Virus record (IMG/VR): IMGVR_UViG_3300001782_000005 | Location: 62,001 to 126,000 of that record | Reading direction: 5' to 3' (one strand) | DNA: 64,000 nt | Part shown: positions 1 to 64,000 of the stretch, in pieces | Numbering within the stretch: position 1 is the stretch's first letter | How the letters are laid out: the number at the start of each line of letters is the position of its first letter | Program-made: the position numbers and the translations under genes | Notes under the pieces: generated by a model | The model's database searches: none | The model's input: the letters and a program-made list of their open reading frames with translations, nothing else | Told to the model about the DNA's origin: nothing

Positions 1-418
1 ATCCATTATAACTATTTGCAACAATAAGGTTAGGGTAGATGTCTCCCACCTGGGGATAATTTGTAACATTTTGTATTAGAATCTCCCCGAGCATCATCGT
101 ATACTGATAATTCATAAATACATGCTCTGTAAATATTGGAGATCCAACTTCAGAAACTGATTCTCTAATTGACGAAAGAACAATCTCATTACCAACGAAT
201 TGATATCCGTCAGAAACATAACCGGCATAGTCCCATTGCCCTGCTTCTTGATTCTCACGAGTAGGCGGACGTGTGAAAATTGCGAGCAGGGGTACTTGAA
301 CCTCAGTATTTGTTTTCAACTGCTGATACATTACTTCACTATACCTATCTGAATACTGATACACGCCTGTACTATGGACAGTTAATCCCATGTCCAACGC
401 ACGATCTAAAAATGCCAA
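1..418 (-). CDS. DUF932-like phage protein (runs off window edge)
   Basis: Not in ORF track. AGGAGG RBS then TTG at 418; reads MAFLDRALD...GYVSDGYQFVGNE...GDIYPNLIVANSYNG, resembling DUF932 motifs. Confidence 0.55.
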   Translation of the reverse strand, partial: MAFLDRALDMGLTVHSTGVYQYSDRYSEVMYQQLKTNTEVQVPLLAIFTRPPTRENQEAGQWDYAGYVSDGYQFVGNEIVLSSIRESVSEVGSPIFTEHVFMNYQYTMMLGEILIQNVTNYPQVGDIYPNLIVANSYNG

Positions 419-531
419 ATTTTACCTCCTATAGTAATAGTTATTGTTGTAATACTACAACTAGAACAAATATTTAACCAAAGTATCTAGAGGGTAGAGA
501 GGAGGCACATCTTTTACCTCCTCTTTATTTT

Positions 532-1086
532 CTATGTTAGTAAATTTTCAGTCCGTAGGGTAGTTATCAAATTATTAACATAAGATTGCATATCTTGGGG
601 CCTCAATTGCTTCACAAACTCAACATCTTTTATTATTTTCATTCTGATAGCTCCGTTGCTACCAAATATAGCTTCATTCTCCCTAAATATTCTATATTCA
701 TATTTCTTCTGTCTATCCCTCATTTTATTCTGGATATCCTCCAGTTTAGATGGGTCCGCCGCTCGACTATGTCGGATACCAACCGTTCTATAACCCTCTC
801 CTCTATCAATTGCGTAACCTTCCATTCTAAGTTTACGGAGGGTAACACTACAACAATACTCAACCTGACGAAGAAAATAGTCTTTCTGGTCTTGCCGGTT
901 AAAGAAAGACGGAAGACCCCTCTCAACGCCATTTTGCCATAGTGCTTCACCAACCTGCACTGGAAAAGTTGGAGGTGGAACTATAGTTAGATCGTGATTA
1001 CTACTTTCTAACCAGTTCCTGACATAGCTATCTACTACAGTTTGCAATGGATCTTCAAAAGGGTTCATATTTTCTCTCCTTCTCAA
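532..1086 (-). CDS. hypothetical protein
   Basis: 184-aa ORF on coding strand, GGAG RBS before MNPFED. Confidence 0.6.
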   Translation of the reverse strand: MRRRENMNPFEDPLQTVVDSYVRNWLESSNHDLTIVPPPTFPVQVGEALWQNGVERGLPSFFNRQDQKDYFLRQVEYCCSVTLRKLRMEGYAIDRGEGYRTVGIRHSRAADPSKLEDIQNKMRDRQKKYEYRIFRENEAIFGSNGAIRMKIIKDVEFVKQLRPQDMQSYVNNLITTLRTENLLT

Positions 1087-1143
1087 TGATTTCTAAAAAA
1101 TCAGAAAAACAAAACCTAGTAAATTTCAATTTCTTTTAGGATC

Positions 1144-2547
1144 TCACCTCCCCTCTTCTCTCACCAGACCTACATTTTCCATAAGTTCACTTATTTCACT
1201 ATAAAGTTGACGGTTTGATGTATGTAACAAAGTTAGACGGTGAGTAAAATACATTAGTGAACCAGAAGGAAGTTTCTCTATAATATCTCGATGTCTCCCT
1301 ATTCTGGTTTTACACTTATCTATAGCATTAGTTATAGACTCTAAATCTTTATCAATTATTTTGTGAGTATGTTGACGGCGAGAACATGAAGTACAAAGTT
1401 TTTCTCTAAAATCCACTATTGGTTGTGATTTACAATCTATACATATACAACTCGCACAATATGGAGAATCTGCTCCTTTTGGATTTCTCTTACAGTTTAT
1501 ACAAGCACAACCGCCACATATAATATTTTCTTGTGCAACTCGTGATGTATTACAAACTGGACATAGAAAAATCTCAACCACTTCCTCTTCTCTTCTCTCA
1601 GCCTCTGCTTCTTGTTCAGTTACCTGCTCCTCAGAAGTTTCAATTACTTCTTCACTTACCTCTTCACCCTCACTCTTATCTTCCTCTTCAGTATCTTCAT
1701 CCTGCTCAACAATCGCTTGTTCATCTTCTACAACCTGTGTCATATCTTGAGTTTGTGATATATCATGATCTGTAGATTCTTTATCTCTAATAGTCTCTAC
1801 ATATTGTAGAAGAATTATATCACGAAAGGAACTATACTCCATCGTTGGAACTTTTTCCCTAATTAAATAACTAATCAGGTCTTCTAAAACTCCAGAAGGA
1901 ACATTAAGAGAGTCTACTGCATTTATAAAATACTCAATATGACTCATTGTTGGAAGTCTAGACAGAGTCTTTATATCAAAACCTTCCTCTTCCCGCCTAA
2001 TCCCTTTTATGAGACTCTGAACTATTCTTTTAGGCATTGAGGTACCAGTAAATCTGTGAAGAAAATCGGCAGTCGGTGCTCCACTATTTTGCATAAGAGT
2101 GAAAGTATGTTCTTGTCTTCCTTCTGGTAACATTTTATAGAATTTCTCAAAATTTGGATCGTGCTTATCTGACCACTGCTTTATAACTCCCTTTAGATGG
2201 TAGTAAGCAATTTTTATAGACTCGATAACTACTTTGATATTCTGTTGCCAACCTGCCATATTTTCTCTAATCATTCTCTCCACCATAAGATTGTCATTTA
2301 TCTCTTCAACCGTAATTTCTACTTCACTATCTCCATCCAGCTCTCTAAGAGCTTGTAATCTATGGTGTCCAAAACAGATTTCGTATTTTCCATCTTCTAC
2401 TTTGCTGGGTCTAGCAATTATATAGTTATCCCAGAATTTATCATCAATAAAATTCTCTTTCAACTGTTCCACCTTTTCCCTATCTATGGGATAATCATCA
2501 AAATTTCTAAAAGGGTTAGGTAGCAAATCATTGACTCTAACTCGCAT
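1144..2547 (-). CDS. ParB/Srx-like N-terminal domain protein with acidic linker and Cys-rich repeats
   Basis: PNPFRN...IIARP...YEICFGHHRLQAL...REN ParB-like motifs; E/D-rich tract; tandem CxxC repeats. Confidence 0.75.
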   Translation of the reverse strand: MRVRVNDLLPNPFRNFDDYPIDREKVEQLKENFIDDKFWDNYIIARPSKVEDGKYEICFGHHRLQALRELDGDSEVEITVEEINDNLMVERMIRENMAGWQQNIKVVIESIKIAYYHLKGVIKQWSDKHDPNFEKFYKMLPEGRQEHTFTLMQNSGAPTADFLHRFTGTSMPKRIVQSLIKGIRREEEGFDIKTLSRLPTMSHIEYFINAVDSLNVPSGVLEDLISYLIREKVPTMEYSSFRDIILLQYVETIRDKESTDHDISQTQDMTQVVEDEQAIVEQDEDTEEEDKSEGEEVSEEVIETSEEQVTEQEAEAERREEEVVEIFLCPVCNTSRVAQENIICGGCACINCKRNPKGADSPYCASCICIDCKSQPIVDFREKLCTSCSRRQHTHKIIDKDLESITNAIDKCKTRIGRHRDIIEKLPSGSLMYFTHRLTLLHTSNRQLYSEISELMENVGLVREEGR

Positions 2548-2572
2548 TTGATCCTCCTTCTTTTATTAGATA

Positions 2573-3217
2573 TTAGTCAACCCTCCTAGCAAAAAATCTC
2601 ATGTATACCTCCCGCCCATCAAACCGGAACATGGGCTCTATACCTTCAACCTTAAATCTTTTCTCTTTCTCAAAATAATATTTAGCTCTATCGGGTGTCC
2701 AGATACTAGCGTGAGAATCTGGTGGTTCATTCAATAACTCAGTGGTTACTAATATATCGTGAGCTTCCCAGTCCTCCTTACTAACCATGGGTTCATTTAA
2801 GATCATACCTGCGAGACGCTCATAATTGGGGACGATACAATCAATATAACCACCAATCTTAAGAACACCCGAGAGAAGGTAAATGAAATAATCCATTTTA
2901 GCTCTTGGTACATGCTCAAGAAACCGATAAATTGAGATATGATCAAATCGTTGTGAGAAACTTTCAAGAAATTTCCATATATTAATTTTACAAGGGATTA
3001 CGTCACTTCTTCCCTCAGTAATTGACCAACTCGAAAACTCCTCCTCAATAATCTTCATACTATCAACGCCATGAGAGTACATTAAATCTACATTAATAAG
3101 GTGATATGGATCAAATTCTTCCAGATTCAAAGGCGGGAACCTTCCAGCAGCTATATTCAAAATCGCTGCTCTTTTCTTTACGGTCTCCTTGGTGGACGTT
3201 GATCGCTCATCACACAT
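2573..3217 (-). CDS. class I SAM-dependent methyltransferase-like protein
   Basis: LNIAAG motif I-like, VD, FLEHVP and LKIGGYI..VP patterns. Confidence 0.65.
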   Translation of the reverse strand: MCDERSTSTKETVKKRAAILNIAAGRFPPLNLEEFDPYHLINVDLMYSHGVDSMKIIEEEFSSWSITEGRSDVIPCKINIWKFLESFSQRFDHISIYRFLEHVPRAKMDYFIYLLSGVLKIGGYIDCIVPNYERLAGMILNEPMVSKEDWEAHDILVTTELLNEPPDSHASIWTPDRAKYYFEKEKRFKVEGIEPMFRFDGREVYMRFFARRVD

Positions 3218-3720
3218 TGATATTCTCCCTTTACTTTATTATAGAAGCACTCAGTACAATAATGTGGAGTACCCCTAAAATCAAAGCACACTTTTAAACC
3301 TTTGCCTTTAATCTTCTCATAATTCTTTCTATCTCTAGGGACCATTAATTCTAACATCTCCTTTTCATCTGCCCCATTCATAAGGCAGTTATACATTGCC
3401 CATACTGATATTTCATGTTTCTCTATCCACAACTTCTGACCTCCTCTTTCTCCGTTTCAAGTAATCATATACTCTCCACCACCGTGGGTCTTTATTCATC
3501 TTCATTCTAACAAAAGGTAGATCTCTGACTTCTGTACAATACTCACATGCTATCTTAGGACTCTCTATGTAACATGATAGGTATTGATATCTATGAGTGT
3601 CAGGGTACAGTTTTTCCATGCTTGAGCAGAAATTTAATATTAGCTCTTCATCTACTCGACCCGCCCTACACTCACTATATATATGTCGAAATGTTTCGTC
3701 TGGATCAATCCAGGTTGGAC

Positions 3721-4203
3721 TTAAGAACATGAGTTGTAGTAACCTCCATAATAATACTTTGTACCGGAATCAGAGCTATCAGTCATATAACGCGGAGACC
3801 ATCTAGCATATAAAAGTAAAACTGCGTAAACTTCTCTCCACTCATTTGATTTAAGAAGACGGTCAGGGAGTTGCTCAAGTATCTTCAAGTATGGTCCTGC
3901 CCACACTGGGTCAGTAATCCTAATGGCAACTTCAGGTCTATTTGCAACATTCTTACAGTACAAATATGCCCAATGAGGGTCAGTTATTAAATCCCTCATC
4001 TCTGGAGTATCTTCTCCATCTACACAACGCTGGAAGGCCCATTGAGAGATTTTCTTTGGTGTTAACCATAGTCTATCTTTTATTATACTTTGCTTGAGAG
4101 AGGTACGCATTAATCGCCTCCTCGCTTGCTTCTCTTTTAGCTTTTTCCAAAAATGCATCAAACTCAGCCGCCCTTTGTTCCATCCTTTTACTAACCTGAA
4201 CAT
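3721..4203 (-). CDS. hypothetical protein with short helical repeats
   Basis: WAxxxC..D..E.R.LITDPxWA repeat occurs twice; also shared with 4073..4402. Confidence 0.55.
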   Translation of the reverse strand: MFRLVKGWNKGRLSLMHFWKKLKEKQARRRLMRTSLKQSIIKDRLWLTPKKISQWAFQRCVDGEDTPEMRDLITDPHWAYLYCKNVANRPEVAIRITDPVWAGPYLKILEQLPDRLLKSNEWREVYAVLLLYARWSPRYMTDSSDSGTKYYYGGYYNSCS

Positions 4204-4402
4204 TTGTTTTTCTCTCTTTTAAGTATTTCCAACAGGCAAACTGTGTAGTAATTAATTCCCTTACTTCATTATCATCTTTAACATTTACACAATACCAAGC
4301 TGCCCAGTGAGCTATTGTATCTTCACTCATCCAATTAGCTTGATTTGTTTCTGTAAAGTACCTCCGTCTCAAATCGTTCATGATGCTCCTCTGTAAACTC
4401 AA
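4073..4402 (-). CDS. hypothetical protein, repeat shared with 3721..4203
   Basis: WAAWYCVNVKDDNEVRELITT. Confidence 0.5.
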   Translation of the reverse strand: MSLQRSIMNDLRRRYFTETNQANWMSEDTIAHWAAWYCVNVKDDNEVRELITTQFACWKYLKERKTNVQVSKRMEQRAAEFDAFLEKAKREASEEAINAYLSQAKYNKR

Positions 4403-5120
4403 CTATTACTGATTCAATAAATGGCCATATATAATGATCAAAATATCTTATCCTATCTATGTCTGTTGTATCAAGTAATTTCGTTGTAGATTTTGATATT
4501 TCAACTTCTCCATATCTTTTAAGAAAAACATTAAATTTGTCATCTGAAGACGGTATGCAAAACAATAATGGATTTCTTGATTCCATTATCTCATCGTATA
4601 TCATACGCATCTTCTCAAAAAGAAATTCTGACTTTGGATTTGTCAATTGCTTTGCTAGGAGTTTATAAACACGATCCATCTCTGGATATCGGTAAGGTAC
4701 TCCTTTAATTGCTAACTCTTCTTTTGCCATACTATAAGCAATATATTTCTTTCTATCAAAAGACAATAAGATAAAATCATATATTACTCTTTGTGGCAAA
4801 GGAATATAATTTTTTGTCTTTCTTAGAGATTGAGTGGTTATAAAACCGTCATACTGACGGACGATAATGTTTTCCTCAGAGATTTCATTCAGGAGTATGT
4901 ATTCATCAATTGTTGAGGTAGTAATATCTCGCAGAAACGTTCCTAACTCTTTATTATCTCTGATCCATAACCCAATTTGTATGTTCCTCTGCTCCTTATC
5001 CTCTAAATCCAATTTTGATAAATCAAAACCGAATCTTTCGAGGATGGTATAATGGCATGCAGAAATATCATGGAGAAAAACATTTTTGATGTAGAGTTTA
5101 CACTCTTGATTTATAACCAC
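4335..5120 (-). CDS. short family-B DNA polymerase-like catalytic (palm/thumb) protein
   Basis: DISACHYTIL (motif A-like), RQYDGF (motif C-like), KKYI...IKGV, DIDRIRYFDHYI thumb-like tail. Confidence 0.55.
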   Translation of the reverse strand: MVINQECKLYIKNVFLHDISACHYTILERFGFDLSKLDLEDKEQRNIQIGLWIRDNKELGTFLRDITTSTIDEYILLNEISEENIIVRQYDGFITTQSLRKTKNYIPLPQRVIYDFILLSFDRKKYIAYSMAKEELAIKGVPYRYPEMDRVYKLLAKQLTNPKSEFLFEKMRMIYDEIMESRNPLLFCIPSSDDKFNVFLKRYGEVEISKSTTKLLDTTDIDRIRYFDHYIWPFIESVIVEFTEEHHERFETEVLYRNKSS

Positions 5121-5350
5121 TTTACAATCTCATTTTTAATTTTGTTCCACACATAGGATGTTTGTATCCCGCTTTCTAGGTGAGTAAATACAAACTGAAT
5201 TTCCCCTTTTTCAGAAACACTAGGCATATATTTATTTCTTTCACAAAATTCTTTTGAACCCCTTACTAATTCTTCTTCGCAAGCTTCTGAGCAATTTGCT
5301 CTTACGAGGCAACCCTCGCATTTGCTCGCTGCTGATACTACTGTCGTCAT
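5111..5350 (-). CDS. small Cx2Cx5Cx3C protein
   Basis: CEGCLVRANCSEAC. Confidence 0.6.
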   Translation of the reverse strand: MTTVVSAASKCEGCLVRANCSEACEEELVRGSKEFCERNKYMPSVSEKGEIQFVFTHLESGIQTSYVWNKIKNEIVKWL

Positions 5351-5642
5351 CTATGTCCCTTCTTATTTTCGTTGATGAACCACATCCATACGATACTGTT
5401 GATGTGGCTGTAGTTCCGGTTGGGAAAATTCTAAAGAATTCTCGCAGTTCCTGAAATGTGTCAAAACCATGAAATATTCTCAACCAATCTACCTTGGCAG
5501 CGCAATATATATGACAAATCTCCCTTAGCAAACACCAATTACATGGACTAGCTTCCCACAACTCATCCATAGTTATACTTGGTTGTTTATCTGTCATTAC
5601 TAAACCCATATTACCATCCCTTCCAAAAGAATACGAAGGCAA
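5241..5642 (-). CDS. small Cx2Cx5Cx3C protein
   Basis: PCNWCLLREICHIYC; true start probably downstream of 5642. Confidence 0.55.
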   Translation of the reverse strand: MPSYSFGRDGNMGLVMTDKQPSITMDELWEASPCNWCLLREICHIYCAAKVDWLRIFHGFDTFQELREFFRIFPTGTTATSTVSYGCGSSTKIRRDIDDDSSISSEQMRGLPRKSKLLRSLRRRISKGFKRIL

Positions 5643-5788
5643 CTATTGTCAAGAAAAACTGGCATAGGAGTTCCCACACATAAACTCCATTTCTTATAAA
5701 TGCACAATATCCAAACCACCCACCCCAGGTAAGTAATATAATAGCACCCCATATATTCATATATAAATCTCGTCTAACATTATATTTA

Positions 5789-6316
5789 TCATCCCTTACC
5801 CAAGAAGCCCATAGTCTCAGATATCTCCATGATCCTCTCAAGCGAGATTGGTTTATACTCATGGACATCAACTCCTACGTTCAATATATTTCTTGTAGTT
5901 AAATAATCATCATGTACATGACCACATAAATATAATCTACTTCTATTCTCTTTTGCTCTCCTTGGATCATGTACGAGAGTGGCCTCAAAATCCCCATGTT
6001 TATAATCCAGAAGAGTGTGAACAGAGTGAAAACCCATCTTCTCATAGACAAAGGGTTTGAGATCATCATGGTTACCAAGGATGAGAATTTTCCTTCCATT
6101 TAATCTATCAACAATACCTTGAATGTAACCTCTGTGACGTGCAGTTTTTAAGGTAAGATCTCCAACTATGTGAACTGTATCACTATCAGTAATTATGGAA
6201 TTATAAATCTTAATTAAACCACTATCCATGTGAGTTGCATTTCTCCATGGACGCTTACAATATATTAAGATCATCTCGTTACCAAAATGAGGGTCTGCAT
6301 AAAAATAATCAGTCAT
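5789..6316 (-). CDS. calcineurin-like metallophosphoesterase
   Basis: ADPHFG, VGDL, GNHD, H, GHVH motifs. Confidence 0.9.
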   Translation of the reverse strand: MTDYFYADPHFGNEMILIYCKRPWRNATHMDSGLIKIYNSIITDSDTVHIVGDLTLKTARHRGYIQGIVDRLNGRKILILGNHDDLKPFVYEKMGFHSVHTLLDYKHGDFEATLVHDPRRAKENRSRLYLCGHVHDDYLTTRNILNVGVDVHEYKPISLERIMEISETMGFLGKG

Positions 6317-6527
6317 TAATTCCTTCCCTGTTCTTCCAGAACTTTACAAGCATTTCACCCCGTGTTTCTAACTTCTCAAACTCTTCAAGGTGCTTCTTAG
6401 TTATACCAGGAATTGCCAAAAGATTTGCTCTAGTCTTTGCTGATAGGTAATTATAAAACTCTATTAACTCAATACAACAATTTGAACAGTTTGAATTAAT
6501 CAGACAAGTTTTGCAAGGGTCTTCCAT
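6309..6527 (-). CDS. small Cx2Cx5Cx3C protein
   Basis: DPCKTCLINSNCSNCC. Confidence 0.6.
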   Translation of the reverse strand: MEDPCKTCLINSNCSNCCIELIEFYNYLSAKTRANLLAIPGITKKHLEEFEKLETRGEMLVKFWKNREGIND

Positions 6528-6688
6528 TGTCTACCCTCTCTTATTGCTGCTTCCATCTCTTTTATTATTGGCCTTATATCATCTTTTAACATCTCATCTA
6601 CTATTGGACAAAGTTTAGAGCATGTCACAGATATTAAGCAGGTTCTACATGGAACGTATCTTTCTTTCAAAATAGCTTCAATTATCAT
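6500..6688 (-). CDS. small Cx2Cx5Cx3C protein
   Basis: PCRTCLISVTCSKLC. Confidence 0.6.
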   Translation of the reverse strand: MIIEAILKERYVPCRTCLISVTCSKLCPIVDEMLKDDIRPIIKEMEAAIREGRQWKTLAKLV

Positions 6689-7107
6689 ACCATCTTCTCT
6701 CTTGCTGTAATAATTAACTTGGACATTTTTTCATCACCTTGACAATGCCACCCTCCTTGCTCGTCTTCATATACAGTAACTTTTTTGAATGGCAAACCTT
6801 GCAATTTCTCCTCAAATTCTTGTTTCACATGATCTGGGCAAATACAACTATTGACATCTCCTTCTGAGTATGTCCATGCCATTTCAATATAGTGTGCAAC
6901 TTTTAGAAGATCATGACGTTTCGGTCGTCCATTCCATATACGAATTGCATATTTGAGAACATTCCAAATAGAAATATGAGGAGGAGTGAAATGCATCAAA
7001 TCAACGGTTTGCCCTGATCCATATTTGCCAGTTGTAAACGAACCAATATAATCATGCATCACTTGTGCAAATTTATCCCAATTACCTACACGATCAACTC
7101 CACTCAC
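6685..7107 (-). CDS. DUF3310-like phage protein
   Basis: NVLKYAIR...G...DLLKVAHY pattern; start moved to GTG at 7107 behind AGGAGG. Confidence 0.55.
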   Translation of the reverse strand: MSGVDRVGNWDKFAQVMHDYIGSFTTGKYGSGQTVDLMHFTPPHISIWNVLKYAIRIWNGRPKRHDLLKVAHYIEMAWTYSEGDVNSCICPDHVKQEFEEKLQGLPFKKVTVYEDEQGGWHCQGDEKMSKLIITAREKMV

Positions 7108-7122
7108 TTTAATCCTCCTAAC

Positions 7123-7186
7123 TAAAAAAATGGGGCGTTCCCCTAGTTGGACATCCTGCCAAACTAGTTCCAATGGGAACGCCCCG
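7123..7186 (-). terminator. GC-rich hairpin followed by U-tract
   Basis: GGGGCGTTCC/GGAACGCCCC stem then ATTTTTTT on minus strand. Confidence 0.65.
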
Positions 7187-7195
7187 CTTCCATAG

Positions 7196-7385
7196 AAAGG
7201 GTTGAGTGAGATATTCATGCAGCTACTTCAGTTTTGTCTTCACCCATTAATTCAAATAAGGCAGATCTCTATTTGTGTATACGCGCCTAATCTTTTCTTA
7301 CCACAAATAGAAACTTTTTCTCACCCGACCCCTAGTTCAAAGAACATCGACGATATATTTTTAACGTGTTGCGTCGATCAACACG
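7196..7385 (-). ncRNA. candidate structured RNA (pseudoknot plus multi-stem domain)
   Basis: CGTGTTG/CAACACG stem with loop ATCGACG complementary to downstream CGTCGAT; GGGTGAGA/TCTCACTC and TTTCTATTTGTG/CACAAATAGAGA stems. Confidence 0.45.
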
Positions 7386-7393
7386 GCCGTAGC

Positions 7394-7558
7394 CTATCTG
7401 TATCTTGACAGCAACTCTTCTAAATCTTCTTGTGAGAGTGCTGCCAATTTTGTGAGGGTGATACTCAAGACCTCTTTCACTTGACCTATATTCACTGATT
7501 CTTTCTTCCCCTCTACTAAAGTTATTTCTTTTGCAAATTCGTTGAGATCAATTGTCAT
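7394..7558 (-). CDS. 54-aa protein resembling the HU/IHF N-terminal helices
   Basis: Below ORF-track cutoff; GGAGGG RBS; MTIDLNEFAKEITLVEGKKESVNIGQVKEVLSITLTKL. Confidence 0.5.
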   Translation of the reverse strand: MTIDLNEFAKEITLVEGKKESVNIGQVKEVLSITLTKLAALSQEDLEELLSRYR

Positions 7559-7567
7559 AATACCCTC

Positions 7568-8353
7568 CTATGCAAAGATACTTATTAAGACATTATCAAT
7601 CTGTAAAAGATGGGTAGTGTCTCGCATCTCTGCCTGTCTTTGTGTAAACCATACAAGAACATCTTGATTTGTAGTTACTCCTTCCCTAAATTTTTCGAAC
7701 TGTGGATAAAGTAATATTACAGCTTCAATATCAGCAGGTCTGGTCAACTTTTGGATAATACTAGTTGAGTCAACTTCAGGAATATTAATCCCCTTTCCTC
7801 TTTTCTTTAATTTAACCCTTGCGTAAGGAACTAATATTGTGCCTTCAATTTCGATACAGAAAACGATAACCAAACCAGTCCTTGTCCAATATGCTTTTAA
7901 AACTTTGTCCCCCTGACGATAAATGATCAGAAATCCGTTAGTAAGAACCATCATCGCATATCCAGGCAAATCTAGAACCTGATATATATGAGCATTCTTT
8001 ATCAGGTCAATTGCCCACTCACCAGTTTCACCATCTGGATCAAGGTATTTATAAATTAGAAACCTCTTTGGATTTACATCTTTAATAGAAACTTTTGTAT
8101 GACTAATACCAGGCAGGATTTTATGATTCACCTCAAACCAATCATAAAGACACATAGTTCTAATATTAAACTGATCACTTTGGGAAGGAGTTTGTTGTGG
8201 TGGAGTAACTTGAGGTCGAGTCGGTTGACTCTCTAAATCTAGAGATTGCTCCTCTGGCGTTTCAGTTTCGAAGCTCTCTAGCATACTAGTTAAGTCCCCT
8301 CTCTCTTCTTCACCCATCCTTGACTCCTTTCGATCATTGGGTAGGAACGGCAC
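7568..8353 (-). CDS. hypothetical protein
   Basis: Long ORF; likely start MGEEE (8317) after AAGGAG. Confidence 0.65.
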   Translation of the reverse strand: MPFLPNDRKESRMGEEERGDLTSMLESFETETPEEQSLDLESQPTRPQVTPPQQTPSQSDQFNIRTMCLYDWFEVNHKILPGISHTKVSIKDVNPKRFLIYKYLDPDGETGEWAIDLIKNAHIYQVLDLPGYAMMVLTNGFLIIYRQGDKVLKAYWTRTGLVIVFCIEIEGTILVPYARVKLKKRGKGINIPEVDSTSIIQKLTRPADIEAVILLYPQFEKFREGVTTNQDVLVWFTQRQAEMRDTTHLLQIDNVLISIFA

Positions 8354-8467
8354 TAATCCGTTTCTTACCCTCGTTCACATATGTAACCTTAAATTCGATC
8401 CCTTCAATAAAAAATTTCGTACCAACTTGTGGTAATTGGGTTTTCTCTTCCTCTCTTATTGGCCGCC

Positions 8468-8845
8468 CTAGAGAGTCGGTTTGTGTATTAATTCGTTCTG
8501 TTCCCTCCATTTTGATTTTACTCCTTCACTTCTCCATTCTTCAATGTTTATATCAGCATAAGCTTCTAATGCTGCACCAGCCAACGTCATTATCTTTACA
8601 ATGTGCTCATAAGTCCTTACTGGCGCACTGCCCTGCAATTGTTGTTCTTTACAGGTCTTTAACCATGGTGGAAGGGCGGGAGTCCATTTAGTTACATATT
8701 CTTCTTTTGCTCTTTTTATATAATCATCTAGAAATTCCAGGAAACTTGCAAGGTTGAGACTAGGGTTATTTTGATATTCACCAAATGCATCCCGTTGATA
8801 GTTTCTCTCTTTTTCATAGAGTTTAGTTACTTCGTTGGTATTCAT
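8468..8845 (-). CDS. MazG-like all-alpha NTP pyrophosphohydrolase-like protein
   Basis: ERxYQ...G N-terminus and KIxxLAGAALE C-terminal helix. Confidence 0.45.
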   Translation of the reverse strand: MNTNEVTKLYEKERNYQRDAFGEYQNNPSLNLASFLEFLDDYIKRAKEEYVTKWTPALPPWLKTCKEQQLQGSAPVRTYEHIVKIMTLAGAALEAYADINIEEWRSEGVKSKWREQNELIHKPTL

Positions 8846-8864
8846 CGAGTCTCCTTAATTCGAA

Positions 8865-8942
8865 TGGTCGGGTAGGACAGATTTGAACTGCCGACCCCCT
8901 GCTCCCAAGGCAGGTGCGCTAACCAGACTACGCTACTACCCG
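8865..8942 (-). tRNA. tRNA-Pro(UGG)
   Basis: Cloverleaf; anticodon arm CCTGC-CTTGGGA-GCAGG; TTCAAAT T-loop; encoded CCA. Confidence 0.95.
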
Positions 8943-9198
8943 ACTATTGATTCAAAAGAATATTATTACAAATTTCAGAATATTTACAGTCCTCAGTACA
9001 CTCTTCTATGTTTCTCGCAAAACAATCATGAAATCCATTTTCTATTTGTTTTTTTCTTACATATTTAGTAATGCACTTGTCACATAAACCACCAGATAAT
9101 TCTTCTGATTCTTCACCTCGGACCCATCTTCTACCACACTTAATACAAACATAGGTCATTTTATCTGGCCCCTTATCCTGATAATTCAACATAGATCC

Positions 9199-9651
9199 CT
9201 ATTTATAATTTTGTTCTGCCTCTTTCTTAGGCAGTACTCTGTGGCGAAGAAGAACTTCTACGATTGCTTCACGTATTTCTTTTGTGACAGCGTCTTCAAA
9301 AAAACCAACATTCAAACCAAATTCAACCTTTAATAATTCCATAGCTATATCAATGACTTGACCCATAGTTGCCCGACCGTGTGAACCAAATCTATTCTTT
9401 ATGATATAAACGCCTCTATCTGGATCGTCAAGAGGTTTTATAATTGAAACAACTAGGTCGGCTATATATAACCATCTTGGAGGAGTTCCATGAGGGTGAT
9501 CCTCTCTTAACTGAAATGGATCTGGCAAGTCAGGTTGACTAGCTTTTTCAAAAGTCAATGCCACGTTATCATTCTCTAATATAGATTGTAAATCATCTCG
9601 ACTCATTTTATGCAAATCTCTACCCATATCAAAGATTTTCTTTTTTCCCAT
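9199..9651 (-). CDS. protein resembling a DnaB/RadA C-terminal fragment
   Basis: IADLVVSI...YIIKNRFGSHG; no Walker A. Confidence 0.45.
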   Translation of the reverse strand: MGKKKIFDMGRDLHKMSRDDLQSILENDNVALTFEKASQPDLPDPFQLREDHPHGTPPRWLYIADLVVSIIKPLDDPDRGVYIIKNRFGSHGRATMGQVIDIAMELLKVEFGLNVGFFEDAVTKEIREAIVEVLLRHRVLPKKEAEQNYK

Positions 9652-10036
9652 GTGGATTCTCCCTCATAGGTCTTATATTATGTCTCCTCATAAGTTCAAT
9701 AATAAATTCCGATAATTCCGTTTCAATCATATCATCAAATACTTCAATACCACAACCAAGGTTTGCTTTTAGCAACCTAACAAATAAAGAAACTAAATCA
9801 ACCGGGTGAACATCATCCTCGATTCTTCCATTTTTATCTTTAACAATACTAATCTGTCCATCCTTAGATATTAGCATCACATCAACAAACTCAACAGCAT
9901 CTACCATTCCATATATACTAAGTATATTCAAAAATAATTCCCTAGGAGTAAGTTCCTGTGGGATCTCTCCCTTTGAATCTCTAACCCTATGCCTTAAACT
10001 AGGAAATTCAGATAAAATACCTTCCGTCGAAACCAT
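9629..10036 (-). CDS. paralog of 9199..9651
   Basis: Similar C-termini GCGIEVFDDMIETELSEFIIELMRRHNI vs GLNVGFFEDAVTKEIREAIVEVLLRHRV. Confidence 0.45.
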   Translation of the reverse strand: MVSTEGILSEFPSLRHRVRDSKGEIPQELTPRELFLNILSIYGMVDAVEFVDVMLISKDGQISIVKDKNGRIEDDVHPVDLVSLFVRLLKANLGCGIEVFDDMIETELSEFIIELMRRHNIRPMRENPHGKKENL

Positions 10037-10859
10037 TCTCTACTCCTTTATAATTCATTGCAATTGCTTCAGATGTATGAATAGATTCTTCATGTGTACA
10101 TTTCACAATCCAATCATAAATATCTTCCCTCTTATTTAACTCATTTGAAATTGCTCTAATCGCATCCTCAACGAACATTGGATTACTTGCGGCAATCCTA
10201 GCAATTTCCTGTTCATCCACTCGTTTAATAACTGGGTAAGGTAGAGTAAGAACAGCTTTTTCAATTGTCTCAATTATATCTTCTAACCAAACGTAATTTG
10301 GTTCTATTGTCTCAATTAATACGTCAGCAAATGATCTTTGAGCATGAGGATAACCAAGTGAATCTTTGTCACCTAAATCTGAACATAACTCTGCTGAGCA
10401 TGGGCAATAAGATGAATATTGAACTCTAATACCTTGAAAAAATCTAAATTCTCCGTTATTCAATTGTCCCTCAAACTTACAATTATAATAAATAGGAAAT
10501 TCATTGTCCGATACTGGAGATTTTCTCAAAACTGGAAGTTTAAACTCAAACTTCATAAAACTAGAAGTTGACCCAATATTATCTTTTAGATTTATAAGAA
10601 TCTCATTGATTAGAAAATGTTTCAACGGTCGCCTCAAGTATGGCTTTAGCGTAAGCAGGAGTCGAGACATTGATATCCCTCTGGTATTATCCTCTAGGTC
10701 GGTTCTCATTGAGACTTTTGCAACCATCTCACGGAACCCTCCAAATTTTGATTCAAGCATGAAGGGAACTTCAACGTTCTCGACTCCCACTTGATAAATT
10801 GGTATTTTAATTGCTGGTTCTGTACATTGAATATCCGGTAACTCACAAGTTTTATCCAA
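10008..10859 (-). CDS. folE2: GTP cyclohydrolase IB (FolE2)
   Basis: LPDIQ, RGISMSR, CPCS, HAQRS, KRVDE, NPMFVED, EESIH motifs. Confidence 0.92.
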   Translation of the reverse strand: MDKTCELPDIQCTEPAIKIPIYQVGVENVEVPFMLESKFGGFREMVAKVSMRTDLEDNTRGISMSRLLLTLKPYLRRPLKHFLINEILINLKDNIGSTSSFMKFEFKLPVLRKSPVSDNEFPIYYNCKFEGQLNNGEFRFFQGIRVQYSSYCPCSAELCSDLGDKDSLGYPHAQRSFADVLIETIEPNYVWLEDIIETIEKAVLTLPYPVIKRVDEQEIARIAASNPMFVEDAIRAISNELNKREDIYDWIVKCTHEESIHTSEAIAMNYKGVENGFDGRYFI

Positions 10860-10860
10860 T

Positions 10861-11751
10861 TTACCCTCCTGCTACATAGCTGCCAATTCTTTTTCGAAGA
10901 ACTTTTGGAACTTCTTTATACTTTTTAAACTGGCCAATTACTTCATTCATGTCACTGATATATGACCAAACCCTCGGACTATGATCCATATTATAAACAA
11001 GTTCTCCGTACCTTTTCTCACCGTGAAGGAGTTTCTCTGTATCCTCTTCATCAGTTTTTCCTGACTCAAGAAGACTATTGATAAATTTTGTTTGGGTGTT
11101 AATTGTTCTCTTATGACCTTCAATTACTTGGTGTATATCAGTTAGAATACAATTCTCATATCTATCATCATACGGTTTTCCATTCTTATGATGAACCTGA
11201 GTTCCGGTACCCTTTCCGTTTCTAAATATCCAATCAAGATTATGCTTAAAATTGAAGATTAGCATAAATCTTGAAATTAATAAAGTTCCATATGGAGTCT
11301 CAGTCCCAGGAGGGAAATCTCTCCTTGTGTCAATACATTGTATTTTTCCCCCCGCAGTTCTTACTTTAAATCTACATATATCAATACAATCTGGAACTGG
11401 AGGAATTTTGCCAAGTGCACAAGTCGGACATTTGTCTGGAAACTGTATATACCAGTAGAAGAGTCCTTCTAAAATACAGTCAACATAAGGAAGGATATTA
11501 TAACTATCTTCTTTCCGAGGTTTCTTATATAGATCAAGAGGATGCTCCCAATCTAACCACACTTCTTTTGGTAATACTTTAAAACCTAAGCAAAACCGAC
11601 ACTTTTTATTACTAGGATCTACTCCTTTTCCGTCACATATATAACACTCGATAAAACCAAAAGACCTTGGTTCTGCCTGGATAAGAGGAAGATGTTTCTG
11701 TATATTAGAAGACCTTAACTTTTCCTGAGCATCTTGTAGCGCTATATTCAT
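10861..11751 (-). CDS. Zn-finger plus HNH endonuclease-like protein
   Basis: CxxCxGxG repeats; VHHKNGKPYDDRYENC HNH-like motif. Confidence 0.6.
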   Translation of the reverse strand: MNIALQDAQEKLRSSNIQKHLPLIQAEPRSFGFIECYICDGKGVDPSNKKCRFCLGFKVLPKEVWLDWEHPLDLYKKPRKEDSYNILPYVDCILEGLFYWYIQFPDKCPTCALGKIPPVPDCIDICRFKVRTAGGKIQCIDTRRDFPPGTETPYGTLLISRFMLIFNFKHNLDWIFRNGKGTGTQVHHKNGKPYDDRYENCILTDIHQVIEGHKRTINTQTKFINSLLESGKTDEEDTEKLLHGEKRYGELVYNMDHSPRVWSYISDMNEVIGQFKKYKEVPKVLRKRIGSYVAGG

Positions 11752-11954
11752 TTTTCAGTTCCCTCCCTCTTCATTGGTACCAGCCCAAGTCCTTCACATT
11801 TAGTACATCTATCAGATTCTTCCTTCAAAGAACTTCCATAACCATTACAATGGTCACATTGAGTAAATCCAAATCTTTCGGGATCAATCATTAATTTAAA
11901 TGGAGATGGTTTACTCATAACAATTTCTCCTTTCCTTTCCTTATTCTCTCCCAT
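11748..11954 (-). CDS. small DnaJ-type zinc-finger protein
   Basis: CDHCNGYG...CTKCEGLG. Confidence 0.55.
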   Translation of the reverse strand: MGENKERKGEIVMSKPSPFKLMIDPERFGFTQCDHCNGYGSSLKEESDRCTKCEGLGLVPMKREGTEK

Positions 11955-12157
11955 ATTTCTATAACGTGTAATTGCTCTCTATTTATTTCCTCACTCAACT
12001 GATGGTCAACTTCAAACGAACCATCTACATATCCATCCTGAGGAGGAAGAGCAGTTCTATCATCCTCAGCAATTTCTATTGCTTCCTCAAGGGTATTTGC
12101 ATTGATTTCTAATTCACCATAGACTTGCCATGTGCAGGCGATCTTAAAGGTAGGCAT
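11915..12157 (-). CDS. hypothetical phage protein
   Basis: GGAG RBS; I.ANTLEEA.E.A pattern seen in small phage proteins. Confidence 0.55.
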   Translation of the reverse strand: MPTFKIACTWQVYGELEINANTLEEAIEIAEDDRTALPPQDGYVDGSFEVDHQLSEEINREQLHVIEIWERIRKGKEKLL

Positions 12158-12211
12158 TTGACTCCTAAATTATTGATTTTGTTGAGTATTCTAAATTTTA
12201 AAATTTGAAAT

Positions 12212-12509
12212 AAAAGGAGGGCTCCAAATAGCAGCCGGAAGTGTTGGTTTGCCTGAGAGAAGGCAACACTTGTTGACCCGGATTTTTCATACCCTTTAAT
12301 CTTGTTGACTTGAATCTTAAGGGGCCCATGGTATTTACCCTCGGTGGGAGCCGAGTTAGTCTTGACTATCTACCTCCTCTAATAGGACCGGTAGACTGAG
12401 TCTTGAATCTTGAAAGGTCTATTTATCAGCTCCTATGCTGGTGCCTAAATAACGTTTTAGACAAACGCTCTCATACTACCTAGATTACGCCACCGAAGCC
12501 CAACTCCTT
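12212..12509 (-). ncRNA. candidate ~300-nt structured ncRNA
   Basis: Ends pair (AAGGAG/CTCCTT and GGGCTTC/GGAGCCC); internal stems CTACC/GGTAG, CTCGG/CCGAG, AAGTGTTG/CAACACTT; six CAAG motifs; U-tract after the closing stem. Confidence 0.7.
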
Positions 12510-13058
12510 TTAATCCAGTAATGGGGTTGTAGCATTAATGACCTCTAGACGTGCACTAATATTGTCGAAGAGATCATTCCAAACTCTTAGTTGTTTATTT
12601 TTCTCCTTTTCATCATACATATGCTCAACTCGTAGGGTTTCTCCAGCTGCAACATGAGCTCCTCTCATGCCCATCTGACCCAATCTAGTTTGAGCATAAT
12701 TTATATTTAGTGCTTCATAGGTTCCTGTAATGAGATTCTTCATAGATCTGTCAAGAAATAGAAGATCACTAATTGTATATTCTACTCCCTGGATCTCTAC
12801 AATTGTTTGTAAATTTGTTCTTTCAATTCTATTTTTTAACTTGAGGGCCTCCTTATGGAGATCAATATTGGATTGGATAAGCGCTTGTACCTCTTTCTTC
12901 TGAGACTTTTCATCTCCAAAAAGGGGTCGTTCATTTGAAACAATAGAGGCATATTGATTAATACTTCGAATATTGCTTTCCATCCTCTTCTGAATAACTC
13001 CTAATCTTTTTAACCCCTCAACTATCATCATTGGTCTCTCTTCTTGTTTTTCCGTCAT
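12510..13058 (-). CDS. DIP1984-like coiled-coil protein
   Basis: IVEGLKRL..IQKR...IERTNLQT...TISDLL...ISARLEVINATT pattern; likely start MMIVE. Confidence 0.6.
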   Translation of the reverse strand: MTEKQEERPMMIVEGLKRLGVIQKRMESNIRSINQYASIVSNERPLFGDEKSQKKEVQALIQSNIDLHKEALKLKNRIERTNLQTIVEIQGVEYTISDLLFLDRSMKNLITGTYEALNINYAQTRLGQMGMRGAHVAAGETLRVEHMYDEKEKNKQLRVWNDLFDNISARLEVINATTPLLD

Positions 13059-13512
13059 CCTTCCCTCCGATCTGCTTGCTTTTATATTTGGTCCCGAACT
13101 TCTCCTCCCAGTAGTCCAAACCCTTACAAATCATCCCCCACAAAAAGGTTTTATTTGTTGGTATACCATTCCTCATGAATTGGCGTTCGAGTTGCTCAAG
13201 GTATTCATCCCTAACATAGTTAACTTCACAAGTTGGACAATGAATTACTTTAACAGCTTTGAGAGTCATCGTCCCTTCAATAACAGGCACATCAATGGAC
13301 CTTCTTCGTGCTTCATGTGGTCCCCCAGGACATTGACATTTTTTAACTGTTAATTTTACCTTTTCTCCCTTCTCAAATACCTTTAAGAATGGACTTTCAC
13401 ACTCATGGTCATGAACATAAAGAGATATCTCGCCTTTTACATGGTTGATTGTTGCATCAGTAATAAATAAGTCTTCACCACAATTACATTTCACCTTATA
13501 TTCAATTTTCAT
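13018..13512 (-). CDS. zinc-ribbon protein (YgiT/MqsA-type finger)
   Basis: CNCG...HDHEC and CQC...VIHCPTCEVNY. Confidence 0.55.
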   Translation of the reverse strand: MKIEYKVKCNCGEDLFITDATINHVKGEISLYVHDHECESPFLKVFEKGEKVKLTVKKCQCPGGPHEARRRSIDVPVIEGTMTLKAVKVIHCPTCEVNYVRDEYLEQLERQFMRNGIPTNKTFLWGMICKGLDYWEEKFGTKYKSKQIGGKDDGKTRRETNDDS

Positions 13513-13524
13513 TAATTTCTCCTA

Positions 13525-14508
13525 TGATTCACTAGAGAATGCTGGATTACTTTTTTTGCCTTGGTTCACTTTTTATAATAGGTTTCTAGGCTACAGAGGT
13601 TCACTAATTGGGGTTGGTTTTAGTAACACCCCCGGTTCACTATATATTGCTGGTTTTTTGGTTGTGTGTGCTGGTTCACTCTACATCTGTGGACTTCTAT
13701 CTGCAGTTGGTTCACTACTACCACACGGTTTTCTTAATTTTGTTGGTTCACTTGGCACTGTAGGTTAACTGCGGTCGTCTGGTTCACTTTGGTCGTATGG
13801 TCTCCTGGGACATCACGGTTCACTAATTTATACTGGATTCTTCTATGTCATGGTTCACTGTTTTACAATGGGTTCCTTTCATCGAAAGGTTCACTAATCA
13901 GTGGTGATTAATTTTCGTGCCTCAGGTCCACTATTATCATCTGGTTTTCTCACCCCGACGTGGTTCACTTTCGTTTTTTGAATACTGATGTCTTCTGGTT
14001 CACTACCTTAACCTGGTTTTCTTTGGGCCCCTTTGGTTCACTTATACTACTGGTTTACTATACTACATTGGTTCACTCCACTCAGGTGGTTTACTGCAGG
14101 CATGTGGTTCACTCCTCAACATCGAATCCTTAGTCTATACTGGTTCACTTTGCCCGTCAGAATTTTTACATCGAGTTGGTTCACTGCGTTGCGATGGGTT
14201 ACTCCACCAATCTGGTTCACTTAAGAGTAGTGGTTTCTAATCAGTAGTGGTTCACTCTCTATTGTTGAGTTTTTTAACATATTCTGGTACACTCGTTTAA
14301 ACTGATTTCTTTGCCTTCCTGGTTCACTATTGGGTCCTGAGTATTTTTGCGTCTGGTTCACTTCCTCCGCCTAGGGTTAGTGGATAGCATTGGTTCACTC
14401 GGCATCGTTGGAATAATCTAAGATACTGGTTCACTAAAACTGACTGGTTTTTCTTTTCAAAGTTGGTTCACTCCCGATATTTGGTTTACTGTTATGGGCT
14501 GGTCCACT
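13525..14508 (-). repeat. TIGR-type tandem interspaced guide RNA array: 27 units of ~36 nt with two repeats and two ~9-nt spacers per unit
   Basis: GGTTCACT (3 variant forms) at 28 positions from 13526 to 14501, spacing 34-39 nt (mean ~36). On the minus strand: edge AGTGAACCA, degenerate loop repeat ~AGWAAACCA, unique spacers. Confidence 0.88.
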
Positions 14509-14766
14509 CATAATGTTGAGCAATCTTTCTGCATTTTCCAGATTTGACATACTTTTTATATTTTCATAATCCTTCTCAACTTGCTCTAGTAAATTTCTCA
14601 AGATCTTCATAAGCATAGGTCTTGTAACTGGATGTGGATGTTCCATATGATTATGAACTAATTTTCCTTCGCCATTTATTGCTACAATAATATTTATAAC
14701 TTTTACTGTATGTGCATTGTTTAGATTATCACGAAAAATATCTATATGAGGCTCTTTCTCTATCAT
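14434..14766 (-). CDS. hypothetical 110-aa protein whose 3' end reads into the array
   Basis: Start moved to MIEKE (AAGGA RBS) because the upstream part of the ORF is tRNA-His. Confidence 0.5.
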   Translation of the reverse strand: MIEKEPHIDIFRDNLNNAHTVKVINIIVAINGEGKLVHNHMEHPHPVTRPMLMKILRNLLEQVEKDYENIKSMSNLENAERLLNIMSGPAHNSKPNIGSEPTLKRKTSQF

Positions 14767-14779
14767 TGACTTCCTTTTC

Positions 14780-14859
14780 TGGGGTGTCGGGTGGGAATCG
14801 AACCCACGCTCAACAGGGGCCACAACCCTGCGCCCTTATCCAATTCGGGCCACCGACAC
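14780..14859 (-). tRNA. tRNA-His(GUG)
   Basis: Acceptor GTGTCGG/CCGACAC, C73, CCA; anticodon arm CAGGG-TTGTGGC-CCCTG. Confidence 0.93.
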
Positions 14860-15378
14860 TTATTCTACTGCATTCTTCCAGTCCGAAACTAGCTTCTTAT
14901 GATTCAATATATCTATCTCACATTTCGGGCAGTTTACACCATGTTCATCCAAACTTCTTAAGACATCTTCTAGTGCTTTATTTCTGTTCCTCAATTTCCG
15001 AAAAGCTGCCATAGGATTTGCTACTGGACAATCTTCCTCATGCCCATAAGAATCACACCTTTCAAGACACTCCATGTCTTCACTAGTATCCGTCAGATAC
15101 TGTTTAAGAATATCCAATTCTTTCTTCAATTTACTCATTGGATGTTTTGGGCATATCTCAATATGTTGTTTTAAAACTTCTGCCATAGAAACAGGTACTT
15201 CATCCTTCGGCCCATACCTATGACCACAATATACACAATTAACATACATTCCAGACTGAAGATCGTTTATCCATTGTTGTATCTGACTAACTTCATTTTT
15301 CCAGTCTCTAAGGATATCATAAACCATATCCCCAGAAGTTCCCCTTTCGGCTAATTTATACCACTCTTCAATATTCAT
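14860..15378 (-). CDS. zinc-binding hypothetical protein
   Basis: CVYCG...HIEICPKHP and CPKC motifs; start moved to MNIEEW behind GAGG. Confidence 0.6.
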   Translation of the reverse strand: MNIEEWYKLAERGTSGDMVYDILRDWKNEVSQIQQWINDLQSGMYVNCVYCGHRYGPKDEVPVSMAEVLKQHIEICPKHPMSKLKKELDILKQYLTDTSEDMECLERCDSYGHEEDCPVANPMAAFRKLRNRNKALEDVLRSLDEHGVNCPKCEIDILNHKKLVSDWKNAVE

Positions 15379-15398
15379 AATATCCTCTCTTATAGGGA

Positions 15399-15529
15399 CC
15401 TTGCCTAGCTTGTCAGCAACCTGCCGGTTCATCCGTTTTATCTCTCGGTCAGTGGGGGGTACCAATTCCCACCTAGCAGGATACTCCTTCCCCAGACTTT
15501 TTCACTGGCCTCTAACAAGCATGGCAAGG
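15399..15529 (-). ncRNA. candidate rod-like structured RNA
   Basis: CCTTGCC/GGCAAGG and GCTTGTTAG/CTGACAAGC closing helices; internal CCTGC/GCAGG, GTGGG/CCCAC, CCAG/CTGG. Confidence 0.55.
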
Positions 15530-15536
15530 AGGCGCC

Positions 15537-15749
15537 TCAGTTAAAAATTAAATCTAAAATGTCTTCAGCTGCTTTATTTCGAGTATCATAATCAGTTATT
15601 CCATACCGATCATGAAGAAGCATCGCAACATTGCTAACGTATGCAATTTTAAGACCCTCATCTTTTTTAAGAGCATCTCTTATTGTCTTTCTTGCTTCTG
15701 CTATTTTATTCACATATTTCTCCTTAGAAAAATTGGCCGGGAGTTGCAT
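15537..15749 (-). CDS. hypothetical protein
   Basis: Likely true start is the GTG of (V)NKIAEARK after AAGGAG. Confidence 0.55.
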   Translation of the reverse strand: MQLPANFSKEKYVNKIAEARKTIRDALKKDEGLKIAYVSNVAMLLHDRYGITDYDTRNKAAEDILDLIFN

Positions 15750-15793
15750 TACCCAGACAGAGCTCCCGGACGTGCTGGGTCACGCCTGGCCAA
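15733..15793 (-). ncRNA. three-way-junction RNA with kissing loops (candidate leader or ncRNA)
   Basis: P1 TTGGCC/GGCCAA, P2 GGCGTG/CACGTC with loop ACCCAG, P3 CGGGAG/CTCCCG with loop containing CTGGGT. Confidence 0.55.
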
Positions 15794-15797
15794 GATG

Positions 15798-15920
15798 TTA
15801 GCAATATGGACAATACCACTGAGGACTGAACCTCTTACAGCGATCACAATATGTATAATGGCCCGTAAGTGAAAGTTCTAATTTCCTAAGTAGTCTGCCC
15901 AACCAACTTAGTTCATGCAT
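15798..15920 (-). CDS. 40-aa zinc-ribbon microprotein
   Basis: MHELSWLGRLLRKLELSLTGHYTYCDRCKRFSPQWYCPYC; start overlaps HNH stop. Confidence 0.45.
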   Translation of the reverse strand: MHELSWLGRLLRKLELSLTGHYTYCDRCKRFSPQWYCPYC

Positions 15921-16449
15921 CGCTTTCCATTTTCGAGCACTCACGCCATATCTCCTTAAGTAAGTCATGAATTCCATATTCCTTCATTCTTAACGTAAGA
16001 AATTCAGAAATAGTTGGTTGATATGGTTGCTTCTTTGGATATATATTTGCCTCTCTTGGAGATCTGTCCCCCTTCTTGTTATTACAGTCTTTACAAGAAG
16101 TTAGACAGTTATCAAAATTGTTTTGACCTCCACGAGATTTTGGGATCATGTGATCTATTGTTAAATTTCCTCTGTCTGTGCTACCGCAGTATTGACAAGT
16201 CCAATTATCCCTAATCAACACATTCTTTGGTCTAAAAGGGACTTTGTTCTTGTAAATCGAGCGAACCAATTTTAGCAGTCGCAGAATCAGAGGAAGAGTA
16301 ATAACAATAGTTCGCCCAACGTTGGCAATTTGGCGGTCACCGTACTTCAAAACTTCTACTTTGTTTTGAATCATTAGGCATACCGCCCTTCGCCAACGAA
16401 GAGTACACAAGTAAGTGTAGTCGGCGTTAAGCAGCAGCACACGTTCCAT
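15913..16449 (-). CDS. HNH endonuclease (McrA-like)
   Basis: VLLLNADY N-terminus; RDNWTCQYCG...TIDHMIPKSRGG...CKDCNNKKG. Confidence 0.92.
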   Translation of the reverse strand: MERVLLLNADYTYLCTLRWRRAVCLMIQNKVEVLKYGDRQIANVGRTIVITLPLILRLLKLVRSIYKNKVPFRPKNVLIRDNWTCQYCGSTDRGNLTIDHMIPKSRGGQNNFDNCLTSCKDCNNKKGDRSPREANIYPKKQPYQPTISEFLTLRMKEYGIHDLLKEIWRECSKMESDA

Positions 16450-16661
16450 AACCCTTACCTCCTTTAGGTATAACTAATGGTTTCACAAATTGGACATTGA
16501 TATACTAACCTCGGTCTCTCTTCTGTTCCAACCCATCTTCTAATTTTCCACATCTTTATTAAACAACTAGAACAGAAGCTTAATTTTACTTCTTTCTTTA
16601 ATATCGTCCAAAAGAATTTAATTCTTACTCTTAAAAATGAAGGTATCATTTTGTCATCCTT

Positions 16662-16736
16662 TGGACACTACGCCTGGATTCGAACCAGGGATCACGGATT
16701 TGCAATCCGTTGCCTTAACCTCTTGGCCACGTAGTG
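16662..16736 (-). tRNA. tRNA-Cys(GCA)
   Basis: Acceptor CACTACG/CGTAGTG, U73, CCA; ACGGA-TTGCAAA-TCCGT. Confidence 0.95.
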
Positions 16737-16740
16737 TATT

Positions 16741-16817
16741 TGGCACGCACGGAGGGACTCGAACCCCCAACCGCAGGTTTTGGAGACCTGTGCTCTTCGC
16801 AATTGAGCTACGTGCGC
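16741..16817 (-). tRNA. tRNA-Trp(CCA)
   Basis: CAGGT-CTCCAAA-ACCTG; TTCGAGT T-loop; CCA end. Confidence 0.93.
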
Positions 16818-16818
16818 A

Positions 16819-17412
16819 CTAAATGTGTGGCATTAGCCTTGCATAGATAAGACCACAAGTTTCAAGGCTAATAATTGCAGTTGTCACATATTCACATGCC
16901 ATTTTTGCTTTTCTGAGATCATCAAAATTGGAATAATTAAAACGACCTGCACACTCAAGTTTAAGTTGAGGTATTCTGTTTAATCCAGAATTGAACAAAC
17001 TAGCGATAAGTCTCTCTCCACACTCAGGACATATCCTCATCGCAAAACATTTATTAAAATAACCCATCTGCTCCCACTTATTTTCAATATTTGTTCTAAC
17101 GTTTTTGTGAACTTTATACTTTTGGAGATTATTCATAGGTCTAGGGCTAGATTTGTAGCTTTCTTTCCATCTTCTGAAGTAAATTTTTACTTCGAATTTA
17201 CAGATTTCTGGTTTTCCACATCTCAAAATAATATGTGCCCACTTCACTTTTTTATTACTAGTATAAGAGAAATCGCTTGACTGTTGTATGCCACTTATTT
17301 TTAAATCCCAACCACAGAAAGGGCAAATAAACACATTGATTGCTCTATGAGAATATGGTTTTGATTTCCATTTATCTTCAACCTTTGTTATTGGAATGAA
17401 TGGATTCGGCAT
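16819..17412 (-). CDS. double zinc-ribbon protein
   Basis: CPFCG and CPECG; the second domain is paralogous to 18783..19076 (WEqM.f.eKC.A.R.CPECGERL). Confidence 0.55.
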   Translation of the reverse strand: MPNPFIPITKVEDKWKSKPYSHRAINVFICPFCGWDLKISGIQQSSDFSYTSNKKVKWAHIILRCGKPEICKFEVKIYFRRWKESYKSSPRPMNNLQKYKVHKNVRTNIENKWEQMGYFNKCFAMRICPECGERLIASLFNSGLNRIPQLKLECAGRFNYSNFDDLRKAKMACEYVTTAIISLETCGLIYARLMPHI

Positions 17413-17631
17413 CTTCTTCCTCAGCTACTCTAAATCCAGTTAGGTCAGCAACTCCGACTACCCCTTTCATTTTTTTAGCAAGATCACTAGGTCCCTTTTC
17501 ACAATCATGGGGTCTGTATATGAAGTTATAACTGGATAAATACATCAGTACAGATTCAAGTGGTTCATTTGTCTCAATTACGTCAGGAAAATTAGCCTGA
17601 CAAAATCTACAACGATAAAAGCAATGTAATT

Positions 17632-17910
17632 TCATCTTATCTTCAACTCCTTTGTTACCGTATTCTGTGTAACCGCAAAAGCACAACTATTTGGATCTAC
17701 ATCAGGTCTATTAAGATAATCTAGAATTTTGTGGGTTGCCTTATCGGCACACTCGGTACTACAAATGGAAAGTATAAGACATCCGAAGCACGGATCATCG
17801 AGATTCTCTATATCAACTTTTTCTAAATCTTCTTTGCCAAGTTTGAAGTATCGTTGAAGCAACCCTTCTGTTATGGTTCGGATACTTTTTAAACGCTTGT
17901 TTATTCTCAT
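17632..17910 (-). CDS. small Cx2Cx5Cx3C protein
   Basis: DPCFGCLILSICSTEC. Confidence 0.5.
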   Translation of the reverse strand: MRINKRLKSIRTITEGLLQRYFKLGKEDLEKVDIENLDDPCFGCLILSICSTECADKATHKILDYLNRPDVDPNSCAFAVTQNTVTKELKIR

Positions 17911-18220
17911 TTAAAATTTCCTCTAGTGCGACAGCAACTCCTGCACTTCGACTAATTCCAGCTTCACAATTAACAACTATTTCTTCGGGTTGAGTTAATC
18001 TAAGAAAGTTCAGAATTGATACTGCATGCCATTCATTAATTAGTTTATCACTTTTATCTCTTGCTTCATCGAGATCATGAAAGTGTAACTTGAGTGACCT
18101 CCATGCTTCAGAAACATTGGGATGTTTTCTGCCGGGGTCTGTTATGGAGATTAAGATTGATTTATTTGAAGGAATTAACCTCTCTACTTGCCTCCTTGAA
18201 TAAATATTAATCTTTACCAT
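17813..18220 (-). CDS. protein-tyrosine/dual-specificity phosphatase-like protein
   Basis: CX5R P-loop VNCEAGISRSAGVA; ISITDP and FHD motifs. Confidence 0.85.
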   Translation of the reverse strand: MVKINIYSRRQVERLIPSNKSILISITDPGRKHPNVSEAWRSLKLHFHDLDEARDKSDKLINEWHAVSILNFLRLTQPEEIVVNCEAGISRSAGVAVALEEILNENKQAFKKYPNHNRRVASTILQTWQRRFRKS

Positions 18221-18238
18221 TTTATTCCTTTAAATTGA

Positions 18239-18347
18239 TGCGGGGTGAGGCGGGAGTCGAACCCGCACGGTCAGTTATGACCACGTGGAGAAATAATATC
18301 ACCCACGCATGTCTGCCCACTAGTATTAAAGTTCCATCACTCACCCC
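18239..18347 (-). ncRNA. aberrant class II tRNA-like RNA
   Basis: 8-bp GGGGTGAG/CTCACCCC acceptor, perfect T-arm GCGGG-TTCGACT-CCCGC, variable arm GGTCA/TGACC, enlarged D and anticodon loops, no CCA. Confidence 0.65.
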
Positions 18348-18782
18348 ATTCCCCCCTAAGAGCTTGTTTTACCTTAGCCTTTGCATTATTCAGTCTAAAC
18401 TTAACAAGATCATAACCTTCAAATAAATTTAACCTTTCTGCTTTATCCATTAACTTTTCAATCAGATCTAAAATCCTAATTAAATCTTCTTGTGCAGATT
18501 CAACAGATGCTATACCCAAGCACCATTTTCTTTCAATCTTCACAACTTCATCAACAATTTCTTTCATCTCCTTAGAGAATCTTCGTAATTTCATCTCATC
18601 AAAATTCACAACTTGATTCATTATTCTCCTCCGTTAGATAACTCAAAGCTACTTCTGCATTACAGTGAAGACACCCTGCTTCGCCAGTTTCAGTATTTGC
18701 AAAACATTCTTCAAAGTCAATAACATCCATCAACACATCTCTGATTTTTTTGATTTTTTCTCCTGATATACAGCACATTTCT

Positions 18783-19076
18783 TTATCTCTTAAAAAAAGA
18801 GGTTTTCTTTAAAGGGTGTAATGTTGGAGGGATAGTCATTGATGTAGTTACTTTTGCCCATTTCTGATAAACCTCCCTATTGTCGTCACTTATTTCAACA
18901 TGAAGCATATAGTGACATTTTTTACTAGAACAAGACAATCTTAGTGAAGGTTGTTGAAAAACCAGAAGTCGCTCACCACACTCAGGACATTTCCTTATAG
19001 CCATACATTTCTCAATAAAACTCATATCTTCCCACTGCTTCTCTAAATCTGATGCAATTTCTAAACCCGTCTTCAT
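18783..19076 (-). CDS. zinc-ribbon protein
   Basis: CPECGERL...CSSKKCHY. Confidence 0.55.
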   Translation of the reverse strand: MKTGLEIASDLEKQWEDMSFIEKCMAIRKCPECGERLLVFQQPSLRLSCSSKKCHYMLHVEISDDNREVYQKWAKVTTSMTIPPTLHPLKKTSFFKR

Positions 19077-19079
19077 ATC

Positions 19080-22076
19080 TCACTCCTTCAATACTCCAAT
19101 AACATTAAAATATGCATCAAGCAGTTTCACAGATTCTGAAACATCATCTTCCTCATCTTTCGGTTTAATAAATTCCGATTCAATTGTTTCGTTGATATAT
19201 CTATTCTTTAAATCTATACAATCTGATTTTGTTGTTAAAAATTCAGAAAGGTTAATTGGTCCATCGTGAGCAATTAAACATGCTGTCTCCATTTCCCCAC
19301 ATCTCTGACCACCACGATGCTTCCTTCCTCCTAAAGGTTGCAGAGTTTTCTTTGCATATGATCCAATACCTCTAGCGGCTAATCTTGTCTCAGCAATATG
19401 CACCATCTTAAAGAAATAGATATAACCAGCGGCAACTTTATTTAGAAGCTTCTCTTTTGAGATTGGATCATAGATATCGTATTCAAACGAAGTTCCAGTT
19501 TTCTCCATTGCCTCTTTTACCATTTCCATTGAAACAGATTCAAATGGAGGTTGAATTAGTGATAGCCCTGCAATAAAATCTTTACTAATCACCTTTGGCA
19601 GTTGTTCTTCGAATTGCTTGTAATACCAATTCCCTTCTGTATTATCAATCACTTTTATATAGTGAAGTAAACTTTTCCTAACTTGTTTTTGACTACCCTC
19701 ATCAATCAAGTCAAAAAGTTTCTTCCTTAAATCAATAAAAGACATTGATAGGTGTAACTCAAATAATTGACCAATATTCATCCTAGAGATTATCCCAAGC
19801 GGATTTATACAAATATCAACATTCCTACCATCTGGAAGTTGAGGCATTTTCTCATGTGGAACTATCCTTGAAATAACTCCTTTATTCCCATGCCTATTTG
19901 CAATTTTATCTCCAGCCTCTATTGGTCGATAATAAATTCCGAACATCTCAACTCTTACACCGTTAACTGGTTCCCCCTTAACTTTATACCTACCAATATG
20001 AGAGAATTTGCTCAAATTTCGATCTCGAATAAATTGTTTAGCTTGCTCGACCGAAAGATGTTCATGTAAGACTTTCTGAAAATCTTTTTCCTTCTTTTGT
20101 TGTTTCTCGATCTTTTCTTCAATCCATTTCTTATACTCAGGTATTTCTTTATTCCACACATTTGCATAGACATTTGCATCAGTAATCCAAACTCTCTTTC
20201 TAGTGGTGAGTGGTGTCTCTTCTTCAAAAATTGAATAGAAGTCTAATCCTGCCGTAACTTCTTTCATTTTTGCATAAGGTTTTCCGGGAGCTATCGACTC
20301 CATTACATTAGGTAGTGGTTTATATACATTCTCGGTTAAACTTAGAAGTACTTTATTAGGCGGAATTGTAAACGATAAATCTCTATAATGGACAGATGTA
20401 AATACATCTTCTTTAACTAATCTATCAGATATAACTATTCCGTCCTCATAATTATAACCATAATAGGTCATAACTGCAGTTAATAAGTTTCGACCAAAAT
20501 TTATCTTACCATCTGTACAGAATCCGCTCTCAGCTAATATATCTCCTGCTTTAAATTTATCTCCAACTTTTACATAGATATTCATACCATCCATATTCTC
20601 AACATATATTTTCCTAAGGCCAATATCAAAGACATCAGCTTCATTATCATCATATTTAACAATCAAGAATTCTTGATTCAAAAATACTACTTCACCATCC
20701 TTTTTTGCTCTTCTAACAAATTGAGTAAAATCTGTATATAATCCCTCACATCCAGATTGAATTGTGGGAATATCAAATTCCCTGAGCATTATTGATTGTC
20801 TCATCTGAGATGCAGACATTTGTAATCTAGTCTGATCATTATGCTCGAGAAAAGGAACCATCGAAACTGGAATTGAAATGATTTGTTTATCCAAAATTTC
20901 TTCAGAAAACCGTAAATTATTATCTAATTTTACATTTGGAATCAAATTTTGAATAACTCCACAATTATCCCTGTCTGGAGTATCCACTGGACAAATCCTA
21001 CCAAACATACTTGGACAAATATCTCTCAAATGCTCAGGAACGTTCTCACGATTAAAACCACCTGGCCCAATTAAACTTATTCTTGATAAACGAGTCAATT
21101 CCTCAATCGGATTTATTGCAAAATCAAATTGAACAATATCCGACACATTACACTCTGAGAGGATTTGAGAAGAATTGATATTAAACTTTGGTTGCCTTGC
21201 TGTTCTATTCGACATACATAAATCAAAGACAGCTTTAGAAACTTTTGCTAAAATCATATATTCAGCACATCTAACTCTCTTATTTCTAAAATCAGTATCA
21301 TCATATACTACTCCAGCAATCGCATTGAATAATTCTTCTATTAGGGATCCAGTTGTGAAATATTCAGCAGACATTACATCAGCCTTAAGTATTAGATCAA
21401 GAGCATATACAAGATCCTCACCCTTTGATTTTGCGTTATAGTGTGAATAGTGTGCTCCGACCTCTCTTATAAAATCATCTTGTGTCCAACCAGCTGAATT
21501 TTCATAATAGAGTTTTAAATCCAGCATTAACTTATCATATATAGTATTACCACTTACTTCTAGAGCAGATAGTTTGAATCTTTGATTCAATTCATCCATT
21601 CCATAGTAAGCAAACATTATTAAAGCAAATGGAACTTTCTTCCCAAGAATACTCAACTTTACATGAGGTTGTTCTCTATCGTCAAAGACCATTATTGAGG
21701 CAACATTCGTCCTCAATTTGATTGATTTTCCTCTAGTAACAATAGGAATATCAAAGAGTTGAAATTGTGGAATCTTTTTCCTGCCTTTAATCATTATATA
21801 GTTTCGATCAATAAGTTTTGGTATTGCCATACTCAAGTCTATCTCAGAGTTTCCTTTCTGTAATTTAATAACCATGCTCTGCTTTAAGGTTTTGAATAAC
21901 TCACCTGAAGTAAATTTTGAGTCTTTAATTATAAAATCAGTTACTGTAAATCCCAGTTCTTCGGCAGGTTTTAAGATTTGCCTTACTTTCTCGGTTAATG
22001 AAGAGTATTCTCTCTCTCTGATAGAGAAAATATTACTCTCCTCATTAACCTTAAAATACGGATTGAGTATGTTCAA
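19080..22076 (-). CDS. rpoB: DNA-directed RNA polymerase beta-like subunit (set 1)
   Basis: GRICPVDTPD, PFLEHND..R.QM.ASQMRQ, GYNYEDG, GDKIANRHGNKG, SRMN.GQ, QP..G....GGQRCGEME. Confidence 0.95.
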   Translation of the reverse strand: MNILNPYFKVNEESNIFSIREREYSSLTEKVRQILKPAEELGFTVTDFIIKDSKFTSGELFKTLKQSMVIKLQKGNSEIDLSMAIPKLIDRNYIMIKGRKKIPQFQLFDIPIVTRGKSIKLRTNVASIMVFDDREQPHVKLSILGKKVPFALIMFAYYGMDELNQRFKLSALEVSGNTIYDKLMLDLKLYYENSAGWTQDDFIREVGAHYSHYNAKSKGEDLVYALDLILKADVMSAEYFTTGSLIEELFNAIAGVVYDDTDFRNKRVRCAEYMILAKVSKAVFDLCMSNRTARQPKFNINSSQILSECNVSDIVQFDFAINPIEELTRLSRISLIGPGGFNRENVPEHLRDICPSMFGRICPVDTPDRDNCGVIQNLIPNVKLDNNLRFSEEILDKQIISIPVSMVPFLEHNDQTRLQMSASQMRQSIMLREFDIPTIQSGCEGLYTDFTQFVRRAKKDGEVVFLNQEFLIVKYDDNEADVFDIGLRKIYVENMDGMNIYVKVGDKFKAGDILAESGFCTDGKINFGRNLLTAVMTYYGYNYEDGIVISDRLVKEDVFTSVHYRDLSFTIPPNKVLLSLTENVYKPLPNVMESIAPGKPYAKMKEVTAGLDFYSIFEEETPLTTRKRVWITDANVYANVWNKEIPEYKKWIEEKIEKQQKKEKDFQKVLHEHLSVEQAKQFIRDRNLSKFSHIGRYKVKGEPVNGVRVEMFGIYYRPIEAGDKIANRHGNKGVISRIVPHEKMPQLPDGRNVDICINPLGIISRMNIGQLFELHLSMSFIDLRKKLFDLIDEGSQKQVRKSLLHYIKVIDNTEGNWYYKQFEEQLPKVISKDFIAGLSLIQPPFESVSMEMVKEAMEKTGTSFEYDIYDPISKEKLLNKVAAGYIYFFKMVHIAETRLAARGIGSYAKKTLQPLGGRKHRGGQRCGEMETACLIAHDGPINLSEFLTTKSDCIDLKNRYINETIESEFIKPKDEEDDVSESVKLLDAYFNVIGVLKE

Positions 22077-22320
22077 CTTTTCCTCCAGTCTTTTTTATAA
22101 TCCATGTTACAAACCTTATTACATCTCCGTCTGTAAGATCACTCATATAGTTTCTATCAATTTTTCTTGAAATCCACCCATAAAGATCATGATCTTTTAA
22201 TAAATGAGCATTTAATCTTATGAATCTTAGTAATCTCCTTCTAGTAAATTGTCTAGTTTGACAAGACACATCAAACGAATATAGAAGTCCTTCCACCTTC
22301 ATCACAAGTCTCTCCCACAT
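22051..22320 (-). CDS. small hypothetical protein between beta' and beta
   Basis: Overlaps both flanking genes. Confidence 0.5.
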   Translation of the reverse strand: MWERLVMKVEGLLYSFDVSCQTRQFTRRRLLRFIRLNAHLLKDHDLYGWISRKIDRNYMSDLTDGDVIRFVTWIIKKTGGKVEHTQSVF

Positions 22321-25010
22321 AAAATCTTATCCATAACACCATAATATCTTCCTGGTTGTAAGATTCCTTTTAAGATATGCTGTTTTGGTCTTGAAAATGC
22401 TAAACCTAATAACCAACTTTCATAACTTGGAACTTTCTGCACCGAGTGATACTCAGGAGATAATTTTTCTCTACCTTCTATTAATCTCCACTTCCTAATT
22501 CCTTTCCACATCAACTGGGATACAACACATTCAAAATGAACATGATGAATATTTCTATTTGTGTTATAGACATCAAAGAGATCTGATACAATATCTACAT
22601 AATTCTTATTATCGAATTTATGTAGAAGTTTTGATGCACTCGCAAGATCACCAATGATATCCATCTGCCTTACAGCTTCATCATCTGCTTGTTCACCTTC
22701 TTTTACATGGGCTACTCCAGATGTGTGGAACGTTCTAAGAACCAATTGAGTATTACACTCCCCTAAACTTTGTGCAGCAATGACCCCAATGAATCTGCTA
22801 TTTAAAACTTTATATAATTCTCCATAACATTTCTTACATATTTTTGGACTTGTACAAAAGATTGGACTCCTTATGTGAATAACCTTTCCAACTAAATCTA
22901 AATAATTTTCCTTCGTTATCATCTCCAAAACACCATTATTATCATAATATCTATAAGTCAACATTCTAGCTTTCTTATTATCTTTTACGTAAACTAAAAG
23001 AAGATCATTTGTTCCACAATCTTCATGGTCTCCTATCTGAAGATTTGCACAAGCAAAAATTAGTTTTCTCGAAAGATATCCAGATGCTCCAGTATTAAGT
23101 GCGACATCAAGTAATCCTTTTCTACAACCATATGTAGAATTGAAAAATTCTTCCTCAGTCAGACCTTCTAAAAGACTATGTTTTATTGGAGTTGGAAGAA
23201 TCTGACCCCTAAAATTAGAGATAAACCCTCTAGTTAGAATTATCTGCCTGACTTGATCCCAACTACCTCTTGCTCCAGACTCAACCATATATGAATATTT
23301 AAAACTATCTTTAAGTGATCTTGTAGTCTCATCATTTGAGATCATCTCAATCTGATGTCTTATACTATGATCAGAATAGATTTCGTGCTTTATTTTTGTT
23401 AAATCTCCATTAAATGAGTCAAGAGACATGGTCGCACCAAATAAAGTTGAATACTTGAAACCAATAAATTTTATTCTATCAAGAACTTGCTTAATAATAT
23501 CAACAGGATATTTAGATTTAATATCATTGAGTATCTTCATCAATTTTCTTTTTCTGATTGCTTCGTTGACTAAAGGATAATCAACCGGCAGACACTCATT
23601 AAATATTTTAATTCCCTCACTAATTTTCTCTCCCTTAAATTCAACTTCATTTGATAAATCTAGAAAGCTATCACTTGTTAGAGCATATACTCCAAGAATT
23701 ATGTCTTGACTAGGGGTTGTCGCTAAACTCTCATTCGCAGGATTGCTTAAGTTTCTTGTTATTAGAAATTTCTCTCTAACTTCTTGTTTTGATTGCTCAG
23801 AGATTGGAATATAGACTGCCATCTGGTCACCATCAAAATCAGCATTAAAACCAGGGCAAGCAAGTGGATGAATCTTAATAACATTGTCTAGAGATATCTT
23901 AACATTAAAACCCATCATACTTAATCTGTGTAACGATGGTTGCCTATTTAATAAACAAACCTCATCTTTGGCAATTTCTTCACAAACTCGGTATAGGACT
24001 GGTGACTTCGTTTCTATACAATCATCAACAAAATCAATTGCATCATTTAATAACTTAAATCTACCAATCTCAATGAGTTTCTTTGATATCTGCAGTTTAA
24101 ATAATTCAAGAAACATTAGGTAAGGCAAAACACACTCATCTAAATTCAATACCGGATCAGGAATTATCACTGCCCGACCAGAAAAGTCAATTCTTTTTCC
24201 TAAAATATTTCCCCTAATAAGACCTTCTTTCTTTGCTAATTTAGAGATAATATGTGAATATAACTCATTTACATCTTTCTGAATTTGAGTAAAGTAACTA
24301 TAGAATAGTTTCTTATCTCTATGTATATCAACTATTGTATCTCTCATAATTTCTTTTTTCGTCAATATCTGAATATAATATCTATTTATCTGATCAACCA
24401 CTTGGTTGTTTCTTTCAATATTTTTCGCTGCTGGTCTAAGATCAGGGGGCAACACAAGCACATTATGTATGAACATCTTATCCAAATTATCTCGAATAAC
24501 TTTCCACTCCAGAATTCCATCCTCAACAAACATATGGGAGAGATCCCCTATTAATTTTCCAATTGCCTCTATCTTCTCAAATTTTTCTGCATCTTTCGGA
24601 ACCGCAGATTCACTAGTGGCTACTCCATATTCATCTTCTCGTACAAATAAAATACTTTGTTCATTCTTCATTAAATCATCCAGAAGTCCTTTTACTTTTG
24701 AACCTCCAATATCAACTATTAACTCATAGAAAATCGGATTGACAACTGGAAATGGAAGAACTATTCTAGCAAATCTCCTTCTCCTCTCATCACTATTAAC
24801 AATATCTACCTCACAAATAGCACAAGTTCCACCAGCACCAGAAATTCCATAATACGTGCCACACTGGCATGTATAATTCCTAACTGGTCCAAAGATTTGT
24901 TCAGAGAATAAACCCTTCGGATGGAACTTCTTCTTGCTCATCATTTTCGTTGAACTTACTTGTTTTAGCTCCTCCGAAAACTTATTAATGTCAAGAAGAC
25001 TTGGCATCAT
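22302..25010 (-). CDS. rpoC: DNA-directed RNA polymerase beta'-like subunit (set 1)
   Basis: GLFSEQIFGP + CQCG..CAIC, GKRIDFSGRAVI, NRQPSLH, NADFDGDQM, SGYLSRKL, TQLVLRTFHTSG. Confidence 0.96.
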   Translation of the reverse strand: MMPSLLDINKFSEELKQVSSTKMMSKKKFHPKGLFSEQIFGPVRNYTCQCGTYYGISGAGGTCAICEVDIVNSDERRRRFARIVLPFPVVNPIFYELIVDIGGSKVKGLLDDLMKNEQSILFVREDEYGVATSESAVPKDAEKFEKIEAIGKLIGDLSHMFVEDGILEWKVIRDNLDKMFIHNVLVLPPDLRPAAKNIERNNQVVDQINRYYIQILTKKEIMRDTIVDIHRDKKLFYSYFTQIQKDVNELYSHIISKLAKKEGLIRGNILGKRIDFSGRAVIIPDPVLNLDECVLPYLMFLELFKLQISKKLIEIGRFKLLNDAIDFVDDCIETKSPVLYRVCEEIAKDEVCLLNRQPSLHRLSMMGFNVKISLDNVIKIHPLACPGFNADFDGDQMAVYIPISEQSKQEVREKFLITRNLSNPANESLATTPSQDIILGVYALTSDSFLDLSNEVEFKGEKISEGIKIFNECLPVDYPLVNEAIRKRKLMKILNDIKSKYPVDIIKQVLDRIKFIGFKYSTLFGATMSLDSFNGDLTKIKHEIYSDHSIRHQIEMISNDETTRSLKDSFKYSYMVESGARGSWDQVRQIILTRGFISNFRGQILPTPIKHSLLEGLTEEEFFNSTYGCRKGLLDVALNTGASGYLSRKLIFACANLQIGDHEDCGTNDLLLVYVKDNKKARMLTYRYYDNNGVLEMITKENYLDLVGKVIHIRSPIFCTSPKICKKCYGELYKVLNSRFIGVIAAQSLGECNTQLVLRTFHTSGVAHVKEGEQADDEAVRQMDIIGDLASASKLLHKFDNKNYVDIVSDLFDVYNTNRNIHHVHFECVVSQLMWKGIRKWRLIEGREKLSPEYHSVQKVPSYESWLLGLAFSRPKQHILKGILQPGRYYGVMDKILCGRDL

Positions 25011-25335
25011 ATTCCTCCCAACTAAAATCTAACCATGGTTTGAAATAACAATCGTCGAGATAGAAATTACATATTACCATCTCAATAAATTGCCTAAATT
25101 TTTCGTCGTATTTCTGCCTCTTAATCTTCTCATCTAAGCAAAGTTCTCCAGTATCAGGATTCGCATTTGGATGCTTTGCATTAATGATCACCTTACTGAT
25201 ATAACCATCTACAAGGTAAATTTTATAATTAGTTACAATGTAATCATTATTAATTCTAGAAATTCTAAATGTTTCATCCTTGTAGAAAAATCTTCCCGGA
25301 ACAAGATACGTATTATAATCTAATATCTGTTCCAT
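24991..25335 (-). CDS. minimal UBC/E2-like protein
   Basis: HPNANPDTGELCLD matches the E2 signature HPN(I)...GxICLD including the catalytic Cys. Confidence 0.65.
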   Translation of the reverse strand: MEQILDYNTYLVPGRFFYKDETFRISRINNDYIVTNYKIYLVDGYISKVIINAKHPNANPDTGELCLDEKIKRQKYDEKFRQFIEMVICNFYLDDCYFKPWLDFSWEEYDAKSS

Positions 25336-26204
25336 TACGCACCACCAGTAACAAATAGTAACTGAATATAATTTTCCTCAACTCTAATCACAAAATTTCT
25401 TTCAAACGGATAGAGATTCATTACTGATTTTAAATTATCAACTACAGCCTGAGGGGTATTTAATTGGCCTCTGGGAACAATCTTGCAACCAACATGTCTT
25501 TCCCTCTCACCCAAGCAAACTTTAACATCTCTCTCTTGATTTATTTCCATAATTGGGCGAAAACTTTGCTCTAACTTTAGCAATCTAGAATCATCTATAT
25601 CAGGTTCATAAATTAAATCTGTATCTCTACTTTTGTCCTGAATATCTCTACTAATTGCTTTTGCATGATGATCTAAACTTATTTCATATATTTCTTGGTT
25701 AGCTATCCATTGATTAATGATACTATTACTATCAATCAAGATAGCAAGTTGTAATGCAGCATTTTTAAGATCGTTTTTCTTTAAAGGTAGGTTATATCTG
25801 CCGTCATAATTAAAAGGATAGTTTATATTTTTTCGACAGTCGATAATAAGGTATCGGCCAGAAATAGATGCTCGAATATCTATTATATTGCCTCGGTCAT
25901 AGACATAGTCTCTGCAATCTATAACCAGGTCACAGGTAGGAAGTTCGGTTTCTCCTTCTATAAATTTTTCTCTGGATATTGCCATTATAATATCTTCATT
26001 AAAAGACTTCAAGTGATTATATAAAGCATTTACCTTTAAATCTCCAATGTCTCGTTTTGTATAAATCGAATTTCTAATATTTTTCTCTCGTACAATATCT
26101 GGATCAATTAAAATTAGTTCTTTTATGTTATCAGTACTAGCCAAACTTTCAGCTAGATAACCGCCTAAAGATCCAATTCCAAGGATTGCGATTCTTTGTT
26201 TCAC
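25335..26204 (-). CDS. ThiF/E1-like protein (divergent)
   Basis: ILGIGSLG, LIDPDIV..KN, K, VIDC; lacks the canonical NLxRQ arginine. Confidence 0.8.
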   Translation of the reverse strand: MKQRIAILGIGSLGGYLAESLASTDNIKELILIDPDIVREKNIRNSIYTKRDIGDLKVNALYNHLKSFNEDIIMAISREKFIEGETELPTCDLVIDCRDYVYDRGNIIDIRASISGRYLIIDCRKNINYPFNYDGRYNLPLKKNDLKNAALQLAILIDSNSIINQWIANQEIYEISLDHHAKAISRDIQDKSRDTDLIYEPDIDDSRLLKLEQSFRPIMEINQERDVKVCLGERERHVGCKIVPRGQLNTPQAVVDNLKSVMNLYPFERNFVIRVEENYIQLLFVTGGA

Positions 26205-26242
26205 GCTCGATCCTTTATTGTTTGTTCTTCATTTAGAGAATA

Positions 26243-26273
26243 GTGACCGAGATCAATAAATGACCTCGGTCAC
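26243..26273. terminator. intergenic hairpin
   Basis: GTGACCGAG...CTCGGTCAC inverted repeat. Confidence 0.5.
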
Positions 26274-26276
26274 CAG

Positions 26277-26750
26277 TTATTTTAAACTATTTTTGAGTTC
26301 AATTATTTCTCGAACCCTCTCTAACAAACTCTTGGTTTCTTCACGAAACGTCTGAGCACGACCGTACTGTATTGGATCAAGATTCTTTATATAATGGTGA
26401 AATAAATTTGGCCGTCCAACATCATCGTAGCATGCCTTCAAATGCTCAACTAGACGTGTTACTGTTCCCTCATAATGCTCAATGACAATCTCCGATTCAT
26501 CAATGGTCACTAACATATCTATAAGACGCATCAACTTTTTAAAGTGTAATTTCTCAACAACTTTGAGGTTTTCTTTACGCCTAATTTTGTCGAGCTCTTC
26601 TTGTTTAATCATATACAATTTAATTTTCTCACCTTTTTCGTTTTCAACAAGGTAATGATCTTCATCTTTCTCAATAATTTTAAGATCCACGAGTTTGTCT
26701 CCATGATGCCAGAAGGGAAATACATATACACTCTTTATTAGCATCTCCAA
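26277..26750 (-). CDS. hypothetical protein
   Basis: 157-aa ORF bracketed by two hairpins. Confidence 0.6.
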   Translation of the reverse strand: MEMLIKSVYVFPFWHHGDKLVDLKIIEKDEDHYLVENEKGEKIKLYMIKQEELDKIRRKENLKVVEKLHFKKLMRLIDMLVTIDESEIVIEHYEGTVTRLVEHLKACYDDVGRPNLFHHYIKNLDPIQYGRAQTFREETKSLLERVREIIELKNSLK

Positions 26751-26751
26751 A

Positions 26752-26787
26752 TGTGGTGGGACAAGTTATATAACCTGCCCCACCACA
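26752..26787. terminator. hairpin downstream of the Ubl gene
   Basis: TGTGGTGGG...CCCACCACA inverted repeat. Confidence 0.5.
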
Positions 26788-26801
26788 AATTAAACAACTT
26801 T

Positions 26802-27269
26802 TTATCCCTTCCGGCCTGCGGCCTTTAGGAATTCGAGATTGTCCCCTTCTTTCAGCACATAGTTGCCATCGACAGTCTTTCCATTGACAACTCCCTGTGC
26901 CATTCGGTCTATGTTCAAGACTTCCCTGAGAAACTCAGAGACAGCACCAACTGTCTTTCCACAGACGCTGAAGTCTCCAGCGGCAGCACCACATGACACA
27001 CGAATCGTTGTAGTAGTCTTATCACCAAATTTTGCAGTTGGTTTGGTGAGAATACTCTGCATGCTAAATTCAGCCTTGGTAAGTTTGTCATCCTTTGGTG
27101 CAGCTTTGGGAGCAGCAGCCGCCGTAACTGGACCCTGTTTCTCAAGGATAAGGTCAATAACAGTATCTTTGGGTTTCTTGGAGTACCCAACACAACCCAA
27201 ATTCTTTGCCATTGCTCGAAGTTCTTTCACAGTCTTCTCTGCCAGTTGTTCTCTAGTAAAACTAGCCAT
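26802..27269 (-). CDS. ubiquitin-like (beta-grasp) protein with N-terminal Rho-N/HeH-like domain
   Basis: TVKELRAMAKNLG..GYSKK.K N-domain; GKTV...VNG...VLKEGDNLEF and C-terminal AAGRKG. Confidence 0.85.
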   Translation of the reverse strand: MASFTREQLAEKTVKELRAMAKNLGCVGYSKKPKDTVIDLILEKQGPVTAAAAPKAAPKDDKLTKAEFSMQSILTKPTAKFGDKTTTTIRVSCGAAAGDFSVCGKTVGAVSEFLREVLNIDRMAQGVVNGKTVDGNYVLKEGDNLEFLKAAGRKG

Positions 27270-27282
27270 TCCGATCTCCTTT

Positions 27283-27984
27283 TTAATTCTCTAGTGGTTT
27301 TCTAGTTTTAGGATCAGCTCTCATTGATAGAACATCGAAATACACTTCAGAGTAATTGGCATTATTCTTCACAACAGTATTGTAGAATGCAAAACACATA
27401 AATGTTGCAACTCCTAAATTTGTAAAGAATAATTGTGGTTCTGATTGGGATAACTCCTCGCAACTCATCTCACCCGGTGTTCTATCTATTGGATGTTCAA
27501 TTTCCGGATGATAATCACTCAATGACGGAGTTATGTTTCTACCCCCCTTTCTCACAAAGATTTGGACATTGCCATCAGTGTACTCATTCCCTCCTGATAT
27601 AACAATAATGTCATTGAGTGTTTTGGTATGATCTGAGATAATTTTTCTCGTCTTATGATTATCAACGCATACGAAGACTATATCTCCCGACTTAATGAGC
27701 GACTCTACGTTACTACGGTCAACATAATCATCAAATGCAGAGTAATTTAATTCTGTGTATTTCTCTTGAAATTCGGTGGCCTTAACTATTGATTTCTTGC
27801 CACCAGCGATCAAAAACTCCTGTCTATCTCGGTTCTTTGGTTCGAAAGTATCTCCATCTATGAAGGTAATCCTAGCTTCAAATCCGTTTCCATAATTTAG
27901 AAATCTAGAGAGTTTATCAGCTAGGACTGTACCAACTCCACCAATACCTATGACTTTAATCAGTAACTCAGTCATCATCACCAC
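27283..27984 (-). CDS. E1/ThiF-family Ubl-activating enzyme
   Basis: VIGIGGVG, IDGD.FEPKNRDRQ, CVDN..TR, SGGN, SCEE (candidate catalytic Cys), QLFFTN. Confidence 0.9.
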   Translation of the reverse strand: MVMMTELLIKVIGIGGVGTVLADKLSRFLNYGNGFEARITFIDGDTFEPKNRDRQEFLIAGGKKSIVKATEFQEKYTELNYSAFDDYVDRSNVESLIKSGDIVFVCVDNHKTRKIISDHTKTLNDIIVISGGNEYTDGNVQIFVRKGGRNITPSLSDYHPEIEHPIDRTPGEMSCEELSQSEPQLFFTNLGVATFMCFAFYNTVVKNNANYSEVYFDVLSMRADPKTRKPLEN

Positions 27985-28984
27985 ACCCCTCCTCTCTGGT
28001 ATTTAACGGGAGTTGGTGTTGGTAGAATCCTTCTTGCCCAGTATAGAAGCCACCGCCGCCTTCATCCGGTTCAAGACCATCAAGAGGATCGTACTCTTCT
28101 GGATCGAAGACGTAGCCTCCGCCGTATCTATACCAATAGGGGAGCCAGGATCCGTGGGGTAACTCACTGGGGTCGGCAGGGGATCGAACCCTACCTCGCT
28201 GAGTTGATCCAGGTGACCAAGTATAGACCACCGGGGTTCTCTTCTCAACAAACTCCATCCATGTAGGTTCAAAAGGGACTTCAGCAACATAAAATCCTTT
28301 TTGAGATTTTGAATCTTTCTCATATACTCTTACACCATTCTTTATTTCAAAGGATGGGCGAAATATGTGCTGATGATAGTTACAATAATCAACAGATTCA
28401 GCCCCTTCTACATAATCATTGGTATCAACTATAAAGCGCATCCCATTCACTACAATAGATGTAGAGATAGTGAGAAGACCTTTACTTAAGTCACCGACAG
28501 TTATATGTAAACCGTCAAAATGCTTTTCATCAGAGTCATCAATGCCAGAATGGAAAGCTCCAAAACCGGCATGACTATGAATTGTACACATTAAGATATA
28601 ACCTTGTGCTTGCCAAGGAGACTCTCTCTTATAATCTACAGAACCTCCTGAGACTTCTTGAAAAGGTACTTGAATTTTAAAATCTCTCTTTTTCTCATTA
28701 TAGTGAAGCAAAGCAATAGCTTCACTTTTATGCTCATCGTAAACTTTTCTGAAGAAACTAACAATTCTTTTAAAATCCTCTCCCGGAACTTTTGGTATAT
28801 CTAATGTCGCATAGGACTTCACATGATTTAAATGCGGAATACCACTTGCTGGAACTAATGCATCAAGTATACCCAATTTCTTTCTAATATAGATGCCATT
28901 ACCTGCAACCACATAGAAAATATCATCATCGGGCAACTCTTGAGTTCCATCTGCTACGAAGACGTTGAACATGCACACCTCCAA
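27968..28984 (-). CDS. JAB/MPN+ metalloisopeptidase
   Basis: SEA...TIHSHAGFGAFHSGIDDSDE (E...HxH...S..D). Confidence 0.9.
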   Translation of the reverse strand: MEVCMFNVFVADGTQELPDDDIFYVVAGNGIYIRKKLGILDALVPASGIPHLNHVKSYATLDIPKVPGEDFKRIVSFFRKVYDEHKSEAIALLHYNEKKRDFKIQVPFQEVSGGSVDYKRESPWQAQGYILMCTIHSHAGFGAFHSGIDDSDEKHFDGLHITVGDLSKGLLTISTSIVVNGMRFIVDTNDYVEGAESVDYCNYHQHIFRPSFEIKNGVRVYEKDSKSQKGFYVAEVPFEPTWMEFVEKRTPVVYTWSPGSTQRGRVRSPADPSELPHGSWLPYWYRYGGGYVFDPEEYDPLDGLEPDEGGGGFYTGQEGFYQHQLPLNTREEGCGDDD

Positions 28985-31458
28985 TCTGCCACCATCCTTA
29001 GACCTTGTCTATCTGGTACTTCTATATAACCACCATGCATATTAGGATAGACATATTTAACTGAAAATCTATCAAGTTGTCTCTGTGTAAAACGAGGTTG
29101 CAGAAGACCCCACCAAATAGTCCTCTCATCTGGGTATACAGTTCCGGTAGTTATATATCTATGCATATACGCAGTCGGGTATTTTCTCAATCTCCCATAA
29201 CCATCTTTCATCAGCATATATGGAGACCATCTAGAAGACATAGTGTACATAAGAAAATCTCCCATCTGATGTGCAATTCTAGTTGCTGGTGGCGCAATCT
29301 GCACCTGATTCCACAATCTAGAAGATGGAGCCAAATATGAAAATTTAGAGAGATAGTGTTCATGTGCCCAAAGTGTACAACGATTCGAGCAGAGCATAAG
29401 AGGAACATCTGTTCCCGTATCAGTTATAAAACCAATGATTTGATTTACATCTTTCTTGGGGAATTTACTAATTCCCGCAACATTAGCTCTTAGTTTTGTG
29501 CCTGCTATTAAACCATTATACTCCTCAATAATCTTTCGAATTTTTCCAATAAATACCTGACCCCGACCTAAATCTGCATAGTTTATTGTTGCTATATCAT
29601 CATCTTTACCTCTTGCAGTTATCTTAATTATTCTATTTTCATCAATACTTATACCTATTATCTCTCGTATTATGGTCATATCTTCGGGTTTATTCCAATC
29701 TACAAAGACTACTTTATCTCCAATCTTGAAGTTCAAATCAATGTCATAACTTGGAAGATTGAACTCTCCATCCTTTACTAAATTCTCAAATGCATAATCA
29801 GCATTGAAGGAAAATTCATTAGATCTCGTGCCAACATAGAGAATACCAGTACCCTTCATTATCCTATGATCCCCATTGATAGAAGTAAACATCAACGGAC
29901 CAACTCGAAAAATGGGATGATGAACTGAAGTATCCTCATCCATCAACTTATACCGACTCTCAATAGTTTCAAAGGTTTCGTTTATCTCATAGCTAGATTC
30001 TCGATCTTTAAACCTTACACTTAAAAGACCTCTGTCATTTACATCAATTCCTTTAAGTTCGGCAGGTCTCCCAGTATAAAGGAGTATATCGGAAGGTCTG
30101 CTTATCAGAGTATACTCACGACCAACTTCCATCTCAATACCATAAAGGTTTATCTTCTGGTTAAAAATCTTCAAATCCAGGACGTCAGCAAAATAATAGT
30201 CTATACCTAACTTAACTTCGATATTGCCATCCATGGCAGTTCTGATTTCATTTACTTTTCGGTAACTCCTCATGGGGTATGCCATTTCAACAATATCTCC
30301 AGCTCTTATTGTAAGCCCATTCTTTAACTCCAATGAATCTATTGTATTTGTTTTAACTAATTTCTTAACTAAGGTATCCTTCATCTTCTCCGTTAATAAT
30401 TTTTCAGTCAATTGATCCTCCTCATCTCTAAGTATAAACGTATGAGGTGGATAACCAGGCATACCCTTAAATCCATTAACCCAATAAGTTTTACCTTCAA
30501 GTTCAAATTTATCTCCTATAGAAAGTAAATTTTCCCCTAAAGATATACTCTCACATGGATCCATATATACCTTGGCCTCATCTGTCTGAATTGGTTCAGT
30601 AAATAATTCAGCCAATTTGTAGAAATCAAGAGTTCTGCTATAAGTCGACTGCCTTTTAAGACTTGCTACTTTTGTTATCTCCTCCTTCAAAGTTCTTGCA
30701 TGATGTTTCCAATCTACTTTAAATACAAACATTGGGTCCTTATAAGAATAATACTGCCAGGTTAGAAAGTCAGACACTTCCCCAATATCTTCGTACATCT
30801 TATATGCATGGAGGTAATCAGTATTGAAACTATTGTTCCAGAACCTATTAAGAGCTTTATTGCAAACTGATTGAGTATTATCTCCATAGGATGAACCTTC
30901 TCCCAGACAAACATTGAAACTATGATCAATGTTTAGCAGATTTGGAATCAAAAGATAATCTACTATGCTGGTTATTGGATGTATCCTATAAAATACTCTA
31001 AGTGCATATAACTCAAAGAATTTGGTAATGGACATTATATAAACGACATATGGGAAAGCTAAAGTTACTCTATATGGTCTCTTTCCATCCCTATACTGTT
31101 TTAATACTTCATCAGTATAACCAAAATAGTCCAACTTTCCGGTCTTCCTCAATTTCTCGATGTTATATTCCAAACTCATATCGAGGCGAATTGTTCTAAC
31201 ACAGGGAGGGTCTTCAATAACTACGACCCTCCCACCGTTGCTAGTAGGTTGTAAAAAACGACAATTCTGAGGAAGAATTTCGTCTGGCCGGCGATTAGCC
31301 ATTCTAGTTATCAAACGGGTAATTAATTCACTTGTATTTAACAACCTTTGCCTTATTGTTGGTGTCGCTTTTGCTTCATCTTCACCAGAGTCAATTTCAG
31401 ATAGGCAAAGACTAGAAAATTTCTCACTTATAATTATCTCGTTTATCTCACGTTTCAT
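28954..31458 (-). CDS. large protein with N-terminal prokaryotic E2 (family D-like) domain
   Basis: LAFPY...PNLLNIDHSFNVCLG...FWNNSFN; ~550-aa unknown C-terminal region. Confidence 0.75.
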   Translation of the reverse strand: MKREINEIIISEKFSSLCLSEIDSGEDEAKATPTIRQRLLNTSELITRLITRMANRRPDEILPQNCRFLQPTSNGGRVVVIEDPPCVRTIRLDMSLEYNIEKLRKTGKLDYFGYTDEVLKQYRDGKRPYRVTLAFPYVVYIMSITKFFELYALRVFYRIHPITSIVDYLLIPNLLNIDHSFNVCLGEGSSYGDNTQSVCNKALNRFWNNSFNTDYLHAYKMYEDIGEVSDFLTWQYYSYKDPMFVFKVDWKHHARTLKEEITKVASLKRQSTYSRTLDFYKLAELFTEPIQTDEAKVYMDPCESISLGENLLSIGDKFELEGKTYWVNGFKGMPGYPPHTFILRDEEDQLTEKLLTEKMKDTLVKKLVKTNTIDSLELKNGLTIRAGDIVEMAYPMRSYRKVNEIRTAMDGNIEVKLGIDYYFADVLDLKIFNQKINLYGIEMEVGREYTLISRPSDILLYTGRPAELKGIDVNDRGLLSVRFKDRESSYEINETFETIESRYKLMDEDTSVHHPIFRVGPLMFTSINGDHRIMKGTGILYVGTRSNEFSFNADYAFENLVKDGEFNLPSYDIDLNFKIGDKVVFVDWNKPEDMTIIREIIGISIDENRIIKITARGKDDDIATINYADLGRGQVFIGKIRKIIEEYNGLIAGTKLRANVAGISKFPKKDVNQIIGFITDTGTDVPLMLCSNRCTLWAHEHYLSKFSYLAPSSRLWNQVQIAPPATRIAHQMGDFLMYTMSSRWSPYMLMKDGYGRLRKYPTAYMHRYITTGTVYPDERTIWWGLLQPRFTQRQLDRFSVKYVYPNMHGGYIEVPDRQGLRMVADWRCACSTSS

Positions 31459-31484
31459 CGCCTACTCCTCAGAGATTACCAAGA

Positions 31485-31847
31485 TTAAGTCTGAGCAACT
31501 GTCGTTGTTTCTTCCTCTGACGCTTCTTCTTGTGTGGGTTCAGATTGAGTTTGTGGAGCAGCTTGTTCAGACTCAGCTTGGACTTCATCGAGATTTTGCC
31601 AACCACTTCCTCCCGACTCGCCAGCCTGTGGGGTTTCTGACGCTGGAGGTACTGGAGGTGCTTGACGGCCCTGCTCTGCCATGACTTGCTCAACCGGGCG
31701 ATTCTCATTGAAAGCGACCATATAATTAACCATATCTCCCTTTGGCCTACCAATGACACCCTTGATGCTATGATCACGACAAAGTTGGTTCAACTCGACA
31801 ATTGTCTTGCCTTCCAAATTTTCTCTTCTCAGGTCCTCTGATGCCAT
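31485..31847 (-). CDS. Rho-N/HeH-like domain protein with acidic disordered tail
   Basis: RENLEGKTIVELNQLCRDHSIKG resembles the Ubl N-domain. Confidence 0.6.
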   Translation of the reverse strand: MASEDLRRENLEGKTIVELNQLCRDHSIKGVIGRPKGDMVNYMVAFNENRPVEQVMAEQGRQAPPVPPASETPQAGESGGSGWQNLDEVQAESEQAAPQTQSEPTQEEASEEETTTVAQT

Positions 31848-31849
31848 AC

Positions 31850-32215
31850 CTACTCTCCTCTCATTTGTTTATAAGTTTCCGCAAAGCGTAGAAGAACCTT
31901 TTCAGCCTTTACCTCTTTAACTTCTATAGCTCTAATTCTTCTAGCTGGTCTATCCACCGAGGAAGGTGGACCTTTTACCCAAACGCTTACTATGTAAGAC
32001 TCTTTGGATTCTCTTTCGAGAGCAACAAATGCAACCTCTCCTTGACTCCGACCAGGAACTTCCAAACAGAGAAATATATTTGGTCCTGTTGGTAAATCAT
32101 CAATATGCTCTACTTTATCTTTTTCTTCTTCAAAGATTGTGTCACACAATCTTTTAACTTGTTCATCCAATTCAGAAGATTTAATTTGAGTTAACAACTC
32201 ACTAAGAACTGGCAT
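31850..32215 (-). CDS. hypothetical protein
   Basis: Tightly packed ORF on coding strand. Confidence 0.55.
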   Translation of the reverse strand: MPVLSELLTQIKSSELDEQVKRLCDTIFEEEKDKVEHIDDLPTGPNIFLCLEVPGRSQGEVAFVALERESKESYIVSVWVKGPPSSVDRPARRIRAIEVKEVKAEKVLLRFAETYKQMRGE

Positions 32216-32561
32216 CTCTTAATCCTTTGTTATAGGTTGAGACATAACCCTGTATTACATTGAGAACATGGTCTAGAAATTCCTGCTTTGATTGATCTTT
32301 CATATTATTGTTTAATATCTCTGCTTGAATACAACTGTAAATGTTACCAATGAAGATTAGCATACTCTCATCTGTATCTCCACTATCTGGTACCATAACA
32401 GCATTACCGCCCTGCACATCAATCAACGAAAAAGTTTCTTCGATGTTCTTAAAGGCCAATTTGCTAATTCTTAAATTACAATTTGGAGCTTTTAACCATA
32501 GTCTCCCTTCCTCAGGCACGACTTCCAACGTACCTAGTACAAAGTTCTTCTGGATCCTCAT
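32202..32561 (-). CDS. hypothetical protein
   Basis: Tightly packed ORF with GGGG RBS. Confidence 0.55.
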   Translation of the reverse strand: MRIQKNFVLGTLEVVPEEGRLWLKAPNCNLRISKLAFKNIEETFSLIDVQGGNAVMVPDSGDTDESMLIFIGNIYSCIQAEILNNNMKDQSKQEFLDHVLNVIQGYVSTYNKGLRDASS

Positions 32562-32568
32562 TATCCCC

Positions 32569-32874
32569 CTACTTTCTTATCGAGTATTGCTTCTCAGCTG
32601 TCCGAAGCCATTCAGTTCTGTCAAAAGGGACACTTCTCCAATCTTTCTTATCAAGATCATACACATGAATGATCTTGTGTTGATCTATCAGCTTGAGGAT
32701 CTTAGCAAGGTTTACATCTTTTGGATGCATCTCTTTCGGAATATTAGCGAAATTGAGAGTACACCTCATTATTCTTTCTTCATTGTTTCTCTTCCTGAAC
32801 TTTACAGTAACCTCATCCTCAGTTCTGATTCTCTCAAGAAACTCAATTGCGTTCTTGATTACATCATCTGCCAT
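32569..32874 (-). CDS. WYL_2/Sm-like SH3 beta-barrel phage protein
   Basis: VKFRKRNNEERIMRCT...VYDLDKKDWRSV. Confidence 0.75.
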   Translation of the reverse strand: MADDVIKNAIEFLERIRTEDEVTVKFRKRNNEERIMRCTLNFANIPKEMHPKDVNLAKILKLIDQHKIIHVYDLDKKDWRSVPFDRTEWLRTAEKQYSIRK

Positions 32875-33354
32875 TCAGGTACCTCCAAAACCATATTTGA
32901 CCATAAGCTGCTCTAGTTCTATAAGGAAATTTGCAGTATCTTGAGTATACTCTTCAAGTACTATCTTTCCCTTAGCCCTAACATTGGGACTTTCAGCCTT
33001 CATATAGAAGGGGAGGACTAACTCACCTTTCTCAACTGGTGCTACTGCCTGACCTCTTACTGGAGAACCCAACGGAACAGTTTGTGGTTCAATGGTCTTA
33101 TTTTTGAAGTTAACATAGAGAAACTTATTCTCCCGATTTTTTGTAACATGACGACCTTTTCTTAGGAACCTGATCACATTATGAATAGTCTTTCTGCTCT
33201 TTTCACTTATTCCGGTATCAATAACCGCCTGCATCAAGTCGTCCTCTTCAAAACCATACTCTGTACCGTATTTAGCACATAGATTATCTTTGATCAGAAG
33301 ACCACGATCTTGATACCTCATTCTTCTTGCCGGTTCCTTTACCACTCTAAGCAT
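32875..33354 (-). CDS. hypothetical protein
   Basis: ORF coupled to neighbours. Confidence 0.55.
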   Translation of the reverse strand: MLRVVKEPARRMRYQDRGLLIKDNLCAKYGTEYGFEEDDLMQAVIDTGISEKSRKTIHNVIRFLRKGRHVTKNRENKFLYVNFKNKTIEPQTVPLGSPVRGQAVAPVEKGELVLPFYMKAESPNVRAKGKIVLEEYTQDTANFLIELEQLMVKYGFGGT

Positions 33355-34381
33355 CCCTCCTTTCTTTATGGACTAAGTTATCAAAGAGATTTGGATTCTT
33401 CGATAACAACTTGGACATAATCATACACGTCCAATTACATTTCCGGCAATATTTTTCTTTATCTGATTTAATCATTTTCTTCAGTGCAAAATAGAGTCGA
33501 CCGTCTTCATTTATACAATTGATAGCTTTGATTTTTGGAGTCATCATTCCTCTAATCCTAAGACAAAGTCTGACAGACCCGTCTGCATCAATTGTCAAGT
33601 TGTGTACATCCTTCTCAATTTCACAATCTAATTCTGCCGGAAGTATTTTGATTATCTCAGGGAGGAGGACCGAGGCCATATGAACATCTAATTTATTGTC
33701 AATGATTCGGTTAAAAGCATCCAGAAGCACGCTGTCTTTCTGCACTAGCAGAGTCTCATCCGTAATATGAGCAAAGTCATAGTACGGAGACTTCGCGATG
33801 TCAATCACTGTGATGTCGCTGCTTATTCCCAATTTAGACAATTCGTCAACTAATTGGTAGAGATAACTAACCGTTTTACTATCGACAGTTATCTCTGCAA
33901 CGATATCTTTTATACATTCTCGATACTTTTTCAATCGTTCAAGACCTTTGATGCTCTTTTTGACTCGGTCTGTTCCCTCCTCCTCTGAGAAAATGATTGG
34001 ATCAATTGAAGAAGTTAAACCAGTGATATAATCTGTTTTAGATATTAGATTTTCTAACATTGGTTGAACTTCATCACTATTGTTGGTTATGATGGTGTAG
34101 TTAATATCATTGTCATTACAATAATTTACAATCTCTGGTAGATCTTTTCTTAGTAGTGGCTCACCTCCATAAAATAGGTGGAAACAGTCTGGGTTATGTA
34201 TATGAAGTCTTCTAAGACACTCAATAACAAAACCCGTTGACATCTCATTCTTGAAATAATGCCCCAAGGATGGGTAGTGATTCTTAGGTCTATCTTTATA
34301 ATTTCTTGCGATTCTACAATAACCACAAGATAGGTTACATCTTCTTGTCAAGAGCCAACTTACAATTTGAATTTTATCCAT
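33347..34381 (-). CDS. radical SAM enzyme with C-terminal Cys cluster (Twitch/SPASM-like)
   Basis: CNLSCGYC, GGEPLLR, ITN; DGSVRLC...CRKCNWTC. Confidence 0.9.
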   Translation of the reverse strand: MDKIQIVSWLLTRRCNLSCGYCRIARNYKDRPKNHYPSLGHYFKNEMSTGFVIECLRRLHIHNPDCFHLFYGGEPLLRKDLPEIVNYCNDNDINYTIITNNSDEVQPMLENLISKTDYITGLTSSIDPIIFSEEEGTDRVKKSIKGLERLKKYRECIKDIVAEITVDSKTVSYLYQLVDELSKLGISSDITVIDIAKSPYYDFAHITDETLLVQKDSVLLDAFNRIIDNKLDVHMASVLLPEIIKILPAELDCEIEKDVHNLTIDADGSVRLCLRIRGMMTPKIKAINCINEDGRLYFALKKMIKSDKEKYCRKCNWTCMIMSKLLSKNPNLFDNLVHKERRDA

Positions 34382-34678
34382 TTAGACTCTTTCCCTTCTT
34401 GTGTTCATATCATTAATTAAGGCAATCTCCTTTGCATCACACATACTTGAACAGTTTGGTTGTACTATACAATTTTCACATGGACCTATATTACCCATAA
34501 CCGTTACAACCTTCGATGGTTCATCAGATATTTCCTTTAATCTTCCAACCATATGCATATTATTGATAAAACCATCAGATACTACCACGGTGTGATACTT
34601 GATCTCGGGATCGGGTATCTCGGTCCACTGACGTATACTTTTGGTTCTTTTGGACAACTGTTTCTCTTGTGTGCCCAT
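34382..34678 (-). CDS. small Cx2Cx5Cx3C protein
   Basis: GPCENCIVQPNCSSMC; true start probably near 34553-34559. Confidence 0.55.
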   Translation of the reverse strand: MGTQEKQLSKRTKSIRQWTEIPDPEIKYHTVVVSDGFINNMHMVGRLKEISDEPSKVVTVMGNIGPCENCIVQPNCSSMCDAKEIALINDMNTRRERV

Positions 34679-34755
34679 GTATTCGTACCTCTTACCTTTC
34701 TTCTATTCCCTGATCTCATCTTTACCCTAAATCCACAATACGGACATATTGCCAT
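34582..34755 (-). CDS. 57-aa zinc-binding microprotein
   Basis: Strong AAGGAGG RBS; MAICPYCG...AHKRNSC; missing from ORF track. Confidence 0.5.
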   Translation of the reverse strand: MAICPYCGFRVKMRSGNRRKVRGTNTWAHKRNSCPKEPKVYVSGPRYPIPRSSITPW

Positions 34756-34768
34756 AAAATCCTCCTTT

Positions 34769-37003
34769 CTACATAAATCTTAAATTCTCATCTGCATCAA
34801 TCTGATCAATATGTCTATGACTAATGATAAATATACTCTTATCTTCACTCACAAGTGAACGTAATAATTTTGACACATAACTTATATTATCATCGTCTAG
34901 CGCGTCAAATATCTCATCAAATAATAATATATTAAATTGCATATTATGGATACGACTCTGTAAGTCACCAAGAGTTAAGATTGTAGCAATATCAACAAGT
35001 CTTGTTTGACCCCCCGAGAATTGAAGTCTTGAGTTTGCCTTAGTCTTCGTATCAAGAACATTTACTGAAATCTTGTCCCTCATTTCTCCAGCCTTTGTGG
35101 CCTTTAATGTATCAAATGATACAATATATCTTCCTCCTGCGATTCTTTCCAAATAGTGACCAATCCTTTTATTCATAAATGGAATAGACTCGTCAATTAG
35201 CATACTTGGAATACCAGCAGAAGAAAATGCTCCTTTCCAAAATTCTAGAATTTTTATATCAGATTTTGCGAGTTCCAAACTCGCTCTGAGGTTTACAATT
35301 TCCTCTGAAAGTGTTTTCTCCTTACCAATTGCTCCATTTAGACCAGTTTCGTCGTACTCTCTTTTCTCAATTGACTTAATCACATTTTCAATACCTCTCA
35401 AATCAGATTCAAAACCTACAAGACGTCTTTCGAGTGCTGAAATGTGATCAATCTTAGTCTGAAGATCGGCAGCGTGTTCTCTTAGATCAACTAATTTCTG
35501 ATTCAAAGCAAACTTTTCATCTTCAGATTGTTCCCTAATTTTATCAATTGCCTCAACTGTCAACTCATTTATCTTATCTGTGAGTTCTTCTAATTTCTTC
35601 TTTGCCTCTGAGATCGCATCATCATGGGCACGTCTATGATTTCTTGCATCATTACTAGACCGTGCCTTTATATCAGCAACCTCATTATTTAATTTATCGA
35701 GTTCATCATTCAGTACACCAACTTCTGCATCCAATTGAGCATTCTCTTGCTGAAGATCTTTTATCTTCTCTTCTATTTCTGATAAAAGGACTTTAAGTTC
35801 GTTGACAGTTTTTTCATCAATTTCTTGCCTACAAGTTGGGCATACAGATACCTTTCCATCTAATATGGCCGCACTAAAATCCTTAGTTTGCTCTTGCATC
35901 ACACTAATTCTATCACCATTAGTAACAGCTTTTAAACGCTTTTCATTTATCATACTTCTAACATCATTAATTTTCATTATGTATGACTTCTCTTCTTCAT
36001 TTAATAATTTGTCAACTTTTGCAAGAGCATCTGCAAGATTATCATTTGCTTCACTTCTTTTTTTGTCATAAGAAGCATTAATCTCTGAAATCTTCAGCAT
36101 ACTCTTTGACCTTACCCCATTAATCTTGGTCTCCATATCAGAATCAATTGTAGACAATTTTGCCTGTACTTGATTGATCTTCTCAGAGTTTTCGGACATC
36201 TGTAAGGGAAGGTCCAACTTATGGTACTCCTCAATAGATTCTTTGAGTATACTAATCTCGTCTTCTTTCTTTTTATAATCTAGTTGACAAACTTCAAGAT
36301 CTTTCTGTTTTAACTCATAAAACTGTCTTTTTTCTTCAAGATATCTGCTAATTGTAGACTTCATCTCTTCAATTAGTGCCTCATTAGTATTTATTTTATT
36401 TTCAATTGATATAATCTGTTTAGCGGCCTCATTTAATTCTTCTGTAGAAATTTTAGAGTAGACAACATAATCATCAAGAGTTAATATCTTTCTAAATATC
36501 TCCTTTTGCTGAGAGTCTGTTAGATCAGTAAAGAAGGTCTTAACCTTTTGACCAAATAATAGAGTATTCATAAATAGTTTCTCAGGTGTAATGAGATTCT
36601 CAATCAAAGGTTTGACTTCTCTATGACCGCTTCCAATGTCAACAAATTTTCCATTCCTTTTCTCTTTTAAAATAACTGTGCTACCAACTTTGGAATATTT
36701 ATGAAAACGCTCAGCTATATACTCAATATTATCAACATCAAACTCAACCCATGTCTTACAGTTCTTGGCAATGGTTGTATTCATCACATCATCTGCTCTC
36801 GACCCCTTGGTTGTAACTCCATAGAATGTAAATGGAATTATATCGAATAAGGTCGATTTGCCGACTCCGTTAGGACCGCTTATAAGAACGAGCTGATTAT
36901 CATTAAACTCAATTTCAATTGGTTCAATATAACAACAGAAATTTTTCGCCCCAGCTTTCTTGAATTTAACTTTTCTCATCATCCACCCATAACACTTGGC
37001 CAA
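34769..37003 (-). CDS. sbcC: SbcC/Rad50 (gp46-like) ATPase
   Basis: GPNGVGKST, coiled coil with CPTC hook, FSGGQ, LLFDEIFDALD, ISH. Confidence 0.93.
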   Translation of the reverse strand: MAKCYGWMMRKVKFKKAGAKNFCCYIEPIEIEFNDNQLVLISGPNGVGKSTLFDIIPFTFYGVTTKGSRADDVMNTTIAKNCKTWVEFDVDNIEYIAERFHKYSKVGSTVILKEKRNGKFVDIGSGHREVKPLIENLITPEKLFMNTLLFGQKVKTFFTDLTDSQQKEIFRKILTLDDYVVYSKISTEELNEAAKQIISIENKINTNEALIEEMKSTISRYLEEKRQFYELKQKDLEVCQLDYKKKEDEISILKESIEEYHKLDLPLQMSENSEKINQVQAKLSTIDSDMETKINGVRSKSMLKISEINASYDKKRSEANDNLADALAKVDKLLNEEEKSYIMKINDVRSMINEKRLKAVTNGDRISVMQEQTKDFSAAILDGKVSVCPTCRQEIDEKTVNELKVLLSEIEEKIKDLQQENAQLDAEVGVLNDELDKLNNEVADIKARSSNDARNHRRAHDDAISEAKKKLEELTDKINELTVEAIDKIREQSEDEKFALNQKLVDLREHAADLQTKIDHISALERRLVGFESDLRGIENVIKSIEKREYDETGLNGAIGKEKTLSEEIVNLRASLELAKSDIKILEFWKGAFSSAGIPSMLIDESIPFMNKRIGHYLERIAGGRYIVSFDTLKATKAGEMRDKISVNVLDTKTKANSRLQFSGGQTRLVDIATILTLGDLQSRIHNMQFNILLFDEIFDALDDDNISYVSKLLRSLVSEDKSIFIISHRHIDQIDADENLRFM

Positions 37004-37262
37004 ATAAGTTTGTTAGCCATATCTTCGCATGTTGCTCAACATTATCAAATGAATCAGCATCAAAATATGCTAAGATAGACTCTCTTAACGTTGGGTAACC
37101 AGACCTCATCAACATGCCTGCAATTGCCAACATTGCATCCTGTTCTTTTAATGTGAGTTCCTCCTCAACCGGACCACCAGAGAGGGTTACTAACAAATCA
37201 AAAAGGTCCTTTATCACAACATTAGCTGGATTGTGCAAATTTGCTTTCTTCTTAGACATCAC
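36966..37262 (-). CDS. small hypothetical protein between sbcD and sbcC
   Basis: Overlaps both neighbours. Confidence 0.5.
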   Translation of the reverse strand: MMSKKKANLHNPANVVIKDLFDLLVTLSGGPVEEELTLKEQDAMLAIAGMLMRSGYPTLRESILAYFDADSFDNVEQHAKIWLTNLFGQVLWVDDEKS

Positions 37263-38287
37263 AATTCCTTTGCTGCTTTTTCAACAATCCTAAGACCAAT
37301 TTCCAGATATTTCGGTTGATCTTCTGGTTTTATCCCCTTTATGTCCATATATTTCAAGAATTTCTCATCTAAGGACATACTAGACTCAATACCTCTGTCT
37401 GTAATATCTCTCTCAGCTTTATCAATAATTAGAAATTCTTCAGCAATATGTTCAACATCAACACCCAGATCATCCCGAAATATCCTGACTTCATGACCTA
37501 TTGCCTGAAATTTCTTTGCCTTTTCAATTATCTCCTCTTTATTCTCATTCGTTATTTTAAATTCAAAATGTTGTTTATAACCAACCGTTGGAATAGATTC
37601 AATTGTTTCCAATTCAGTATCAACTACTAAAAATCTTTTCTCCTCATGCTTTTCTCCCCAATCTAATTGAATTGGAGAACCAACATAATATAATTTAATC
37701 TCATCAGCAATTATCTCTTGTGGTGTATGATAATGACCAAGCAAGACATATTTATATTTTCCAATAAGATCTTTAAGACCCATCTTTGAAACTATACTAA
37801 CTCCAGAATTCAATACAGCTTCATTCAAACCAAAGTGGGAAATGAGAAACTTACAAGAATTCTTCTTGATAGTTTCAACCATATCGTGTGCATATGGAAT
37901 AAAAGCAACATCGTAGTACTCAAAATAGTCTCTCAAATTTCGACTAACAAGTATTACATTGTTACACGCAACTAGACCTTTTAGTGCCGATACTGCATCC
38001 ACTCCCTTTCCGGATAGATCATGATTACCGTCTATCAAAACAAATTCTATGTCTGAATATGCATTGAAAAGATCTATTAGAACTGACTGAGCAAGAGCAT
38101 AGATAATTGATTTTCCATGAAGAATATCTCCAGCGACAAAAACTCTACCAATTTTATGCTCTCTACAATAAATCAACATTGATTCAATACAACTTTTCAA
38201 TGCCATTAATCTCTCAGGTAAATTACCAATTAATTTATCTTGTGTATAACCAGCAAAATGCCAATCTGCACTTAGACCAAACCTCAT
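37259..38287 (-). CDS. sbcD: SbcD/Mre11 (gp47-like) nuclease
   Basis: ADWH, AGD, GNHD, SH, GHYH, GSPIQLDWGE. Confidence 0.92.
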   Translation of the reverse strand: MRFGLSADWHFAGYTQDKLIGNLPERLMALKSCIESMLIYCREHKIGRVFVAGDILHGKSIIYALAQSVLIDLFNAYSDIEFVLIDGNHDLSGKGVDAVSALKGLVACNNVILVSRNLRDYFEYYDVAFIPYAHDMVETIKKNSCKFLISHFGLNEAVLNSGVSIVSKMGLKDLIGKYKYVLLGHYHTPQEIIADEIKLYYVGSPIQLDWGEKHEEKRFLVVDTELETIESIPTVGYKQHFEFKITNENKEEIIEKAKKFQAIGHEVRIFRDDLGVDVEHIAEEFLIIDKAERDITDRGIESSMSLDEKFLKYMDIKGIKPEDQPKYLEIGLRIVEKAAKEL

Positions 38288-38468
38288 TTCTTCTCTCTTC
38301 TCCTTTCAGCATCTAAACTCTCAAGTCGAGAAATTTCAGATTTAACTTCTGCCAGCATCGTATCCCTTGAAGGTAAATTAAGTCTTTTATACTCTATGTT
38401 TCTTTCCAAAAGTCCTTCTAAAATTAACAGATGTTTATAATCGACAAATTCATCAATTGTTAATTTCA

Positions 38469-39878
38469 TCATTCCCCTCGTATTATTTCAATTGCCACTC
38501 GTTCATCTATTTCAACTATTCGCCCATCTGAATAAGCAATGAGATAATTCCGTTCCCACTGCTTATCTTGATAATATCTCAATCGACCATAATATGTTTC
38601 TCGTATCTCCGTAACTCCTATATCAATCATGTCTACAACTACGGGTCTACTTTTTTCATCTGCTTCTCTTACAACCCGTCCACACATTTGCTCAACATTC
38701 TTAATTGGACTGGTCATAATCAGGCAGTCTTTCTTTGGGATATCTACTCCGTCTCTTATCTTTCCAGGAGTTGCAAAAGTCACTTGATACTTCAATTCTT
38801 CATTTGTTGCACTCCTAATAAACATAGACTTACTAGAAACATTTAACCATTTAAATAACTCTTCGATCATCTTAATTCTCTCTGAGACGAATATAACTTC
38901 TCTTCCGTTTATAGAGAACTTTGTTAAAAGACCCTTACATAAAGACATGAACATTTTCGACTTCTTAAGTAGATTTAAATACCTAGACCTCTGAAATTTA
39001 TCACCCCAATAAATATATTTGTAGCTCCTATTCAACATGCCAGAATCAAACAGTAAAACCGTAACTTTCGCATCCATTATAGATGCTTCACCCTCTGGCA
39101 CATATGTCTCGCCAAGGTGAAAATTGATAATATCCCCATTTCCATCATATCTATATGGCGTAGCACTCAAACCGTATGTTAACCTCGCTGGCATATGTAG
39201 AGAACACTCTGAAAACCTTGGGGCTCCAACAGATGTGTGAACTTCATCAGCGATGAACATACCAATATTTGCCTGATTTAAGGCTAATAGAAAGTTATAT
39301 CTATTTCTCTTTAATATTGAAACAAAGGTTTGATCAGTCGTAATTATTAGGGGTTTCTTAAGAGCATGAATAAAGTTAGATGATGTTAATCTTACTACAT
39401 CATTTTTATTTATATTGGTATGCTCAAGTGCACGCTCTGCCCATTGGTCAACAAGGCTATCTCTGTGCACCAAAACTAATGTTTTCTTCTTCTTATTGGC
39501 AATTACATAAAGTGCAACAACTGTCTTGCCCGATCCAGGGGGCGCTTGAATTGTTGCATTAGTATTTCTGAGCATATGAACTGCCATATCTTGTTGTAAT
39601 TCATCTCTAAACTCAATGTTATGATCTATATTAATATTCTCGCCAATATGACTATGATCTTCAATATGACATTCCGGAATATACTCATGTATTGGGAAGA
39701 ACCTCGGAATCGTCAGAAATTTATCAGATTCCAAGAAGAACCTGTGAACTTGATACACTGACTCTTGATGGTAGTCCAGTGATCTCCTCGTTAAGAACGC
39801 CCTCATCTTTATGTAAAATGATTCATTCTCATAGGTTCTTGATATTGCAATTCCCGCCCTCTTCTTTAAAGTATACAT
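38469..39878 (-). CDS. superfamily 2 DExH helicase (UvsW/XPB-like)
   Basis: PGSGKT, DEVH, SAT, QMCGRVVR. Confidence 0.92.
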   Translation of the reverse strand: MYTLKKRAGIAISRTYENESFYIKMRAFLTRRSLDYHQESVYQVHRFFLESDKFLTIPRFFPIHEYIPECHIEDHSHIGENINIDHNIEFRDELQQDMAVHMLRNTNATIQAPPGSGKTVVALYVIANKKKKTLVLVHRDSLVDQWAERALEHTNINKNDVVRLTSSNFIHALKKPLIITTDQTFVSILKRNRYNFLLALNQANIGMFIADEVHTSVGAPRFSECSLHMPARLTYGLSATPYRYDGNGDIINFHLGETYVPEGEASIMDAKVTVLLFDSGMLNRSYKYIYWGDKFQRSRYLNLLKKSKMFMSLCKGLLTKFSINGREVIFVSERIKMIEELFKWLNVSSKSMFIRSATNEELKYQVTFATPGKIRDGVDIPKKDCLIMTSPIKNVEQMCGRVVREADEKSRPVVVDMIDIGVTEIRETYYGRLRYYQDKQWERNYLIAYSDGRIVEIDERVAIEIIRGE

Positions 39879-40297
39879 TATGATTCAAACTCTGCCATTG
39901 AGTCATCGTTTTCCCAGATCCTAACACGCCTCACATGAATAGGTTTGGAACGTGCTTGGAATTTCTCTCTTAATGCAAAAAGTAATTCTTGACACATTCT
40001 CTCAGCAGTCGGATCACCAGGAGTCAAAAGAACTCTCATTCCTTTATCTCTCATCAAATCAACCAACTCCTTATCATCTACATTAAGGAATAGGGCGTGA
40101 TCCCAATCATCAATAATTTCCATGACCATCCCTTTCAACTCAGAGAAATCCATTATCATTCCATCTGAATTAAGAGATCGACTAGAAACAGTAACTTGAA
40201 TTCTTAAGTTATGGCCATGAAAATTCTTACAAAGACCTGAGTGTTTACTCAAGCGATGACCACATGAAACTCTAAAAGTTTTTGTCACAGAAAACAT
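39878..40297 (-). CDS. queD: 6-carboxytetrahydropterin synthase (QueD/PTPS)
   Basis: GHRL...CKNFHGHN, GMIMDF, DH..LN, PTAE, IWE. Confidence 0.92.
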   Translation of the reverse strand: MFSVTKTFRVSCGHRLSKHSGLCKNFHGHNLRIQVTVSSRSLNSDGMIMDFSELKGMVMEIIDDWDHALFLNVDDKELVDLMRDKGMRVLLTPGDPTAERMCQELLFALREKFQARSKPIHVRRVRIWENDDSMAEFES

Positions 40298-40755
40298 TTA
40301 TCTTTCCTCCGTGGTTCGAGCATAAGTTTCTCCTCAAGGTTTCCATCTTCCGGATAAATATCTCTCATAATATATGGATTAACTGTATTTCTCCTCTCCC
40401 ACTGTCTTGCTATACCGCCTCGATTTGGGTTCGGAAAATCAATTCTTATAGAGACTTCAACACCAATTCTATAAAACTCTTCTCTAATATGACTAGTGAG
40501 TATATGGACATTTCGTTCAGCAACTTCTCTCATTACATCAAAATCAGGTGGATTATTTTTAGGAATCATATTATCCACAAATGGAACTCTTCCAGTTGAT
40601 TTACAATTACAACATGGAGCATAAATATCAATTTTTCTATAAGTCATACCTTGCCCATTACAACTAAGGCAATTTTCATTATGATCTTCTGCTCTACGAA
40701 GGAGATCTGGTAATGCCTCTACTAGCCTAGATAATTTACCTTTTTTATCTGCCAT
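40285..40755 (-). CDS. zinc-finger hypothetical protein
   Basis: CLSCNGQG...CCNCKSTG. Confidence 0.55.
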   Translation of the reverse strand: MADKKGKLSRLVEALPDLLRRAEDHNENCLSCNGQGMTYRKIDIYAPCCNCKSTGRVPFVDNMIPKNNPPDFDVMREVAERNVHILTSHIREEFYRIGVEVSIRIDFPNPNRGGIARQWERRNTVNPYIMRDIYPEDGNLEEKLMLEPRRKDKCFL

Positions 40756-42061
40756 TCATAACCTCCGCATATTGACCTAAAGAAAATTGGAAAACATTAT
40801 CTAAATCTCTTTTTAATTTTGTAACCTCTTGATTTACCTCATCTATATCAATAGATACAGATAAGAGCTTACTAATTCTGTATTTTGCAAATAGATTATT
40901 AACCATTTTCTCATTTAAACCAGTTCTAGAACAGATATCATCAATTATAGGTCTAACGTCTTTTATCTGTTTCTTTAAATGCTCAGATAATATTGGTCTA
41001 ATAGTCTGAAGTACTATATACTCTTTGACCATTTCCTGACAACGAGTTATCTCGGAATTTAACATCGCTGAATTTGCTTCAAGAAACACTTTATAACTGT
41101 TCAAAAGTAATTCGTCAACTGAAGCAGTCCTAACCCGTCTATTAGCATCAACCACAACTATTTCAAATGGAATATTTCCTGTAAGAGCCTTATCTAATTT
41201 CTTTGAGAATTTGTTATATATAGCATCTTTATTTCTCTGTTTCAAGACTTTAAATACAATATATGTTTCTTCTGTTGAGAGATCCTGAAATCCAATATCG
41301 TTATTATCTCTCTCCTTTGCAAATTTATTAAGTAAAGATTCGAATTTTCTTCCAGGCGGCCACGATCTTAGAATAACTGAATGATCCTTCGGATGTGCTA
41401 TTATAACCCCTTTAACAGATATAGATGCTTTACCTGTTGACAGTAAGTTCTCAATTTCTCTGTCTGGAGAAATAATCGCACAATCAGATATAGGTTTAAT
41501 AACTGGTTTCGTCTTCCTTTGACCAAGGAGAAATAATAATCTCTTATATAAATCTTCAACTTTAAAACATGGGATAAATGTTTTGTAGCCAAATCCTATA
41601 CCTTGAGTATACTCTTTCCCAAGAAGGCATAGAGGAAACATTGTTGGAAGAAAAAGTGGTTCTTTCTCATCTAATTCGCCTTCTCGCCACGGAACATACT
41701 TGATCAGCTTGAAGGCAAGGGTCTTAGATAGTTTTGATAACCTGCAACCAGTATATCTCATAGCAGCAGGAGGAGTTGGTTCTACTCCTATATTGGCCCC
41801 AAAACTACCCTGCCCATCTAAGAACCCCTGCCTAACAAGCTGAACAATCGTCCCATAGGACGTCCCATGAGGATGAAAGTGACCAAGACAATGGCCATCG
41901 ACCCTAGCACTCTTAACAAATCTTTCACCAGCAATTTGATATGCTGATAAAAGAACTCTTCTCTCAACAGGTTTTAACCCATCTAAATCTAAAGGGAACG
42001 CTCGAAACGCGTTCACATATTGACCATATGATCTATAAAACTCTGGAACTTTCCTGTCCAT
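40745..42061 (-). CDS. type IIA topoisomerase A subunit without C-terminal pinwheel
   Basis: DGLKPVERR, KSAR, HPHG, AAMRYT (catalytic Tyr); 438 aa. Confidence 0.93.
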   Translation of the reverse strand: MDRKVPEFYRSYGQYVNAFRAFPLDLDGLKPVERRVLLSAYQIAGERFVKSARVDGHCLGHFHPHGTSYGTIVQLVRQGFLDGQGSFGANIGVEPTPPAAMRYTGCRLSKLSKTLAFKLIKYVPWREGELDEKEPLFLPTMFPLCLLGKEYTQGIGFGYKTFIPCFKVEDLYKRLLFLLGQRKTKPVIKPISDCAIISPDREIENLLSTGKASISVKGVIIAHPKDHSVILRSWPPGRKFESLLNKFAKERDNNDIGFQDLSTEETYIVFKVLKQRNKDAIYNKFSKKLDKALTGNIPFEIVVVDANRRVRTASVDELLLNSYKVFLEANSAMLNSEITRCQEMVKEYIVLQTIRPILSEHLKKQIKDVRPIIDDICSRTGLNEKMVNNLFAKYRISKLLSVSIDIDEVNQEVTKLKRDLDNVFQFSLGQYAEVMNGR

Positions 42062-42069
42062 CTCAACCC

Positions 42070-42444
42070 CTAGTGTTTAGTCACCCCTTTTGGTTCACAA
42101 CAAGCACAAGCGACTCTCTCAATTGGAGTTAATTTCCATACTTCATGTCCATCATATTCAGCTTCTTCAAATTTCATATTCGGCAACCCATGTAGTGCAA
42201 TAACCTCTTGTCTAGCCTTATTGATATTTTCTACTTTAACGTCATTTATTAACCAATCGCAAACAGTATTCAAAAGGGAAGTTGCTACATACATAAAAAT
42301 CTCGCTAGACTCAATTAAAAGGTCTGGAAATCCAAATTCCCTCATACCATGTGTATGTACCATATATATGTAACTTCCTTCCTCTGGTAAAACTCCATGA
42401 ACTTCAATCTGTTTAATTACATCAACTCTCTCATTTTTTTCCAT
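42070..42444 (-). CDS. hypothetical protein (DUF4262-like)
   Basis: HTHGMREFGFPDL pattern. Confidence 0.45.
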   Translation of the reverse strand: MEKNERVDVIKQIEVHGVLPEEGSYIYMVHTHGMREFGFPDLLIESSEIFMYVATSLLNTVCDWLINDVKVENINKARQEVIALHGLPNMKFEEAEYDGHEVWKLTPIERVACACCEPKGVTKH

Positions 42445-44236
42445 GTTCTCCCTCCATATTTAATAACTCTCTTTTTGCACTAACATCACTAAATAACTTC
42501 ATAATTTCATTTAGATTATCTGAGAACCTAATTGGAATTAATCTCCTCGTTTTCTCATCAATTGCACATACTCTTAGTTGATCAGGATTTAGTTCTCCCA
42601 AACCTTTAAAACGGGAAATCTTCCTATTTCCACTTCTTGCTTTCTTAATTTGCTCTTCAGTCCATAACGGAATAAATTGTTTACCTTCAGTTATTGCATA
42701 CAGTGGAGTCTGCACTAAATAATAGTGTCCATTTTTTATCACATCAGGAACTAAGTTGGCAAGGATAATTGTCAAAAGACAAAAGATATGTCCACCATCT
42801 TCATCTGCATCCGTAGCACAAATAATCTTCTCATATTTCAAACCGTTAATATCAAAGTGGGGTCCAACTCCTGTTCCTAATGCTTGAATTAATTCTCCAA
42901 CCTCTTTATTCTTCAAAATATCCTTCGTGTTAATAATGGAAGGAATTTTACCCCGAAGTGGAAAAATAGCATGGAGACGGGGATCACGACAAGAAATAAA
43001 AGAACCACCAGCAGAATCGCCTTCGACAATAAATAACTCTCCTTTAGAACCTGTACAATCGCGTAATTTAGTAAACTTCGTAGATGCTCTTTTTCCATTT
43101 GTAACATTCCTTAAATTCTTTGAATCTAGTTTCTTCCTATATAATTCAAACTGCTCAAGCAGAATCTCAAGCAACTGCTGGTTCTTATCAAAATGTTGCT
43201 CAATTTTCTGTTTAAGAGGATTTGTCAATCTCAATAAGTCATTCTTAGTATTGGTTAGTCGATGCTTTATTTGACCTGAAAATTCTGGATTCTTTAGGGA
43301 TAGACTCAGATATGCTCTTAATCCACAGAGACAATCGTTTGGTTGGAATTTTACCCCAATTCTCTTTGCCCTTGATGTAAACATATCTTTCAAAATATCT
43401 AAGAAAACATTTATGTGAGTTCCACCACCTTCTACTGGAAGAAGGTTAACTGAAGTATGAATCCTTGGAGTTATTGTTCCATTTCTAGAATAACAAAACT
43501 TAACTTTGAAATTTTCGGGTCTTAAACCAGGATCAATATAGATAACTGGTGAAATTTCCCTATCTGTATCCTTCAAGCAATGAGTCATAAAATACTCTTG
43601 CATGTCTAACTTAATGACTTCACGATTTCCATCTATACTCAAAGCAAAAGTACATCTTGGCAATTCAACTGATGCAATCAGTAAGCGACTTCTAATTCTT
43701 TCAATATCTGGAACCAAATTTTCAAAGATCTTCTTATCTGGTTTAAATTGAATTAATGTTGAAAAAGGTTTCTTATCTGTAAATTTATTGATTTCTTTTC
43801 TTCGAAATTTTGCACTCTCAAACTCAAACTTTGCTTTCTTACTATTTCTATATATCACAACCTCATAGAAGTCACTTAAAGCATTTATTGCAACCAAACC
43901 AACGCCGTGACGTCCACTACAAATATCATATGCCGTTTTTATACCCTGAAATTTTGCTCCAGAGAAAAGTTTACTTGAGATAATTCTGGGGATATCATTA
44001 CTGATGGGAATTCCTCTACCATTATCAATCACTTGATAGATATGATTTTTAGTATCTAGATTTATTGCCACGACGTTGGCAAACCCCGCCAAACATTCAT
44101 CAAGACTATTATCCAATGCTTCTTCAATTAAATGGACGGGGTTTGCCGTCTCCCCAATATACATTCCAGGATTTAACCGTATATGGGTGACTTCGTCGAG
44201 GACTTTAACTTCAGACGACGTATATTTTTTTGTCAT
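42431..44236 (-). CDS. type IIA topoisomerase B subunit (GHKL + TOPRIM)
   Basis: PGMYIG, DNSLDE, DNGRGIP, EGDSAG, PLRGKI, TDADEDG, RFKGLGE. Confidence 0.95.
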   Translation of the reverse strand: MTKKYTSSEVKVLDEVTHIRLNPGMYIGETANPVHLIEEALDNSLDECLAGFANVVAINLDTKNHIYQVIDNGRGIPISNDIPRIISSKLFSGAKFQGIKTAYDICSGRHGVGLVAINALSDFYEVVIYRNSKKAKFEFESAKFRRKEINKFTDKKPFSTLIQFKPDKKIFENLVPDIERIRSRLLIASVELPRCTFALSIDGNREVIKLDMQEYFMTHCLKDTDREISPVIYIDPGLRPENFKVKFCYSRNGTITPRIHTSVNLLPVEGGGTHINVFLDILKDMFTSRAKRIGVKFQPNDCLCGLRAYLSLSLKNPEFSGQIKHRLTNTKNDLLRLTNPLKQKIEQHFDKNQQLLEILLEQFELYRKKLDSKNLRNVTNGKRASTKFTKLRDCTGSKGELFIVEGDSAGGSFISCRDPRLHAIFPLRGKIPSIINTKDILKNKEVGELIQALGTGVGPHFDINGLKYEKIICATDADEDGGHIFCLLTIILANLVPDVIKNGHYYLVQTPLYAITEGKQFIPLWTEEQIKKARSGNRKISRFKGLGELNPDQLRVCAIDEKTRRLIPIRFSDNLNEIMKLFSDVSAKRELLNMEGEHGKK

Positions 44237-45151
44237 CTACCCTCCCTTACTTTGCATAACGTCCTTGATTGTTACAAACTTATCTGAACCATCCAGTTTC
44301 ATACCACTTACCTTTCTCGTTAACTTTTCATTTTCCCTCTGCAAATAGGAAACTTGTGTTTCTAATTTCTTATTACTTTCCTGCTCGTTAAGAATTTGTT
44401 GTGATAATCTATCATTTGTCTCTTCTAAAGTCTTGATTCTGCTTTCACATGATTCTTTCAATTGCAATATAGCAACATAATCTTTCTTCACAACTGAAAG
44501 TTGAGTTTTTAGCGACTTATTTTGATCTTCTAGATTAGACTTACACTCCTTTATCTTCGTAAGCTCTTCATCATATTCGCCTAGTGATTTTACCAGAATT
44601 TCTTGGTTATTAAAAGTGTCGGCCAAAACTCGTCTGAACATTCTAGAAAGTGATTTATCACTAATTCGAGTCGAAGTAAGAATATCTTTGAGATCTTCAT
44701 TTGTCAATTGGCTAAAATCTATATCGTGCCATCCGGGAAGATCTTTCTCTTCTTTAACTTCAATTACAGAACCTGGATCTTCAAACTCTGTTTTTTCATA
44801 CATAGATATCAGAGGAAAACCAAGTTCTTTTCTAGAGGAGACCATTTCAACATTTGCTGAACCTCTCCTCGATGACATCTCTTTCACTTCTGAAAGAGAG
44901 AGTTTAAAGGGCCACTTACCTCTCTCGTCAACTATATAATATACTTGTTTCTGTTTAGCAATCCTTCTCTTCTTAACTGAGAATCCTGCGTTGGCTAAAA
45001 TATTAAAATAGTGCTTAAGAGTAGACTCCTTCGCATTAATTTCAAATTTATCTACAATAATTCGATGTAAAACGTCTGTATTCAAAATTGTATTTGGAGG
45101 GAGATTAGAAGTATAACCCACCAGAACCCGGAAAAGTTCGCTCGTTTTCAT
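44237..45151 (-). CDS. hypothetical protein with C-terminal coiled coil
   Basis: Heptad-rich C-terminal half; AGGAGG RBS. Confidence 0.6.
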   Translation of the reverse strand: MKTSELFRVLVGYTSNLPPNTILNTDVLHRIIVDKFEINAKESTLKHYFNILANAGFSVKKRRIAKQKQVYYIVDERGKWPFKLSLSEVKEMSSRRGSANVEMVSSRKELGFPLISMYEKTEFEDPGSVIEVKEEKDLPGWHDIDFSQLTNEDLKDILTSTRISDKSLSRMFRRVLADTFNNQEILVKSLGEYDEELTKIKECKSNLEDQNKSLKTQLSVVKKDYVAILQLKESCESRIKTLEETNDRLSQQILNEQESNKKLETQVSYLQRENEKLTRKVSGMKLDGSDKFVTIKDVMQSKGG

Positions 45152-45182
45152 TTATAAATCCTCCTTCAATATTTCTAAAATG

Positions 45183-45211
45183 GGACCCAGGTAGCTTAGC
45201 TACCCGGGTCC
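45183..45211. terminator. intergenic hairpin
   Basis: GGACCC-GGTAGC/GCTACC-GGGTCC stem. Confidence 0.55.
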
Positions 45212-45217
45212 TCTAAC

Positions 45218-45616
45218 CTATTCTTGTTGCTTCTTAAATTCCTCAAGTTGCTCAGCACAAAGAGTTCTTCCTCTCATAAGTGCTGCGATGAAGGAGTCTA
45301 TGTGATCCAAATCTTGAATCAAAAACTCTGTACTTGTTTTTAGATATCCTGTAGAGACTAACCTAAAGGCCGCCTTTATAGTTCTCCAGATATTTCTAAG
45401 TTTCTCAGATGCCGGTGCACTAATATCATAGTGGCAATACTCAACATCTTTATGAAAGTATAGAAATACCATCCCAAACTTCTTATCAAACTCCATTTCA
45501 ATTGTTGCATCATGCTCGGGGTCTTTACAGTCACACGCAACCCTATACATGATTGAGTTAGGCCATTCACCAATTAACATCACTCCTTTTGCCACTTCAA
45601 AACCTTTTTTGTTCAT
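45218..45616 (-). CDS. hypothetical protein
   Basis: CDC...H motif; coupled to the VWA gene. Confidence 0.55.
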   Translation of the reverse strand: MNKKGFEVAKGVMLIGEWPNSIMYRVACDCKDPEHDATIEMEFDKKFGMVFLYFHKDVEYCHYDISAPASEKLRNIWRTIKAAFRLVSTGYLKTSTEFLIQDLDHIDSFIAALMRGRTLCAEQLEEFKKQQE

Positions 45617-45617
45617 A

Positions 45618-47006
45618 TCATATCCTCACAATGAAACCTGTTCGGTTTAACGTCTCAATACTTCCCCTCGCTTCTGAAACACACCAAATAAGTTTCTTCG
45701 GTAACATCTTTCTTGGTAGAGCATTTATATTCTCTGTATATCCATCTGTAAAACCAAGAGTAACATCTGTACCCAACTCTCTTGCCCTCTTAAGAGCAGG
45801 GGCCATTGCTGTACCACCCCGACCTTTTACATTAAACTGTATATCACGAAGCTTCTTTACTTCGTACTCCTTCTGAAGTCTTGCATCACATTCAAGAACT
45901 ACAACTCTTGTATGACGATCTTTTTCCATTATACTTCCACAAGCAGAAAGAGCATCAAGAATTTCATCCTTGGACATACTGCCTGACGTGTCAATAATCA
46001 AAGAAATATAGAAAGAATAATCTCTTTTCTTTCCAGGAAATGGAGAAAATATTGGAGTCCCATCATCTGAAAGGGTGAAGAGATAGGCCCTCTTTCTGTT
46101 GACCCTTGTAGGTGATCTTCTAAATTTAGACAACCTAGATCCCCTAACAAGTCGTCTAATAATCTCATAATAGGGTGCTTTTGGAGGTCTAAGCGCCTCA
46201 TCAATTAAATCTTGAATATGAGATGGAAGAGTGCCTCTCCTCTTATTAAAATTTTTAACTGCCTCTCTGATAACATTTCCAACATTTGTATCTATTTTCC
46301 TAGATAGAGAACTAAGATCAGTTACTCCTTCTAAATTCTTAGTCCAATGACCATGATCATCCAAAGGCATTCCATCCCCACCAGAGCAATCTGGACACAT
46401 TACCTCTATTGGTTGATCACCCTTTCCGCCTTCGGACTTACCAAGACCTTCACCTGATGCCCCACATTGAGGACACTGAATTTCCTTAACCCTCTTCATC
46501 AATAGGTTATAATATTCTTCAGCAATCCTTTTTGGTGGAAGTTTATGATTTTCAGGGAACTCAGGAAAGACTTTATTCTCTCCAATTTTTACCTCTTGAG
46601 GCATATTCATTTGAGTATTAACGCAACAGTCGGCAGCAATGTTCCAAATACTAGCCTTTAGTGGTTTACGTTTGTCATTTAACTCATTAGCTAATATTCT
46701 TATTAACCTAGGAACATGCTTATTTAATACGTGCATACCTTCATGCTCTAGAATGAGCATGAGAACATCATCAGTTGCCATATCTACTAAATCTGGATGG
46801 TAATATAGTGCGATCAAACCATCATGCTCTGGCGCCACTCCCATAATAGATGGAAGCTCCTTGTTTGATCTTCTCGCCAGTCTTGAGAATAAATAACCCC
46901 AATAGGAGTTTCCCAAGACCATTCTGGCTATCAACTCCTTTAATCTTTCATCTGGGGTCATAATTTCCTCACTTGTTATTACGACCGACTGCAACGATCG
47001 GTTCAT
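45618..47006 (-). CDS. DUF2201-type metallopeptidase + VWA domain protein
   Basis: HEGMH, WNIAAD..VN, IIDTSGSM, GRGGT, FTDGY. Confidence 0.9.
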   Translation of the reverse strand: MNRSLQSVVITSEEIMTPDERLKELIARMVLGNSYWGYLFSRLARRSNKELPSIMGVAPEHDGLIALYYHPDLVDMATDDVLMLILEHEGMHVLNKHVPRLIRILANELNDKRKPLKASIWNIAADCCVNTQMNMPQEVKIGENKVFPEFPENHKLPPKRIAEEYYNLLMKRVKEIQCPQCGASGEGLGKSEGGKGDQPIEVMCPDCSGGDGMPLDDHGHWTKNLEGVTDLSSLSRKIDTNVGNVIREAVKNFNKRRGTLPSHIQDLIDEALRPPKAPYYEIIRRLVRGSRLSKFRRSPTRVNRKRAYLFTLSDDGTPIFSPFPGKKRDYSFYISLIIDTSGSMSKDEILDALSACGSIMEKDRHTRVVVLECDARLQKEYEVKKLRDIQFNVKGRGGTAMAPALKRARELGTDVTLGFTDGYTENINALPRKMLPKKLIWCVSEARGSIETLNRTGFIVRI

Positions 47007-48252
47007 AAAAATCTTTTCTATACACCTCAGATAATTTCATTAAATCTGTATGAAGTTTCGTAATATAACGAAATTCATCAGATGTCCTACTAAAATTATC
47101 TACTTGAGATACGAAAAGCGCCGCCGTATCAATTGGCATATCTGTCAGAAAAGAGACGATATTTTTCTGTTCCTTGATTGTATAATTGGGTCTTGAGGTT
47201 GATACAAACGTAGTAAATGCAACCATCAATTCCCCAAGTTTAGCGTTGTTCTGTTCCTTCACATACTGCTGTACCTGTTTCCTAACTTTAGGGTAATCAT
47301 AAAAGACATCTCTTGGATTAATGTCTTTCCTTTCTCTGGCAAACTCCATAAACATTCTCGTCATATTTACATTGAGCAAACCAGAAATTAAGAAATCAAG
47401 TTCAGCATATGAAGATGCAATCCCCCCTCTTGCTTCATAACCCCATAGAATATTTGAAACTCTCTCATAACTTGCGGGATTTGCATAAACACTACCTCTT
47501 CTCTGTGCGTCAAAATCATAGAGATAGTCTGGATGTGATTGGATAAACTCAACAACTAAAGAGTGAAAACCACTTGCAATTGCATGGTTCAAAAAATCTT
47601 GAGGTGATACTTCAACATATAAATGTAACATCCTCCTTAATCCAGCAGCATCTTCAAGCTGATCAACACTATACTCAGCGTCGTCAGGATTATCAAGAGA
47701 AACAACAAACCACCCCTTTGGAAAGGGGAATAGATGAATTTTATTCTCATTCTGCACCTGCCAAAGAAGCTGCTGCAAATTATGATCACCTCTTGAAAAC
47801 TCATCAATTATATAGATCCCATAGCTATCCGGGTCAGTCGGGATGAAATCAGAATATAGCATCTCAAACTTCTGTTGTCCTTCCCTTGTGACCGGAAACG
47901 GAATCAGAAAATCATCTCGTGAAAGCACAGGACACTGGATTTTAATCTGATTAAATAATCTTCCAGTCTCCTTTGTCAGCTCATCACTAATTTGTAAACA
48001 GATCTCAGTCTTACCAACGCCTGCTGGGCCAAGTATATGAAATGTTTGTTTTAAAATATCTCTACCTTGATCCCAACAGGCCAAAACATTAAGGATGTGA
48101 GTTTTGATCAGTTCCTTTATTCGATTGATGCTCAAAACTGCAATATTCAGCCTCTCAAAGTATTTTTGAACTTCCTGACCTTCGCTCATCCTATACTCCC
48201 TTCGAGATGTACTATAGGCATTGTTAATTCTTTCAATGTTCCATAAGATCAA
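46969..48252 (-). CDS. MoxR-like AAA+ ATPase
   Basis: GPAGVGKT, IIDEFSR, NP..RR, NPASYE; adjacent to VWA partner. Confidence 0.88.
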   Translation of the reverse strand: MILWNIERINNAYSTSRREYRMSEGQEVQKYFERLNIAVLSINRIKELIKTHILNVLACWDQGRDILKQTFHILGPAGVGKTEICLQISDELTKETGRLFNQIKIQCPVLSRDDFLIPFPVTREGQQKFEMLYSDFIPTDPDSYGIYIIDEFSRGDHNLQQLLWQVQNENKIHLFPFPKGWFVVSLDNPDDAEYSVDQLEDAAGLRRMLHLYVEVSPQDFLNHAIASGFHSLVVEFIQSHPDYLYDFDAQRRGSVYANPASYERVSNILWGYEARGGIASSYAELDFLISGLLNVNMTRMFMEFARERKDINPRDVFYDYPKVRKQVQQYVKEQNNAKLGELMVAFTTFVSTSRPNYTIKEQKNIVSFLTDMPIDTAALFVSQVDNFSRTSDEFRYITKLHTDLMKLSEVYRKDFYEPIVAVGRNNK

Positions 48253-48261
48253 TCTATTTAG

Positions 48262-49206
48262 TTAAAACTCAATATCATCAAAACTAAATTGCTTTGGTTT
48301 AGGTTCCTCTGATTGTGGAGGTTTCTCCTGCGGTTGCCCAGCTGGAGTTTCAGTCGTCTGGTCAGTAGTAGGAAATTGCTGCTCTGGAGAAACAGCTGGT
48401 TTTTCCTGTCCTTCAGCATAACCAGATACCTTTTTACCTCTAGACCAATCAAACTTCTCATTAAATTGTTCAAGAGTTTTCTTGGTTATGCGAAGTACAT
48501 TCATAACCACATTATTCGACAACTTCTCGCCTCTATCTAATGAGAAAACTTGCTTTGGTCCCCAATTAGAAGACTCAGTTGCAATTCCAATCTTTGTAAC
48601 AAATCTCTTGTTATTAACATGGACTTTCTCAAACCTTTTTGTGTCATCGGTTTGCGGGGTAAATATAGGATCGAAATCATCAGACTGCAAATTATTTATA
48701 TAATCTGCAACCCTAGAATACTTCATACCTTTTCCTCTGATGAAGACAAATGTAGGTTTTTTATCTTCGCCTACTACTGGGTTACCCTGACTATCACAAT
48801 ATATACCTGCAACAACTAGTTGTGCTCGGCAAGGATTGCAGAAATCAGAAGCAGCTCGTTCAGCTGAGTTCACACCACACTTGACTCCAGATGTGCCATA
48901 CCAAGGAGGATCGCCCACTTGATATGAAAAACACTCAATACTTTCTCTTCCTTGATTATCTCTCCTTATCTTTGCAAGAAGGCCTTTAACATGAGTAACA
49001 ATCATATAGACTTGATCTATATTATACTCAACTCCTCTAACTTGCAACTTCCCCGCTTGTTCTTGAAGTCCAAGATGATTTTGCCTCGTTTGACCCGCAA
49101 TATATACGGAGTGAAAAAATTCATCTTCAGGATCTACTGGTTGTCTAGACTCATAGCCAGTATCCATTAAATCGCCATAATCTTCAAGATTGAAGTCATT
49201 GCCCAT
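48262..49206 (-). CDS. putative ssDNA-binding/annealing protein
   Basis: Flexible tail ending in acidic/aromatic FSFDDIEF; replication-gene context. Confidence 0.5.
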   Translation of the reverse strand: MGNDFNLEDYGDLMDTGYESRQPVDPEDEFFHSVYIAGQTRQNHLGLQEQAGKLQVRGVEYNIDQVYMIVTHVKGLLAKIRRDNQGRESIECFSYQVGDPPWYGTSGVKCGVNSAERAASDFCNPCRAQLVVAGIYCDSQGNPVVGEDKKPTFVFIRGKGMKYSRVADYINNLQSDDFDPIFTPQTDDTKRFEKVHVNNKRFVTKIGIATESSNWGPKQVFSLDRGEKLSNNVVMNVLRITKKTLEQFNEKFDWSRGKKVSGYAEGQEKPAVSPEQQFPTTDQTTETPAGQPQEKPPQSEEPKPKQFSFDDIEF

Positions 49207-49220
49207 CTTTCTAACACCTC

Positions 49221-49796
49221 CTATTTATTCACAACTAAACAGAAATTCGATGAATTTCTATCCTCTGGTAATGTAATAATAGAAAATTCATCATTAAACC
49301 AACATTTAACATTCTGATCAAGAAGATCGCTAGAGATGAACTTATTGACTTCTTTAAATTCAGGCATTTGTAATTCTTCATCTTCGATTGTAATTGGATT
49401 AACTTTTCTAACTTTTTCGTCGGTTATATCACCAGCAATTAACTTTGGGTGGGGACAATAGACTATTACTAATCTATCTCCAACCCTTCTAAAAATCTCA
49501 TTCTTAAAGAAATACGCATTTGTGTCAATATCAAACGCGACCTTCTCAGCATCTAATACTCTCTTAATAGATGTGTGTTGTCTACACAGCACACCGTCAT
49601 CTTTTGAATTGCATGGTTCACAATCTGAATTGTCAACACGGTATTTTATTCCTCTTATCTCGAAATTTTTATCTGCAGCTTTCGAGAAGTAATACAATAT
49701 TTTCCTCTTGTTTAGCAAGAACTTGACGACGGTAATCGGGTAGACATCAACATTTAGTCGCTCAACAAACTTCTCGGCAGACATGGACTTTAACAT
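49221..49796 (-). CDS. hypothetical protein
   Basis: CEPC...CRQH motif. Confidence 0.6.
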   Translation of the reverse strand: MLKSMSAEKFVERLNVDVYPITVVKFLLNKRKILYYFSKAADKNFEIRGIKYRVDNSDCEPCNSKDDGVLCRQHTSIKRVLDAEKVAFDIDTNAYFFKNEIFRRVGDRLVIVYCPHPKLIAGDITDEKVRKVNPITIEDEELQMPEFKEVNKFISSDLLDQNVKCWFNDEFSIITLPEDRNSSNFCLVVNK

Positions 49797-49843
49797 ACCG
49801 TTACGACTCCCTTATTAAAACAAAAAAAGTGTTGTCTACTCCA

Positions 49844-49956
49844 GCTAGCGATCACTCGACCACTAGCGCCACTAATTTATCCACTTTTTTTCCAGTATAA
49901 TATCATCGGATAAGTGAATAAATTAGCGGTGCTAGCAGTCGAGTAATCAACGTAGC
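49844..49956 (-). other. long imperfect inverted repeat (RNA hairpin)
   Basis: ~40-bp stem; most mismatches become G-U pairs on the minus strand. Confidence 0.6.
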
Positions 49957-50496
49957 GATGCTAACCTATTTTTTCTTTATCTTTTCCTCTTCTTCTTCCT
50001 TTAATTGTTTCGGAATCCTAACTTTCCATAAACGGGCTGTTTGGAGGACTTTTATTAAATCCTCACTTTTGTTAATCTTGTCAATAATTCTATTCTTAAC
50101 TCTACGAAATAACTTGCTCATAAGCACACCAAGCAAGTAATATCGCTTAGTAACTTGGTATGTAAAGTCCTAACATCATTCTGCCTTAATGTAAGTGTGT
50201 GCGCACATTTTAAATTGAAAAATGATCCAGGTGACTCAGTTATGCTCACAGCCCTTCCCTCCCATCTCTGATTTCTCCACACCTATCGCAGATGTCATAG
50301 ATGTAGTTTCGGTTCAAAAACGACTTGATCACCACCCCGATCTCATTTGACATAAGTGGCATCCCGTTAGCCTCTCTTTGACCTCCTAAATTAGTAATTA
50401 AGTTGGTCAGATCTGCCATGTCTAGATTTTCTGGGAAGGAGTAAGAAAACCTAGGTCTAAACTTGTGCCTATTGTTACTACAATCAAATGGCCACA

Positions 50497-50796
50497 TTAT
50501 GCAGCTCCTGTTACGTTTTTGATTCCTGCACAATTATCCCCCTTGGCCACCATTAAACCTTGATCAACTCTCTGATCTAAAGTTTGTTTTACATCAGGTG
50601 ACATTTTTCCACAGCCCCATCCTTTTGGTCCCATAAGGAGATATCTACAGGTTTCTTCACTTCCAGGTCTACATACTTTTAAAACATACTCATCATCTAT
50701 AAAAAACTCCAATCTACCCTCCTTTCTGCCAACGGAAAATTTTCTATACTCAAGAAAACATAGTTGAGTTTTACTTGAGTTATTATTTGAGAGCAA
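50497..50796 (-). CDS. hypothetical Cys-rich phage protein
   Basis: VCRPG...TCRYL...WGCGK...AKGDNC. Confidence 0.55.
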   Translation of the reverse strand: MLSNNNSSKTQLCFLEYRKFSVGRKEGRLEFFIDDEYVLKVCRPGSEETCRYLLMGPKGWGCGKMSPDVKQTLDQRVDQGLMVAKGDNCAGIKNVTGAA

Positions 50797-50872
50797 TGCA
50801 CCCAGGTGATTAACCTCAACGGACCGCTAAAAAATGCAGCCCTCCCAAGCGACTTACATGCTCAAGTCTACA

Positions 50873-50980
50873 AAAAAGAAAGACAGTAATTGTTGGTAAA
50901 TAAATTTTTTTCTATGAAAGGGGGGATTTCCTCTTAGGAAATTAACTAAATAAAAAACCAACAACTACTATCCTTCTTAG
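50873..50980 (-). ncRNA. candidate small RNA with closing stem, C-rich bubble and U-tract
   Basis: GATAGTAGTTGTTGGT/ACCAACAATTACTGTC stem, ATTTCC/GGAAAT hairpin, CCCCCTTTCAT, TTTTTT. Confidence 0.45.
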
Positions 50981-50982
50981 TA

Positions 50983-50996
50983 ATTAATATATATAG
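50983..50996 (-). promoter_or_regulatory. candidate phage promoter CTATATATATTAAT
   Basis: Exact 14-mer repeated at 63136..63149; both copies intergenic. Confidence 0.45.
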
Positions 50997-51018
50997 AAGG
51001 TTCTCAGTTTCCAAAAAA

Positions 51019-51282
51019 TTAACTAAGGTCAAGAGACGTTGGTTTGTTATAATTTTCAAGGTTAAACTTCAATGTACCTTTCTGAAAACTATCAGAAGCA
51101 TTTTTCATCATGTCTTTTGTATGAATAGGCATATCAGAATCAGTTACATGGAGGAGAAGTCCACCCTTAAATGAAAATACGACTCCATCTGGAGTATGAT
51201 CAACTCCAATTAAGTCTTGTCTATCACATTCAATTTTGACAGAACCTTTCGAGACATTAATTTTATCAATTTTGCTCATCAA
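51019..51282 (-). CDS. hypothetical protein
   Basis: ATGA overlap with upstream gene. Confidence 0.6.
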   Translation of the reverse strand: MMSKIDKINVSKGSVKIECDRQDLIGVDHTPDGVVFSFKGGLLLHVTDSDMPIHTKDMMKNASDSFQKGTLKFNLENYNKPTSLDLS

Positions 51283-51875
51283 AATTCTCCTTCGATCATT
51301 CTCAATGAAATCAATGACTTGTTCTTCTCACTGGCCCTAATGAACCATTCAATCAGTTTGTCTTTTATATATGTTCTAAGAAATATAGCAAATAACTGCT
51401 CAGAGTCATAAGTTTCAATCTGATTTGTAATTGCTTCCACCAGTTGATTTCCGTTATCATAACAATATTGTTCAATATTAACCCCTCTAGGATCTACTTT
51501 TAAATATTTCCAAACATCTCCAATAAACTCAACATGATTAAACTCTAGAAACTTTATTAGGTTATAAACCTCGTCAAAATGATATTGATTTTCTAACTCA
51601 ACTCTCTCCGGAAATTCAAAATCATATATCTCTAGTACCTTCTTAAGAATATGTTGACAAAGTACTTGCTGAGCTTCAAAAGGCCTTAATCTAATATCTG
51701 TTATAAAATTTTGGTATATCTCTTTAAACTCGTCCTTACCAATTGCATGAAGAAATTCTAGGAGATCGTATTTAAGAATATTATCAGCAGTATACTCATA
51801 TTGCGTTATATCCGAATCAACCTCAGGTGAAGGATCAACATATGCAGTTAGAACCTTAAGATTAGCATCAGGCAT
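51279..51875 (-). CDS. hypothetical protein downstream of RNAP beta (set 2)
   Basis: 198-aa ORF starting 2 nt after the beta stop. Confidence 0.65.
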   Translation of the reverse strand: MPDANLKVLTAYVDPSPEVDSDITQYEYTADNILKYDLLEFLHAIGKDEFKEIYQNFITDIRLRPFEAQQVLCQHILKKVLEIYDFEFPERVELENQYHFDEVYNLIKFLEFNHVEFIGDVWKYLKVDPRGVNIEQYCYDNGNQLVEAITNQIETYDSEQLFAIFLRTYIKDKLIEWFIRASEKNKSLISLRMIEGEF

Positions 51876-51877
51876 AT

Positions 51878-54800
51878 TTATCTCCCTGAAAGCATCATTG
51901 CTGTAAAGTAGCTGTCTAACACTTCTCCAGCTGGATTAATTTTCGGTTCCTTATATCCAGCACTTCCAGTTTGGACAATCTCAGATATAATTTCATTTTT
52001 TGTAACATGATCATCACTTAGAGGACCCATCATCTCAGCAAGAAGAGAAGGACAATTATAAGAAATGAGAGAATATGTTTCTGCCTCTCCCATTCTCTGT
52101 CCACCCCCTCTTCTTTTTCCAGCAGTTGGTTGAAGAGTCTTGGGTTTCACTGGCCCAGTACTTCTACTATGAATTTTCAAATCTCCAATATGCTCAAGTT
52201 TATAGATATACATATAACCAACTGGAACATCTGATCTAGTCCTAGTATTATATTCTGGTATAAATAGTTTATATCCAGGTTTTAGATTTAACATCTTAAG
52301 AACGGCTTGAATTGCTTGATGACTTGGTGCCTTAAACGGTGGAATTACAATAGGCACTGCCTTCTTCTGATTTATCTGATTCAACATTTGTTTATATCTA
52401 GTTGGTGATAATTTTAAAATACCGTTGGCTAAAGAATTAGAATATTCATTATTCTTCGATGTATCTAATCTATTCATAACTCTTTTAACTAGAGCTGCTA
52501 CCTGATCTTGCTTCTTTATCTCAAGGAATCTCCTAGCTAATTCTCTAGATACTAAACCACAATATAACTCATATAATTGACCTAAATTCATTCTTCCAAG
52601 TATTCCAAGAGGATTTAAGATAACTTCAACTCTCTCACCCCAAGGAGTTCTTGGCATCTCATTAGCTGGTTCAACTAAAGATACAATTCCTTTATTGCCA
52701 AACCTATTACATAGTTTATCCCCAAGACCTATCCTCAATTCCTGCTCAATCTTAAACCTTACTAAAATTCCCTTAATTGTCTCGCCCCTTACAGAAAACT
52801 TTTCTTTTGGGGCTACTCCATATTTTCTCCTTGTCCTTGAGATCAAATTCTTCAATTGCGGAAATTTTGTCTCACCAATATTTGAGAATACCTCAATTTC
52901 AACAACTCTACCACCAGGACTTTTAAGAGTATAAATTCCTCCAGCTATAGCCTCACCCTCATCTTCTTCATACCCAAGCAATTCTTCAATTTCTCCAATA
53001 GTTCTCCTAAGTAGAGGTTCTCCTTTCTTTGTATCTTGACCGATCCCGACTATACTAATCAAACGATCATCTTTTGAAACTAGAGTGTCTTCAGTTAAAC
53101 CATGCAGAGAAGTTAACTTATCGCCTGATATTAAACTATCACTTATGACTATTCCGTCCTCAAAGTTATAACCTTTATAAGGCATCATTGCGGTTAGAAG
53201 ACTTCTGCCCAAGCACATTGTTCCGCCAGAAAGAGCACTACCTTCAGCAACAATTTGATTCTTTTTAACAGTCTGACCAATTTTCACAGTAGGCTTAAAT
53301 ACACTAAGAGTATCCTTACTCGTCCCAGACCTGAGATGAGCAGGACTAAGATCAATTGATTGTGCTCTGCCCGCACTACAATCAATCATCATCCTATCCG
53401 ACGTAATAGATTTAACTTTCCCTGCACACGGAGACCTTTTCACATAAACGTCTGATAGAACATTAGGTAAGACGGATTCATAACCAGACTGAACATCGGG
53501 TGGTTCGGGGTTCTTTAATGGCAATGCCTGTCTAGATTGATTAGCTGCCATCATAACCCTAACTCCATCATTATTCTCAATGAATGGAATCATAGCTGTA
53601 GAAACTGATAACATACCGGAGTACTCAGTATTAGTAGCAGGTTTTGTTTGAAATAAACCTCTAGCTGAAGTAATAAGAGCATTTACTGTTAGATGTTGTG
53701 TAATACCAATACTATCACTCTCCGGAGTATCTAACGGATCAATATTGCCGAAATATGATCTATGTACATTAAGAGCGGCTCCCTGCATTGCTCGTTTGTC
53801 CGGAATACCCCCAATATTTCTTCCTATTGGAGTGGTCCTTGTCATAACCGCCATCTCTTCAATTGGATTAACATACTCCATATCAACAACAATTTGAGAG
53901 TTTATAAAATCGCTCAATAGTTTACCTGGGACAATTCTAAGAGTAGCTTTAGTGTTTCCAGCAAGAACTTGTTCCTTATACTCAGTATATGCAGCTAATA
54001 CCTGTTTTAAAGCGAAATGTGCAAGAACTTCTGATGCTCTTATCCTCTGTTGTGATAAATCATTTCTATCTTCTACATAACCCTCTATAACCTTTGTGGC
54101 CATATATTTCATAATCATATAGAGATCTGTAGGTAATTGCTTATTCATAAGTACTTGTTTTGCAATCGGATCAACAATATTCTCAACATTAGACATGATA
54201 TGAAATGTAGAAGCAATGCGACCAGTCATCGCAATAATTAAACTATTCCAATATTGTTTGTCGGGAAACGGGGCTTCTATATTATATAAATAAGGTTTAG
54301 CTTGAATCAGAGATTGACAAAGTTCTTCTTTGAGTTCATTATTAGTACCATCAAAAAATACAGCTTGAGTTTCATTAACCCTTACACCAAATTCAGTTTT
54401 CTTAATTACCTTTGTTTCCTCAATCCTATACTTTATACCATATAATTTTAAAGTCTGCTCAAAACCAAATGCAAAGGATAAAACTGCAAGGAATGGAAGC
54501 CGATAGGTCATAAATATTTCCAAATAATTTTTCTTTCTACCCCGTTTACTATAAATACGAAATATCGAATAAATACTTTCAAACTTAGATTCGTATGGTT
54601 TTGGAAATGTAATCGGATTCTGAATCATTTGATTGATTAAACATTTTCTCCTGCCGTGAATACTAAAAGTTCCTGAGACAGGGTCAATCTTGGGCATCTC
54701 CATCTCGATAGTATGTATATTTCCATACTTATCTTCCAATACTACTATCATAATACTAACATCTGATTTATCTAATTCTCCCTTCCTGGTTGGTTTGTCA

Positions 54801-55972
54801 ACTATCTTTATAGATTTAATTTTTATAGGTATTTCTTTCTTCTCAAGAGTTCTAAAGACGTTCGTCATATCTTTTCTTAAATTTGTCGAGAAATCTACCT
54901 GTCTCTTCTCAAAAAGATGTTCTGGAGATTTTTTATCAACCATTTTTGGAACATTAGCTGTTTGAACAACAATATCATCAGTTGTACTAACAGTTGGTTT
55001 TGGTTTCAAAACTTCGTCAATAAATGCTTTATCAATAGCTTTCAGAGCTATAATTCTCTTTTCTCTTGGAATAGCTTTTGCAATCTTTTTGGATCTTTCA
55101 ATATCTCCACTAGTATTATAAAGAATCGAAGCAGTAGCAACTTCTTCAACTTCATCTGGTTTAATTTCTTTACTAACAACTTTTTCAGCAGTCTGTTTAT
55201 CTTTATTAAAGAAAGCAGCAATAGAGTCTTTTACTTTAGCTTGGTTCTTAGCAGGTATATGTTTAGCAACTTTAGTCATAACTTCTTCGGTTGCTGCCTT
55301 TATATTCTCTTCCTCTTCTTTTTCCAGATCAATTGATTTGATATTTCTAATATATGTAAGCATCCTTTGAAGATTGAAATCTCTATTTCTAACTAAGAGT
55401 CTATATTTTGTGCTTGATTCATCAATGGTTCCATATAGGAGATGATCAAAAGTTGCACCTTCAGATTTCATCATCTGAAGGATTGGAAAAATCTTCCTAT
55501 TACGAAGCGAATTAAACTCCTTTGTAGCATCCACAGTATATAAGAGAATTTTTAAATAATCTGGAGAAAAACTATTAAGAGTTTTAAATAAAACATTCTT
55601 TAAAAGAAAACCAGCTCTCTGTCTATAATTAATTGGTTTATAAACAGTATCAATCGCAACTAAATATTGTGATAAATCATAAAAAAGATTTCTATTCTGT
55701 GGAAACTTCATATTTGTTGAATATGCCATTAAACCTAATGTCTTATATGCTTTTCTAACTTCTCCAACTAATCTCGTTCTAGGAATCTTAGTAACCGGAA
55801 CAAGGACATATCGAACATCAACTCGCCTTATTCCCAATTTTGGATAATCATCTAAAAAATTTGAATTCTCACTAAAATATATAAGTAGAGTTTTCTTCTT
55901 ATCCATAGGAAATCGAAGGCCAGTAGCAACTTGACTATATAACTTAAGTTTATCAACTCTAAAAATAGCCAT
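51878..55972 (-). CDS. rpoB: DNA-directed RNA polymerase beta-like subunit (set 2) with ~350-aa N-terminal extension
   Basis: GNIDPLDTPE, PFIENND..R.MM.ANQSRQ, GYNFEDG, GDKLCNRFGNKG, GRMNLGQ, GGQRMGEAE. Confidence 0.95.
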   Translation of the reverse strand: MAIFRVDKLKLYSQVATGLRFPMDKKKTLLIYFSENSNFLDDYPKLGIRRVDVRYVLVPVTKIPRTRLVGEVRKAYKTLGLMAYSTNMKFPQNRNLFYDLSQYLVAIDTVYKPINYRQRAGFLLKNVLFKTLNSFSPDYLKILLYTVDATKEFNSLRNRKIFPILQMMKSEGATFDHLLYGTIDESSTKYRLLVRNRDFNLQRMLTYIRNIKSIDLEKEEEENIKAATEEVMTKVAKHIPAKNQAKVKDSIAAFFNKDKQTAEKVVSKEIKPDEVEEVATASILYNTSGDIERSKKIAKAIPREKRIIALKAIDKAFIDEVLKPKPTVSTTDDIVVQTANVPKMVDKKSPEHLFEKRQVDFSTNLRKDMTNVFRTLEKKEIPIKIKSIKIVDKPTRKGELDKSDVSIMIVVLEDKYGNIHTIEMEMPKIDPVSGTFSIHGRRKCLINQMIQNPITFPKPYESKFESIYSIFRIYSKRGRKKNYLEIFMTYRLPFLAVLSFAFGFEQTLKLYGIKYRIEETKVIKKTEFGVRVNETQAVFFDGTNNELKEELCQSLIQAKPYLYNIEAPFPDKQYWNSLIIAMTGRIASTFHIMSNVENIVDPIAKQVLMNKQLPTDLYMIMKYMATKVIEGYVEDRNDLSQQRIRASEVLAHFALKQVLAAYTEYKEQVLAGNTKATLRIVPGKLLSDFINSQIVVDMEYVNPIEEMAVMTRTTPIGRNIGGIPDKRAMQGAALNVHRSYFGNIDPLDTPESDSIGITQHLTVNALITSARGLFQTKPATNTEYSGMLSVSTAMIPFIENNDGVRVMMAANQSRQALPLKNPEPPDVQSGYESVLPNVLSDVYVKRSPCAGKVKSITSDRMMIDCSAGRAQSIDLSPAHLRSGTSKDTLSVFKPTVKIGQTVKKNQIVAEGSALSGGTMCLGRSLLTAMMPYKGYNFEDGIVISDSLISGDKLTSLHGLTEDTLVSKDDRLISIVGIGQDTKKGEPLLRRTIGEIEELLGYEEDEGEAIAGGIYTLKSPGGRVVEIEVFSNIGETKFPQLKNLISRTRRKYGVAPKEKFSVRGETIKGILVRFKIEQELRIGLGDKLCNRFGNKGIVSLVEPANEMPRTPWGERVEVILNPLGILGRMNLGQLYELYCGLVSRELARRFLEIKKQDQVAALVKRVMNRLDTSKNNEYSNSLANGILKLSPTRYKQMLNQINQKKAVPIVIPPFKAPSHQAIQAVLKMLNLKPGYKLFIPEYNTRTRSDVPVGYMYIYKLEHIGDLKIHSRSTGPVKPKTLQPTAGKRRGGGQRMGEAETYSLISYNCPSLLAEMMGPLSDDHVTKNEIISEIVQTGSAGYKEPKINPAGEVLDSYFTAMMLSGR

Positions 55973-56325
55973 TATTTCTCCACTCTTATTGAATCTTCCT
56001 CATTATGTGTAGTAGCTACCTCAACAAACTGACAATCAGTAACTCCTTTAAATCTATGTTTTTGACCCGGAAAAACTCTATGAGATTGACTAGCGCCCAA
56101 GACAAAAGTTTCACCTTCGACATCCAATAAAAGTGCTCCATTTAGAATATAAAATGTTTCATCTTTTATTGGATGGTAATGATAACGACCCTTTGAGGAC
56201 CACTTTCCCTTTTTTATTGTTATGAGTTTTCCACAATATTTATCATTGTTCTCAAACCATAACTCGCTTCCCCATGTCTTCTCGACTAACTTATGTTCGC
56301 GCTTCATGCTACCTTCCTTTGACAA
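55972..56325 (-). CDS. cupin-fold protein
   Basis: KTWGSE...HYHPIKDETFYI...HRF...EV. Confidence 0.85.
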   Translation of the reverse strand: MSKEGSMKREHKLVEKTWGSELWFENNDKYCGKLITIKKGKWSSKGRYHYHPIKDETFYILNGALLLDVEGETFVLGASQSHRVFPGQKHRFKGVTDCQFVEVATTHNEEDSIRVEK

Positions 56326-59317
56326 GTGTTCCTGTTACGACTTTTTCAAGAATACTAGGTTCAAATTTCCGGTCAGCTGTTAAACCCGTCCATACAGCTT
56401 TTCTTATATCTTCAAAAGCTACAGAATGGACAAATCCTGTAGTAAAGACGATCTCCTTAAAATTTATCATTATTGGATCCCAAGTTTTCCCTAATCGAGC
56501 AGGAATACTAGTATCAGATCTGTCTCTTAATACATTTGATATAAGTACCTCAAGGTGAACAATATCCATACCAGACATTTCTTTATAAACAGCAAATAAT
56601 TTTCTAAATAGATGACTAACGTCTTTATAAACTTCTCTCCCTGCCAATAATCTTGTAACATAATTAACTTGTTTCTCAATATCTACAGCCTCAAGAGTTA
56701 CTTCAAGAATATAAGTATTTGCAGAAAAATATAGTTTAAGAGCTTCCCGACCAACCTTCTCCATATTTCTTGCTTGAATCTCAACTGGATAATCTAGAGC
56801 AATGCTAAATTGAATATCCTCATAATCTATCTGGCATAAAAGACTCTTGACCCAAATCTTCCCATTGTCAATTCTTATATCGTTATTCATATCATAAATT
56901 GACAAATCAATAGTTATAACACAATCTTTCTTTGTAACCAGAAAACTTTCTTGTTGCTCTAGGTATTTCTTCGCAGCAATTTCTGTAAGCATTGGTTCAT
57001 TATCAGAAATATCTTTTATCATATCTTTTTTACGAATCTCAACTGCTCCACCAGTATGAAAAGTCCTCATTATTAACTGAGTTCCACGTTCTCCAATCAC
57101 TTGCGAGGCAATCATTCCTATATACGGACTTTTATGCCTTTCAACTAGGCGACCATAACAAGTATGACAAACTTTAGGAGTTAAACAATAAATGGGAGTT
57201 CGGAGATTAACTATATCTCCACTCTTATAGTCAGCAGTATTAAACGGTTCTACTCGACCTTTCTCAATGATATATCTTCCAAACATACGACCCATTAAAT
57301 CTTTATCAAGTTTTAGATCCACAGTTCGATCAGTTCTGCAATCCCTTACTGTCCTATTAAGTTCAACAGAATCTAAAACATATGCCAACTGTCTAGAAAA
57401 ATAACCTGTCTCAGCAGTATTGTGCACTCGATCTATAATACCTCTTCTAGATCCATAGGTCTGATTAAAAAATTCAGTATTCTTTAAACCATCTGAAAAC
57501 GAACCTTTAATAGGATCTAATATCTTTCCCGTAGGATCTGATACAATGCCCTTTGCAACAAGTATCTGCATTGGGCCTCCCCAACCCTTTGCAGAACCAG
57601 ATTCAACTAAATCATATATACCTTTATCTTGCAAATGTTTCTTTAAAATTTTCTCCATCTTTCGGAGAATAGTATCTGCTTCCTCAGTGGAGGCCTTATC
57701 TAAATCTTTCTTTAGCTGATATATTTCATCCGGGAGTTCAATCTGGTCTAGCGAAATAGTTGGAGACATTATTGTTGCAAATTTAAACCCAACTTTTTCT
57801 AATCTAGAAACACTTTCCCTAACTAAATCATCATCATATTTCGCAAACAATTTATCTACTGTATCTTTAACAACTTTCTTCGTTACTATTTCATTAATAA
57901 ATTCAAAGTCTTGAGGAAAACAACTATTAAAAATAGCCCTACCCATTGTAGTTCTGCGTCTTCTATATATAACTGGAATATAAGGATCAGTAGCCTTTTG
58001 TAAATCTTCATCACTAACTGAAATAGGTGAAGCGGTCCTTTTTACATCTTTAGTAATAGTATATAAACCCACATACATTTCTTTACTAAGTTCAAAAGTT
58101 ACTGCTCGTGAAGATTCTCCAGACTGAGCTCTCATCATTTTCTCTATAGCCTCAGCCTGAGATTCATTTGTGAGAGGGTGATATATAGCCATCGTATCAC
58201 CATCAAAATCAGCATTAAATCCACCCACTTGCATAGTGCATACTTGGATTGTATCGCCATGTACTAATTTTGGTTTAAAAGCTCTAATGGACTCTGGATG
58301 CAATACAGGATCTCGTTTTGCAAGAACTGCTCTACCAGTTATAACAACTTCTGTTGCATCAGTAAATAAGTCATATAAACTTTTGGGAATCTTATCTCCA
58401 TCTCTGATTGATTTCAGAACTCTCTGAATACTATCAACAGACAAGTCTAAGTCTGTAGCTTCCTTAACTTCTCTCTCAAGAGTTGCACGATCAACCTTCC
58501 CAGAATATAATAAGTGATGGATAATAAAAGGTTCAAAAAGACTAACTGCCATTCTAAATGGAAGACCAATTTCATTGACTTTTAAATCAGGTCCTGGTGT
58601 AATTACTGCACGCCCTGAAAAATCAACTCTTTTGCCTGCTAACTGTTCACGAATAATACCATTCTTTTTTGCTATCTTTGCTCTAACAAATTTATCATGG
58701 TCAATAACTGCAGATTGTAAGCCCCAATTTAATAAATCAAAAAGAGGGCCAGTTTTAGCTGAACTCTGAACCTGAAATGAACGACGCATAATTGCAAGAT
58801 AAATATCATTCATCTCATCAATTATCCAATTGCCTGCATCATCTTGAAAAGCAGATCTAAAATCTGGAGGAATAATAGGTAGTTTATCAATGAAGAGAGT
58901 TTTCTTATTATATGCGTCTTGAAGAACTTTGATAAATTTTTGTCTTTGGCTAGTATCAATACGAAATTTAATGTCTGGAAATAAATCAATAAATGCTTTT
59001 ATTCCGGTCACACCTCCAGACTCAATTTTCAACCGACCGCTGCCATCCAATACAAATTGTTCTTCTGCTGACAGGAATTTTTCGGCTTTCTTATCTAATT
59101 GAACTAAAATTGTATATGCAGAAGGGTGGACAATTTTTGTATAGAGATTTATATACGAGTATTTTGTCCTTCTATCTCTAGATCCAACAGGGCCAAAGAT
59201 CTGCTCAGAGAATAGTCCCTCTGGATGAAATTCTCCTGTTCTCAGCAAATAGTCAGTTGAAGTAACTGGAGTCAAACCTTTGACGAATTTATCAACGTCA
59301 AGGAGTCTAATCATCAC
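56309..59317 (-). CDS. rpoC: DNA-directed RNA polymerase beta'-like subunit (set 2)
   Basis: GLFSEQIFGP, GKRVDFSGRAVI, KRDPVLH, NADFDGDTM, TGYFSRQL, TQLIMRTFHTGG. Confidence 0.96.
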   Translation of the reverse strand: MMIRLLDVDKFVKGLTPVTSTDYLLRTGEFHPEGLFSEQIFGPVGSRDRRTKYSYINLYTKIVHPSAYTILVQLDKKAEKFLSAEEQFVLDGSGRLKIESGGVTGIKAFIDLFPDIKFRIDTSQRQKFIKVLQDAYNKKTLFIDKLPIIPPDFRSAFQDDAGNWIIDEMNDIYLAIMRRSFQVQSSAKTGPLFDLLNWGLQSAVIDHDKFVRAKIAKKNGIIREQLAGKRVDFSGRAVITPGPDLKVNEIGLPFRMAVSLFEPFIIHHLLYSGKVDRATLEREVKEATDLDLSVDSIQRVLKSIRDGDKIPKSLYDLFTDATEVVITGRAVLAKRDPVLHPESIRAFKPKLVHGDTIQVCTMQVGGFNADFDGDTMAIYHPLTNESQAEAIEKMMRAQSGESSRAVTFELSKEMYVGLYTITKDVKRTASPISVSDEDLQKATDPYIPVIYRRRRTTMGRAIFNSCFPQDFEFINEIVTKKVVKDTVDKLFAKYDDDLVRESVSRLEKVGFKFATIMSPTISLDQIELPDEIYQLKKDLDKASTEEADTILRKMEKILKKHLQDKGIYDLVESGSAKGWGGPMQILVAKGIVSDPTGKILDPIKGSFSDGLKNTEFFNQTYGSRRGIIDRVHNTAETGYFSRQLAYVLDSVELNRTVRDCRTDRTVDLKLDKDLMGRMFGRYIIEKGRVEPFNTADYKSGDIVNLRTPIYCLTPKVCHTCYGRLVERHKSPYIGMIASQVIGERGTQLIMRTFHTGGAVEIRKKDMIKDISDNEPMLTEIAAKKYLEQQESFLVTKKDCVITIDLSIYDMNNDIRIDNGKIWVKSLLCQIDYEDIQFSIALDYPVEIQARNMEKVGREALKLYFSANTYILEVTLEAVDIEKQVNYVTRLLAGREVYKDVSHLFRKLFAVYKEMSGMDIVHLEVLISNVLRDRSDTSIPARLGKTWDPIMINFKEIVFTTGFVHSVAFEDIRKAVWTGLTADRKFEPSILEKVVTGTLVKGR

Positions 59318-59817
59318 TCACCTTTTTGAGCGTTCAAGTATTTCTTTACATTATTTAGCATTCTGGTAACCATGGCCTTTTTAATAGCCATATCTTCCGG
59401 TTTAGGAACCTCCTTAGAATATTTCCTATATATAAACTCAAGTCTCTTTGTTACCCCCTGCAAATTCGTTACATCAACCCTAGGATCGCCAATCGTTGAT
59501 AATTTATTTGCAAGTTTCATTGAAAACATCACAATTCTAGGATCAACGAACCCAATCCTGTTACAAATGGGAAAGAATGGTATATCTTTCCTATTAATTG
59601 ACAAACTCAAAAAGCATTTAGGAAACTTCTCAAAAAGGCCCTTTCTAAGGTCAGGATCACTCAACCATTCTAAATCCCTATGATAAGTAAAGGGCCTCAT
59701 ATGCTCATATGCTCGCCTAATTAACTCCTCAAGAATGACCAGATCTTTATCCGTATGCTTCATCATTTTCCTCCAGACATGTAATATCTTCTCCATCATA
59801 AAAGGGACTATCAACAC
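59314..59817 (-). CDS. hypothetical protein coupled to beta' (set 2)
   Basis: 4-nt overlap with beta' start; likely start MMKHTD. Confidence 0.6.
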   Translation of the reverse strand: MLIVPFMMEKILHVWRKMMKHTDKDLVILEELIRRAYEHMRPFTYHRDLEWLSDPDLRKGLFEKFPKCFLSLSINRKDIPFFPICNRIGFVDPRIVMFSMKLANKLSTIGDPRVDVTNLQGVTKRLEFIYRKYSKEVPKPEDMAIKKAMVTRMLNNVKKYLNAQKGE

Positions 59818-60214
59818 TGCAAATTGCTACCTCGTCAATATCTTTTTCTGCAGCGTCCAAGTCCGAACCTATACCTAATTTAGCAATAAGAATATCCGGG
59901 TCAAACGGTTTCTTTATAACAGTAACTAAATCATATTCATTACAAAATCCTAGACATTCATCAGTAATTTCATCAACCATTAGAAAAACTTCAATTTCTT
60001 CTTCAACTAATAATCTAAGAAACTTTACATCCTTCTTCCTGATACATGGAATTTCAGTATCTACAATTACAACATTGACCATCTTCTTAGATATATGCTG
60101 AAAGACTTCATCAAGAGTGGCTCTCAAACTTACGCTAGATACTCCAGTTTCAAGAAAACTTCGATATATTCCATACTTTGAAATATCGTCAGAAAAAACC
60201 AAAATTTCCTTCAT
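59747..60214 (-). CDS. CheY-like receiver domain protein
   Basis: ILVFSDD, VVIVD, IKKPFD. Confidence 0.65.
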   Translation of the reverse strand: MKEILVFSDDISKYGIYRSFLETGVSSVSLRATLDEVFQHISKKMVNVVIVDTEIPCIRKKDVKFLRLLVEEEIEVFLMVDEITDECLGFCNEYDLVTVIKKPFDPDILIAKLGIGSDLDAAEKDIDEVAICSVDSPFYDGEDITCLEENDEAYG

Positions 60215-60379
60215 TCAGTACTCCTTATTCATCTGTTTCTTAGAAATTCAAAGTTGGCAAAAATCAACTTTGTAAATATATAATATTATTAAAAAAATAA
60301 TTTCAACAAAAAGTTGAAATTGCCGATTCTGGTATATTACCATGGAAAAATTGGTGTCTGTAACTTATTGAAAATAAAC

Positions 60380-61108
60380 CTAAATTTTCGCCATATTTTG
60401 AGAAAAAGAATCCAACTTATTTATCTTAACTTCCATACATCTTAAACCTAAAGTTGATAATGAATATAATGAAATAAAATTACCACGAAATTTATTCGGT
60501 GCTAGATCCAGGTTAACCTGTCCTGGACTCCTTTTATATTCCACACTATAATCTTGCAATTCTGGCGCTGTTGAAAGAATCTTCTTTAGTAACATACGAG
60601 TAGAGTCAACATTCATCTTTCTGCTCAAGTTACAAAACAAATGAAATCCTTCTTTACCCGTGAATCTAATCTGAACCTTATCAATAATTGGAACCCTTTT
60701 CAGCAAAATTCTATAACAGTCAGCAGCAGCTTTCTTTGCCTTACTAAAACTATCTGCATCAATATCAACAATCGCAATATCTTCCATCCTTTTCATCGCG
60801 GAGTGAATACTAATAACCCGACCATGGATTTCATTATCCCAGTTTGCATTTGTTAGACGTATATATTGAGTCTCTTTTCCTGCTCTCCTAATGATCAACT
60901 TATTTATATCAATCGCAATATAAAACATTAGATCTCGACCAACAACTTCTTTTAAGAGCTTACTCTTCACCTTCTGATAATATTCATATGTATCTATTTC
61001 TCGTAATCCTTTCGGATAAAACTTATTCTTAACAGTAACTGTTTCAGGATGCTGTGGATAACCCATCATTATCTCCCTGGATAATTTGGTATTTGCTCTG
61101 GTCGGCAA
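60380..61108 (-). CDS. LigD-type primase-polymerase (AEP) domain protein
   Basis: IVDID, FTGKEGFHL, VNLD motifs. Confidence 0.8.
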   Translation of the reverse strand: MPTRANTKLSREIMMGYPQHPETVTVKNKFYPKGLREIDTYEYYQKVKSKLLKEVVGRDLMFYIAIDINKLIIRRAGKETQYIRLTNANWDNEIHGRVISIHSAMKRMEDIAIVDIDADSFSKAKKAAADCYRILLKRVPIIDKVQIRFTGKEGFHLFCNLSRKMNVDSTRMLLKKILSTAPELQDYSVEYKRSPGQVNLDLAPNKFRGNFISLYSLSTLGLRCMEVKINKLDSFSQNMAKI

Positions 61109-62097
61109 TCAACCGGATTAACTGATTTATCATCTCTAAATCTTAAAAACCTCGGAATGACAAGGGTAACAGATGATCTTGCACCAACTTGTTGATACAC
61201 TCCATTTCTATACTCATAAGCAGACATCTGTTTAAGATGTGCTCTATCGTATCGAATTTCAATAACTCGCTCAGGAGGAACAAGAAATTCAGTACCTAAA
61301 TCCTGAACCTTTGTTTTTTGTACTTCCTTAAATAAAAATTTTCTCTGAGCATGAGTATACCCGCTTCCCACATTTGAACTTAACAAGAATGTTCCATCCT
61401 TATCAACCCAAGCAGTCTTCAAATATGAAATCCAACCTTTTTCCCAAGCAGGCATTATAGTACTGCCAGCACCAATTACAGCAACATCAGCTGTATAGTG
61501 GGGTTTAACTTTAAATGCTCTTCCATCAGGCATTCGAGCAACTATACCCTCAATGCCAACTATATTTTGAACCTTTCTCCATAAATCTCTGAATTCTTTT
61601 ATACCACCTTTGACCCAATTTGGTATATGAATTCTTCCTGCTCTTCCCTTAAAAAATCTATTGATAAGATCAAGTGCAGTAGGAAAGGACTTTACCTTCT
61701 TATCATTAATCATCATTACATCAAATGTATAATGATGGACTAAAGGGGCATTTTGAGGTTTATAAGAGGTTTTAATAATACTCTCCGTCTTATTGAATGG
61801 AAGAATTTTACCACTTTTAACTGCAATAACCTCTCCCATTATAATCGCAGATTTTATATTATTTCTAAGAAGAACACTTCGATACTCATCTAAAACGGGA
61901 ACGTCCTTAATCTCTATATTATTGATGGAGACCAATTTAGCATCTTCTCCACGAAATATCATTGCACCAAGTTGGCCATCCATCTTCGCAATAAAATACG
62001 CACCACTTACATCGTGAAACTCAGTGACAAAATCTTCATAGGATAACTCTTTTAACCGCAGTTTATTCTTCCAAACTGCAGCATAATTTATTGCCAT
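61069..62097 (-). CDS. ATP-dependent DNA ligase
   Basis: KMDG (motif I), MGE, FD, EGIV, KVK, VGSG, PRFLRFRDDK. Confidence 0.88.
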   Translation of the reverse strand: MAINYAAVWKNKLRLKELSYEDFVTEFHDVSGAYFIAKMDGQLGAMIFRGEDAKLVSINNIEIKDVPVLDEYRSVLLRNNIKSAIIMGEVIAVKSGKILPFNKTESIIKTSYKPQNAPLVHHYTFDVMMINDKKVKSFPTALDLINRFFKGRAGRIHIPNWVKGGIKEFRDLWRKVQNIVGIEGIVARMPDGRAFKVKPHYTADVAVIGAGSTIMPAWEKGWISYLKTAWVDKDGTFLLSSNVGSGYTHAQRKFLFKEVQKTKVQDLGTEFLVPPERVIEIRYDRAHLKQMSAYEYRNGVYQQVGARSSVTLVIPRFLRFRDDKSVNPVDCRPEQIPNYPGR

Positions 62098-62164
62098 AAA
62101 TACCTCAATTCACGATAGTAACATTTTTAATTTGTTCTTAAAGAAACAAAAAAAAGAGTAGTTC

Positions 62165-62190
62165 AAAAAATAAGGGGACAGTGCCCCTTA
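62165..62190 (-). terminator. rho-independent terminator
   Basis: TAAGGGG/CCCCTTA stem followed by TTTTTT on minus strand. Confidence 0.65.
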
Positions 62191-62517
62191 CTTCACTTCG
62201 AATCTAATTCTGAGCTAAAACGAACTAGCTGCCCACACAATAAACTTTGATGCCTTAATTGTGCAGAAGCCAATGATAATGATGGTCCATGAGATAACAC
62301 CACCCATTATCATGAGTTCAGACAGGAATCCCATCCAATCTCCAAACTTTTCAGACTTAGTTGCTTCTTTCACTTCTATCCTCCTTGAGAATTATCTTAG
62401 TATATGCCAGCCGCTCGCCCCATGAACACTCCGATAATGAAAGGCCAGAATATTACAAGAGCGATAACTAGGGATATACTAATGGCAAGAACTGTTGAAA
62501 GAACAATCTCTTTGAAT

Positions 62518-62895
62518 TTACTCATCTCTTCCATCTCGATCCTCCTTGAGGATTGGAATCTCATCACCATCAGCCAAAATTTCCAATAGACGACCTAATA
62601 CCACATGGTCAAGACCTTCAATAGGAGTATGGATTACTTGAACATCATCTGGAAGTTCAGCTGCACGAGTATGAGGAAGAATTGCTTCCAGGACACTTAT
62701 GTGAGTTTCCATCGACTCTAATAGGTTATCTCGTATTGGATGCCTTGATCTACTAGACTCGATAAGGTCTTTAGCATTCTTTACTTCCTCAATTTTATAC
62801 TCAAGAGTTGCTGTTAGATCCATAAGCACCTCCTGCGAGAGTTTTCTCTCTTTCTCTTTCAAGGTAAGCATTACGACAGTAATTTGAACACTCAA
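62518..62895 (-). CDS. hypothetical protein
   Basis: ORF on coding strand. Confidence 0.5.
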   Translation of the reverse strand: MSVQITVVMLTLKEKERKLSQEVLMDLTATLEYKIEEVKNAKDLIESSRSRHPIRDNLLESMETHISVLEAILPHTRAAELPDDVQVIHTPIEGLDHVVLGRLLEILADGDEIPILKEDRDGRDE

Positions 62896-63088
62896 TATCA
62901 GTGGGTTGAAGTTCGCCCTCTACGAAATTAAACCTCTGAGGACAAGTAACTTCAACTCCTTCAAAATAGACCTCTATAAACTTAACTCCGCAGTGACTAC
63001 AATTTCCATTTACATACTTTAATGCTTTCCTAACTCTCTCGATATGACCACACACTAAACAAATCACATAATTAACTTTAATTTCCAT
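62801..63088 (-). CDS. zinc-ribbon protein
   Basis: CLVCG...CSHCG; AGGAGG RBS. Confidence 0.6.
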   Translation of the reverse strand: MEIKVNYVICLVCGHIERVRKALKYVNGNCSHCGVKFIEVYFEGVEVTCPQRFNFVEGELQPTDIECSNYCRNAYLEREREKTLAGGAYGSNSNS

Positions 63089-63135
63089 TGGTATTATCCT
63101 CCTTTAAAAAGTTTACAAACACAGCCCTATCATTG

Positions 63136-63149
63136 ATTAATATATATAG
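63136..63149 (-). promoter_or_regulatory. candidate phage promoter CTATATATATTAAT
   Basis: Second exact copy, between a terminator-like hairpin and an AGGAGG-led gene. Confidence 0.45.
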
Positions 63150-63200
63150 TTTTAGATCGTTATAAGTAGACAAAAAAATAAGCGGCAAAATTAAGCCCGC

Positions 63201-63452
63201 TCATCCTCTATATTTTACATCTTTACGCCAAGTATTTAAATCTGATGTACACCCAGCACCAACATAGATCATTCTTGCAAATGCTCTCTTCTCCCTAGCC
63301 TGTTTACACCAATAACGACCAGCCTCTTCATCCCACATAAGTTTATTACAACGCATATCTTCATCAACCCAATTATGAAAAAGAGCAGCAAAACATGGAA
63401 TTTTAAGGCAGCAATAACCACAACCAACACATGGTTGATAATTTTCATTCAT
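63201..63452 (-). CDS. CxxCxxCC (YkgJ-like) Zn/Fe-chelating protein
   Basis: PCVGCGYCC...C...C...C. Confidence 0.65.
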   Translation of the reverse strand: MNENYQPCVGCGYCCLKIPCFAALFHNWVDEDMRCNKLMWDEEAGRYWCKQAREKRAFARMIYVGAGCTSDLNTWRKDVKYRG

Positions 63453-63548
63453 TAATTAATCTCCTGGAAAAAAATAAGGCAGCAACCAAGCAGGGGCATG
63501 GCGGTACCCAAAAAGGGTAACACTTCAACTCAGTTGCTGCCTAATTTA

Positions 63549-63782
63549 TTATCTGTGACAAATCGAAGTCCTAGTTCTAGGACCTCTTCTTCTTTTTCTT
63601 TTCTTCTTAAGTCTAATACCGGCCTCACTAGCAAGATCTGGATTTTCTCCCACTATTCTGTAGACTTCCGACCTATCCATGCCCAATTCGCTCGCTGCCC
63701 CCAGTGGCCCGAGTTTAGCCACTAATTGACAAACTCTTTGCGCCCTTATAATTCGAAAATCCTTGGGTTCTTGCATGAGCAT
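63549..63782 (-). CDS. small helix-turn-helix protein
   Basis: GAASELGMDRSEVYRIV. Confidence 0.55.
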   Translation of the reverse strand: MLMQEPKDFRIIRAQRVCQLVAKLGPLGAASELGMDRSEVYRIVGENPDLASEAGIRLKKKRKRRRGPRTRTSICHR

Positions 63783-64000
63783 TCTCCCAGAAAAAATAAA
63801 GCAACAACCAGGAGAGGGGGAGGGTTTTTGGACTCATTAAAAACCCTTAACTGTCCCGGTTGTTGCCAATTAGTTAATTTCTGAATTTGATCTCCTTTTC
63901 TTTATGGCCATTCTCAATGGTTTGATCTCCCCCCATAGGGCAACCACACAGTAACCTGTAAAAATTCCAAGGTAATCATGAGCAATATCCATCATATCGA

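Follow-up and report, generated by a model that had tools for sequence, protein, structure and literature searches.

An uncultivated marine jumbo phage carrying two unsplit bacterial-type RNA polymerases that resemble the virion and non-virion enzymes of phiKZ/AR9-type phages

Jumbo phages of the phiKZ/AR9 type encode two paralogous beta/beta'-type RNA polymerases in one genome, a virion enzyme (vRNAP) and a non-virion enzyme (nvRNAP), without alpha or sigma homologues and with each enzyme divided into 4 to 5 polypeptides (Sokolova et al. 2020, PMC7598289; Lavysh et al. 2017, PMC5312081). Unsplit, deep-branching phage RNAPs have also been described, notably the mReC clade (Weinheimer and Aylward 2020, PMC7481178), for which one beta/beta' pair is reported per contig, and full-length or nearly full-length bacterial-type beta' subunits occur in the isolates Rhizobium RHph_TM30, Vibrio 1.031.O and Yersinia YerA41, the last of which also has such a beta, with beta' upstream of it. 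Fusobacterium phage JD-Fnp1 (ON464759, 180 kb) combines both conditions, as it encodes an unsplit 930-aa vRNAP-type beta' (matching both phrog_2986 and phrog_2962, although annotated as an alpha subunit) and a 1484-aa vRNAP-type beta, while its nvRNAP-type beta' and beta are split (490 + 649 aa, and a 635-aa beta C piece) and its third vRNAP beta piece is separate.

In contrast, the marine phage examined here carries two complete RNAP sets in which each subunit is a single gene. The analysed window (64,000 nucleotides, positions 62,001 to 126,000 of IMG/VR record IMGVR_UViG_3300001782_000005) forms part of a 277-kb genome and holds two beta'/beta pairs, both on the minus strand, confirming the observation of an earlier note made from the sequence alone. 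Set 1 consists of beta'1 (22302-25010, 902 aa) and beta1 (19080-22076, 998 aa), and set 2 of beta'2 (56309-59317, 1002 aa) and beta2 (51878-55972, 1364 aa). Pfam domains were recovered in all four proteins: Rpb1_1 to Rpb1_5 in beta'1 (Rpb1_2 at 6e-35), Rpb2_6 (E 1.3e-56), Rpb2_3 and Rpb2_7 in beta1, Rpb1_2 (1.3e-30) and Rpb1_5 (2.3e-21) in beta'2, and Rpb2_6 (7.1e-46) in beta2. The catalytic motif NADFDGD sits at residue 389 of beta'1 and 368 of beta'2, while GDK..NR.GNKG is invariant in five-member alignments of both beta families. Beta' lies upstream of beta in both sets, the reverse of rpoB-rpoC in the Salmonella and Acinetobacter loci, and both beta' are shorter than the solved bacterial subunits (1161-1604 aa). 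However, the pairs are not strictly adjacent, with an 89-aa ORF (22051-22320) lying between beta'1 and beta1 and a cupin gene (55972-56325; Cupin_2 at 3.2e-10) between beta'2 and beta2, and beta2 is as long as a cellular beta.

A phmmer search of the four proteins against all genome ORFs found only these two sets, in a genome with direct terminal repeats that CheckV rates as 100% complete. Profile searches for Sigma70_r2, Sigma70_r4 and the alpha N-terminal domain (PF04542, PF04545 and PF01000) found nothing in the whole genome at E<=1, with positive controls detected in 11 to 14 of 14 genomes. The gp68 family (phrog_3209), which represents the nvRNAP promoter subunit, likewise gave no match at E<=1, although the control genomes could not give a signal and a very distant homologue is not excluded. 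Chimallin was not detected with phrog_4795, a family that recognises phiKZ gp54, but the controls were again uninformative and this protein diverges fast. Other features differ from the phiKZ/AR9 type, including a T4-like virion module (sheath, baseplate wedge, portal and capsid) and an unsplit B-family DNA polymerase.

The presence of two sets is not an artefact of assembly. GC content and strand bias are uniform across the window, the 277-kb contig has a terminal overlap, and a 77.8-kb Logan contig joins set 2 to the start of beta'1 with no differences. No near-identical DNA was found in the phage collection. Both sets lie on the same contig in the related sequences G001, G002, scaffold_54 and Ga0450804, and of 24 IMG/VR contigs of at least 80 kb with a set-2 beta', 23 also carry a set-1 beta', always on the same strand and 32-44 kb away. 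The recurrence of this arrangement in independent assemblies from many samples refutes a chimera.

Recent capture of a cellular rpoBC copy is also very unlikely. Both sets are bacterial-type, with bacterial beta' and beta as their best solved-structure matches (224-332 bits for beta', set 1 being the more bacterial-like at 332 bits), yet identity to the bacterial rpoC copies in the phage collection is only 25.6-29.4%, beta' is 300-500 aa shorter than bacterial beta', and the gene order is reversed. Both sets fall outside the bacterial clade with 100/100 support, though only three bacteria and no archaea or eukaryotes were sampled, and both are conserved at 51-67% identity across a deep phage clade. 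The two sets are 26-28% identical to each other and under 30% identical to anything in the phage collection. The description of the system as duplicated in the earlier note should therefore not be read as a recent or lineage-specific duplication; the evidence leans towards a split older than the divergence from phiKZ-like phages, although the trees do not settle this. A few proteins of relatives are labelled as Thorarchaeota or Heimdallarchaeaceae MAG proteins, but this is regarded as binning error, as the RNAPs are bacterial-type, the Shine-Dalgarno sequence AAGGAGG is enriched before genes, and one relative carries a peptidoglycan amidase beside PAAR.

Set 2 specifically resembles the vRNAP. 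As Pfam PF00623 recovered at best one paralog per phage, phiKZ-like beta'N genes were collected using PHROG families. Beta'2 scored 160.9 bits on phrog_2986, the vRNAP beta'N family (phiKZ gp180, RAY gp163 and AR9 gp144), against 89.4 on phrog_2987, while true cross-paralog scores are 41-67 bits. Pairwise phmmer scores were higher for vRNAP than nvRNAP in 9/9 phages, and beta'N trees grouped set 2 with vRNAP at 97/96 and 97/97. The C-terminal 220 aa of beta'2 (match at residues 782-982) match phiR1-37 g148, annotated as a phage structural protein, at E 7e-13, whereas beta'1 gives no hit. Interestingly, beta'2 is split at residue 781-783 in several relatives, which coincides with the start of the match to the stand-alone g148. 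Similarly, phrog_3233, the separate third vRNAP beta piece, matches only beta2 (residues 1156-1361), and hhalign to vRNAP beta runs from column 365 (score 318). The extra N-terminus of beta2 (about 340 aa compared with beta1) is of unknown origin, and no homology between residues 1-364 and the vRNAP beta N-terminal region was detected by hhalign. The beta'-then-beta order is shared with RAY 163/164, SPN3US 240/241 and RSF1 041/040, and in relatives set 2 lies next to PAAR, baseplate-hub and amidase genes.

Set 1 resembles the nvRNAP, although this rests on scores only. Beta'1 scored 121.5 bits on phrog_2987 and 128 on phrog_3015, the nvRNAP families, against 74.7 on phrog_2986, pairwise scores were higher for nvRNAP than vRNAP in 7/7 phages, and the AR9 nvRNAP beta-N subunit gp104 is hit only by beta1. 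In contrast, set 1 + nvRNAP was never recovered as a supported clade. The concatenated beta'+beta tree (1823 columns) grouped vRNAP with nvRNAP (89/97) and, weakly, set 1 with set 2 (62/27); RHph_TM30 and Vibrio 1.031.O lack beta in this alignment, as a search with beta1 found none. The beta'C partition did the same, weakly (vRNAP + nvRNAP at 86/72), and the beta partition was star-like. The three unsplit isolates branched outside the group formed by set 1, set 2, vRNAP and nvRNAP (95-100 support). It is therefore possible that set 1 and set 2 arose by a duplication inside this clade, independently of a separate duplication in the phiKZ/AR9 lineage, with the likeness of set 2 to vRNAP reflecting convergence or ancestral characters that set 1 lost; a division of labour could still exist, but which set is packaged could not be inferred from phiKZ. 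AU tests rejected neither arrangement (p 0.25 for set 1 + set 2 on beta'N; on the concatenated data, set 2 + vRNAP costs only 3.8 lnL units, p 0.41). Independent duplication nevertheless appears the less likely reading, as the vRNAP and nvRNAP branches are the two longest in the tree and come from the same genomes, so that attraction between them is expected, and as the reciprocal best-match patterns hold across phages and three vRNAP-specific pieces (beta'N, the g148-like beta' C-end and the phrog_3233 beta C-end) match set 2 only, or best.

Both sets are accompanied by conserved small ORFs. A 167-aa ORF directly upstream of beta'2 (59314-59817) and a 198-aa all-helical ORF directly downstream of beta2 (51279-51875) are candidate accessory factors, and these, together with an 87-aa ORF that ends the set-2 module (51019-51282) and a 114-aa ORF directly upstream of beta'1 (24991-25335), were present in all four relatives examined. 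In contrast, the 89-aa ORF of set 1 was found only in the two closer relatives, and the cupin position is a variable slot, occupied in relatives by a 368-aa gene or nothing. Pfam found nothing for the 89-, 114-, 198-, 87- and 167-aa ORFs. AF2 models of the 198-aa and 167-aa proteins (pLDDT 69 and 71) had no PDB match better than E 0.5, and Atlas feature hits were below 0.8, including only a weak sigma-like lead (0.73) for the 198-aa protein. Sigma- or omega-like folds were thus not found in these two models.

Two promoter-like motif classes, for which function as promoters is not shown, resemble the early and late promoters of AR9. The first, the AT-rich CTATATATATTAAT, occurs with at most 1 mismatch at 16 sites in the genome against 0.45 in shuffles, all of them intergenic and with a first downstream gene of 63-151 aa, is conserved in relatives, and resembles the AR9 early promoter AAATATATATTAT-(6N)-G (PMC5312081). 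One such site (63136-63149) precedes a 125-aa gene, and another (50983-50996) lies immediately after the set-2 module, where it starts the gene array that holds the replication genes and, about 25 kb further on, set 1; the latter position is conserved in four relatives. The second class, RGAACAAAWWWA, has 19 intergenic sites located 25-45 nt before gene starts, and its RGAACAAA sites, which contain the AACA core of AR9 late promoters, precede the 2781-, 1564- and 992-aa genes and the genes just upstream of the tail sheath. A late-like motif of this class, AGAACAAATTAA (62127-62138), preceded by a terminator-like hairpin with a T run (62175-62187), lies upstream of three genes (342, 242 and 155 aa; 59747-62097) with weak Pfam hits to a PrimPol-like domain and a response-regulator receiver, which are inferred to share an operon with set 2 from their common strand and short gaps. 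However, a late-like motif, AGAACAAACAAT (26217-26228), also lies upstream of a ThiF-like gene, the 114-aa ORF and beta'1, and in two relatives an early-like motif lies 2.5 kb upstream of beta'2, so the timing is not clean. The late-like motif is also poorly conserved in distant relatives.

Taken together, the evidence moderately favours a model in which the window carries the transcription machinery of a host-RNAP-independent jumbo myophage, consisting of two ancient paralogous bacterial-type RNAP cores. Under this model, set 2 would be the undivided counterpart of the vRNAP, made late, packaged, injected with the DNA and initiating early transcription at the AT-rich sites, while set 1 would be the counterpart of the nvRNAP, made after infection and transcribing structural and other late genes from RGAACAAA-type sites. 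The early/late division of labour proposed in the earlier note is thus plausible, but packaging, timing and which enzyme reads which motif are inferred in the absence of RNA data or a virion proteome. Alternatively, both enzymes could be non-virion and divide the work differently, for example between middle and late genes or two template states, with early transcription performed by the host RNAP. The late-like motif before both sets and the T4-like replication and structural genes are compatible with this, but it is considered unlikely, as sigma-70-like promoters are not enriched (56 found against 52.7 expected), no sigma or host-takeover factor was recognised, and set 2 specifically resembles proteins known to be in virions.

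The arrangement appears to be undescribed. No mention of two sets was found in the mReC study, and the IMG sample numbers of this phage and its two nearest relatives are absent from its supplements. More tentatively, this uncultivated clade may preserve the ancestral, undivided state of both phiKZ-type polymerases. In that case, the virion/non-virion duplication happened once, before the subunits were fragmented and before chimallin and gp68 appeared, in a T4-like myophage ancestor that had taken a bacterial-type RNAP, and fragmentation in phiKZ and AR9 came later through invasion by mobile elements. Intermediate stages would still be visible in this clade (beta'2 split at residue about 782, and intein-bearing copies) and in JD-Fnp1, whose branches are, however, long, and these slowly evolving sequences would allow jumbo-phage RNAPs to be placed reliably relative to Bacteria for the first time.

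A 2026 review still states that it is unknown whether vRNAP and nvRNAP arose by duplication in an ancestral jumbo phage or by two separate acquisitions (PMC13282480), and jumbo-phage RNAPs have been left out of RNAP trees because they evolve too fast (PMC7598289). A widespread clade that carries two such enzymes as full-length, slowly evolving genes gives the intermediate sequences needed to test that question, and shows what look like split sites in the making. It also offers minimal two-gene RNAP cores that may assemble without alpha, omega or sigma and would be simpler to express than the 4- and 5-piece phiKZ enzymes.

All genes of the window lie on the minus strand, and the four large ORFs correspond to the two beta'/beta pairs proposed in the earlier note. 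In set 1, beta'1 occupies 22302-25010 (902 aa) and beta1 19080-22076 (998 aa), while in set 2, beta'2 occupies 56309-59317 (1002 aa) and beta2 51878-55972 (1364 aa). All four carry strong Pfam Rpb1/Rpb2 domains, NADFDGD is found at residues 389 (beta'1) and 368 (beta'2), and the GDK..NR.GNKG motif is invariant. The two sets are only 28% (beta') and 26% (beta) identical to each other. An 89-aa ORF separates beta'1 from beta1, and a cupin gene (55972-56325) separates beta'2 from beta2. Interestingly, this second slot is variable, holding a 117-aa cupin here, a 368-aa gene in the relative scaffold_54 (locus L132, 13021-14127) and nothing in the relative Ga0450804 (locus L134, 13000-13097).

Both sets reside on a single 277,131-bp contig with 36.7% GC, of which the window spans positions 62001-126000. 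The first bases of the contig recur at its end, and the record is classed as having direct terminal repeats and as 100% complete. A phmmer search of the four proteins against all ORFs of the genome identified only these two sets. The phage is a myovirus, encoding a tail sheath, baseplate wedge, portal, major head protein and large terminase, along with an unsplit B-family DNA polymerase, ribonucleotide reductase, a DnaB-like helicase, topoisomerase II and SbcCD. In contrast, no Sigma70 region 2 or 4 and no alpha N-terminal domain is encoded (searches with positive controls), and no match to chimallin (phrog_4795) or to phiKZ gp68 (phrog_3209) was found, although the latter two searches lacked a control that gave a signal.

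The collection of deposited phage genomes contained nothing closer than 30% protein identity, but metagenomes hold hundreds of clusters at 54-67% identity for each beta', often on the same long contigs. Both sets are present on one contig in the IMG/VR relatives G001 (about 87% identity) and G002 (51-59%), in an ENA scaffold of 156,749 bp and in a JGI contig of 248,136 bp. Of 24 IMG/VR contigs of at least 80 kb that carry a set-2 beta', 23 also carry a set-1 beta' at 53-64% identity, on the same strand and 32-44 kb away, and in the one exception the expected position lies at the contig end. The DNA itself occurs in marine-sediment and seawater metagenomes of several studies, and a 77.8-kb Logan contig covers set 2 and, by its coordinates, reaches into beta'1 without a single difference, although those three runs may be one data set. 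The pairing is thus neither the product of a chimeric assembly nor rare. Some RNAP subunits of relatives are labelled by NCBI as hypothetical proteins of Thorarchaeota or Heimdallarchaeaceae MAGs, most likely reflecting phage contigs binned into Asgard genomes from the same sediments.

To relate the two sets to known phage RNAPs, PHROG families were first tied to experimentally named subunits. The vRNAP beta'N family is phrog_2986 (phiKZ gp180, RAY gp163 'vRNAP beta' subunit 1' and AR9 gp144 'virion RNAP'), the nvRNAP beta'N family is phrog_2987 (phiKZ gp55 and AR9 gp269) and the nvRNAP beta'C family is phrog_3015 (phiKZ gp74), while phrog_2962 corresponds to vRNAP beta'C, phrog_3148 to vRNAP beta, phrog_3295 to the nvRNAP beta C part and phrog_3233 to a stand-alone third vRNAP beta piece. 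The beta'2 protein scored 160.9 bits on phrog_2986 and 89.4 on phrog_2987, whereas beta'1 scored 74.7 and 121.5, respectively; true cross-paralog scores on phrog_2986 are 41-67 bits. Similarly, in pairwise phmmer comparisons beta'2 preferred the virion copy in 9 of 9 phages and beta'1 the non-virion copy in 7 of 7. The AR9 non-virion beta-N subunit was hit only by beta1, the N-part of AR9 virion beta was hit only by beta2, and only beta2 matched phrog_3233. In phiKZ-like phages the vRNAP beta'N gene sits directly upstream of vRNAP beta, next to the tail-lysin or fibre gene, and in relatives of the phage described here set 2 follows PAAR, baseplate-hub and amidase genes.

The last 220 residues of beta'2 match a separate 232-aa protein of Yersinia phage phiR1-37, g148 (locus L253, 392-1090), which is annotated as a phage structural protein (E 7e-13, starting at residue 782), while beta'1 does not match it. 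This otherwise unnamed protein is therefore probably the C-terminal-most piece of the phiR1-37 virion RNAP beta'. Interestingly, in G002 (locus L136, 4529-7875) and five other relatives, beta'2 is itself divided at that same point into ORFs of 781-783 and about 220 aa, separated by about 270-340 nt. In addition, one 1389-aa copy carries an intein domain (PF14890), and several matched stretches are 0.7-1.1 kb longer than the gene. These arrangements look like snapshots of mobile-element invasion and gene splitting.

Phylogenetic support for the pairing differed between partitions. A beta'N tree (40 rows, 385 columns, LG+C20 PMSF) joined set 2 with vRNAP at 97/96, and a second alignment gave 97/97, with set 1, nvRNAP and that pair forming an unresolved trichotomy. 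In contrast, the beta'C partition weakly joined vRNAP with nvRNAP (86/72), the beta partition was star-like, and the concatenation (32 rows, 1823 columns) joined vRNAP with nvRNAP at 89/97 and set 1 with set 2 at 62/27. AU tests rejected none of these arrangements: on beta'N, set 1 + set 2 gave p 0.25, set 1 + nvRNAP p 0.40 and vRNAP + nvRNAP p 0.25, and on the concatenation set 2 + vRNAP gave p 0.41 at a cost of 3.8 lnL units. However, the vRNAP and nvRNAP branches are the longest in the data set and come from the same genomes, and attraction between them is therefore a real possibility. Orthology of set 2 with vRNAP is treated here as likely, and orthology of set 1 with nvRNAP as plausible.

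All four groups fell outside the three bacteria sampled (100/100) and outside Rhizobium phage RHph_TM30, Vibrio phage 1.031.O and YerA41 (95-100), while in the PDB both sets are closest to bacterial subunits. A whole-record search with beta1 found no beta subunit in RHph_TM30 or 1.031.O (loci L041 and L043), although each has a full-length beta', so that either their beta is very divergent or the search missed it. Alignment with hhalign showed that beta2 has about 340 more N-terminal residues than beta1 and that its alignment with vRNAP beta reaches further N-terminal, but the extension itself is not detectably similar to the vRNAP extension.

Besides the Shine-Dalgarno sequence, two promoter-like motif classes were enriched upstream of genes, whereas sigma-70-type promoters were not enriched. 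The first, early-like class (CTATATATATTAAT with at most one mismatch) occurs 16 times against 0.45 in dinucleotide shuffles, is always intergenic, lies on the minus strand at 15 of 16 sites, and is followed by a first downstream gene of 63-151 aa (median 89). It resembles the AR9 virion-RNAP promoter AAATATATATTAT-(6N)-G and is conserved in relatives, notably right after the set-2 module, and in the window it lies at 50983-50996 and again at 63136-63149. The second, late-like class (RGAACAAAWWWA) occurs at 19 intergenic sites, 25-45 nt before start codons, and precedes the 2781-, 1564- and 992-aa genes, the genes upstream of the tail sheath, and the DNA polymerase, with a median first gene of 303 aa. 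It shares the AACA core of the AR9 non-virion promoter AACA-(6N)-TA/G (PMC5312081). In three divergent intergenic regions outside the window (genome positions 177314/177336, 195363/195405 and 199633/199668; loci L017 and L018), early-like motifs on the minus strand and late-like motifs on the plus strand stand back to back, and AR9 has the same arrangement of an early promoter opposite a late one.

The set-2 operon is preceded by a hairpin terminator (62175-62187) and then a late-like site (62127-62138), which fits late expression of a virion enzyme. However, the picture is not clean, as a late-like site (26217-26228) also precedes the ThiF-like gene, the 114-aa ORF and beta'1, and in two relatives an early-like site lies 2.5 kb upstream of beta'2. 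Within the presumed set-2 operon there are also a weak response-regulator receiver-like ORF (E 5e-5) and a weak LigD PrimPol-like ORF (E 3.5e-5), both below the Pfam cut-off (ORFs at 59747-60214 and 60380-61108).

Four small ORFs are conserved next to the polymerase genes in all four relatives examined, encoding 167 aa before beta'2, 198 aa and 87 aa after beta2, and 114 aa before beta'1. None has a Pfam match, and AF2 models of the 198-aa protein (predicted to be all-helical) and the 167-aa protein are of moderate confidence and match no solved fold. They remain no more than candidates for assembly or specificity factors. The ThiF-like (E1-like) gene lies just upstream of set 1 (25335-26204); relatives have two ThiF-like genes (loci L133, 6400-9315, and L135, 5470-9353), and one also has a faint Prok-JAB hit, resembling a ubiquitin-like conjugation or deconjugation module conserved next to the polymerase. 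Radical-SAM and WYL_2 genes upstream of set 1 and a GTP cyclohydrolase I gene downstream (window 33347-34381; L133 619-1967 and 17181-18062; L135 1116-2519 and 16122-16985) are likewise conserved in relatives. These may form a modified-base (deazaguanine-type) pathway, which would be relevant because AR9-type RNAPs read modified templates.

Reviews of 2020, 2021 and 2026 describe the two jumbo-phage RNAPs only as split enzymes and state that the origin of the pair is unknown (PMC7598289, PMC7824862, PMC13282480). The 2020 paper on unsplit phage RNAPs does not mention two sets per genome in the text that could be searched, and no paper describing the present arrangement was found, although absence from the literature searched is not proof. 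One cultured phage, Fusobacterium phage JD-Fnp1 (ON464759), has an unsplit 930-aa virion-type beta' (locus L063, 2905-5697), annotated in the record as 'RNA polymerase subunit alpha', but a split non-virion set, making it a cultured intermediate worth studying.

The two polymerase sets are real and conserved and have a clear closest relative, and they appear to represent an unsplit variant of the phiKZ/AR9-type two-polymerase system in a T4-like jumbo myophage lineage from marine sediments. The best-supported reading of how they function, of moderate confidence and resting on homology and motif analogy rather than on expression or proteome data, is that set 2 would be injected and read the AT-rich early sites, while set 1 would be made afterwards and read the AACA-type late sites.

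Follow-up and report, generated by a model that had tools for sequence, protein, structure and literature searches.

An E1-like/E2-like gene pair upstream of the RNA polymerase genes of a marine phage

The pair analysed here is encoded by a 277-kb marine phage. The window, i.e. the whole stretch of DNA that was analysed, comprises 64,000 nt (positions 62,001 to 126,000 of IMG/VR record IMGVR_UViG_3300001782_000005) and is transcribed in one direction throughout. E1b is a 289 aa protein of the ThiF/E1 superfamily encoded by 25335..26204 (-). Its gene has a GTG start preceded by an AAGGA Shine-Dalgarno-like site. The stop codon shares base 25335 (GCG TAA TG G) with the start of the next gene, which encodes the 114 aa protein E2b (24991..25335, -). 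The last 20 nt of e2b (24991..25010, -) overlap the gene for RNA polymerase beta' (set 1; 22302..25010, -; first ATG at 25010; 902 aa), which carries Pfam Rpb1 domains 1-5. It is followed by the gene for RNA polymerase beta (set 1; 19080..22076, -; 998 aa), whose homologue in relatives carries Pfam Rpb2 domains and whose synteny is conserved. The initial annotation had described the one-base overlap, a motif in the small ORF close to the eukaryotic UBC signature, the 20-nt overlap with beta' and the lack of the NxxRQ arginine and of CxxC motifs in the ThiF protein. All these sequence statements were confirmed.

E1b consists of an adenylation (Rossmann) domain (residues 1 to about 215; 25560..26204, -) and a small C-terminal domain. 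It matches Pfam ThiF above threshold (50.4 bits against a cut-off of 28.1), but only over residues 2-101. The features of the ThiF/E1 adenylation superfamily, a profile match and a Rossmann-type E1 fold with a Gly-rich loop and a Mg-binding Asp, are present. GxGxxGG, Asp34, Asn42, Lys57, DCRD (96-99) and Arg104 are conserved: The Gly-rich loop, Asp34, Lys57, Asp96, Arg98, Asp99 and Arg104 are kept in at least 82 of 86 sequences, which points to an active nucleotide-binding site. By contrast, the arginine finger of the NxxRQ motif is missing. Its position (Asp34+11) is occupied by Asn45, and the family consensus is KNxxNS. Arg98 might compensate for this loss, but this is speculation. E1b has five cysteines, none of them in a CxxC motif, and therefore lacks the two CxxC motifs of MoeB/ThiF-type zinc-binding E1s. 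A conserved catalytic cysteine as in canonical thioester-forming E1s was not found either. Cys123 is the only candidate and was considered because it is lost together with E2b in three loci (Ser/Thr). However, it is Phe in 11 loci that keep E2b, and Ser, Thr or Ala in others, and was therefore dropped as a universal feature. Cys97 is located in the DCxD motif, which is not a catalytic position.

The C-terminal domain of E1b (residues 222-289; 25338..25541, -) is predicted to be a strand-strand-helix-strand-strand, beta-grasp-like domain. DSSP on the AF2 model assigns strands to residues 227-232, 237-243, 271-276 and 279-284 and a helix to residues 251-262, with a pLDDT of 91-97. No homology to UblA (see below), PDB Ubls or Pfam Ubl families was detectable at the sequence level, and the domain was not fold-searched alone, so that the beta-grasp assignment is an inference on which the evidence is so far undecided. 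The domain ends with a free C-terminus, Thr-Gly-[Ala/Gly/Ser]-Ala followed by the stop codon (25338..25349, -). Gly287 and Ala289 are kept in 84 of 86 sequences. It was considered that this conservation reflects an overlapping ribosome-binding site for e2b. This was rejected, since all synonymous codons are used at each of the four positions. This means that selection acts on the protein. Adenylation of the tail was not assayed.

E2b is a minimal UBC-fold protein. It carries HPNANPDTGELCLD with His55 at 25171..25173 and Cys66 at 25138..25140. The active-site-like motif His55-Pro56-Asn57 ... Cys66 (HPNANPDTGELC) extends over 25138..25173 (-). In an alignment of 122 sequences with 16% mean column identity, His55 and Cys66 are invariant and Pro56 and Asn57 at least 90% conserved, which excludes a chance similarity. 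All 64 distinct viral-locus copies keep H-x-N and the Cys. The family profile aligns this stretch to HPN...C of solved E2s, albeit at a non-significant E of 0.1. The UBC core fold, an antiparallel beta-meander followed by an active-site loop and a crossover helix, is present and superposes on residues about 30-140 of E2s, although the fold scores are modest. Thioester formation with a Ubl was not measured here. Two hits in the search for E2b representatives (P0038 and P0135, long repetitive proteins without HPN) look spurious and were left out of the alignments. Prediction of a complex of E1b with E2b gave no answer (score 0.00), which is evidence neither for nor against binding.

At the sequence level, E2b has no assigned family. 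No Pfam hit was obtained at E up to 1, and there was no hit in PHROGs, NCBIfam or PADLOC. Only one of the 122 relatives hits UQ_con (PF00179), at 0.017, and no Prok-E2 family (A-E) appears among the 25 of 31 matched families examined. A feature search of the ESM Atlas gave nothing, and profile searches against PDB sequences were not significant. BLAST of the region and of E2b against 50,697 GenBank phage records found no match, whereas E1b gave only weak ThiF-level hits to crAss-like and other phages. Among 185,579 species genomes, a single hit fell on a 10-kb MAG contig. All other copies are located on viral contigs.

Upstream of the pair, a first module is encoded. UblA (26802..27269, -) is composed of a Rho_N (SAP-like) N-terminus (Pfam Rho_N 4e-6) and a beta-grasp with weak ThiS and TGS hits, and ends in Gly-x-Lys-Gly. 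The terminal Gly is invariant in 5 sequences. Of 62 homologues, 44 end with GxKG and 14 with KGC. E1a (27283..27984, -) is a canonical-looking E1 (Pfam ThiF 3e-18) with NxxRQ, Lys63, Asp108 and an invariant Cys175 in 63 sequences. It resembles the PRTRC ThiF protein over its full length (1.8e-12). The JAB/JAMM peptidase (27968..28984, -; Pfam Prok-JAB 8.8e-5) has an intact E..HxH..S..D motif: Glu88, His136, His138, Ser146 and Asp149 are invariant in 65 sequences. It resembles PRTRC protein A (4.8e-10). Both PRTRC scores are below the curated cut-offs. E2a (28954..31458, -) is an 834 aa protein whose N-terminal region is a Prok-E2_D domain with invariant Asn176 and Cys184. Of 28 homologues, 23 hit Prok-E2_D (best 8.2e-7).

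A 14-bp stem-loop (26242..26274, -) is located in the 72-nt spacer between a 157-aa gene and e1b. The 96-nt stretch folded has an MFE of -25.9 kcal/mol (z -4.2). In 39 of 63 relatives, the most stable 55-nt fold within the 130 nt upstream of e1b reaches -15 kcal/mol or lower, with unrelated sequences. A control against other intergenic regions was not run. The structure may bound a transcription unit or serve as a processing site. Scans for sigma-70 promoters and terminators were no better than with shuffled sequence. Co-transcription was not tested, since only marine sediment and seawater DNA runs, but no RNA-seq run, contain this sequence. A radical SAM gene lies nearby.

Since the 122-sequence E2b alignment has no conserved stretch, related loci were collected with the E1b and beta' alignments. 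The order E2a–JAB–E1a–Ubl–…–E1b–E2b–…–beta'–beta recurs in about 75 of 78 viral loci found through E1b. In loci found through beta' that have at least 3 kb visible upstream, E1b-E2b lies directly upstream of beta'-beta in 26 of 29 cases. The E1b/E2b junction is tight in 57 of 63 loci. By contrast, the overlap with beta' is not a family feature. The nearest relatives read TGG GAG GAG TAA T(A)ATG, while the window reads TGG GAG GAA TAT GAT G.. This TAAT to TATG change removed the E2b stop and added six codons (YDAKSS). Only 7 of 63 distinct loci have a gap of 21 nt or less. The median gap is 410 nt and holds one or two small genes. In two distant lineages, L118 and L119, both modules are present, but 2.5-5.5 kb apart. 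No homology of the E1b tail domain to the small free ORFs of these two loci was detectable, only position and the Pro(-5)...Ala end agree. In a further locus, L115, E1b-E2b lies directly after SbcCD with no first module in the 3.4 kb upstream. Two relatives with 56%-identical beta', L109 and L111, keep the SbcCD - radical SAM - WYL_2 - small helical protein - beta' backbone, but have no pair or cassette in the 5 kb seen upstream nor, for L109, anywhere in its 43.7-kb fragment. The polymerase therefore does not seem to need it.

The initial annotation had inferred a second conjugation branch or a pseudo-E1 scaffold that is co-expressed with the viral polymerase, and this interpretation is only partly supported. 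A genuine second E1-like/E2-like pair is present beside a first module. Two outcomes had been named in advance as fatal to this view, a failure of E2b to fold as a UBC and a lack of conserved linkage to beta', and neither of them was observed. The pseudo-E1 scaffold is not supported, as the nucleotide-binding residues are kept. Translational coupling to beta' is not supported as stated, because the overlap is a stop loss private to this genome. The proposal that the polymerase is modified was not tested.

The pair resembles known systems to different degrees. In type II CBASS, Cap2/Cap3 comprise an E1-E2 fusion plus a JAB, and the CD-NTase C-terminus is the modifier. Here, E1 and E2 are encoded by separate genes, E2b has a classical HPN motif and is far smaller, neither a CD-NTase nor an effector is present, E1b has no universal catalytic cysteine, and the system is located in a phage instead of a bacterial defence island. 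With the Bil (BilABCD) and Bub (6E) operons it shares the component list of Ubl, E2, JAB and E1. In these systems the Ubl is pre-processed to expose Gly, and 14 of 62 UblA copies carry an extra Cys after the Gly. Furthermore, the Bub E1 lacks a catalytic cysteine, and BubB and the Bil E1 appear among the structural matches. However, there are two E1s and two E2s in one cassette, DUF6527/BubE is absent, E2b uses Cys whereas Bub uses oxyesters, and the context is viral. Of the PADLOC models, only Cap2-type E1 models hit any protein of the cassette, namely E1a and E1b. Compared to eukaryotic/archaeal UBC-type E2s, the HPN motif lies 8 residues before the Cys (7 in UbcH5), but there is no significant sequence match to UQ_con. 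The N-terminal helix that binds E1 and E3 as well as helices 3 and 4 are missing, while an extra N-terminal strand and a conserved C-terminal CYFxPW block are present. The first module, but not the pair itself, resembles the PRTRC (ParB-related, ThiF-related cassette) of plasmids and integrative elements and the Prok-E2_D operons (Iyer et al., 2006). PRTRC is not known to contain anything like E1b or E2b.

With moderate confidence, 24991..26204 is best explained as a two-gene, translationally coupled unit that forms the second, divergent branch of a composite ubiquitin-like conjugation cassette carried by a clade of uncultivated marine jumbo phages. In this view, E2b is a stripped-down UBC-fold enzyme composed of a beta-meander, an HPN loop, a catalytic Cys66 and one crossover helix. 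E1b is an ATP-binding adenylation domain fused to a small, probably beta-grasp, domain. It is proposed that an E1b dimer adenylates a C-terminal carboxylate. This is most likely the tail of the partner E1b subunit, so that E1b would carry its own modifier, as CD-NTases do in type II CBASS. The other candidate is the Gly end of UblA. E1b would then pass the modifier directly to Cys66 of E2b as a thioester, and E2b would transfer it to a lysine of an unknown target. The JAB peptidase would process or reverse the mark. The analysis itself demonstrates the folds (apart from that of the E1b tail domain), the motifs, the protein-level constraint on the tail, the tight E1b/E2b coupling, the conserved position upstream of beta'-beta and the near-restriction to viruses, while catalysis, the identity of the modifier and the target are inferred.

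Other explanations have to be considered. Tentatively, E1a and E1b could form a split heterodimeric E1, with E1a as the active adenylating and thioester-forming subunit and E1b as a catalytically weakened partner like SAE1 or APPBP1, whose C-terminal beta-grasp acts as a ubiquitin-fold domain that recruits E2b. UblA would then be the only modifier and be routed to both E2a and E2b. The intact NxxRQ and invariant Cys175 of E1a, while E1b lacks the arginine and a universal cysteine, are in accordance with this, and canonical E1s carry a C-terminal ubiquitin-fold domain that docks the E2. Moreover, in every record that could be checked, both modules are present together (including L118 and L119) or absent together (L109). 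However, E1b keeps the Gly-rich loop, Asp34, Lys57 and Asp96 that inactive E1 domains usually lose, ubiquitin-fold domains are not known to have a conserved extreme C-terminus whereas the last four residues of E1b are under strict protein-level selection, and L115 shows no first module in the 3.4 kb upstream. It appears unlikely, though possible, that E1b is mainly a substrate that, like cGAS in type II CBASS, is conjugated by E1a together with E2b or E2a, which switches on an unknown nucleotide-dependent activity of E1b. The conserved terminal Ala, the CBASS precedent, the apparently fully competent E1a and the survival of the E1b tail in loci that have lost E2b would agree with this, but the tight E1b/E2b coupling fits an enzyme pair better, and no second catalytic motif is evident in E1b beyond the adenylation site.

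The suggestion of the initial annotation that the pair tags beta'/beta or helps their assembly, and is wired to the beta' gene for that reason, is doubtful. The conserved location upstream of beta'-beta, even in distant lineages where the first module has moved away, and the position-conserved hairpin that separates e1b from the upstream genes are in its favour. However, position is the only evidence, and co-orientation is not specific in a window transcribed in one direction. The private overlap, the small genes in between in most relatives and the absence of the cassette from the L109 and L111 DNA examined argue against it. Least likely, no protein conjugation is involved, and the pair performs other E1-type chemistry such as sulfur transfer or peptide/metabolite adenylation as in ThiF, MccB or PaaA, with E2b as a non-catalytic UEV/RWD-like adaptor. 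PaaA, ThiF and MccB are among the top Foldseek hits of E1b, and the nearby radical SAM gene and the modest fold scores of E2b could be reconciled with this. Yet, the invariant HPN...Cys is the hallmark of active E2s, whereas UEV and RWD domains lack the Cys, a JAB peptidase, a Gly-ended Ubl and a second E2 are part of the same cassette, and neither a precursor-peptide gene nor an RRE/peptide-clamp domain was seen. A more far-reaching possibility is not excluded, but unlikely: a virus-borne, self-contained cascade in which the E1 carries its own modifier, an E1-Ubl fusion ending in Ala, hands it to a miniature HPN-type E2 and is kept next to the multisubunit RNA polymerase because it tags this polymerase or the transcription machinery of the host during takeover. 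This would be the first ubiquitin-like control of transcription by a phage and would make viruses a reservoir of classical-motif E2s.

So far, ubiquitin-like conjugation in prokaryotes is known as a bacterial defence against phages (CBASS, Bil, Bub). Here, the machinery – two E1s, two E2s, a Ubl and a JAB peptidase – is located in the phage and is a conserved core block of a widespread clade of marine jumbo phages. Neither the jumbo-phage surveys consulted nor further full-text searches of an incomplete literature collection mention it. E2b adds an unannotated family with the classical HPN-Cys signature in about 110 residues, close to a minimal E2, and E1b suggests an E1 that may carry its own modifier. 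If active, the pair would provide a compact system for studying E1-to-E2 transfer without an E1 cysteine. It would also raise the question of what a phage tags: its own polymerase, host proteins or host defence components.

E1b is a 289 aa protein encoded at 25335..26204 on the minus strand and begins with a GTG start codon. Its stop codon shares one base (TAATG) with the start of E2b (24991..25335, 114 aa), which contains HPNANPDTGELCLD. The last 20 nt of e2b overlap the first ATG of an RNA polymerase beta' gene (22302..25010). E1b matches Pfam ThiF above threshold, but only over its first 100 residues. The usual arginine position of the N-x-x-R-Q motif is occupied by Asn45, and a CxxC motif is absent. 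The coordinates and sequence details of the initial annotation are correct, and its observation holds. The window belongs to a complete virus record of 277,131 bp with terminal repeats and 36.7% G+C, and the same sequence occurs in marine sediment and seawater metagenomes. All large genes of the window are located on one strand. The window comprises two sets of beta'/beta genes, and the second, larger set (51878..59317 (-); beta' 1002 aa, beta 1364 aa) has no E1/E2 genes next to it. An 89 aa ORF (22051..22320 (-)) that is conserved in the closer relatives overlaps the end of beta' and the start of beta, and may encode a small polymerase subunit. In addition, the only four tRNA genes of the genome, Pro-TGG, His-GTG, Cys-GCA and Trp-CCA, lie in this window at 8865..8942, 14780..14859, 16662..16736 and 16741..16817 (-).

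E2b represents a real family with an E2-like active site. No Pfam, PHROG, NCBIfam or PADLOC model hits E2b, and source names, where given, are only 'hypothetical protein'. An exhaustive HMMER search of 1.84 billion representatives yielded 131 clusters, nearly all with a length of 100-160 aa. In an alignment of 122 sequences with 16% mean column identity, Pro13, His55 and Cys66 are the only invariant positions, whereas Pro56 and Asn57 are at least 90% conserved. The consensus reads HPN-x-[DN]-P-x-[TN]-x-x-[FLY]-C. All 64 distinct copies in the viral loci keep H-x-N and the Cys, usually eight residues apart. One protein (P0091, encoded at 3546-4259 of the related locus L089) is a tandem double E2b: The first copy keeps HPN but carries Val in place of the Cys, and the second copy is intact, which recalls the UEV-UBC pairing of Mms2-Ubc13. 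Failure of 24991..25335 to fold as a UBC had been named in advance as a ground for rejecting the interpretation of the initial annotation, but E2b is predicted to fold as a UBC core. AlphaFold2 on the 122-sequence alignment gave a model with a pLDDT of 94.1. A Foldseek search with this model against the PDB was not significant (best E 0.28), although about 40 of the top 50 hits are E2 or UEV proteins. In the ESM Atlas, the nearest clusters are two viral hypothetical-protein clusters (TM 0.71-0.74), followed by a eukaryotic UQ_con cluster (TM 0.55). The family profile aligns its HPN..C to the HPN..C of solved E2s, but at an E of 0.1.

E1b is an E1 adenylation domain with an unusual end. Across 86 sequences, the Gly-rich loop, Asp34, Asp36, Asn42, Lys57, Asp96, Arg98, Asp99 and Arg104 are kept in at least 82. 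This argues for a working nucleotide site and against the pseudo-E1 that had been considered in the initial annotation. The arginine finger is absent family-wide. Cys123 was invariant in the first 41 sequences, but in the wider set it is Phe in 11 loci that still have E2b, and Ser or Thr in three loci that have lost E2b. Therefore, Cys123 was rejected as a universal catalytic residue: No universal catalytic cysteine exists, as in the Bub E1. In one sub-clade (loci L073:8443-8865, L077:1653-2057 and L078:1672-2022), E2b is replaced by a coiled-coil protein of a small helical family, and there E1b has Ser or Thr at position 123 but keeps its ETGGA tail.

Residues 227-284 of E1b are predicted as strand-strand-helix-strand-strand, the pattern of a small beta-grasp. 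Sequence comparisons did not confirm a beta-grasp, and the domain was not fold-searched alone. The protein ends with Thr-Gly-[Ala/Gly/Ser]-Ala. Gly287 and Ala289 are kept in 84 of 86 sequences, and every synonymous codon is used at these positions. Selection is therefore on the peptide and not on an overlapping ribosome-binding site. In two distant lineages (L118:2786-3614 and L119:2048-2868; beta' 38-39% identical), E1b is split: A Rossmann-only protein of 175 or 189 aa is followed by a separate ORF of 95 or 86 aa that ends with PIPSSA or PIVNSA (Pro-x-x-x-Ser-Ala). This ORF has the same Pro(-5)...Ala end as the common ELLPETGAA tail, but no significant similarity was found. It looks like the ordinary layout of an E1 plus a free modifier. 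The E2b proteins of these two lineages comprise 241-244 aa with the E2 domain at the C-terminus. In type II CBASS, the conjugated species is a whole enzyme whose terminal Gly or Ala is conserved only when Cap2 and Cap3 are present (PMC10097602). A terminal Ala as an E1/E2 substrate therefore has precedent.

A complete first module is located upstream (27283..31458 (-) without UblA). E2a is an 834 aa protein whose N-terminus is a Prok-E2_D domain, fused to about 580 further residues of unknown function. Of 28 homologues, 23 hit the Prok-E2_D family (best 8e-7), and Asn176 and Cys184 are invariant. E2a is followed by a JAB peptidase with an intact JAMM motif and by E1a, which has NxxRQ and an invariant Cys175. 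UblA (26802..27269 (-)) is composed of an N-terminal Rho_N/SAP-like domain, a typical nucleic acid-binding module, an Ala/Pro-rich linker and a beta-grasp ending with Gly-x-Lys-Gly. A DNA- or RNA-binding ubiquitin-like modifier would be unusual. Fourteen of 62 UblA homologues carry an extra Cys after the Gly, which implies processing. E1a and the JAB protein resemble the ThiF protein and protein A of the PRTRC cassette of plasmids and integrative elements, at scores below the curated cut-offs. In addition, a weak ParB_N hit was found at 1144..2547. A perfect 14-bp stem-loop (26242..26274 (-)) lies just after the stop codon of a 157 aa gene and 38 nt before the E1b start (z -4.2 for the 96-nt stretch folded). 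In 39 of 63 related loci, the most stable 55-nt fold within the 130 nt upstream of E1b reaches -15 kcal/mol or lower, with unrelated GC-rich sequences, although other intergenic regions were not folded as a control. The stem-loop may be a terminator, a processing site or a phage-polymerase signal.

Conservation of the linkage to beta' had likewise been proposed beforehand as a test. A scan of IMG/VR with the E1b alignment yielded 78 loci, about 75 of which show the order E2a-JAB-E1a-UblA-(0-3 small genes)-E1b-E2b-(0-2 small genes)-beta'-beta, at E1b identities down to 30%. The E1b/E2b junction is a 1- or 4-nt overlap in 41 of 63 distinct loci, and 8 nt or less in 57. In one locus (L060:1044-1640), a 198 aa HNH-type homing-endonuclease-like ORF is inserted between E1b and E2b and breaks their usual overlap. 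By contrast, the E2b/beta' gap has a median of 410 nt and is 21 nt or less in only 7 loci. In most relatives (L001:10326-10535 and the equivalent gap in 60 loci), this gap holds one family of small helical proteins (65-140 aa, often two copies), which has been lost from this whole genome (no hit in six frames). The family survives even where the whole Ubl cassette is absent (L109). The nearest relatives read TGG GAG GAG TAA T(A)ATG, whereas in the window TAAT is changed to TATG, which removes the stop codon and creates the 20-nt overlap.

To avoid ascertainment through E1b, a second scan was performed with beta'. Of 29 loci with this polymerase type and at least 3 kb visible upstream, 26 have E1b. 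In 25 of these, E2b was detected by the profile, and one (L117) has a divergent copy that was recognized by eye. Three loci lack the pair: L109 and L111, whose beta' is 56% identical, and L120. L109 and L111 keep the backbone SbcCD - radical SAM - WYL_2 - small helical protein - beta' with no cassette in the 5 kb upstream. The 43.7-kb L109 record has no E1b, E2b, ThiF or JAB anywhere, whereas the records of L111 and L120 were not searched. In L118 and L119, the first module lies 2.5-5.5 kb further upstream, while E1b and E2b stay next to beta'. In L115, E1b-E2b follows SbcCD directly. Among one genome for each of 185,579 bacterial and archaeal species, only one 10-kb MAG contig has an E1b relative. 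On present data, the family is viral.

The pair is best read as a second, divergent branch of a phage-borne Ubl-conjugation cassette. In the most economical mechanism, which is inferred and not shown, E1b would adenylate a C-terminal carboxylate. We favour the tail of the partner subunit in an E1b dimer, with the Gly of UblA as the alternative. E1b would then pass it directly to Cys66 of E2b, and JAB would process or reverse the mark. A good rival is a split E1, in which E1a is the active subunit and E1b supplies a ubiquitin-fold domain that docks E2b. The conserved ATP site and the conserved free end of E1b speak against this rival, but do not exclude it. The interpretation in the initial annotation is partly supported. 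Its second conjugation branch agrees with our reading, but its idea that the polymerase is the target rests only on gene position. That position is remarkably stable. However, the overlap is accidental, small genes usually intervene, and sister lineages appear to run the same polymerase without the cassette. We regard the polymerase as an unlikely target.

Neither a 2021 comparative survey of jumbo phages nor a 2026 review mentions ubiquitin-like enzymes in phages, and further full-text searches revealed no description, although the literature searched was incomplete and a prior description is not excluded. The nearest report is of three ThiF-like genes in Asgard-archaeal viruses from deep-sea sediment. 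The components themselves, E1, E2, Ubl and JAB, are of known kinds and can be compared with those of Bil, Bub, CBASS and PRTRC. What is new is that the system is viral and that it has two E1s and two E2s. Furthermore, E2b is an unannotated minimal family with the classical HPN motif, which at least one bacterial E2-like family (Iyer's group 6d) lacks, and E1b has a conserved tail domain that ends with Ala.

What the first reader, a model, noticed from the sequence alone, without database searches (positions are those of the whole stretch)
24991..31847. Virus-encoded ubiquitin-like conjugation cassette (E2-JAB-E1-Ubl)
Seen, in transcription order: Rho-N-like protein, 834-aa protein with E2-D-like domain (PN..N....VCLG...FW.NSF), JAB peptidase (HSH...S..D), E1 (GxGGxG, NRDRQ, SC), Ubl ending GRKG. 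Established: this gene set resembles prokaryotic Ub-like operons such as PRTRC (JAB, E2-D, ThiF and a Ubl ending GxKG); bacterial Bil systems conjugate Ubls as anti-phage defence. Inference: here the virus carries the machinery, possibly to tag host or viral proteins or to counter host Ubl defences. The ~550-aa extension on the E2 may act as a built-in substrate adaptor.
Basis: partly seen in the sequence, partly recalled or inferred. Interest (0 to 1): 0.85.

Follow-up and report, generated by a model that had tools for sequence, protein, structure and literature searches.

The report
Jumbo-phage ubiquitin-like conjugation gene module
An uncultured jumbo phage, and at least 73 related viral contigs, carry a fixed-order gene block encoding a ubiquitin-like tag, two activating enzymes, two conjugating enzymes and a trimming protease, so these phages probably tag proteins themselves with machinery otherwise known from bacterial plasmids and anti-phage defence.

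Summary
The E2-D, JAB, E1 and Ubl set is a distant relative of the plasmid PRTRC / "Ubl-JAB-E1-E2" operon class. It shares the gene order B-A-ThiF, the Asn-x7-Cys E2-D motif and the Ubl tail EFxxxxGxKG. It fails the curated PRTRC score cut-offs and has no adjacent ParB or PRTRC E gene; no PRTRC B-F model matched, and the 157-aa gene is unassigned.

A second E1-like gene (25335-26204) and a 114-aa protein with an invariant HPN-x8-Cys motif (24991-25335) are always present.

Across 73 viral loci the order is p121, E2-D, JAB, E1a, Ubl, a variable gene, E1b, E2b. Catalytic residues are 100% conserved. The Ubl is made with extra residues after its terminal Gly in 21 of 69 orthologs, and as a head-to-tail di-Ubl in one.

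The roughly 550-aa E2 extension is modelled as a tandem array of KOW/Tudor-like barrels. The upstream Rho-N-like gene is lineage-specific and not core. Targets and biological role are unknown.

Verdict: a new variant of a known kind, and interesting.

The parts
31850..32215 (-). p121: conserved 121-aa gene of unknown function immediately upstream of the E2-D gene
   Evidence: A homolog lies directly upstream of the E2-D gene in essentially every related locus. No Pfam, PHROG or NCBIfam hit.
31485..31847 (-). 120-aa HeH/Rho_N-like protein with an acidic tail; a lineage-specific insertion, not a core member
   Evidence: Rho_N E 0.042. It hits the Ubl HMM through its N-terminal domain, 4e-9. A true counterpart (59% identity) was seen only in L006 among the seven loci aligned; a weaker second hit occupies the same slot in L014 and L015. 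The more distant relatives lack it.
28954..31458 (-). 834-aa E2-D protein: small N-terminal domain, E2-D domain and a C-terminal beta-barrel array
   Evidence: The family has 1494 representative clusters at E<1e-3, and the top 150 are all full-length. AF2 model: pLDDT 91.9.
30709..31287 (-). E2-D (UBC-superfamily) domain, residues about 58-250; Asn176-x7-Cys184 (Cys codon 30907-30909)
   Evidence: Pfam Prok-E2_D in 9 of 14 members. hhalign to the Bacillus phage Edson E2_D gives Prob 85%, E 6.2e-6, with the Cys aligned. N176 and C184 are invariant in 121 sequences. The model shows a beta-meander, then a loop carrying Asn and Cys, then a helix.
28957..30561 (-). About 6-7 tandem small beta-barrels (KOW/Tudor/SH3-like), residues about 300-834; putative target or partner-binding array
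   Evidence: Foldseek PDB top hits are chains Z and W of three Pol II complex entries (2e-7; from memory these are Spt5). Spindlin, the SETDB1 triple Tudor and SAWADEE follow. DSSP is all-beta.
27968..28984 (-). JAB/JAMM metallopeptidase (PRTRC-A-like); the true start is probably the ATG at residue 5
   Evidence: Prok-JAB 8.8e-5 and TIGR03735 4.8e-10. E88, H136, H138, S146 and D149 are 100% conserved in 74 orthologs.
27283..27984 (-). E1a: complete ThiF/MoeB-type E1 with a catalytic cysteine
   Evidence: ThiF 3e-18 and PRTRC_ThiF 1.8e-12. G13/15/16/18, D43, N51, R54, Q55, K63, D108 and C175 are 100% conserved in 72 orthologs.
26802..27269 (-). Ubl: N-terminal HeH/Rho_N domain, linker, ThiS/TGS-type beta-grasp, C-terminus AGRKG
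   Evidence: Rho_N 4e-6. Beta-grasp families match the C-terminal domains of orthologs: TGS 59/68, ThiS 48/68, Ub-Mut7C 26/68. G152, K154 and G155 are 99% conserved. Of 69 orthologs, 21 are precursors with 1-5 extra residues, and one locus encodes a di-Ubl.
26277..26750 (-). 157-aa variable gene of unknown function between the Ubl and E1b
   Evidence: Only 17-27% identity to its positional counterparts. It is undetected in about half of the loci.
25335..26204 (-). E1b: second ThiF-type protein; the nucleotide-binding motifs are kept. It lacks the Arg/Gln of the NxxRQ motif and has no conserved catalytic Cys. It carries a conserved C-terminal tail, T-G-[AGS]-A.
   Evidence: ThiF 2e-13. PADLOC Cap2-type E1-E2 models, 2e-12. 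G9, G11, G14, D34, K57, D96, C97 and G287 are 100% conserved and A289 is 99%. 68 of 69 tails end G-[AGS]-A (the other ends GGS), mostly ETGAA. It is homologous to E1a only over residues 2-105.
24991..25335 (-). E2b: 114-aa minimal E2-like protein with an invariant HPN-x8-Cys66; its start overlaps the E1b stop (ATGA)
   Evidence: H55, P56, N57 and C66 are invariant in 118 sequences. AF2 pLDDT 88. The top Foldseek PDB hits are all E2/UEV but weak, E>=0.7. The PDB profile top hit is an E2 aligned on HPN..C, E 0.09.

Best explanation
This is a phage-encoded protein-conjugation module of the ubiquitin type. It descends from the same stock as the plasmid PRTRC / "Ubl-JAB-E1-E2" operons but is expanded.

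Inferred pathway:
1. The JAB peptidase trims the Ubl precursor (extra residues, or a di-Ubl) to expose the Gly of the G-x-K-G tail.
2. E1a adenylates that Gly and takes it onto Cys175 as a thioester.
3. The Ubl passes to Cys184 of the 834-aa E2-D protein. The array of KOW/Tudor-like barrels on that protein holds the target or a partner.
4. The Ubl is then joined to a target amine. JAB can reverse this.

Because the Ubl carries a conserved HeH/Rho_N nucleic-acid-binding-type domain, conjugation would attach such a domain to the target.

The invariably linked E1b/E2b pair is a second arm. E1b has no conserved catalytic Cys and would hand an adenylate directly to Cys66 of E2b, acting either on the same Ubl or on its own conserved T-G-A-A tail.

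Shown here: gene content, homology, residue conservation, synteny, precursor forms and predicted folds. Inferred: every chemical step, the targets and the biological role.
For: - Fixed gene order in 73 viral loci.
- 99-100% conservation of the E1a ATP-binding and Cys residues, the JAMM motif, the E2-D Asn/Cys, the E2b HPN/Cys and the Ubl GxKG tail.
- Ubl precursors: 21 of 69 carry residues after the terminal Gly, and L073 encodes a head-to-tail di-Ubl with the junction AGRKG|A.
- The Ubl C-terminal domain matches beta-grasp families in 59 of 68 orthologs.
- E2-D homology: Pfam in 9 of 14 members, and hhalign Prob 85% with E 6e-6 to a bona fide E2_D protein.
- The nearest E1a and JAB relatives lie in E2_D-JAB-ThiF cassettes.
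- PRTRC protein C has the same tail.
- The genes overlap or are spaced by less than 75 nt.
- There is precedent for an E1 without a catalytic Cys (BubCD, PMC11601596), and for E1 substrates that are protein tails ending in Gly or Ala (Cap2/cGAS, 10.1101/2022.03.31.486616).
Against: - There is no experiment on this or any PRTRC-type system, so conjugation itself is inferred.
- The window's own E2-D Pfam score is below threshold.
- The UBC fold of the E2-D domain could not be tested alone, because Foldseek on the whole chain is dominated by the barrel array.
- The E2b fold matches to E2s are not significant, and only 1 of 118 members touches UQ_con.
- No target, E3 or acceptor is identifiable.
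- The fold of the E1b C-terminal 180 residues is unknown.
Confidence: 0.6

Rival explanations
1. Counter-defence device. The module exists mainly to neutralise host Ubl-based immunity (Bil, type II CBASS, Bub). JAB might strip host Ubl or cGAS conjugates, or the E1/E2 enzymes might mis-tag or sequester host defence proteins. This is an alternative purpose for the same chemistry.
For: All characterised bacterial relatives act in phage defence (10.1101/2023.09.04.556158; 10.1101/2022.03.31.486616; PMC11601596). E1b resembles the Cap2 E1 domain (PADLOC 2e-12; PDB Cap2 8e-8). The JAB site is intact.
Against: The module is a fixed, syntenic core block next to the RNAP and replication genes in every relative, down to 22-28% identity. 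That is unlike typical variable anti-defence islands. It also encodes its own Ubl and full conjugation machinery, which a simple de-conjugase strategy would not need.
Confidence: 0.15
2. Sulfur-carrier system. The Ubl is a ThiS/MoaD-type thiocarboxylate carrier activated by E1a. It would thiolate a cofactor, tRNA or phage DNA, with no protein conjugation.
For: The Ubl matches ThiS and TGS. E1a is ThiF/MoeB-like with a Cys. A radical-SAM gene and QueD lie in the conserved neighbourhood.
Against: - Two E2-like proteins with invariant Cys, and an intact JAB, always co-occur.
- Precursor and di-Ubl forms exist.
- No rhodanese, desulfurase, ThiG or MoaE matched among the cassette proteins.
- The radical-SAM protein is a generic SPASM/viperin-like one, not ThiH or MoaA.
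- The whole set is homologous to PRTRC-type cassettes.
Confidence: 0.08
3. Eukaryote-like heterodimeric E1. E1b is a catalytically dead partner of E1a, as in SAE1/UBA2 or NAE1/UBA3. Its C-terminal region recruits E2b in the manner of a ubiquitin-fold domain. There would then be one cascade with two alternative E2s, not two arms.
For: E1b keeps the Rossmann and ATP-binding glycines but has lost the Arg/Gln of the NxxRQ motif and has no conserved Cys after residue 100. E1a and E1b always co-occur. The E1b and E2b genes overlap.
Against: D34, K57 and the DCRD motif (D96, C97) are 100% conserved and R104 is 93% conserved in E1b, which suggests a working nucleotide site. The fold of its C-terminal part is unknown. 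Bacterial E1s characterised so far are homodimers (PMC11601596; 10.1101/2022.03.31.486616).
Confidence: 0.12

Closest known systems
PRTRC system (ParB-related, ThiF-related cassette; TIGR03735-03742), e.g. Novosphingobium pentaromativorans plasmid pLA4
   Same: The gene order E2-D (protein B), JAB (protein A), ThiF is shared. The Ubl (protein C) ends IEYRRAVGTKG, against LEFLKAAGRKG here. Both have the Asn..Cys E2-D motif.
   Different: - No adjacent ParB or PRTRC E gene; no PRTRC B-F model matched, and the 157-aa gene is unassigned.
- The NCBIfam scores are far below the cut-offs: A 39 against 102, ThiF 47 against 145.
- The Ubl lies after the ThiF gene and carries an HeH domain.
- The E2-D protein is extended by 550 aa of beta-barrels.
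- There is an extra E1b/E2b pair.
- The carrier is a phage, not a conjugative plasmid.
"Ubl, JAB, E1-like, E2-like" operon class of Iyer, Burroughs and Aravind 2006 (PMC1779556, Table 1 row 6d)
   Same: The four components are the same. [quoted passage not shown] The class includes Bacillus cereus/thuringiensis elements, which are among the best plasmid hits for E1a and JAB.
   Different: That class is described with a conserved His after the Cys and a JAB N-terminal domain carrying conserved Arg and Trp. Neither is among the invariant residues here. It was never reported as a core phage module or with a second E1/E2 pair.
Unannotated E2_D-JAB-ThiF cassette of cultured jumbo phages (Bacillus phage Edson PV796108; Acinetobacter phage ME3, annotated with 'PRTRC system protein A' and ThiF)
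   Same: It is phage-borne, with the same order E2_D, JAB, ThiF. Edson's E2_D scores 40 bits in Pfam and aligns to the 834-aa family.
   Different: Edson's E2_D is a stand-alone 241-aa protein. The Ubl, E1b and E2b HMMs found nothing within 6 kb. No tblastn match to the 834-aa protein exists among 50,697 phage records.
Bil system (BilABCD) and type II CBASS Cap2/Cap3
   Same: The logic of Ubl or tail activation by an E1, an E2 with a Cys, and a JAB deconjugase is shared. E1b matches Cap2-type E1 models. The E1b tail ending G-A-A recalls the cGAS tails conjugated by Cap2.
   Different: Those are host defence systems. There is no CD-NTase here, and no Bil or CD-NTase model matched the cassette proteins in PADLOC. 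E1 and E2 are separate genes in the reverse order to the Cap2 fusion.
Bub pathway (BubCD, PMC11601596)
   Same: There is precedent for an E1 lacking a catalytic Cys that passes the Ubl directly to the E2, and for the Ubl being made as a precursor cleaved by a pathway peptidase.
   Different: Bub uses Ser/oxyester intermediates and a Ser protease. Here both E2-like proteins keep an invariant Cys, and the peptidase is a JAMM enzyme.
Eukaryotic polyubiquitin and Ub-fusion precursors
   Same: Head-to-tail Ubl repeats occur, as do extra C-terminal residues after the terminal Gly that must be removed.
   Different: The beta-grasp is of ThiS/TGS type, not ubiquitin type. The tail is GxKG, not RGG. 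Each repeat carries an HeH domain.

Membership tests
PRTRC system (NCBIfam TIGR03735-03742) | Protein A and ThiF proteins score above the curated cut-offs | tested here: not met
   PRTRC_A 39.3 bits against a cut-off of 101.8. PRTRC_ThiF 47.1 bits against 144.75.
PRTRC system (NCBIfam TIGR03735-03742) | Adjacent ParB-family gene and proteins D, E and F | tested here: not met
   No NCBIfam hit to PRTRC B-F or ParB among the eight cassette proteins. The only ParB-like gene, at 1144-2547, is 24 kb away.
PRTRC system (NCBIfam TIGR03735-03742) | Gene order B (E2-D), A (JAB), ThiF, and a Ubl ending GxKG | tested here: met
   pLA4 has the order B-A-ThiF, and its protein C ends VGTKG. The window has E2-D, JAB, E1a and a Ubl ending GRKG.
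Prok-E2_D (PF14460) | Pfam match at or above the gathering score | tested here: not met
   The window protein scores 14.3 bits against 25. Nine of 14 relatives hit the family, best E 8.4e-5.
Prok-E2_D (PF14460) | Profile-level homology to a bona fide member, with the catalytic Cys aligned | tested here: met
   hhalign of A8 against the Edson E2_D (40 bits in Pfam) gives Prob 85% and E 6.2e-6 over residues 58-225, with NxxxxxxxC aligned. N176 and C184 are invariant in 121 sequences.
Prok-E2_D (PF14460) | UBC/E2 fold | tested here: inconclusive
   The AF2 topology (beta-meander, Asn/Cys loop, helices) is compatible. Foldseek on the whole chain returned only barrel-array matches. The domain could not be searched alone.
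JAB/JAMM metallopeptidase | E...HxH...S..D metal and catalytic motif | tested here: met
   E88, H136, H138, S146 and D149 are 100% conserved in 74 orthologs. Prok-JAB scores 22.8 bits, just under the cut-off of 25.
E1 / ThiF-MoeB superfamily (E1a) | ThiF domain above cut-off, GxGxxG, NxxRQ, Mg-binding Asp, catalytic Cys | tested here: met
   ThiF 66.3 bits against 28.1. All of these residues are 100% conserved.
E1 / ThiF-MoeB superfamily (E1b) | The same catalytic set | tested here: not met
   The ThiF domain passes (50.4 bits), and GxGxxG, D34, K57 and D96 are kept. The Arg and Gln of NxxRQ are not conserved, and there is no conserved Cys beyond residue 100.
Ubiquitin-like beta-grasp modifier | Beta-grasp fold with an exposed or processable C-terminal Gly | tested here: met
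   TGS 59/68, ThiS 48/68 and Ub-Mut7C 26/68, all sub-threshold. GxKG is 99% conserved. Precursor and di-Ubl forms exist. The fold was not modelled.
UBC/E2 superfamily (E2b) | HPN motif followed by a catalytic Cys | tested here: met
   H55, P56, N57 and C66 are invariant in 118 sequences.
UBC/E2 superfamily (E2b) | Significant sequence or fold match to E2 enzymes | tested here: inconclusive
   UQ_con hits 1 of 118 members at 0.016. The PDB profile top hit is an E2 at E 0.09. The top five Foldseek hits are all E2/UEV, but with E>=0.7 and TM 0.34-0.38.
Bil / CBASS type II defence systems | Matches to the system-specific protein models (BilA-D; CD-NTase with Cap2 and Cap3) | tested here: not met
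   PADLOC gives only E1-domain matches to the Cap2-type 'E1-E2' models. No Bil, CD-NTase or Cap3 model matched.

The most novel reading that the evidence does not exclude
A clade of jumbo phages runs a two-armed ubiquitin-like cascade as core biology. One arm (E1a to E2-D) attaches an HeH-domain Ubl to targets chosen by a built-in KOW/Tudor array. In the other arm, a Cys-less E1 (E1b) activates its own conserved T-G-A-A tail, or serves as the dead half of a eukaryote-style heterodimeric E1, and charges a minimal HPN-Cys E2. Either version would be an arrangement not described in any cellular or viral system.
Probability: 0.2. Interest if true: 0.88.

Novelty: new variant of a known kind. Interest (0 to 1): 0.68.

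Why it matters
Every prokaryotic ubiquitin-like conjugation system characterised so far (CBASS Cap2/Cap3, Bil, Bub) belongs to the host and acts against phages. The PRTRC-type class has been predicted since 2006, and no experimental study of it turned up in the literature searches run here.

Here the same chemistry appears as a strictly conserved core module of a large uncultured jumbo-phage lineage. The E2-D protein family alone has 1494 sequence clusters at 50% identity. The module has several eukaryote-like traits: polyubiquitin-like precursors, two E1-type and two E2-type proteins, and an E2 with its own substrate-binding array.

It offers a tractable set of small proteins for testing what PRTRC-type systems actually do. 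It also raises the possibility that phages tag host or their own proteins, perhaps on nucleic acid, as part of the infection programme.

Tried and rejected
- blastn and tblastn of the cassette and the 834-aa protein against 50,697 phage records: no match.
- A scan of one genome per bacterial and archaeal species with A1 found no relative. This method is pattern-limited.
- ESM Atlas gave nothing usable for E2b, whole E1b or the C-terminal part of E1b. The E2b model is poor, E1b has no model, and the E1b look-alikes are simply viral ThiF proteins.
- Tests of whether the E1b C-terminal 90 or 170 residues are a Ubl related to the cassette's Ubl: hhalign Prob <1%. The PDB profile search found nothing. 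The question remains open.
- E2-D against E2b profile comparison: no similarity.
- PRTRC protein B against the 834-aa family: only E 0.036, although the Cys is aligned.
- The PDB profile search with the Ubl domain found only a short beta-hairpin resemblance to an FHA domain.
- The promoter and terminator scan found no more sites than in shuffled sequence.
- I considered the Rho-N-like gene as a module member and rejected it.
- I considered ThiH or MoaA identity for the neighbouring radical-SAM gene and rejected it.
- Both structure-prediction jobs went to E2b and the 834-aa protein, so E1b, the Ubl and JAB were not modelled.

Full report
**Setting.** The window is part of a 277-kb IMG/VR viral contig. 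All genes run on the minus strand. The window carries two sets of multisubunit RNA polymerase beta/beta'-like genes, topoisomerase II, SbcCD, a helicase, a ligase and QueD. The nearest cultured relatives of its polymerase genes are jumbo phages such as YerA41 and phiR1-37, at 22-32% identity. The viral assignment therefore rests on IMG/VR, on these phage-type genes and on 73 related viral contigs. No structural gene was seen among the 20 window ORFs scanned against PHROGs.

**The observation.**
- The 834-aa protein (28954-31458) contains the stated motifs, but its own Prok-E2_D match is weak (E 0.034).
- The 338-aa protein is a JAB peptidase (Prok-JAB 8.8e-5, PRTRC protein A 4.8e-10).
- The 233-aa protein is a ThiF-type E1 (3e-18).
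- The 155-aa protein has an N-terminal Rho_N/HeH domain (4e-6), weak ThiS/TGS matches and ends GRKG.
- The 120-aa upstream protein is only marginally Rho_N-like (E 0.042).

These are a 157-aa gene, a second ThiF-type protein of 289 aa that I call E1b (ThiF 2e-13; Cap2-type E1 models 2e-12), and a 114-aa protein with HPNANPDTGELC that I call E2b.

**Conservation.**
- Neighbourhoods of six distant homologs of the 834-aa protein (28-57% identity) show the same gene block between a radical-SAM/WYL-like group and the RNAP beta'/beta genes.
- A profile scan of IMG/VR gave 73 distinct loci. HMMs built from the orthologs found the order p121, E2-D (about 850 aa), JAB, E1a, Ubl, an optional variable gene, E1b, E2b in essentially every locus with enough flank.
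- The E2-D family is large. It has 1494 representative clusters at E<1e-3, and the best 150 are all full-length. The E2b family has at least 121 clusters, none of them annotated.
- The Rho-N-like gene has a clear counterpart (59% identity) only in the nearest sub-lineage and is not part of the core. The 157-aa gene is poorly conserved.

**Residues.** These figures come from about 70 non-identical orthologs.

| Protein | Conserved residues |
|---|---|
| E1a | GxGGxG, D43, N51/R54/Q55, K63, D108 and Cys175, all 100% |
| JAB | E88, H136, H138, S146, D149, all 100% |
| Ubl | G152, K154, G155 at 99% |
| E2b | H55, N57, C66 at 100% (also invariant in 118 sequences) |
| E2-D | N176 and C184 invariant in 121 sequences |
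| E1b | G9, G11, G14, D34, K57, D96 and C97 at 100% |

The Asn-to-Cys spacing in E2-D is the eight residues I recall for canonical E2s; that comparison is from memory. E1b lacks the Arg/Gln of the NxxRQ motif and has no conserved Cys after residue 100. Its last residues are conserved: G287 at 100% and A289 at 99%, with tails mostly ETGAA.

**The Ubl behaves like a processed modifier.** Of 69 orthologs, 47 end exactly at the Gly of GxKG. Another 21 carry one to five further residues, mostly a single Cys; the remaining one (L043) is an aberrant 101-aa ORF with no GxKG. L073 encodes two complete HeH-plus-beta-grasp units head to tail, with the junction AGRKG|A and a second AGRKG at the stop. This is the pattern of ubiquitin and Ubl precursors, and it implies a peptidase that cuts after the Gly. 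JAB is the obvious candidate. The C-terminal domain matches beta-grasp families (TGS, ThiS, Ub-Mut7C) in up to 59 of 68 orthologs, always below threshold.

**Relationship to known systems.**
- The best plasmid matches of E1a and JAB lie in Firmicute and sphingomonad plasmids.
- On Alicyclobacillus plasmid p1 the ThiF gene follows a JAB gene and a protein that passes the Prok-E2_D threshold.
- Bacillus jumbo phage Edson has an unannotated E2_D (40 bits), JAB, ThiF trio. Acinetobacter phage ME3 is annotated with PRTRC protein A and ThiF.
- The deep 834-aa alignment matches Edson's E2_D with Prob 85% and E 6e-6 over residues 58-225, with the Cys in register.
- A genuine PRTRC locus (Novosphingobium pLA4) has the order ParB, E, C, two unnamed genes, B, A, ThiF. 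Its protein C ends IEYRRAVGTKG, against LEFLKAAGRKG here.
- The class corresponds to row 6d of Iyer et al. 2006 (PMC1779556).
- The window fails the NCBIfam PRTRC cut-offs and has no adjacent ParB or PRTRC E gene; no PRTRC B-F model matched, and the 157-aa gene is unassigned. It is a relative, not a member.
- The comparison cassettes show no E1b, E2b or HeH-Ubl within about 6 kb.

**Structures.** The 834-aa model is confident (pLDDT 91.9).
- Residues about 58-290 form a beta-meander, a long loop carrying Asn176 and Cys184, and then helices. This is compatible with an E2 fold but was not tested alone.
- Residues about 300-834 are six or seven small beta-barrels. The best PDB matches are chains Z and W of three Pol II complex entries (2e-7), which I recall to be the multi-KOW factor Spt5. 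Spindlin, the SETDB1 triple Tudor and SAWADEE follow. This supports a binding array.
- BFVD matches are all uncharacterised phage proteins. One is a 241-aa protein matched at TM 0.59.
- The E2b model (pLDDT 88) has a beta-meander, then the HPN loop, the Cys and a helix. Its top five PDB matches are all E2 or UEV proteins, but none is significant. I rate E2b as an E2-like protein at about 0.75-0.8.

**Mechanism.** The best-supported reading is a protein-conjugation cascade, described under the best explanation, at confidence 0.6. Rivals are a counter-defence purpose, a sulfur-carrier role and a heterodimeric E1. The sulfur-carrier reading fits poorly with two Cys-bearing E2-like proteins, the JAB peptidase and the precursor forms. 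The neighbouring radical-SAM protein is a generic SPASM/viperin-like one. The fixed core position next to the polymerase and replication genes argues for a role in the phage's own programme rather than an accessory anti-defence gene, but this is inference.

**Literature.** Searches found no description of this module. The nearest is a report of three ThiF-like genes in an Asgard archaeal virus (10.1101/2021.07.29.454249).

**Verdict.** The feature is real and ordered. It is a new, expanded variant of the PRTRC-type Ubl system, carried as core genes by an uncultured jumbo-phage clade.

Noticed in passing
window 19080-25010 and 51878-59317: There are two separate sets of multisubunit RNA polymerase beta/beta'-like genes. 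The first lies directly downstream of the cassette. The nearest cultured relatives are jumbo phages (YerA41, phiR1-37, Staphylococcus SA1) at 22-32% identity.
   Followed up: partly
L073:14419-15378: The Ubl gene encodes two complete HeH-plus-beta-grasp units head to tail (319 aa), each ending AGRKG. This is a polyubiquitin-like precursor.
   Followed up: yes
L081:9836-14637; L078:9562-9888: L081 has two tandem paralogs of the 850-aa E2-D gene (785 and 814 aa). L078 has an extra short Ubl-like ORF upstream of its E2-D gene.
   Followed up: no
window 32569-34381 and 39878-40297: The conserved upstream neighbours are a SPASM/viperin-like radical-SAM protein and a WYL_2-like 101-aa protein. QueD (7-deazaguanine pathway) lies further up. 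The same genes flank the module in distant relatives.
   Followed up: partly
L013:5102-8186 (Bacillus phage Edson, PV796108): This cultured jumbo phage carries an E2_D (Pfam 40 bits), JAB, ThiF trio annotated only as hypothetical proteins. It would be a practical model for the simpler version of the system.
   Followed up: partly
JAB orthologs, e.g. L003:11358-13025, L008:12601-13773: The region C-terminal to the JAB domain varies from about 100 to 400 aa between relatives. It often has Cys-rich NPCxDCIFR-type motifs that look like zinc ribbons. The window's copy lacks them.
   Followed up: no
window 22051-22320: A small 89-aa ORF sits between the RNAP beta' and beta genes. Called genes of 89 and 79 aa occupy the same position in L006 and L003.
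   Followed up: no
window 1144-2547: A 467-aa protein has a ParB-like N-terminal match (PHROG 2e-7). It lies 24 kb from the cassette, so it is not a PRTRC-style adjacent ParB.
   Followed up: no
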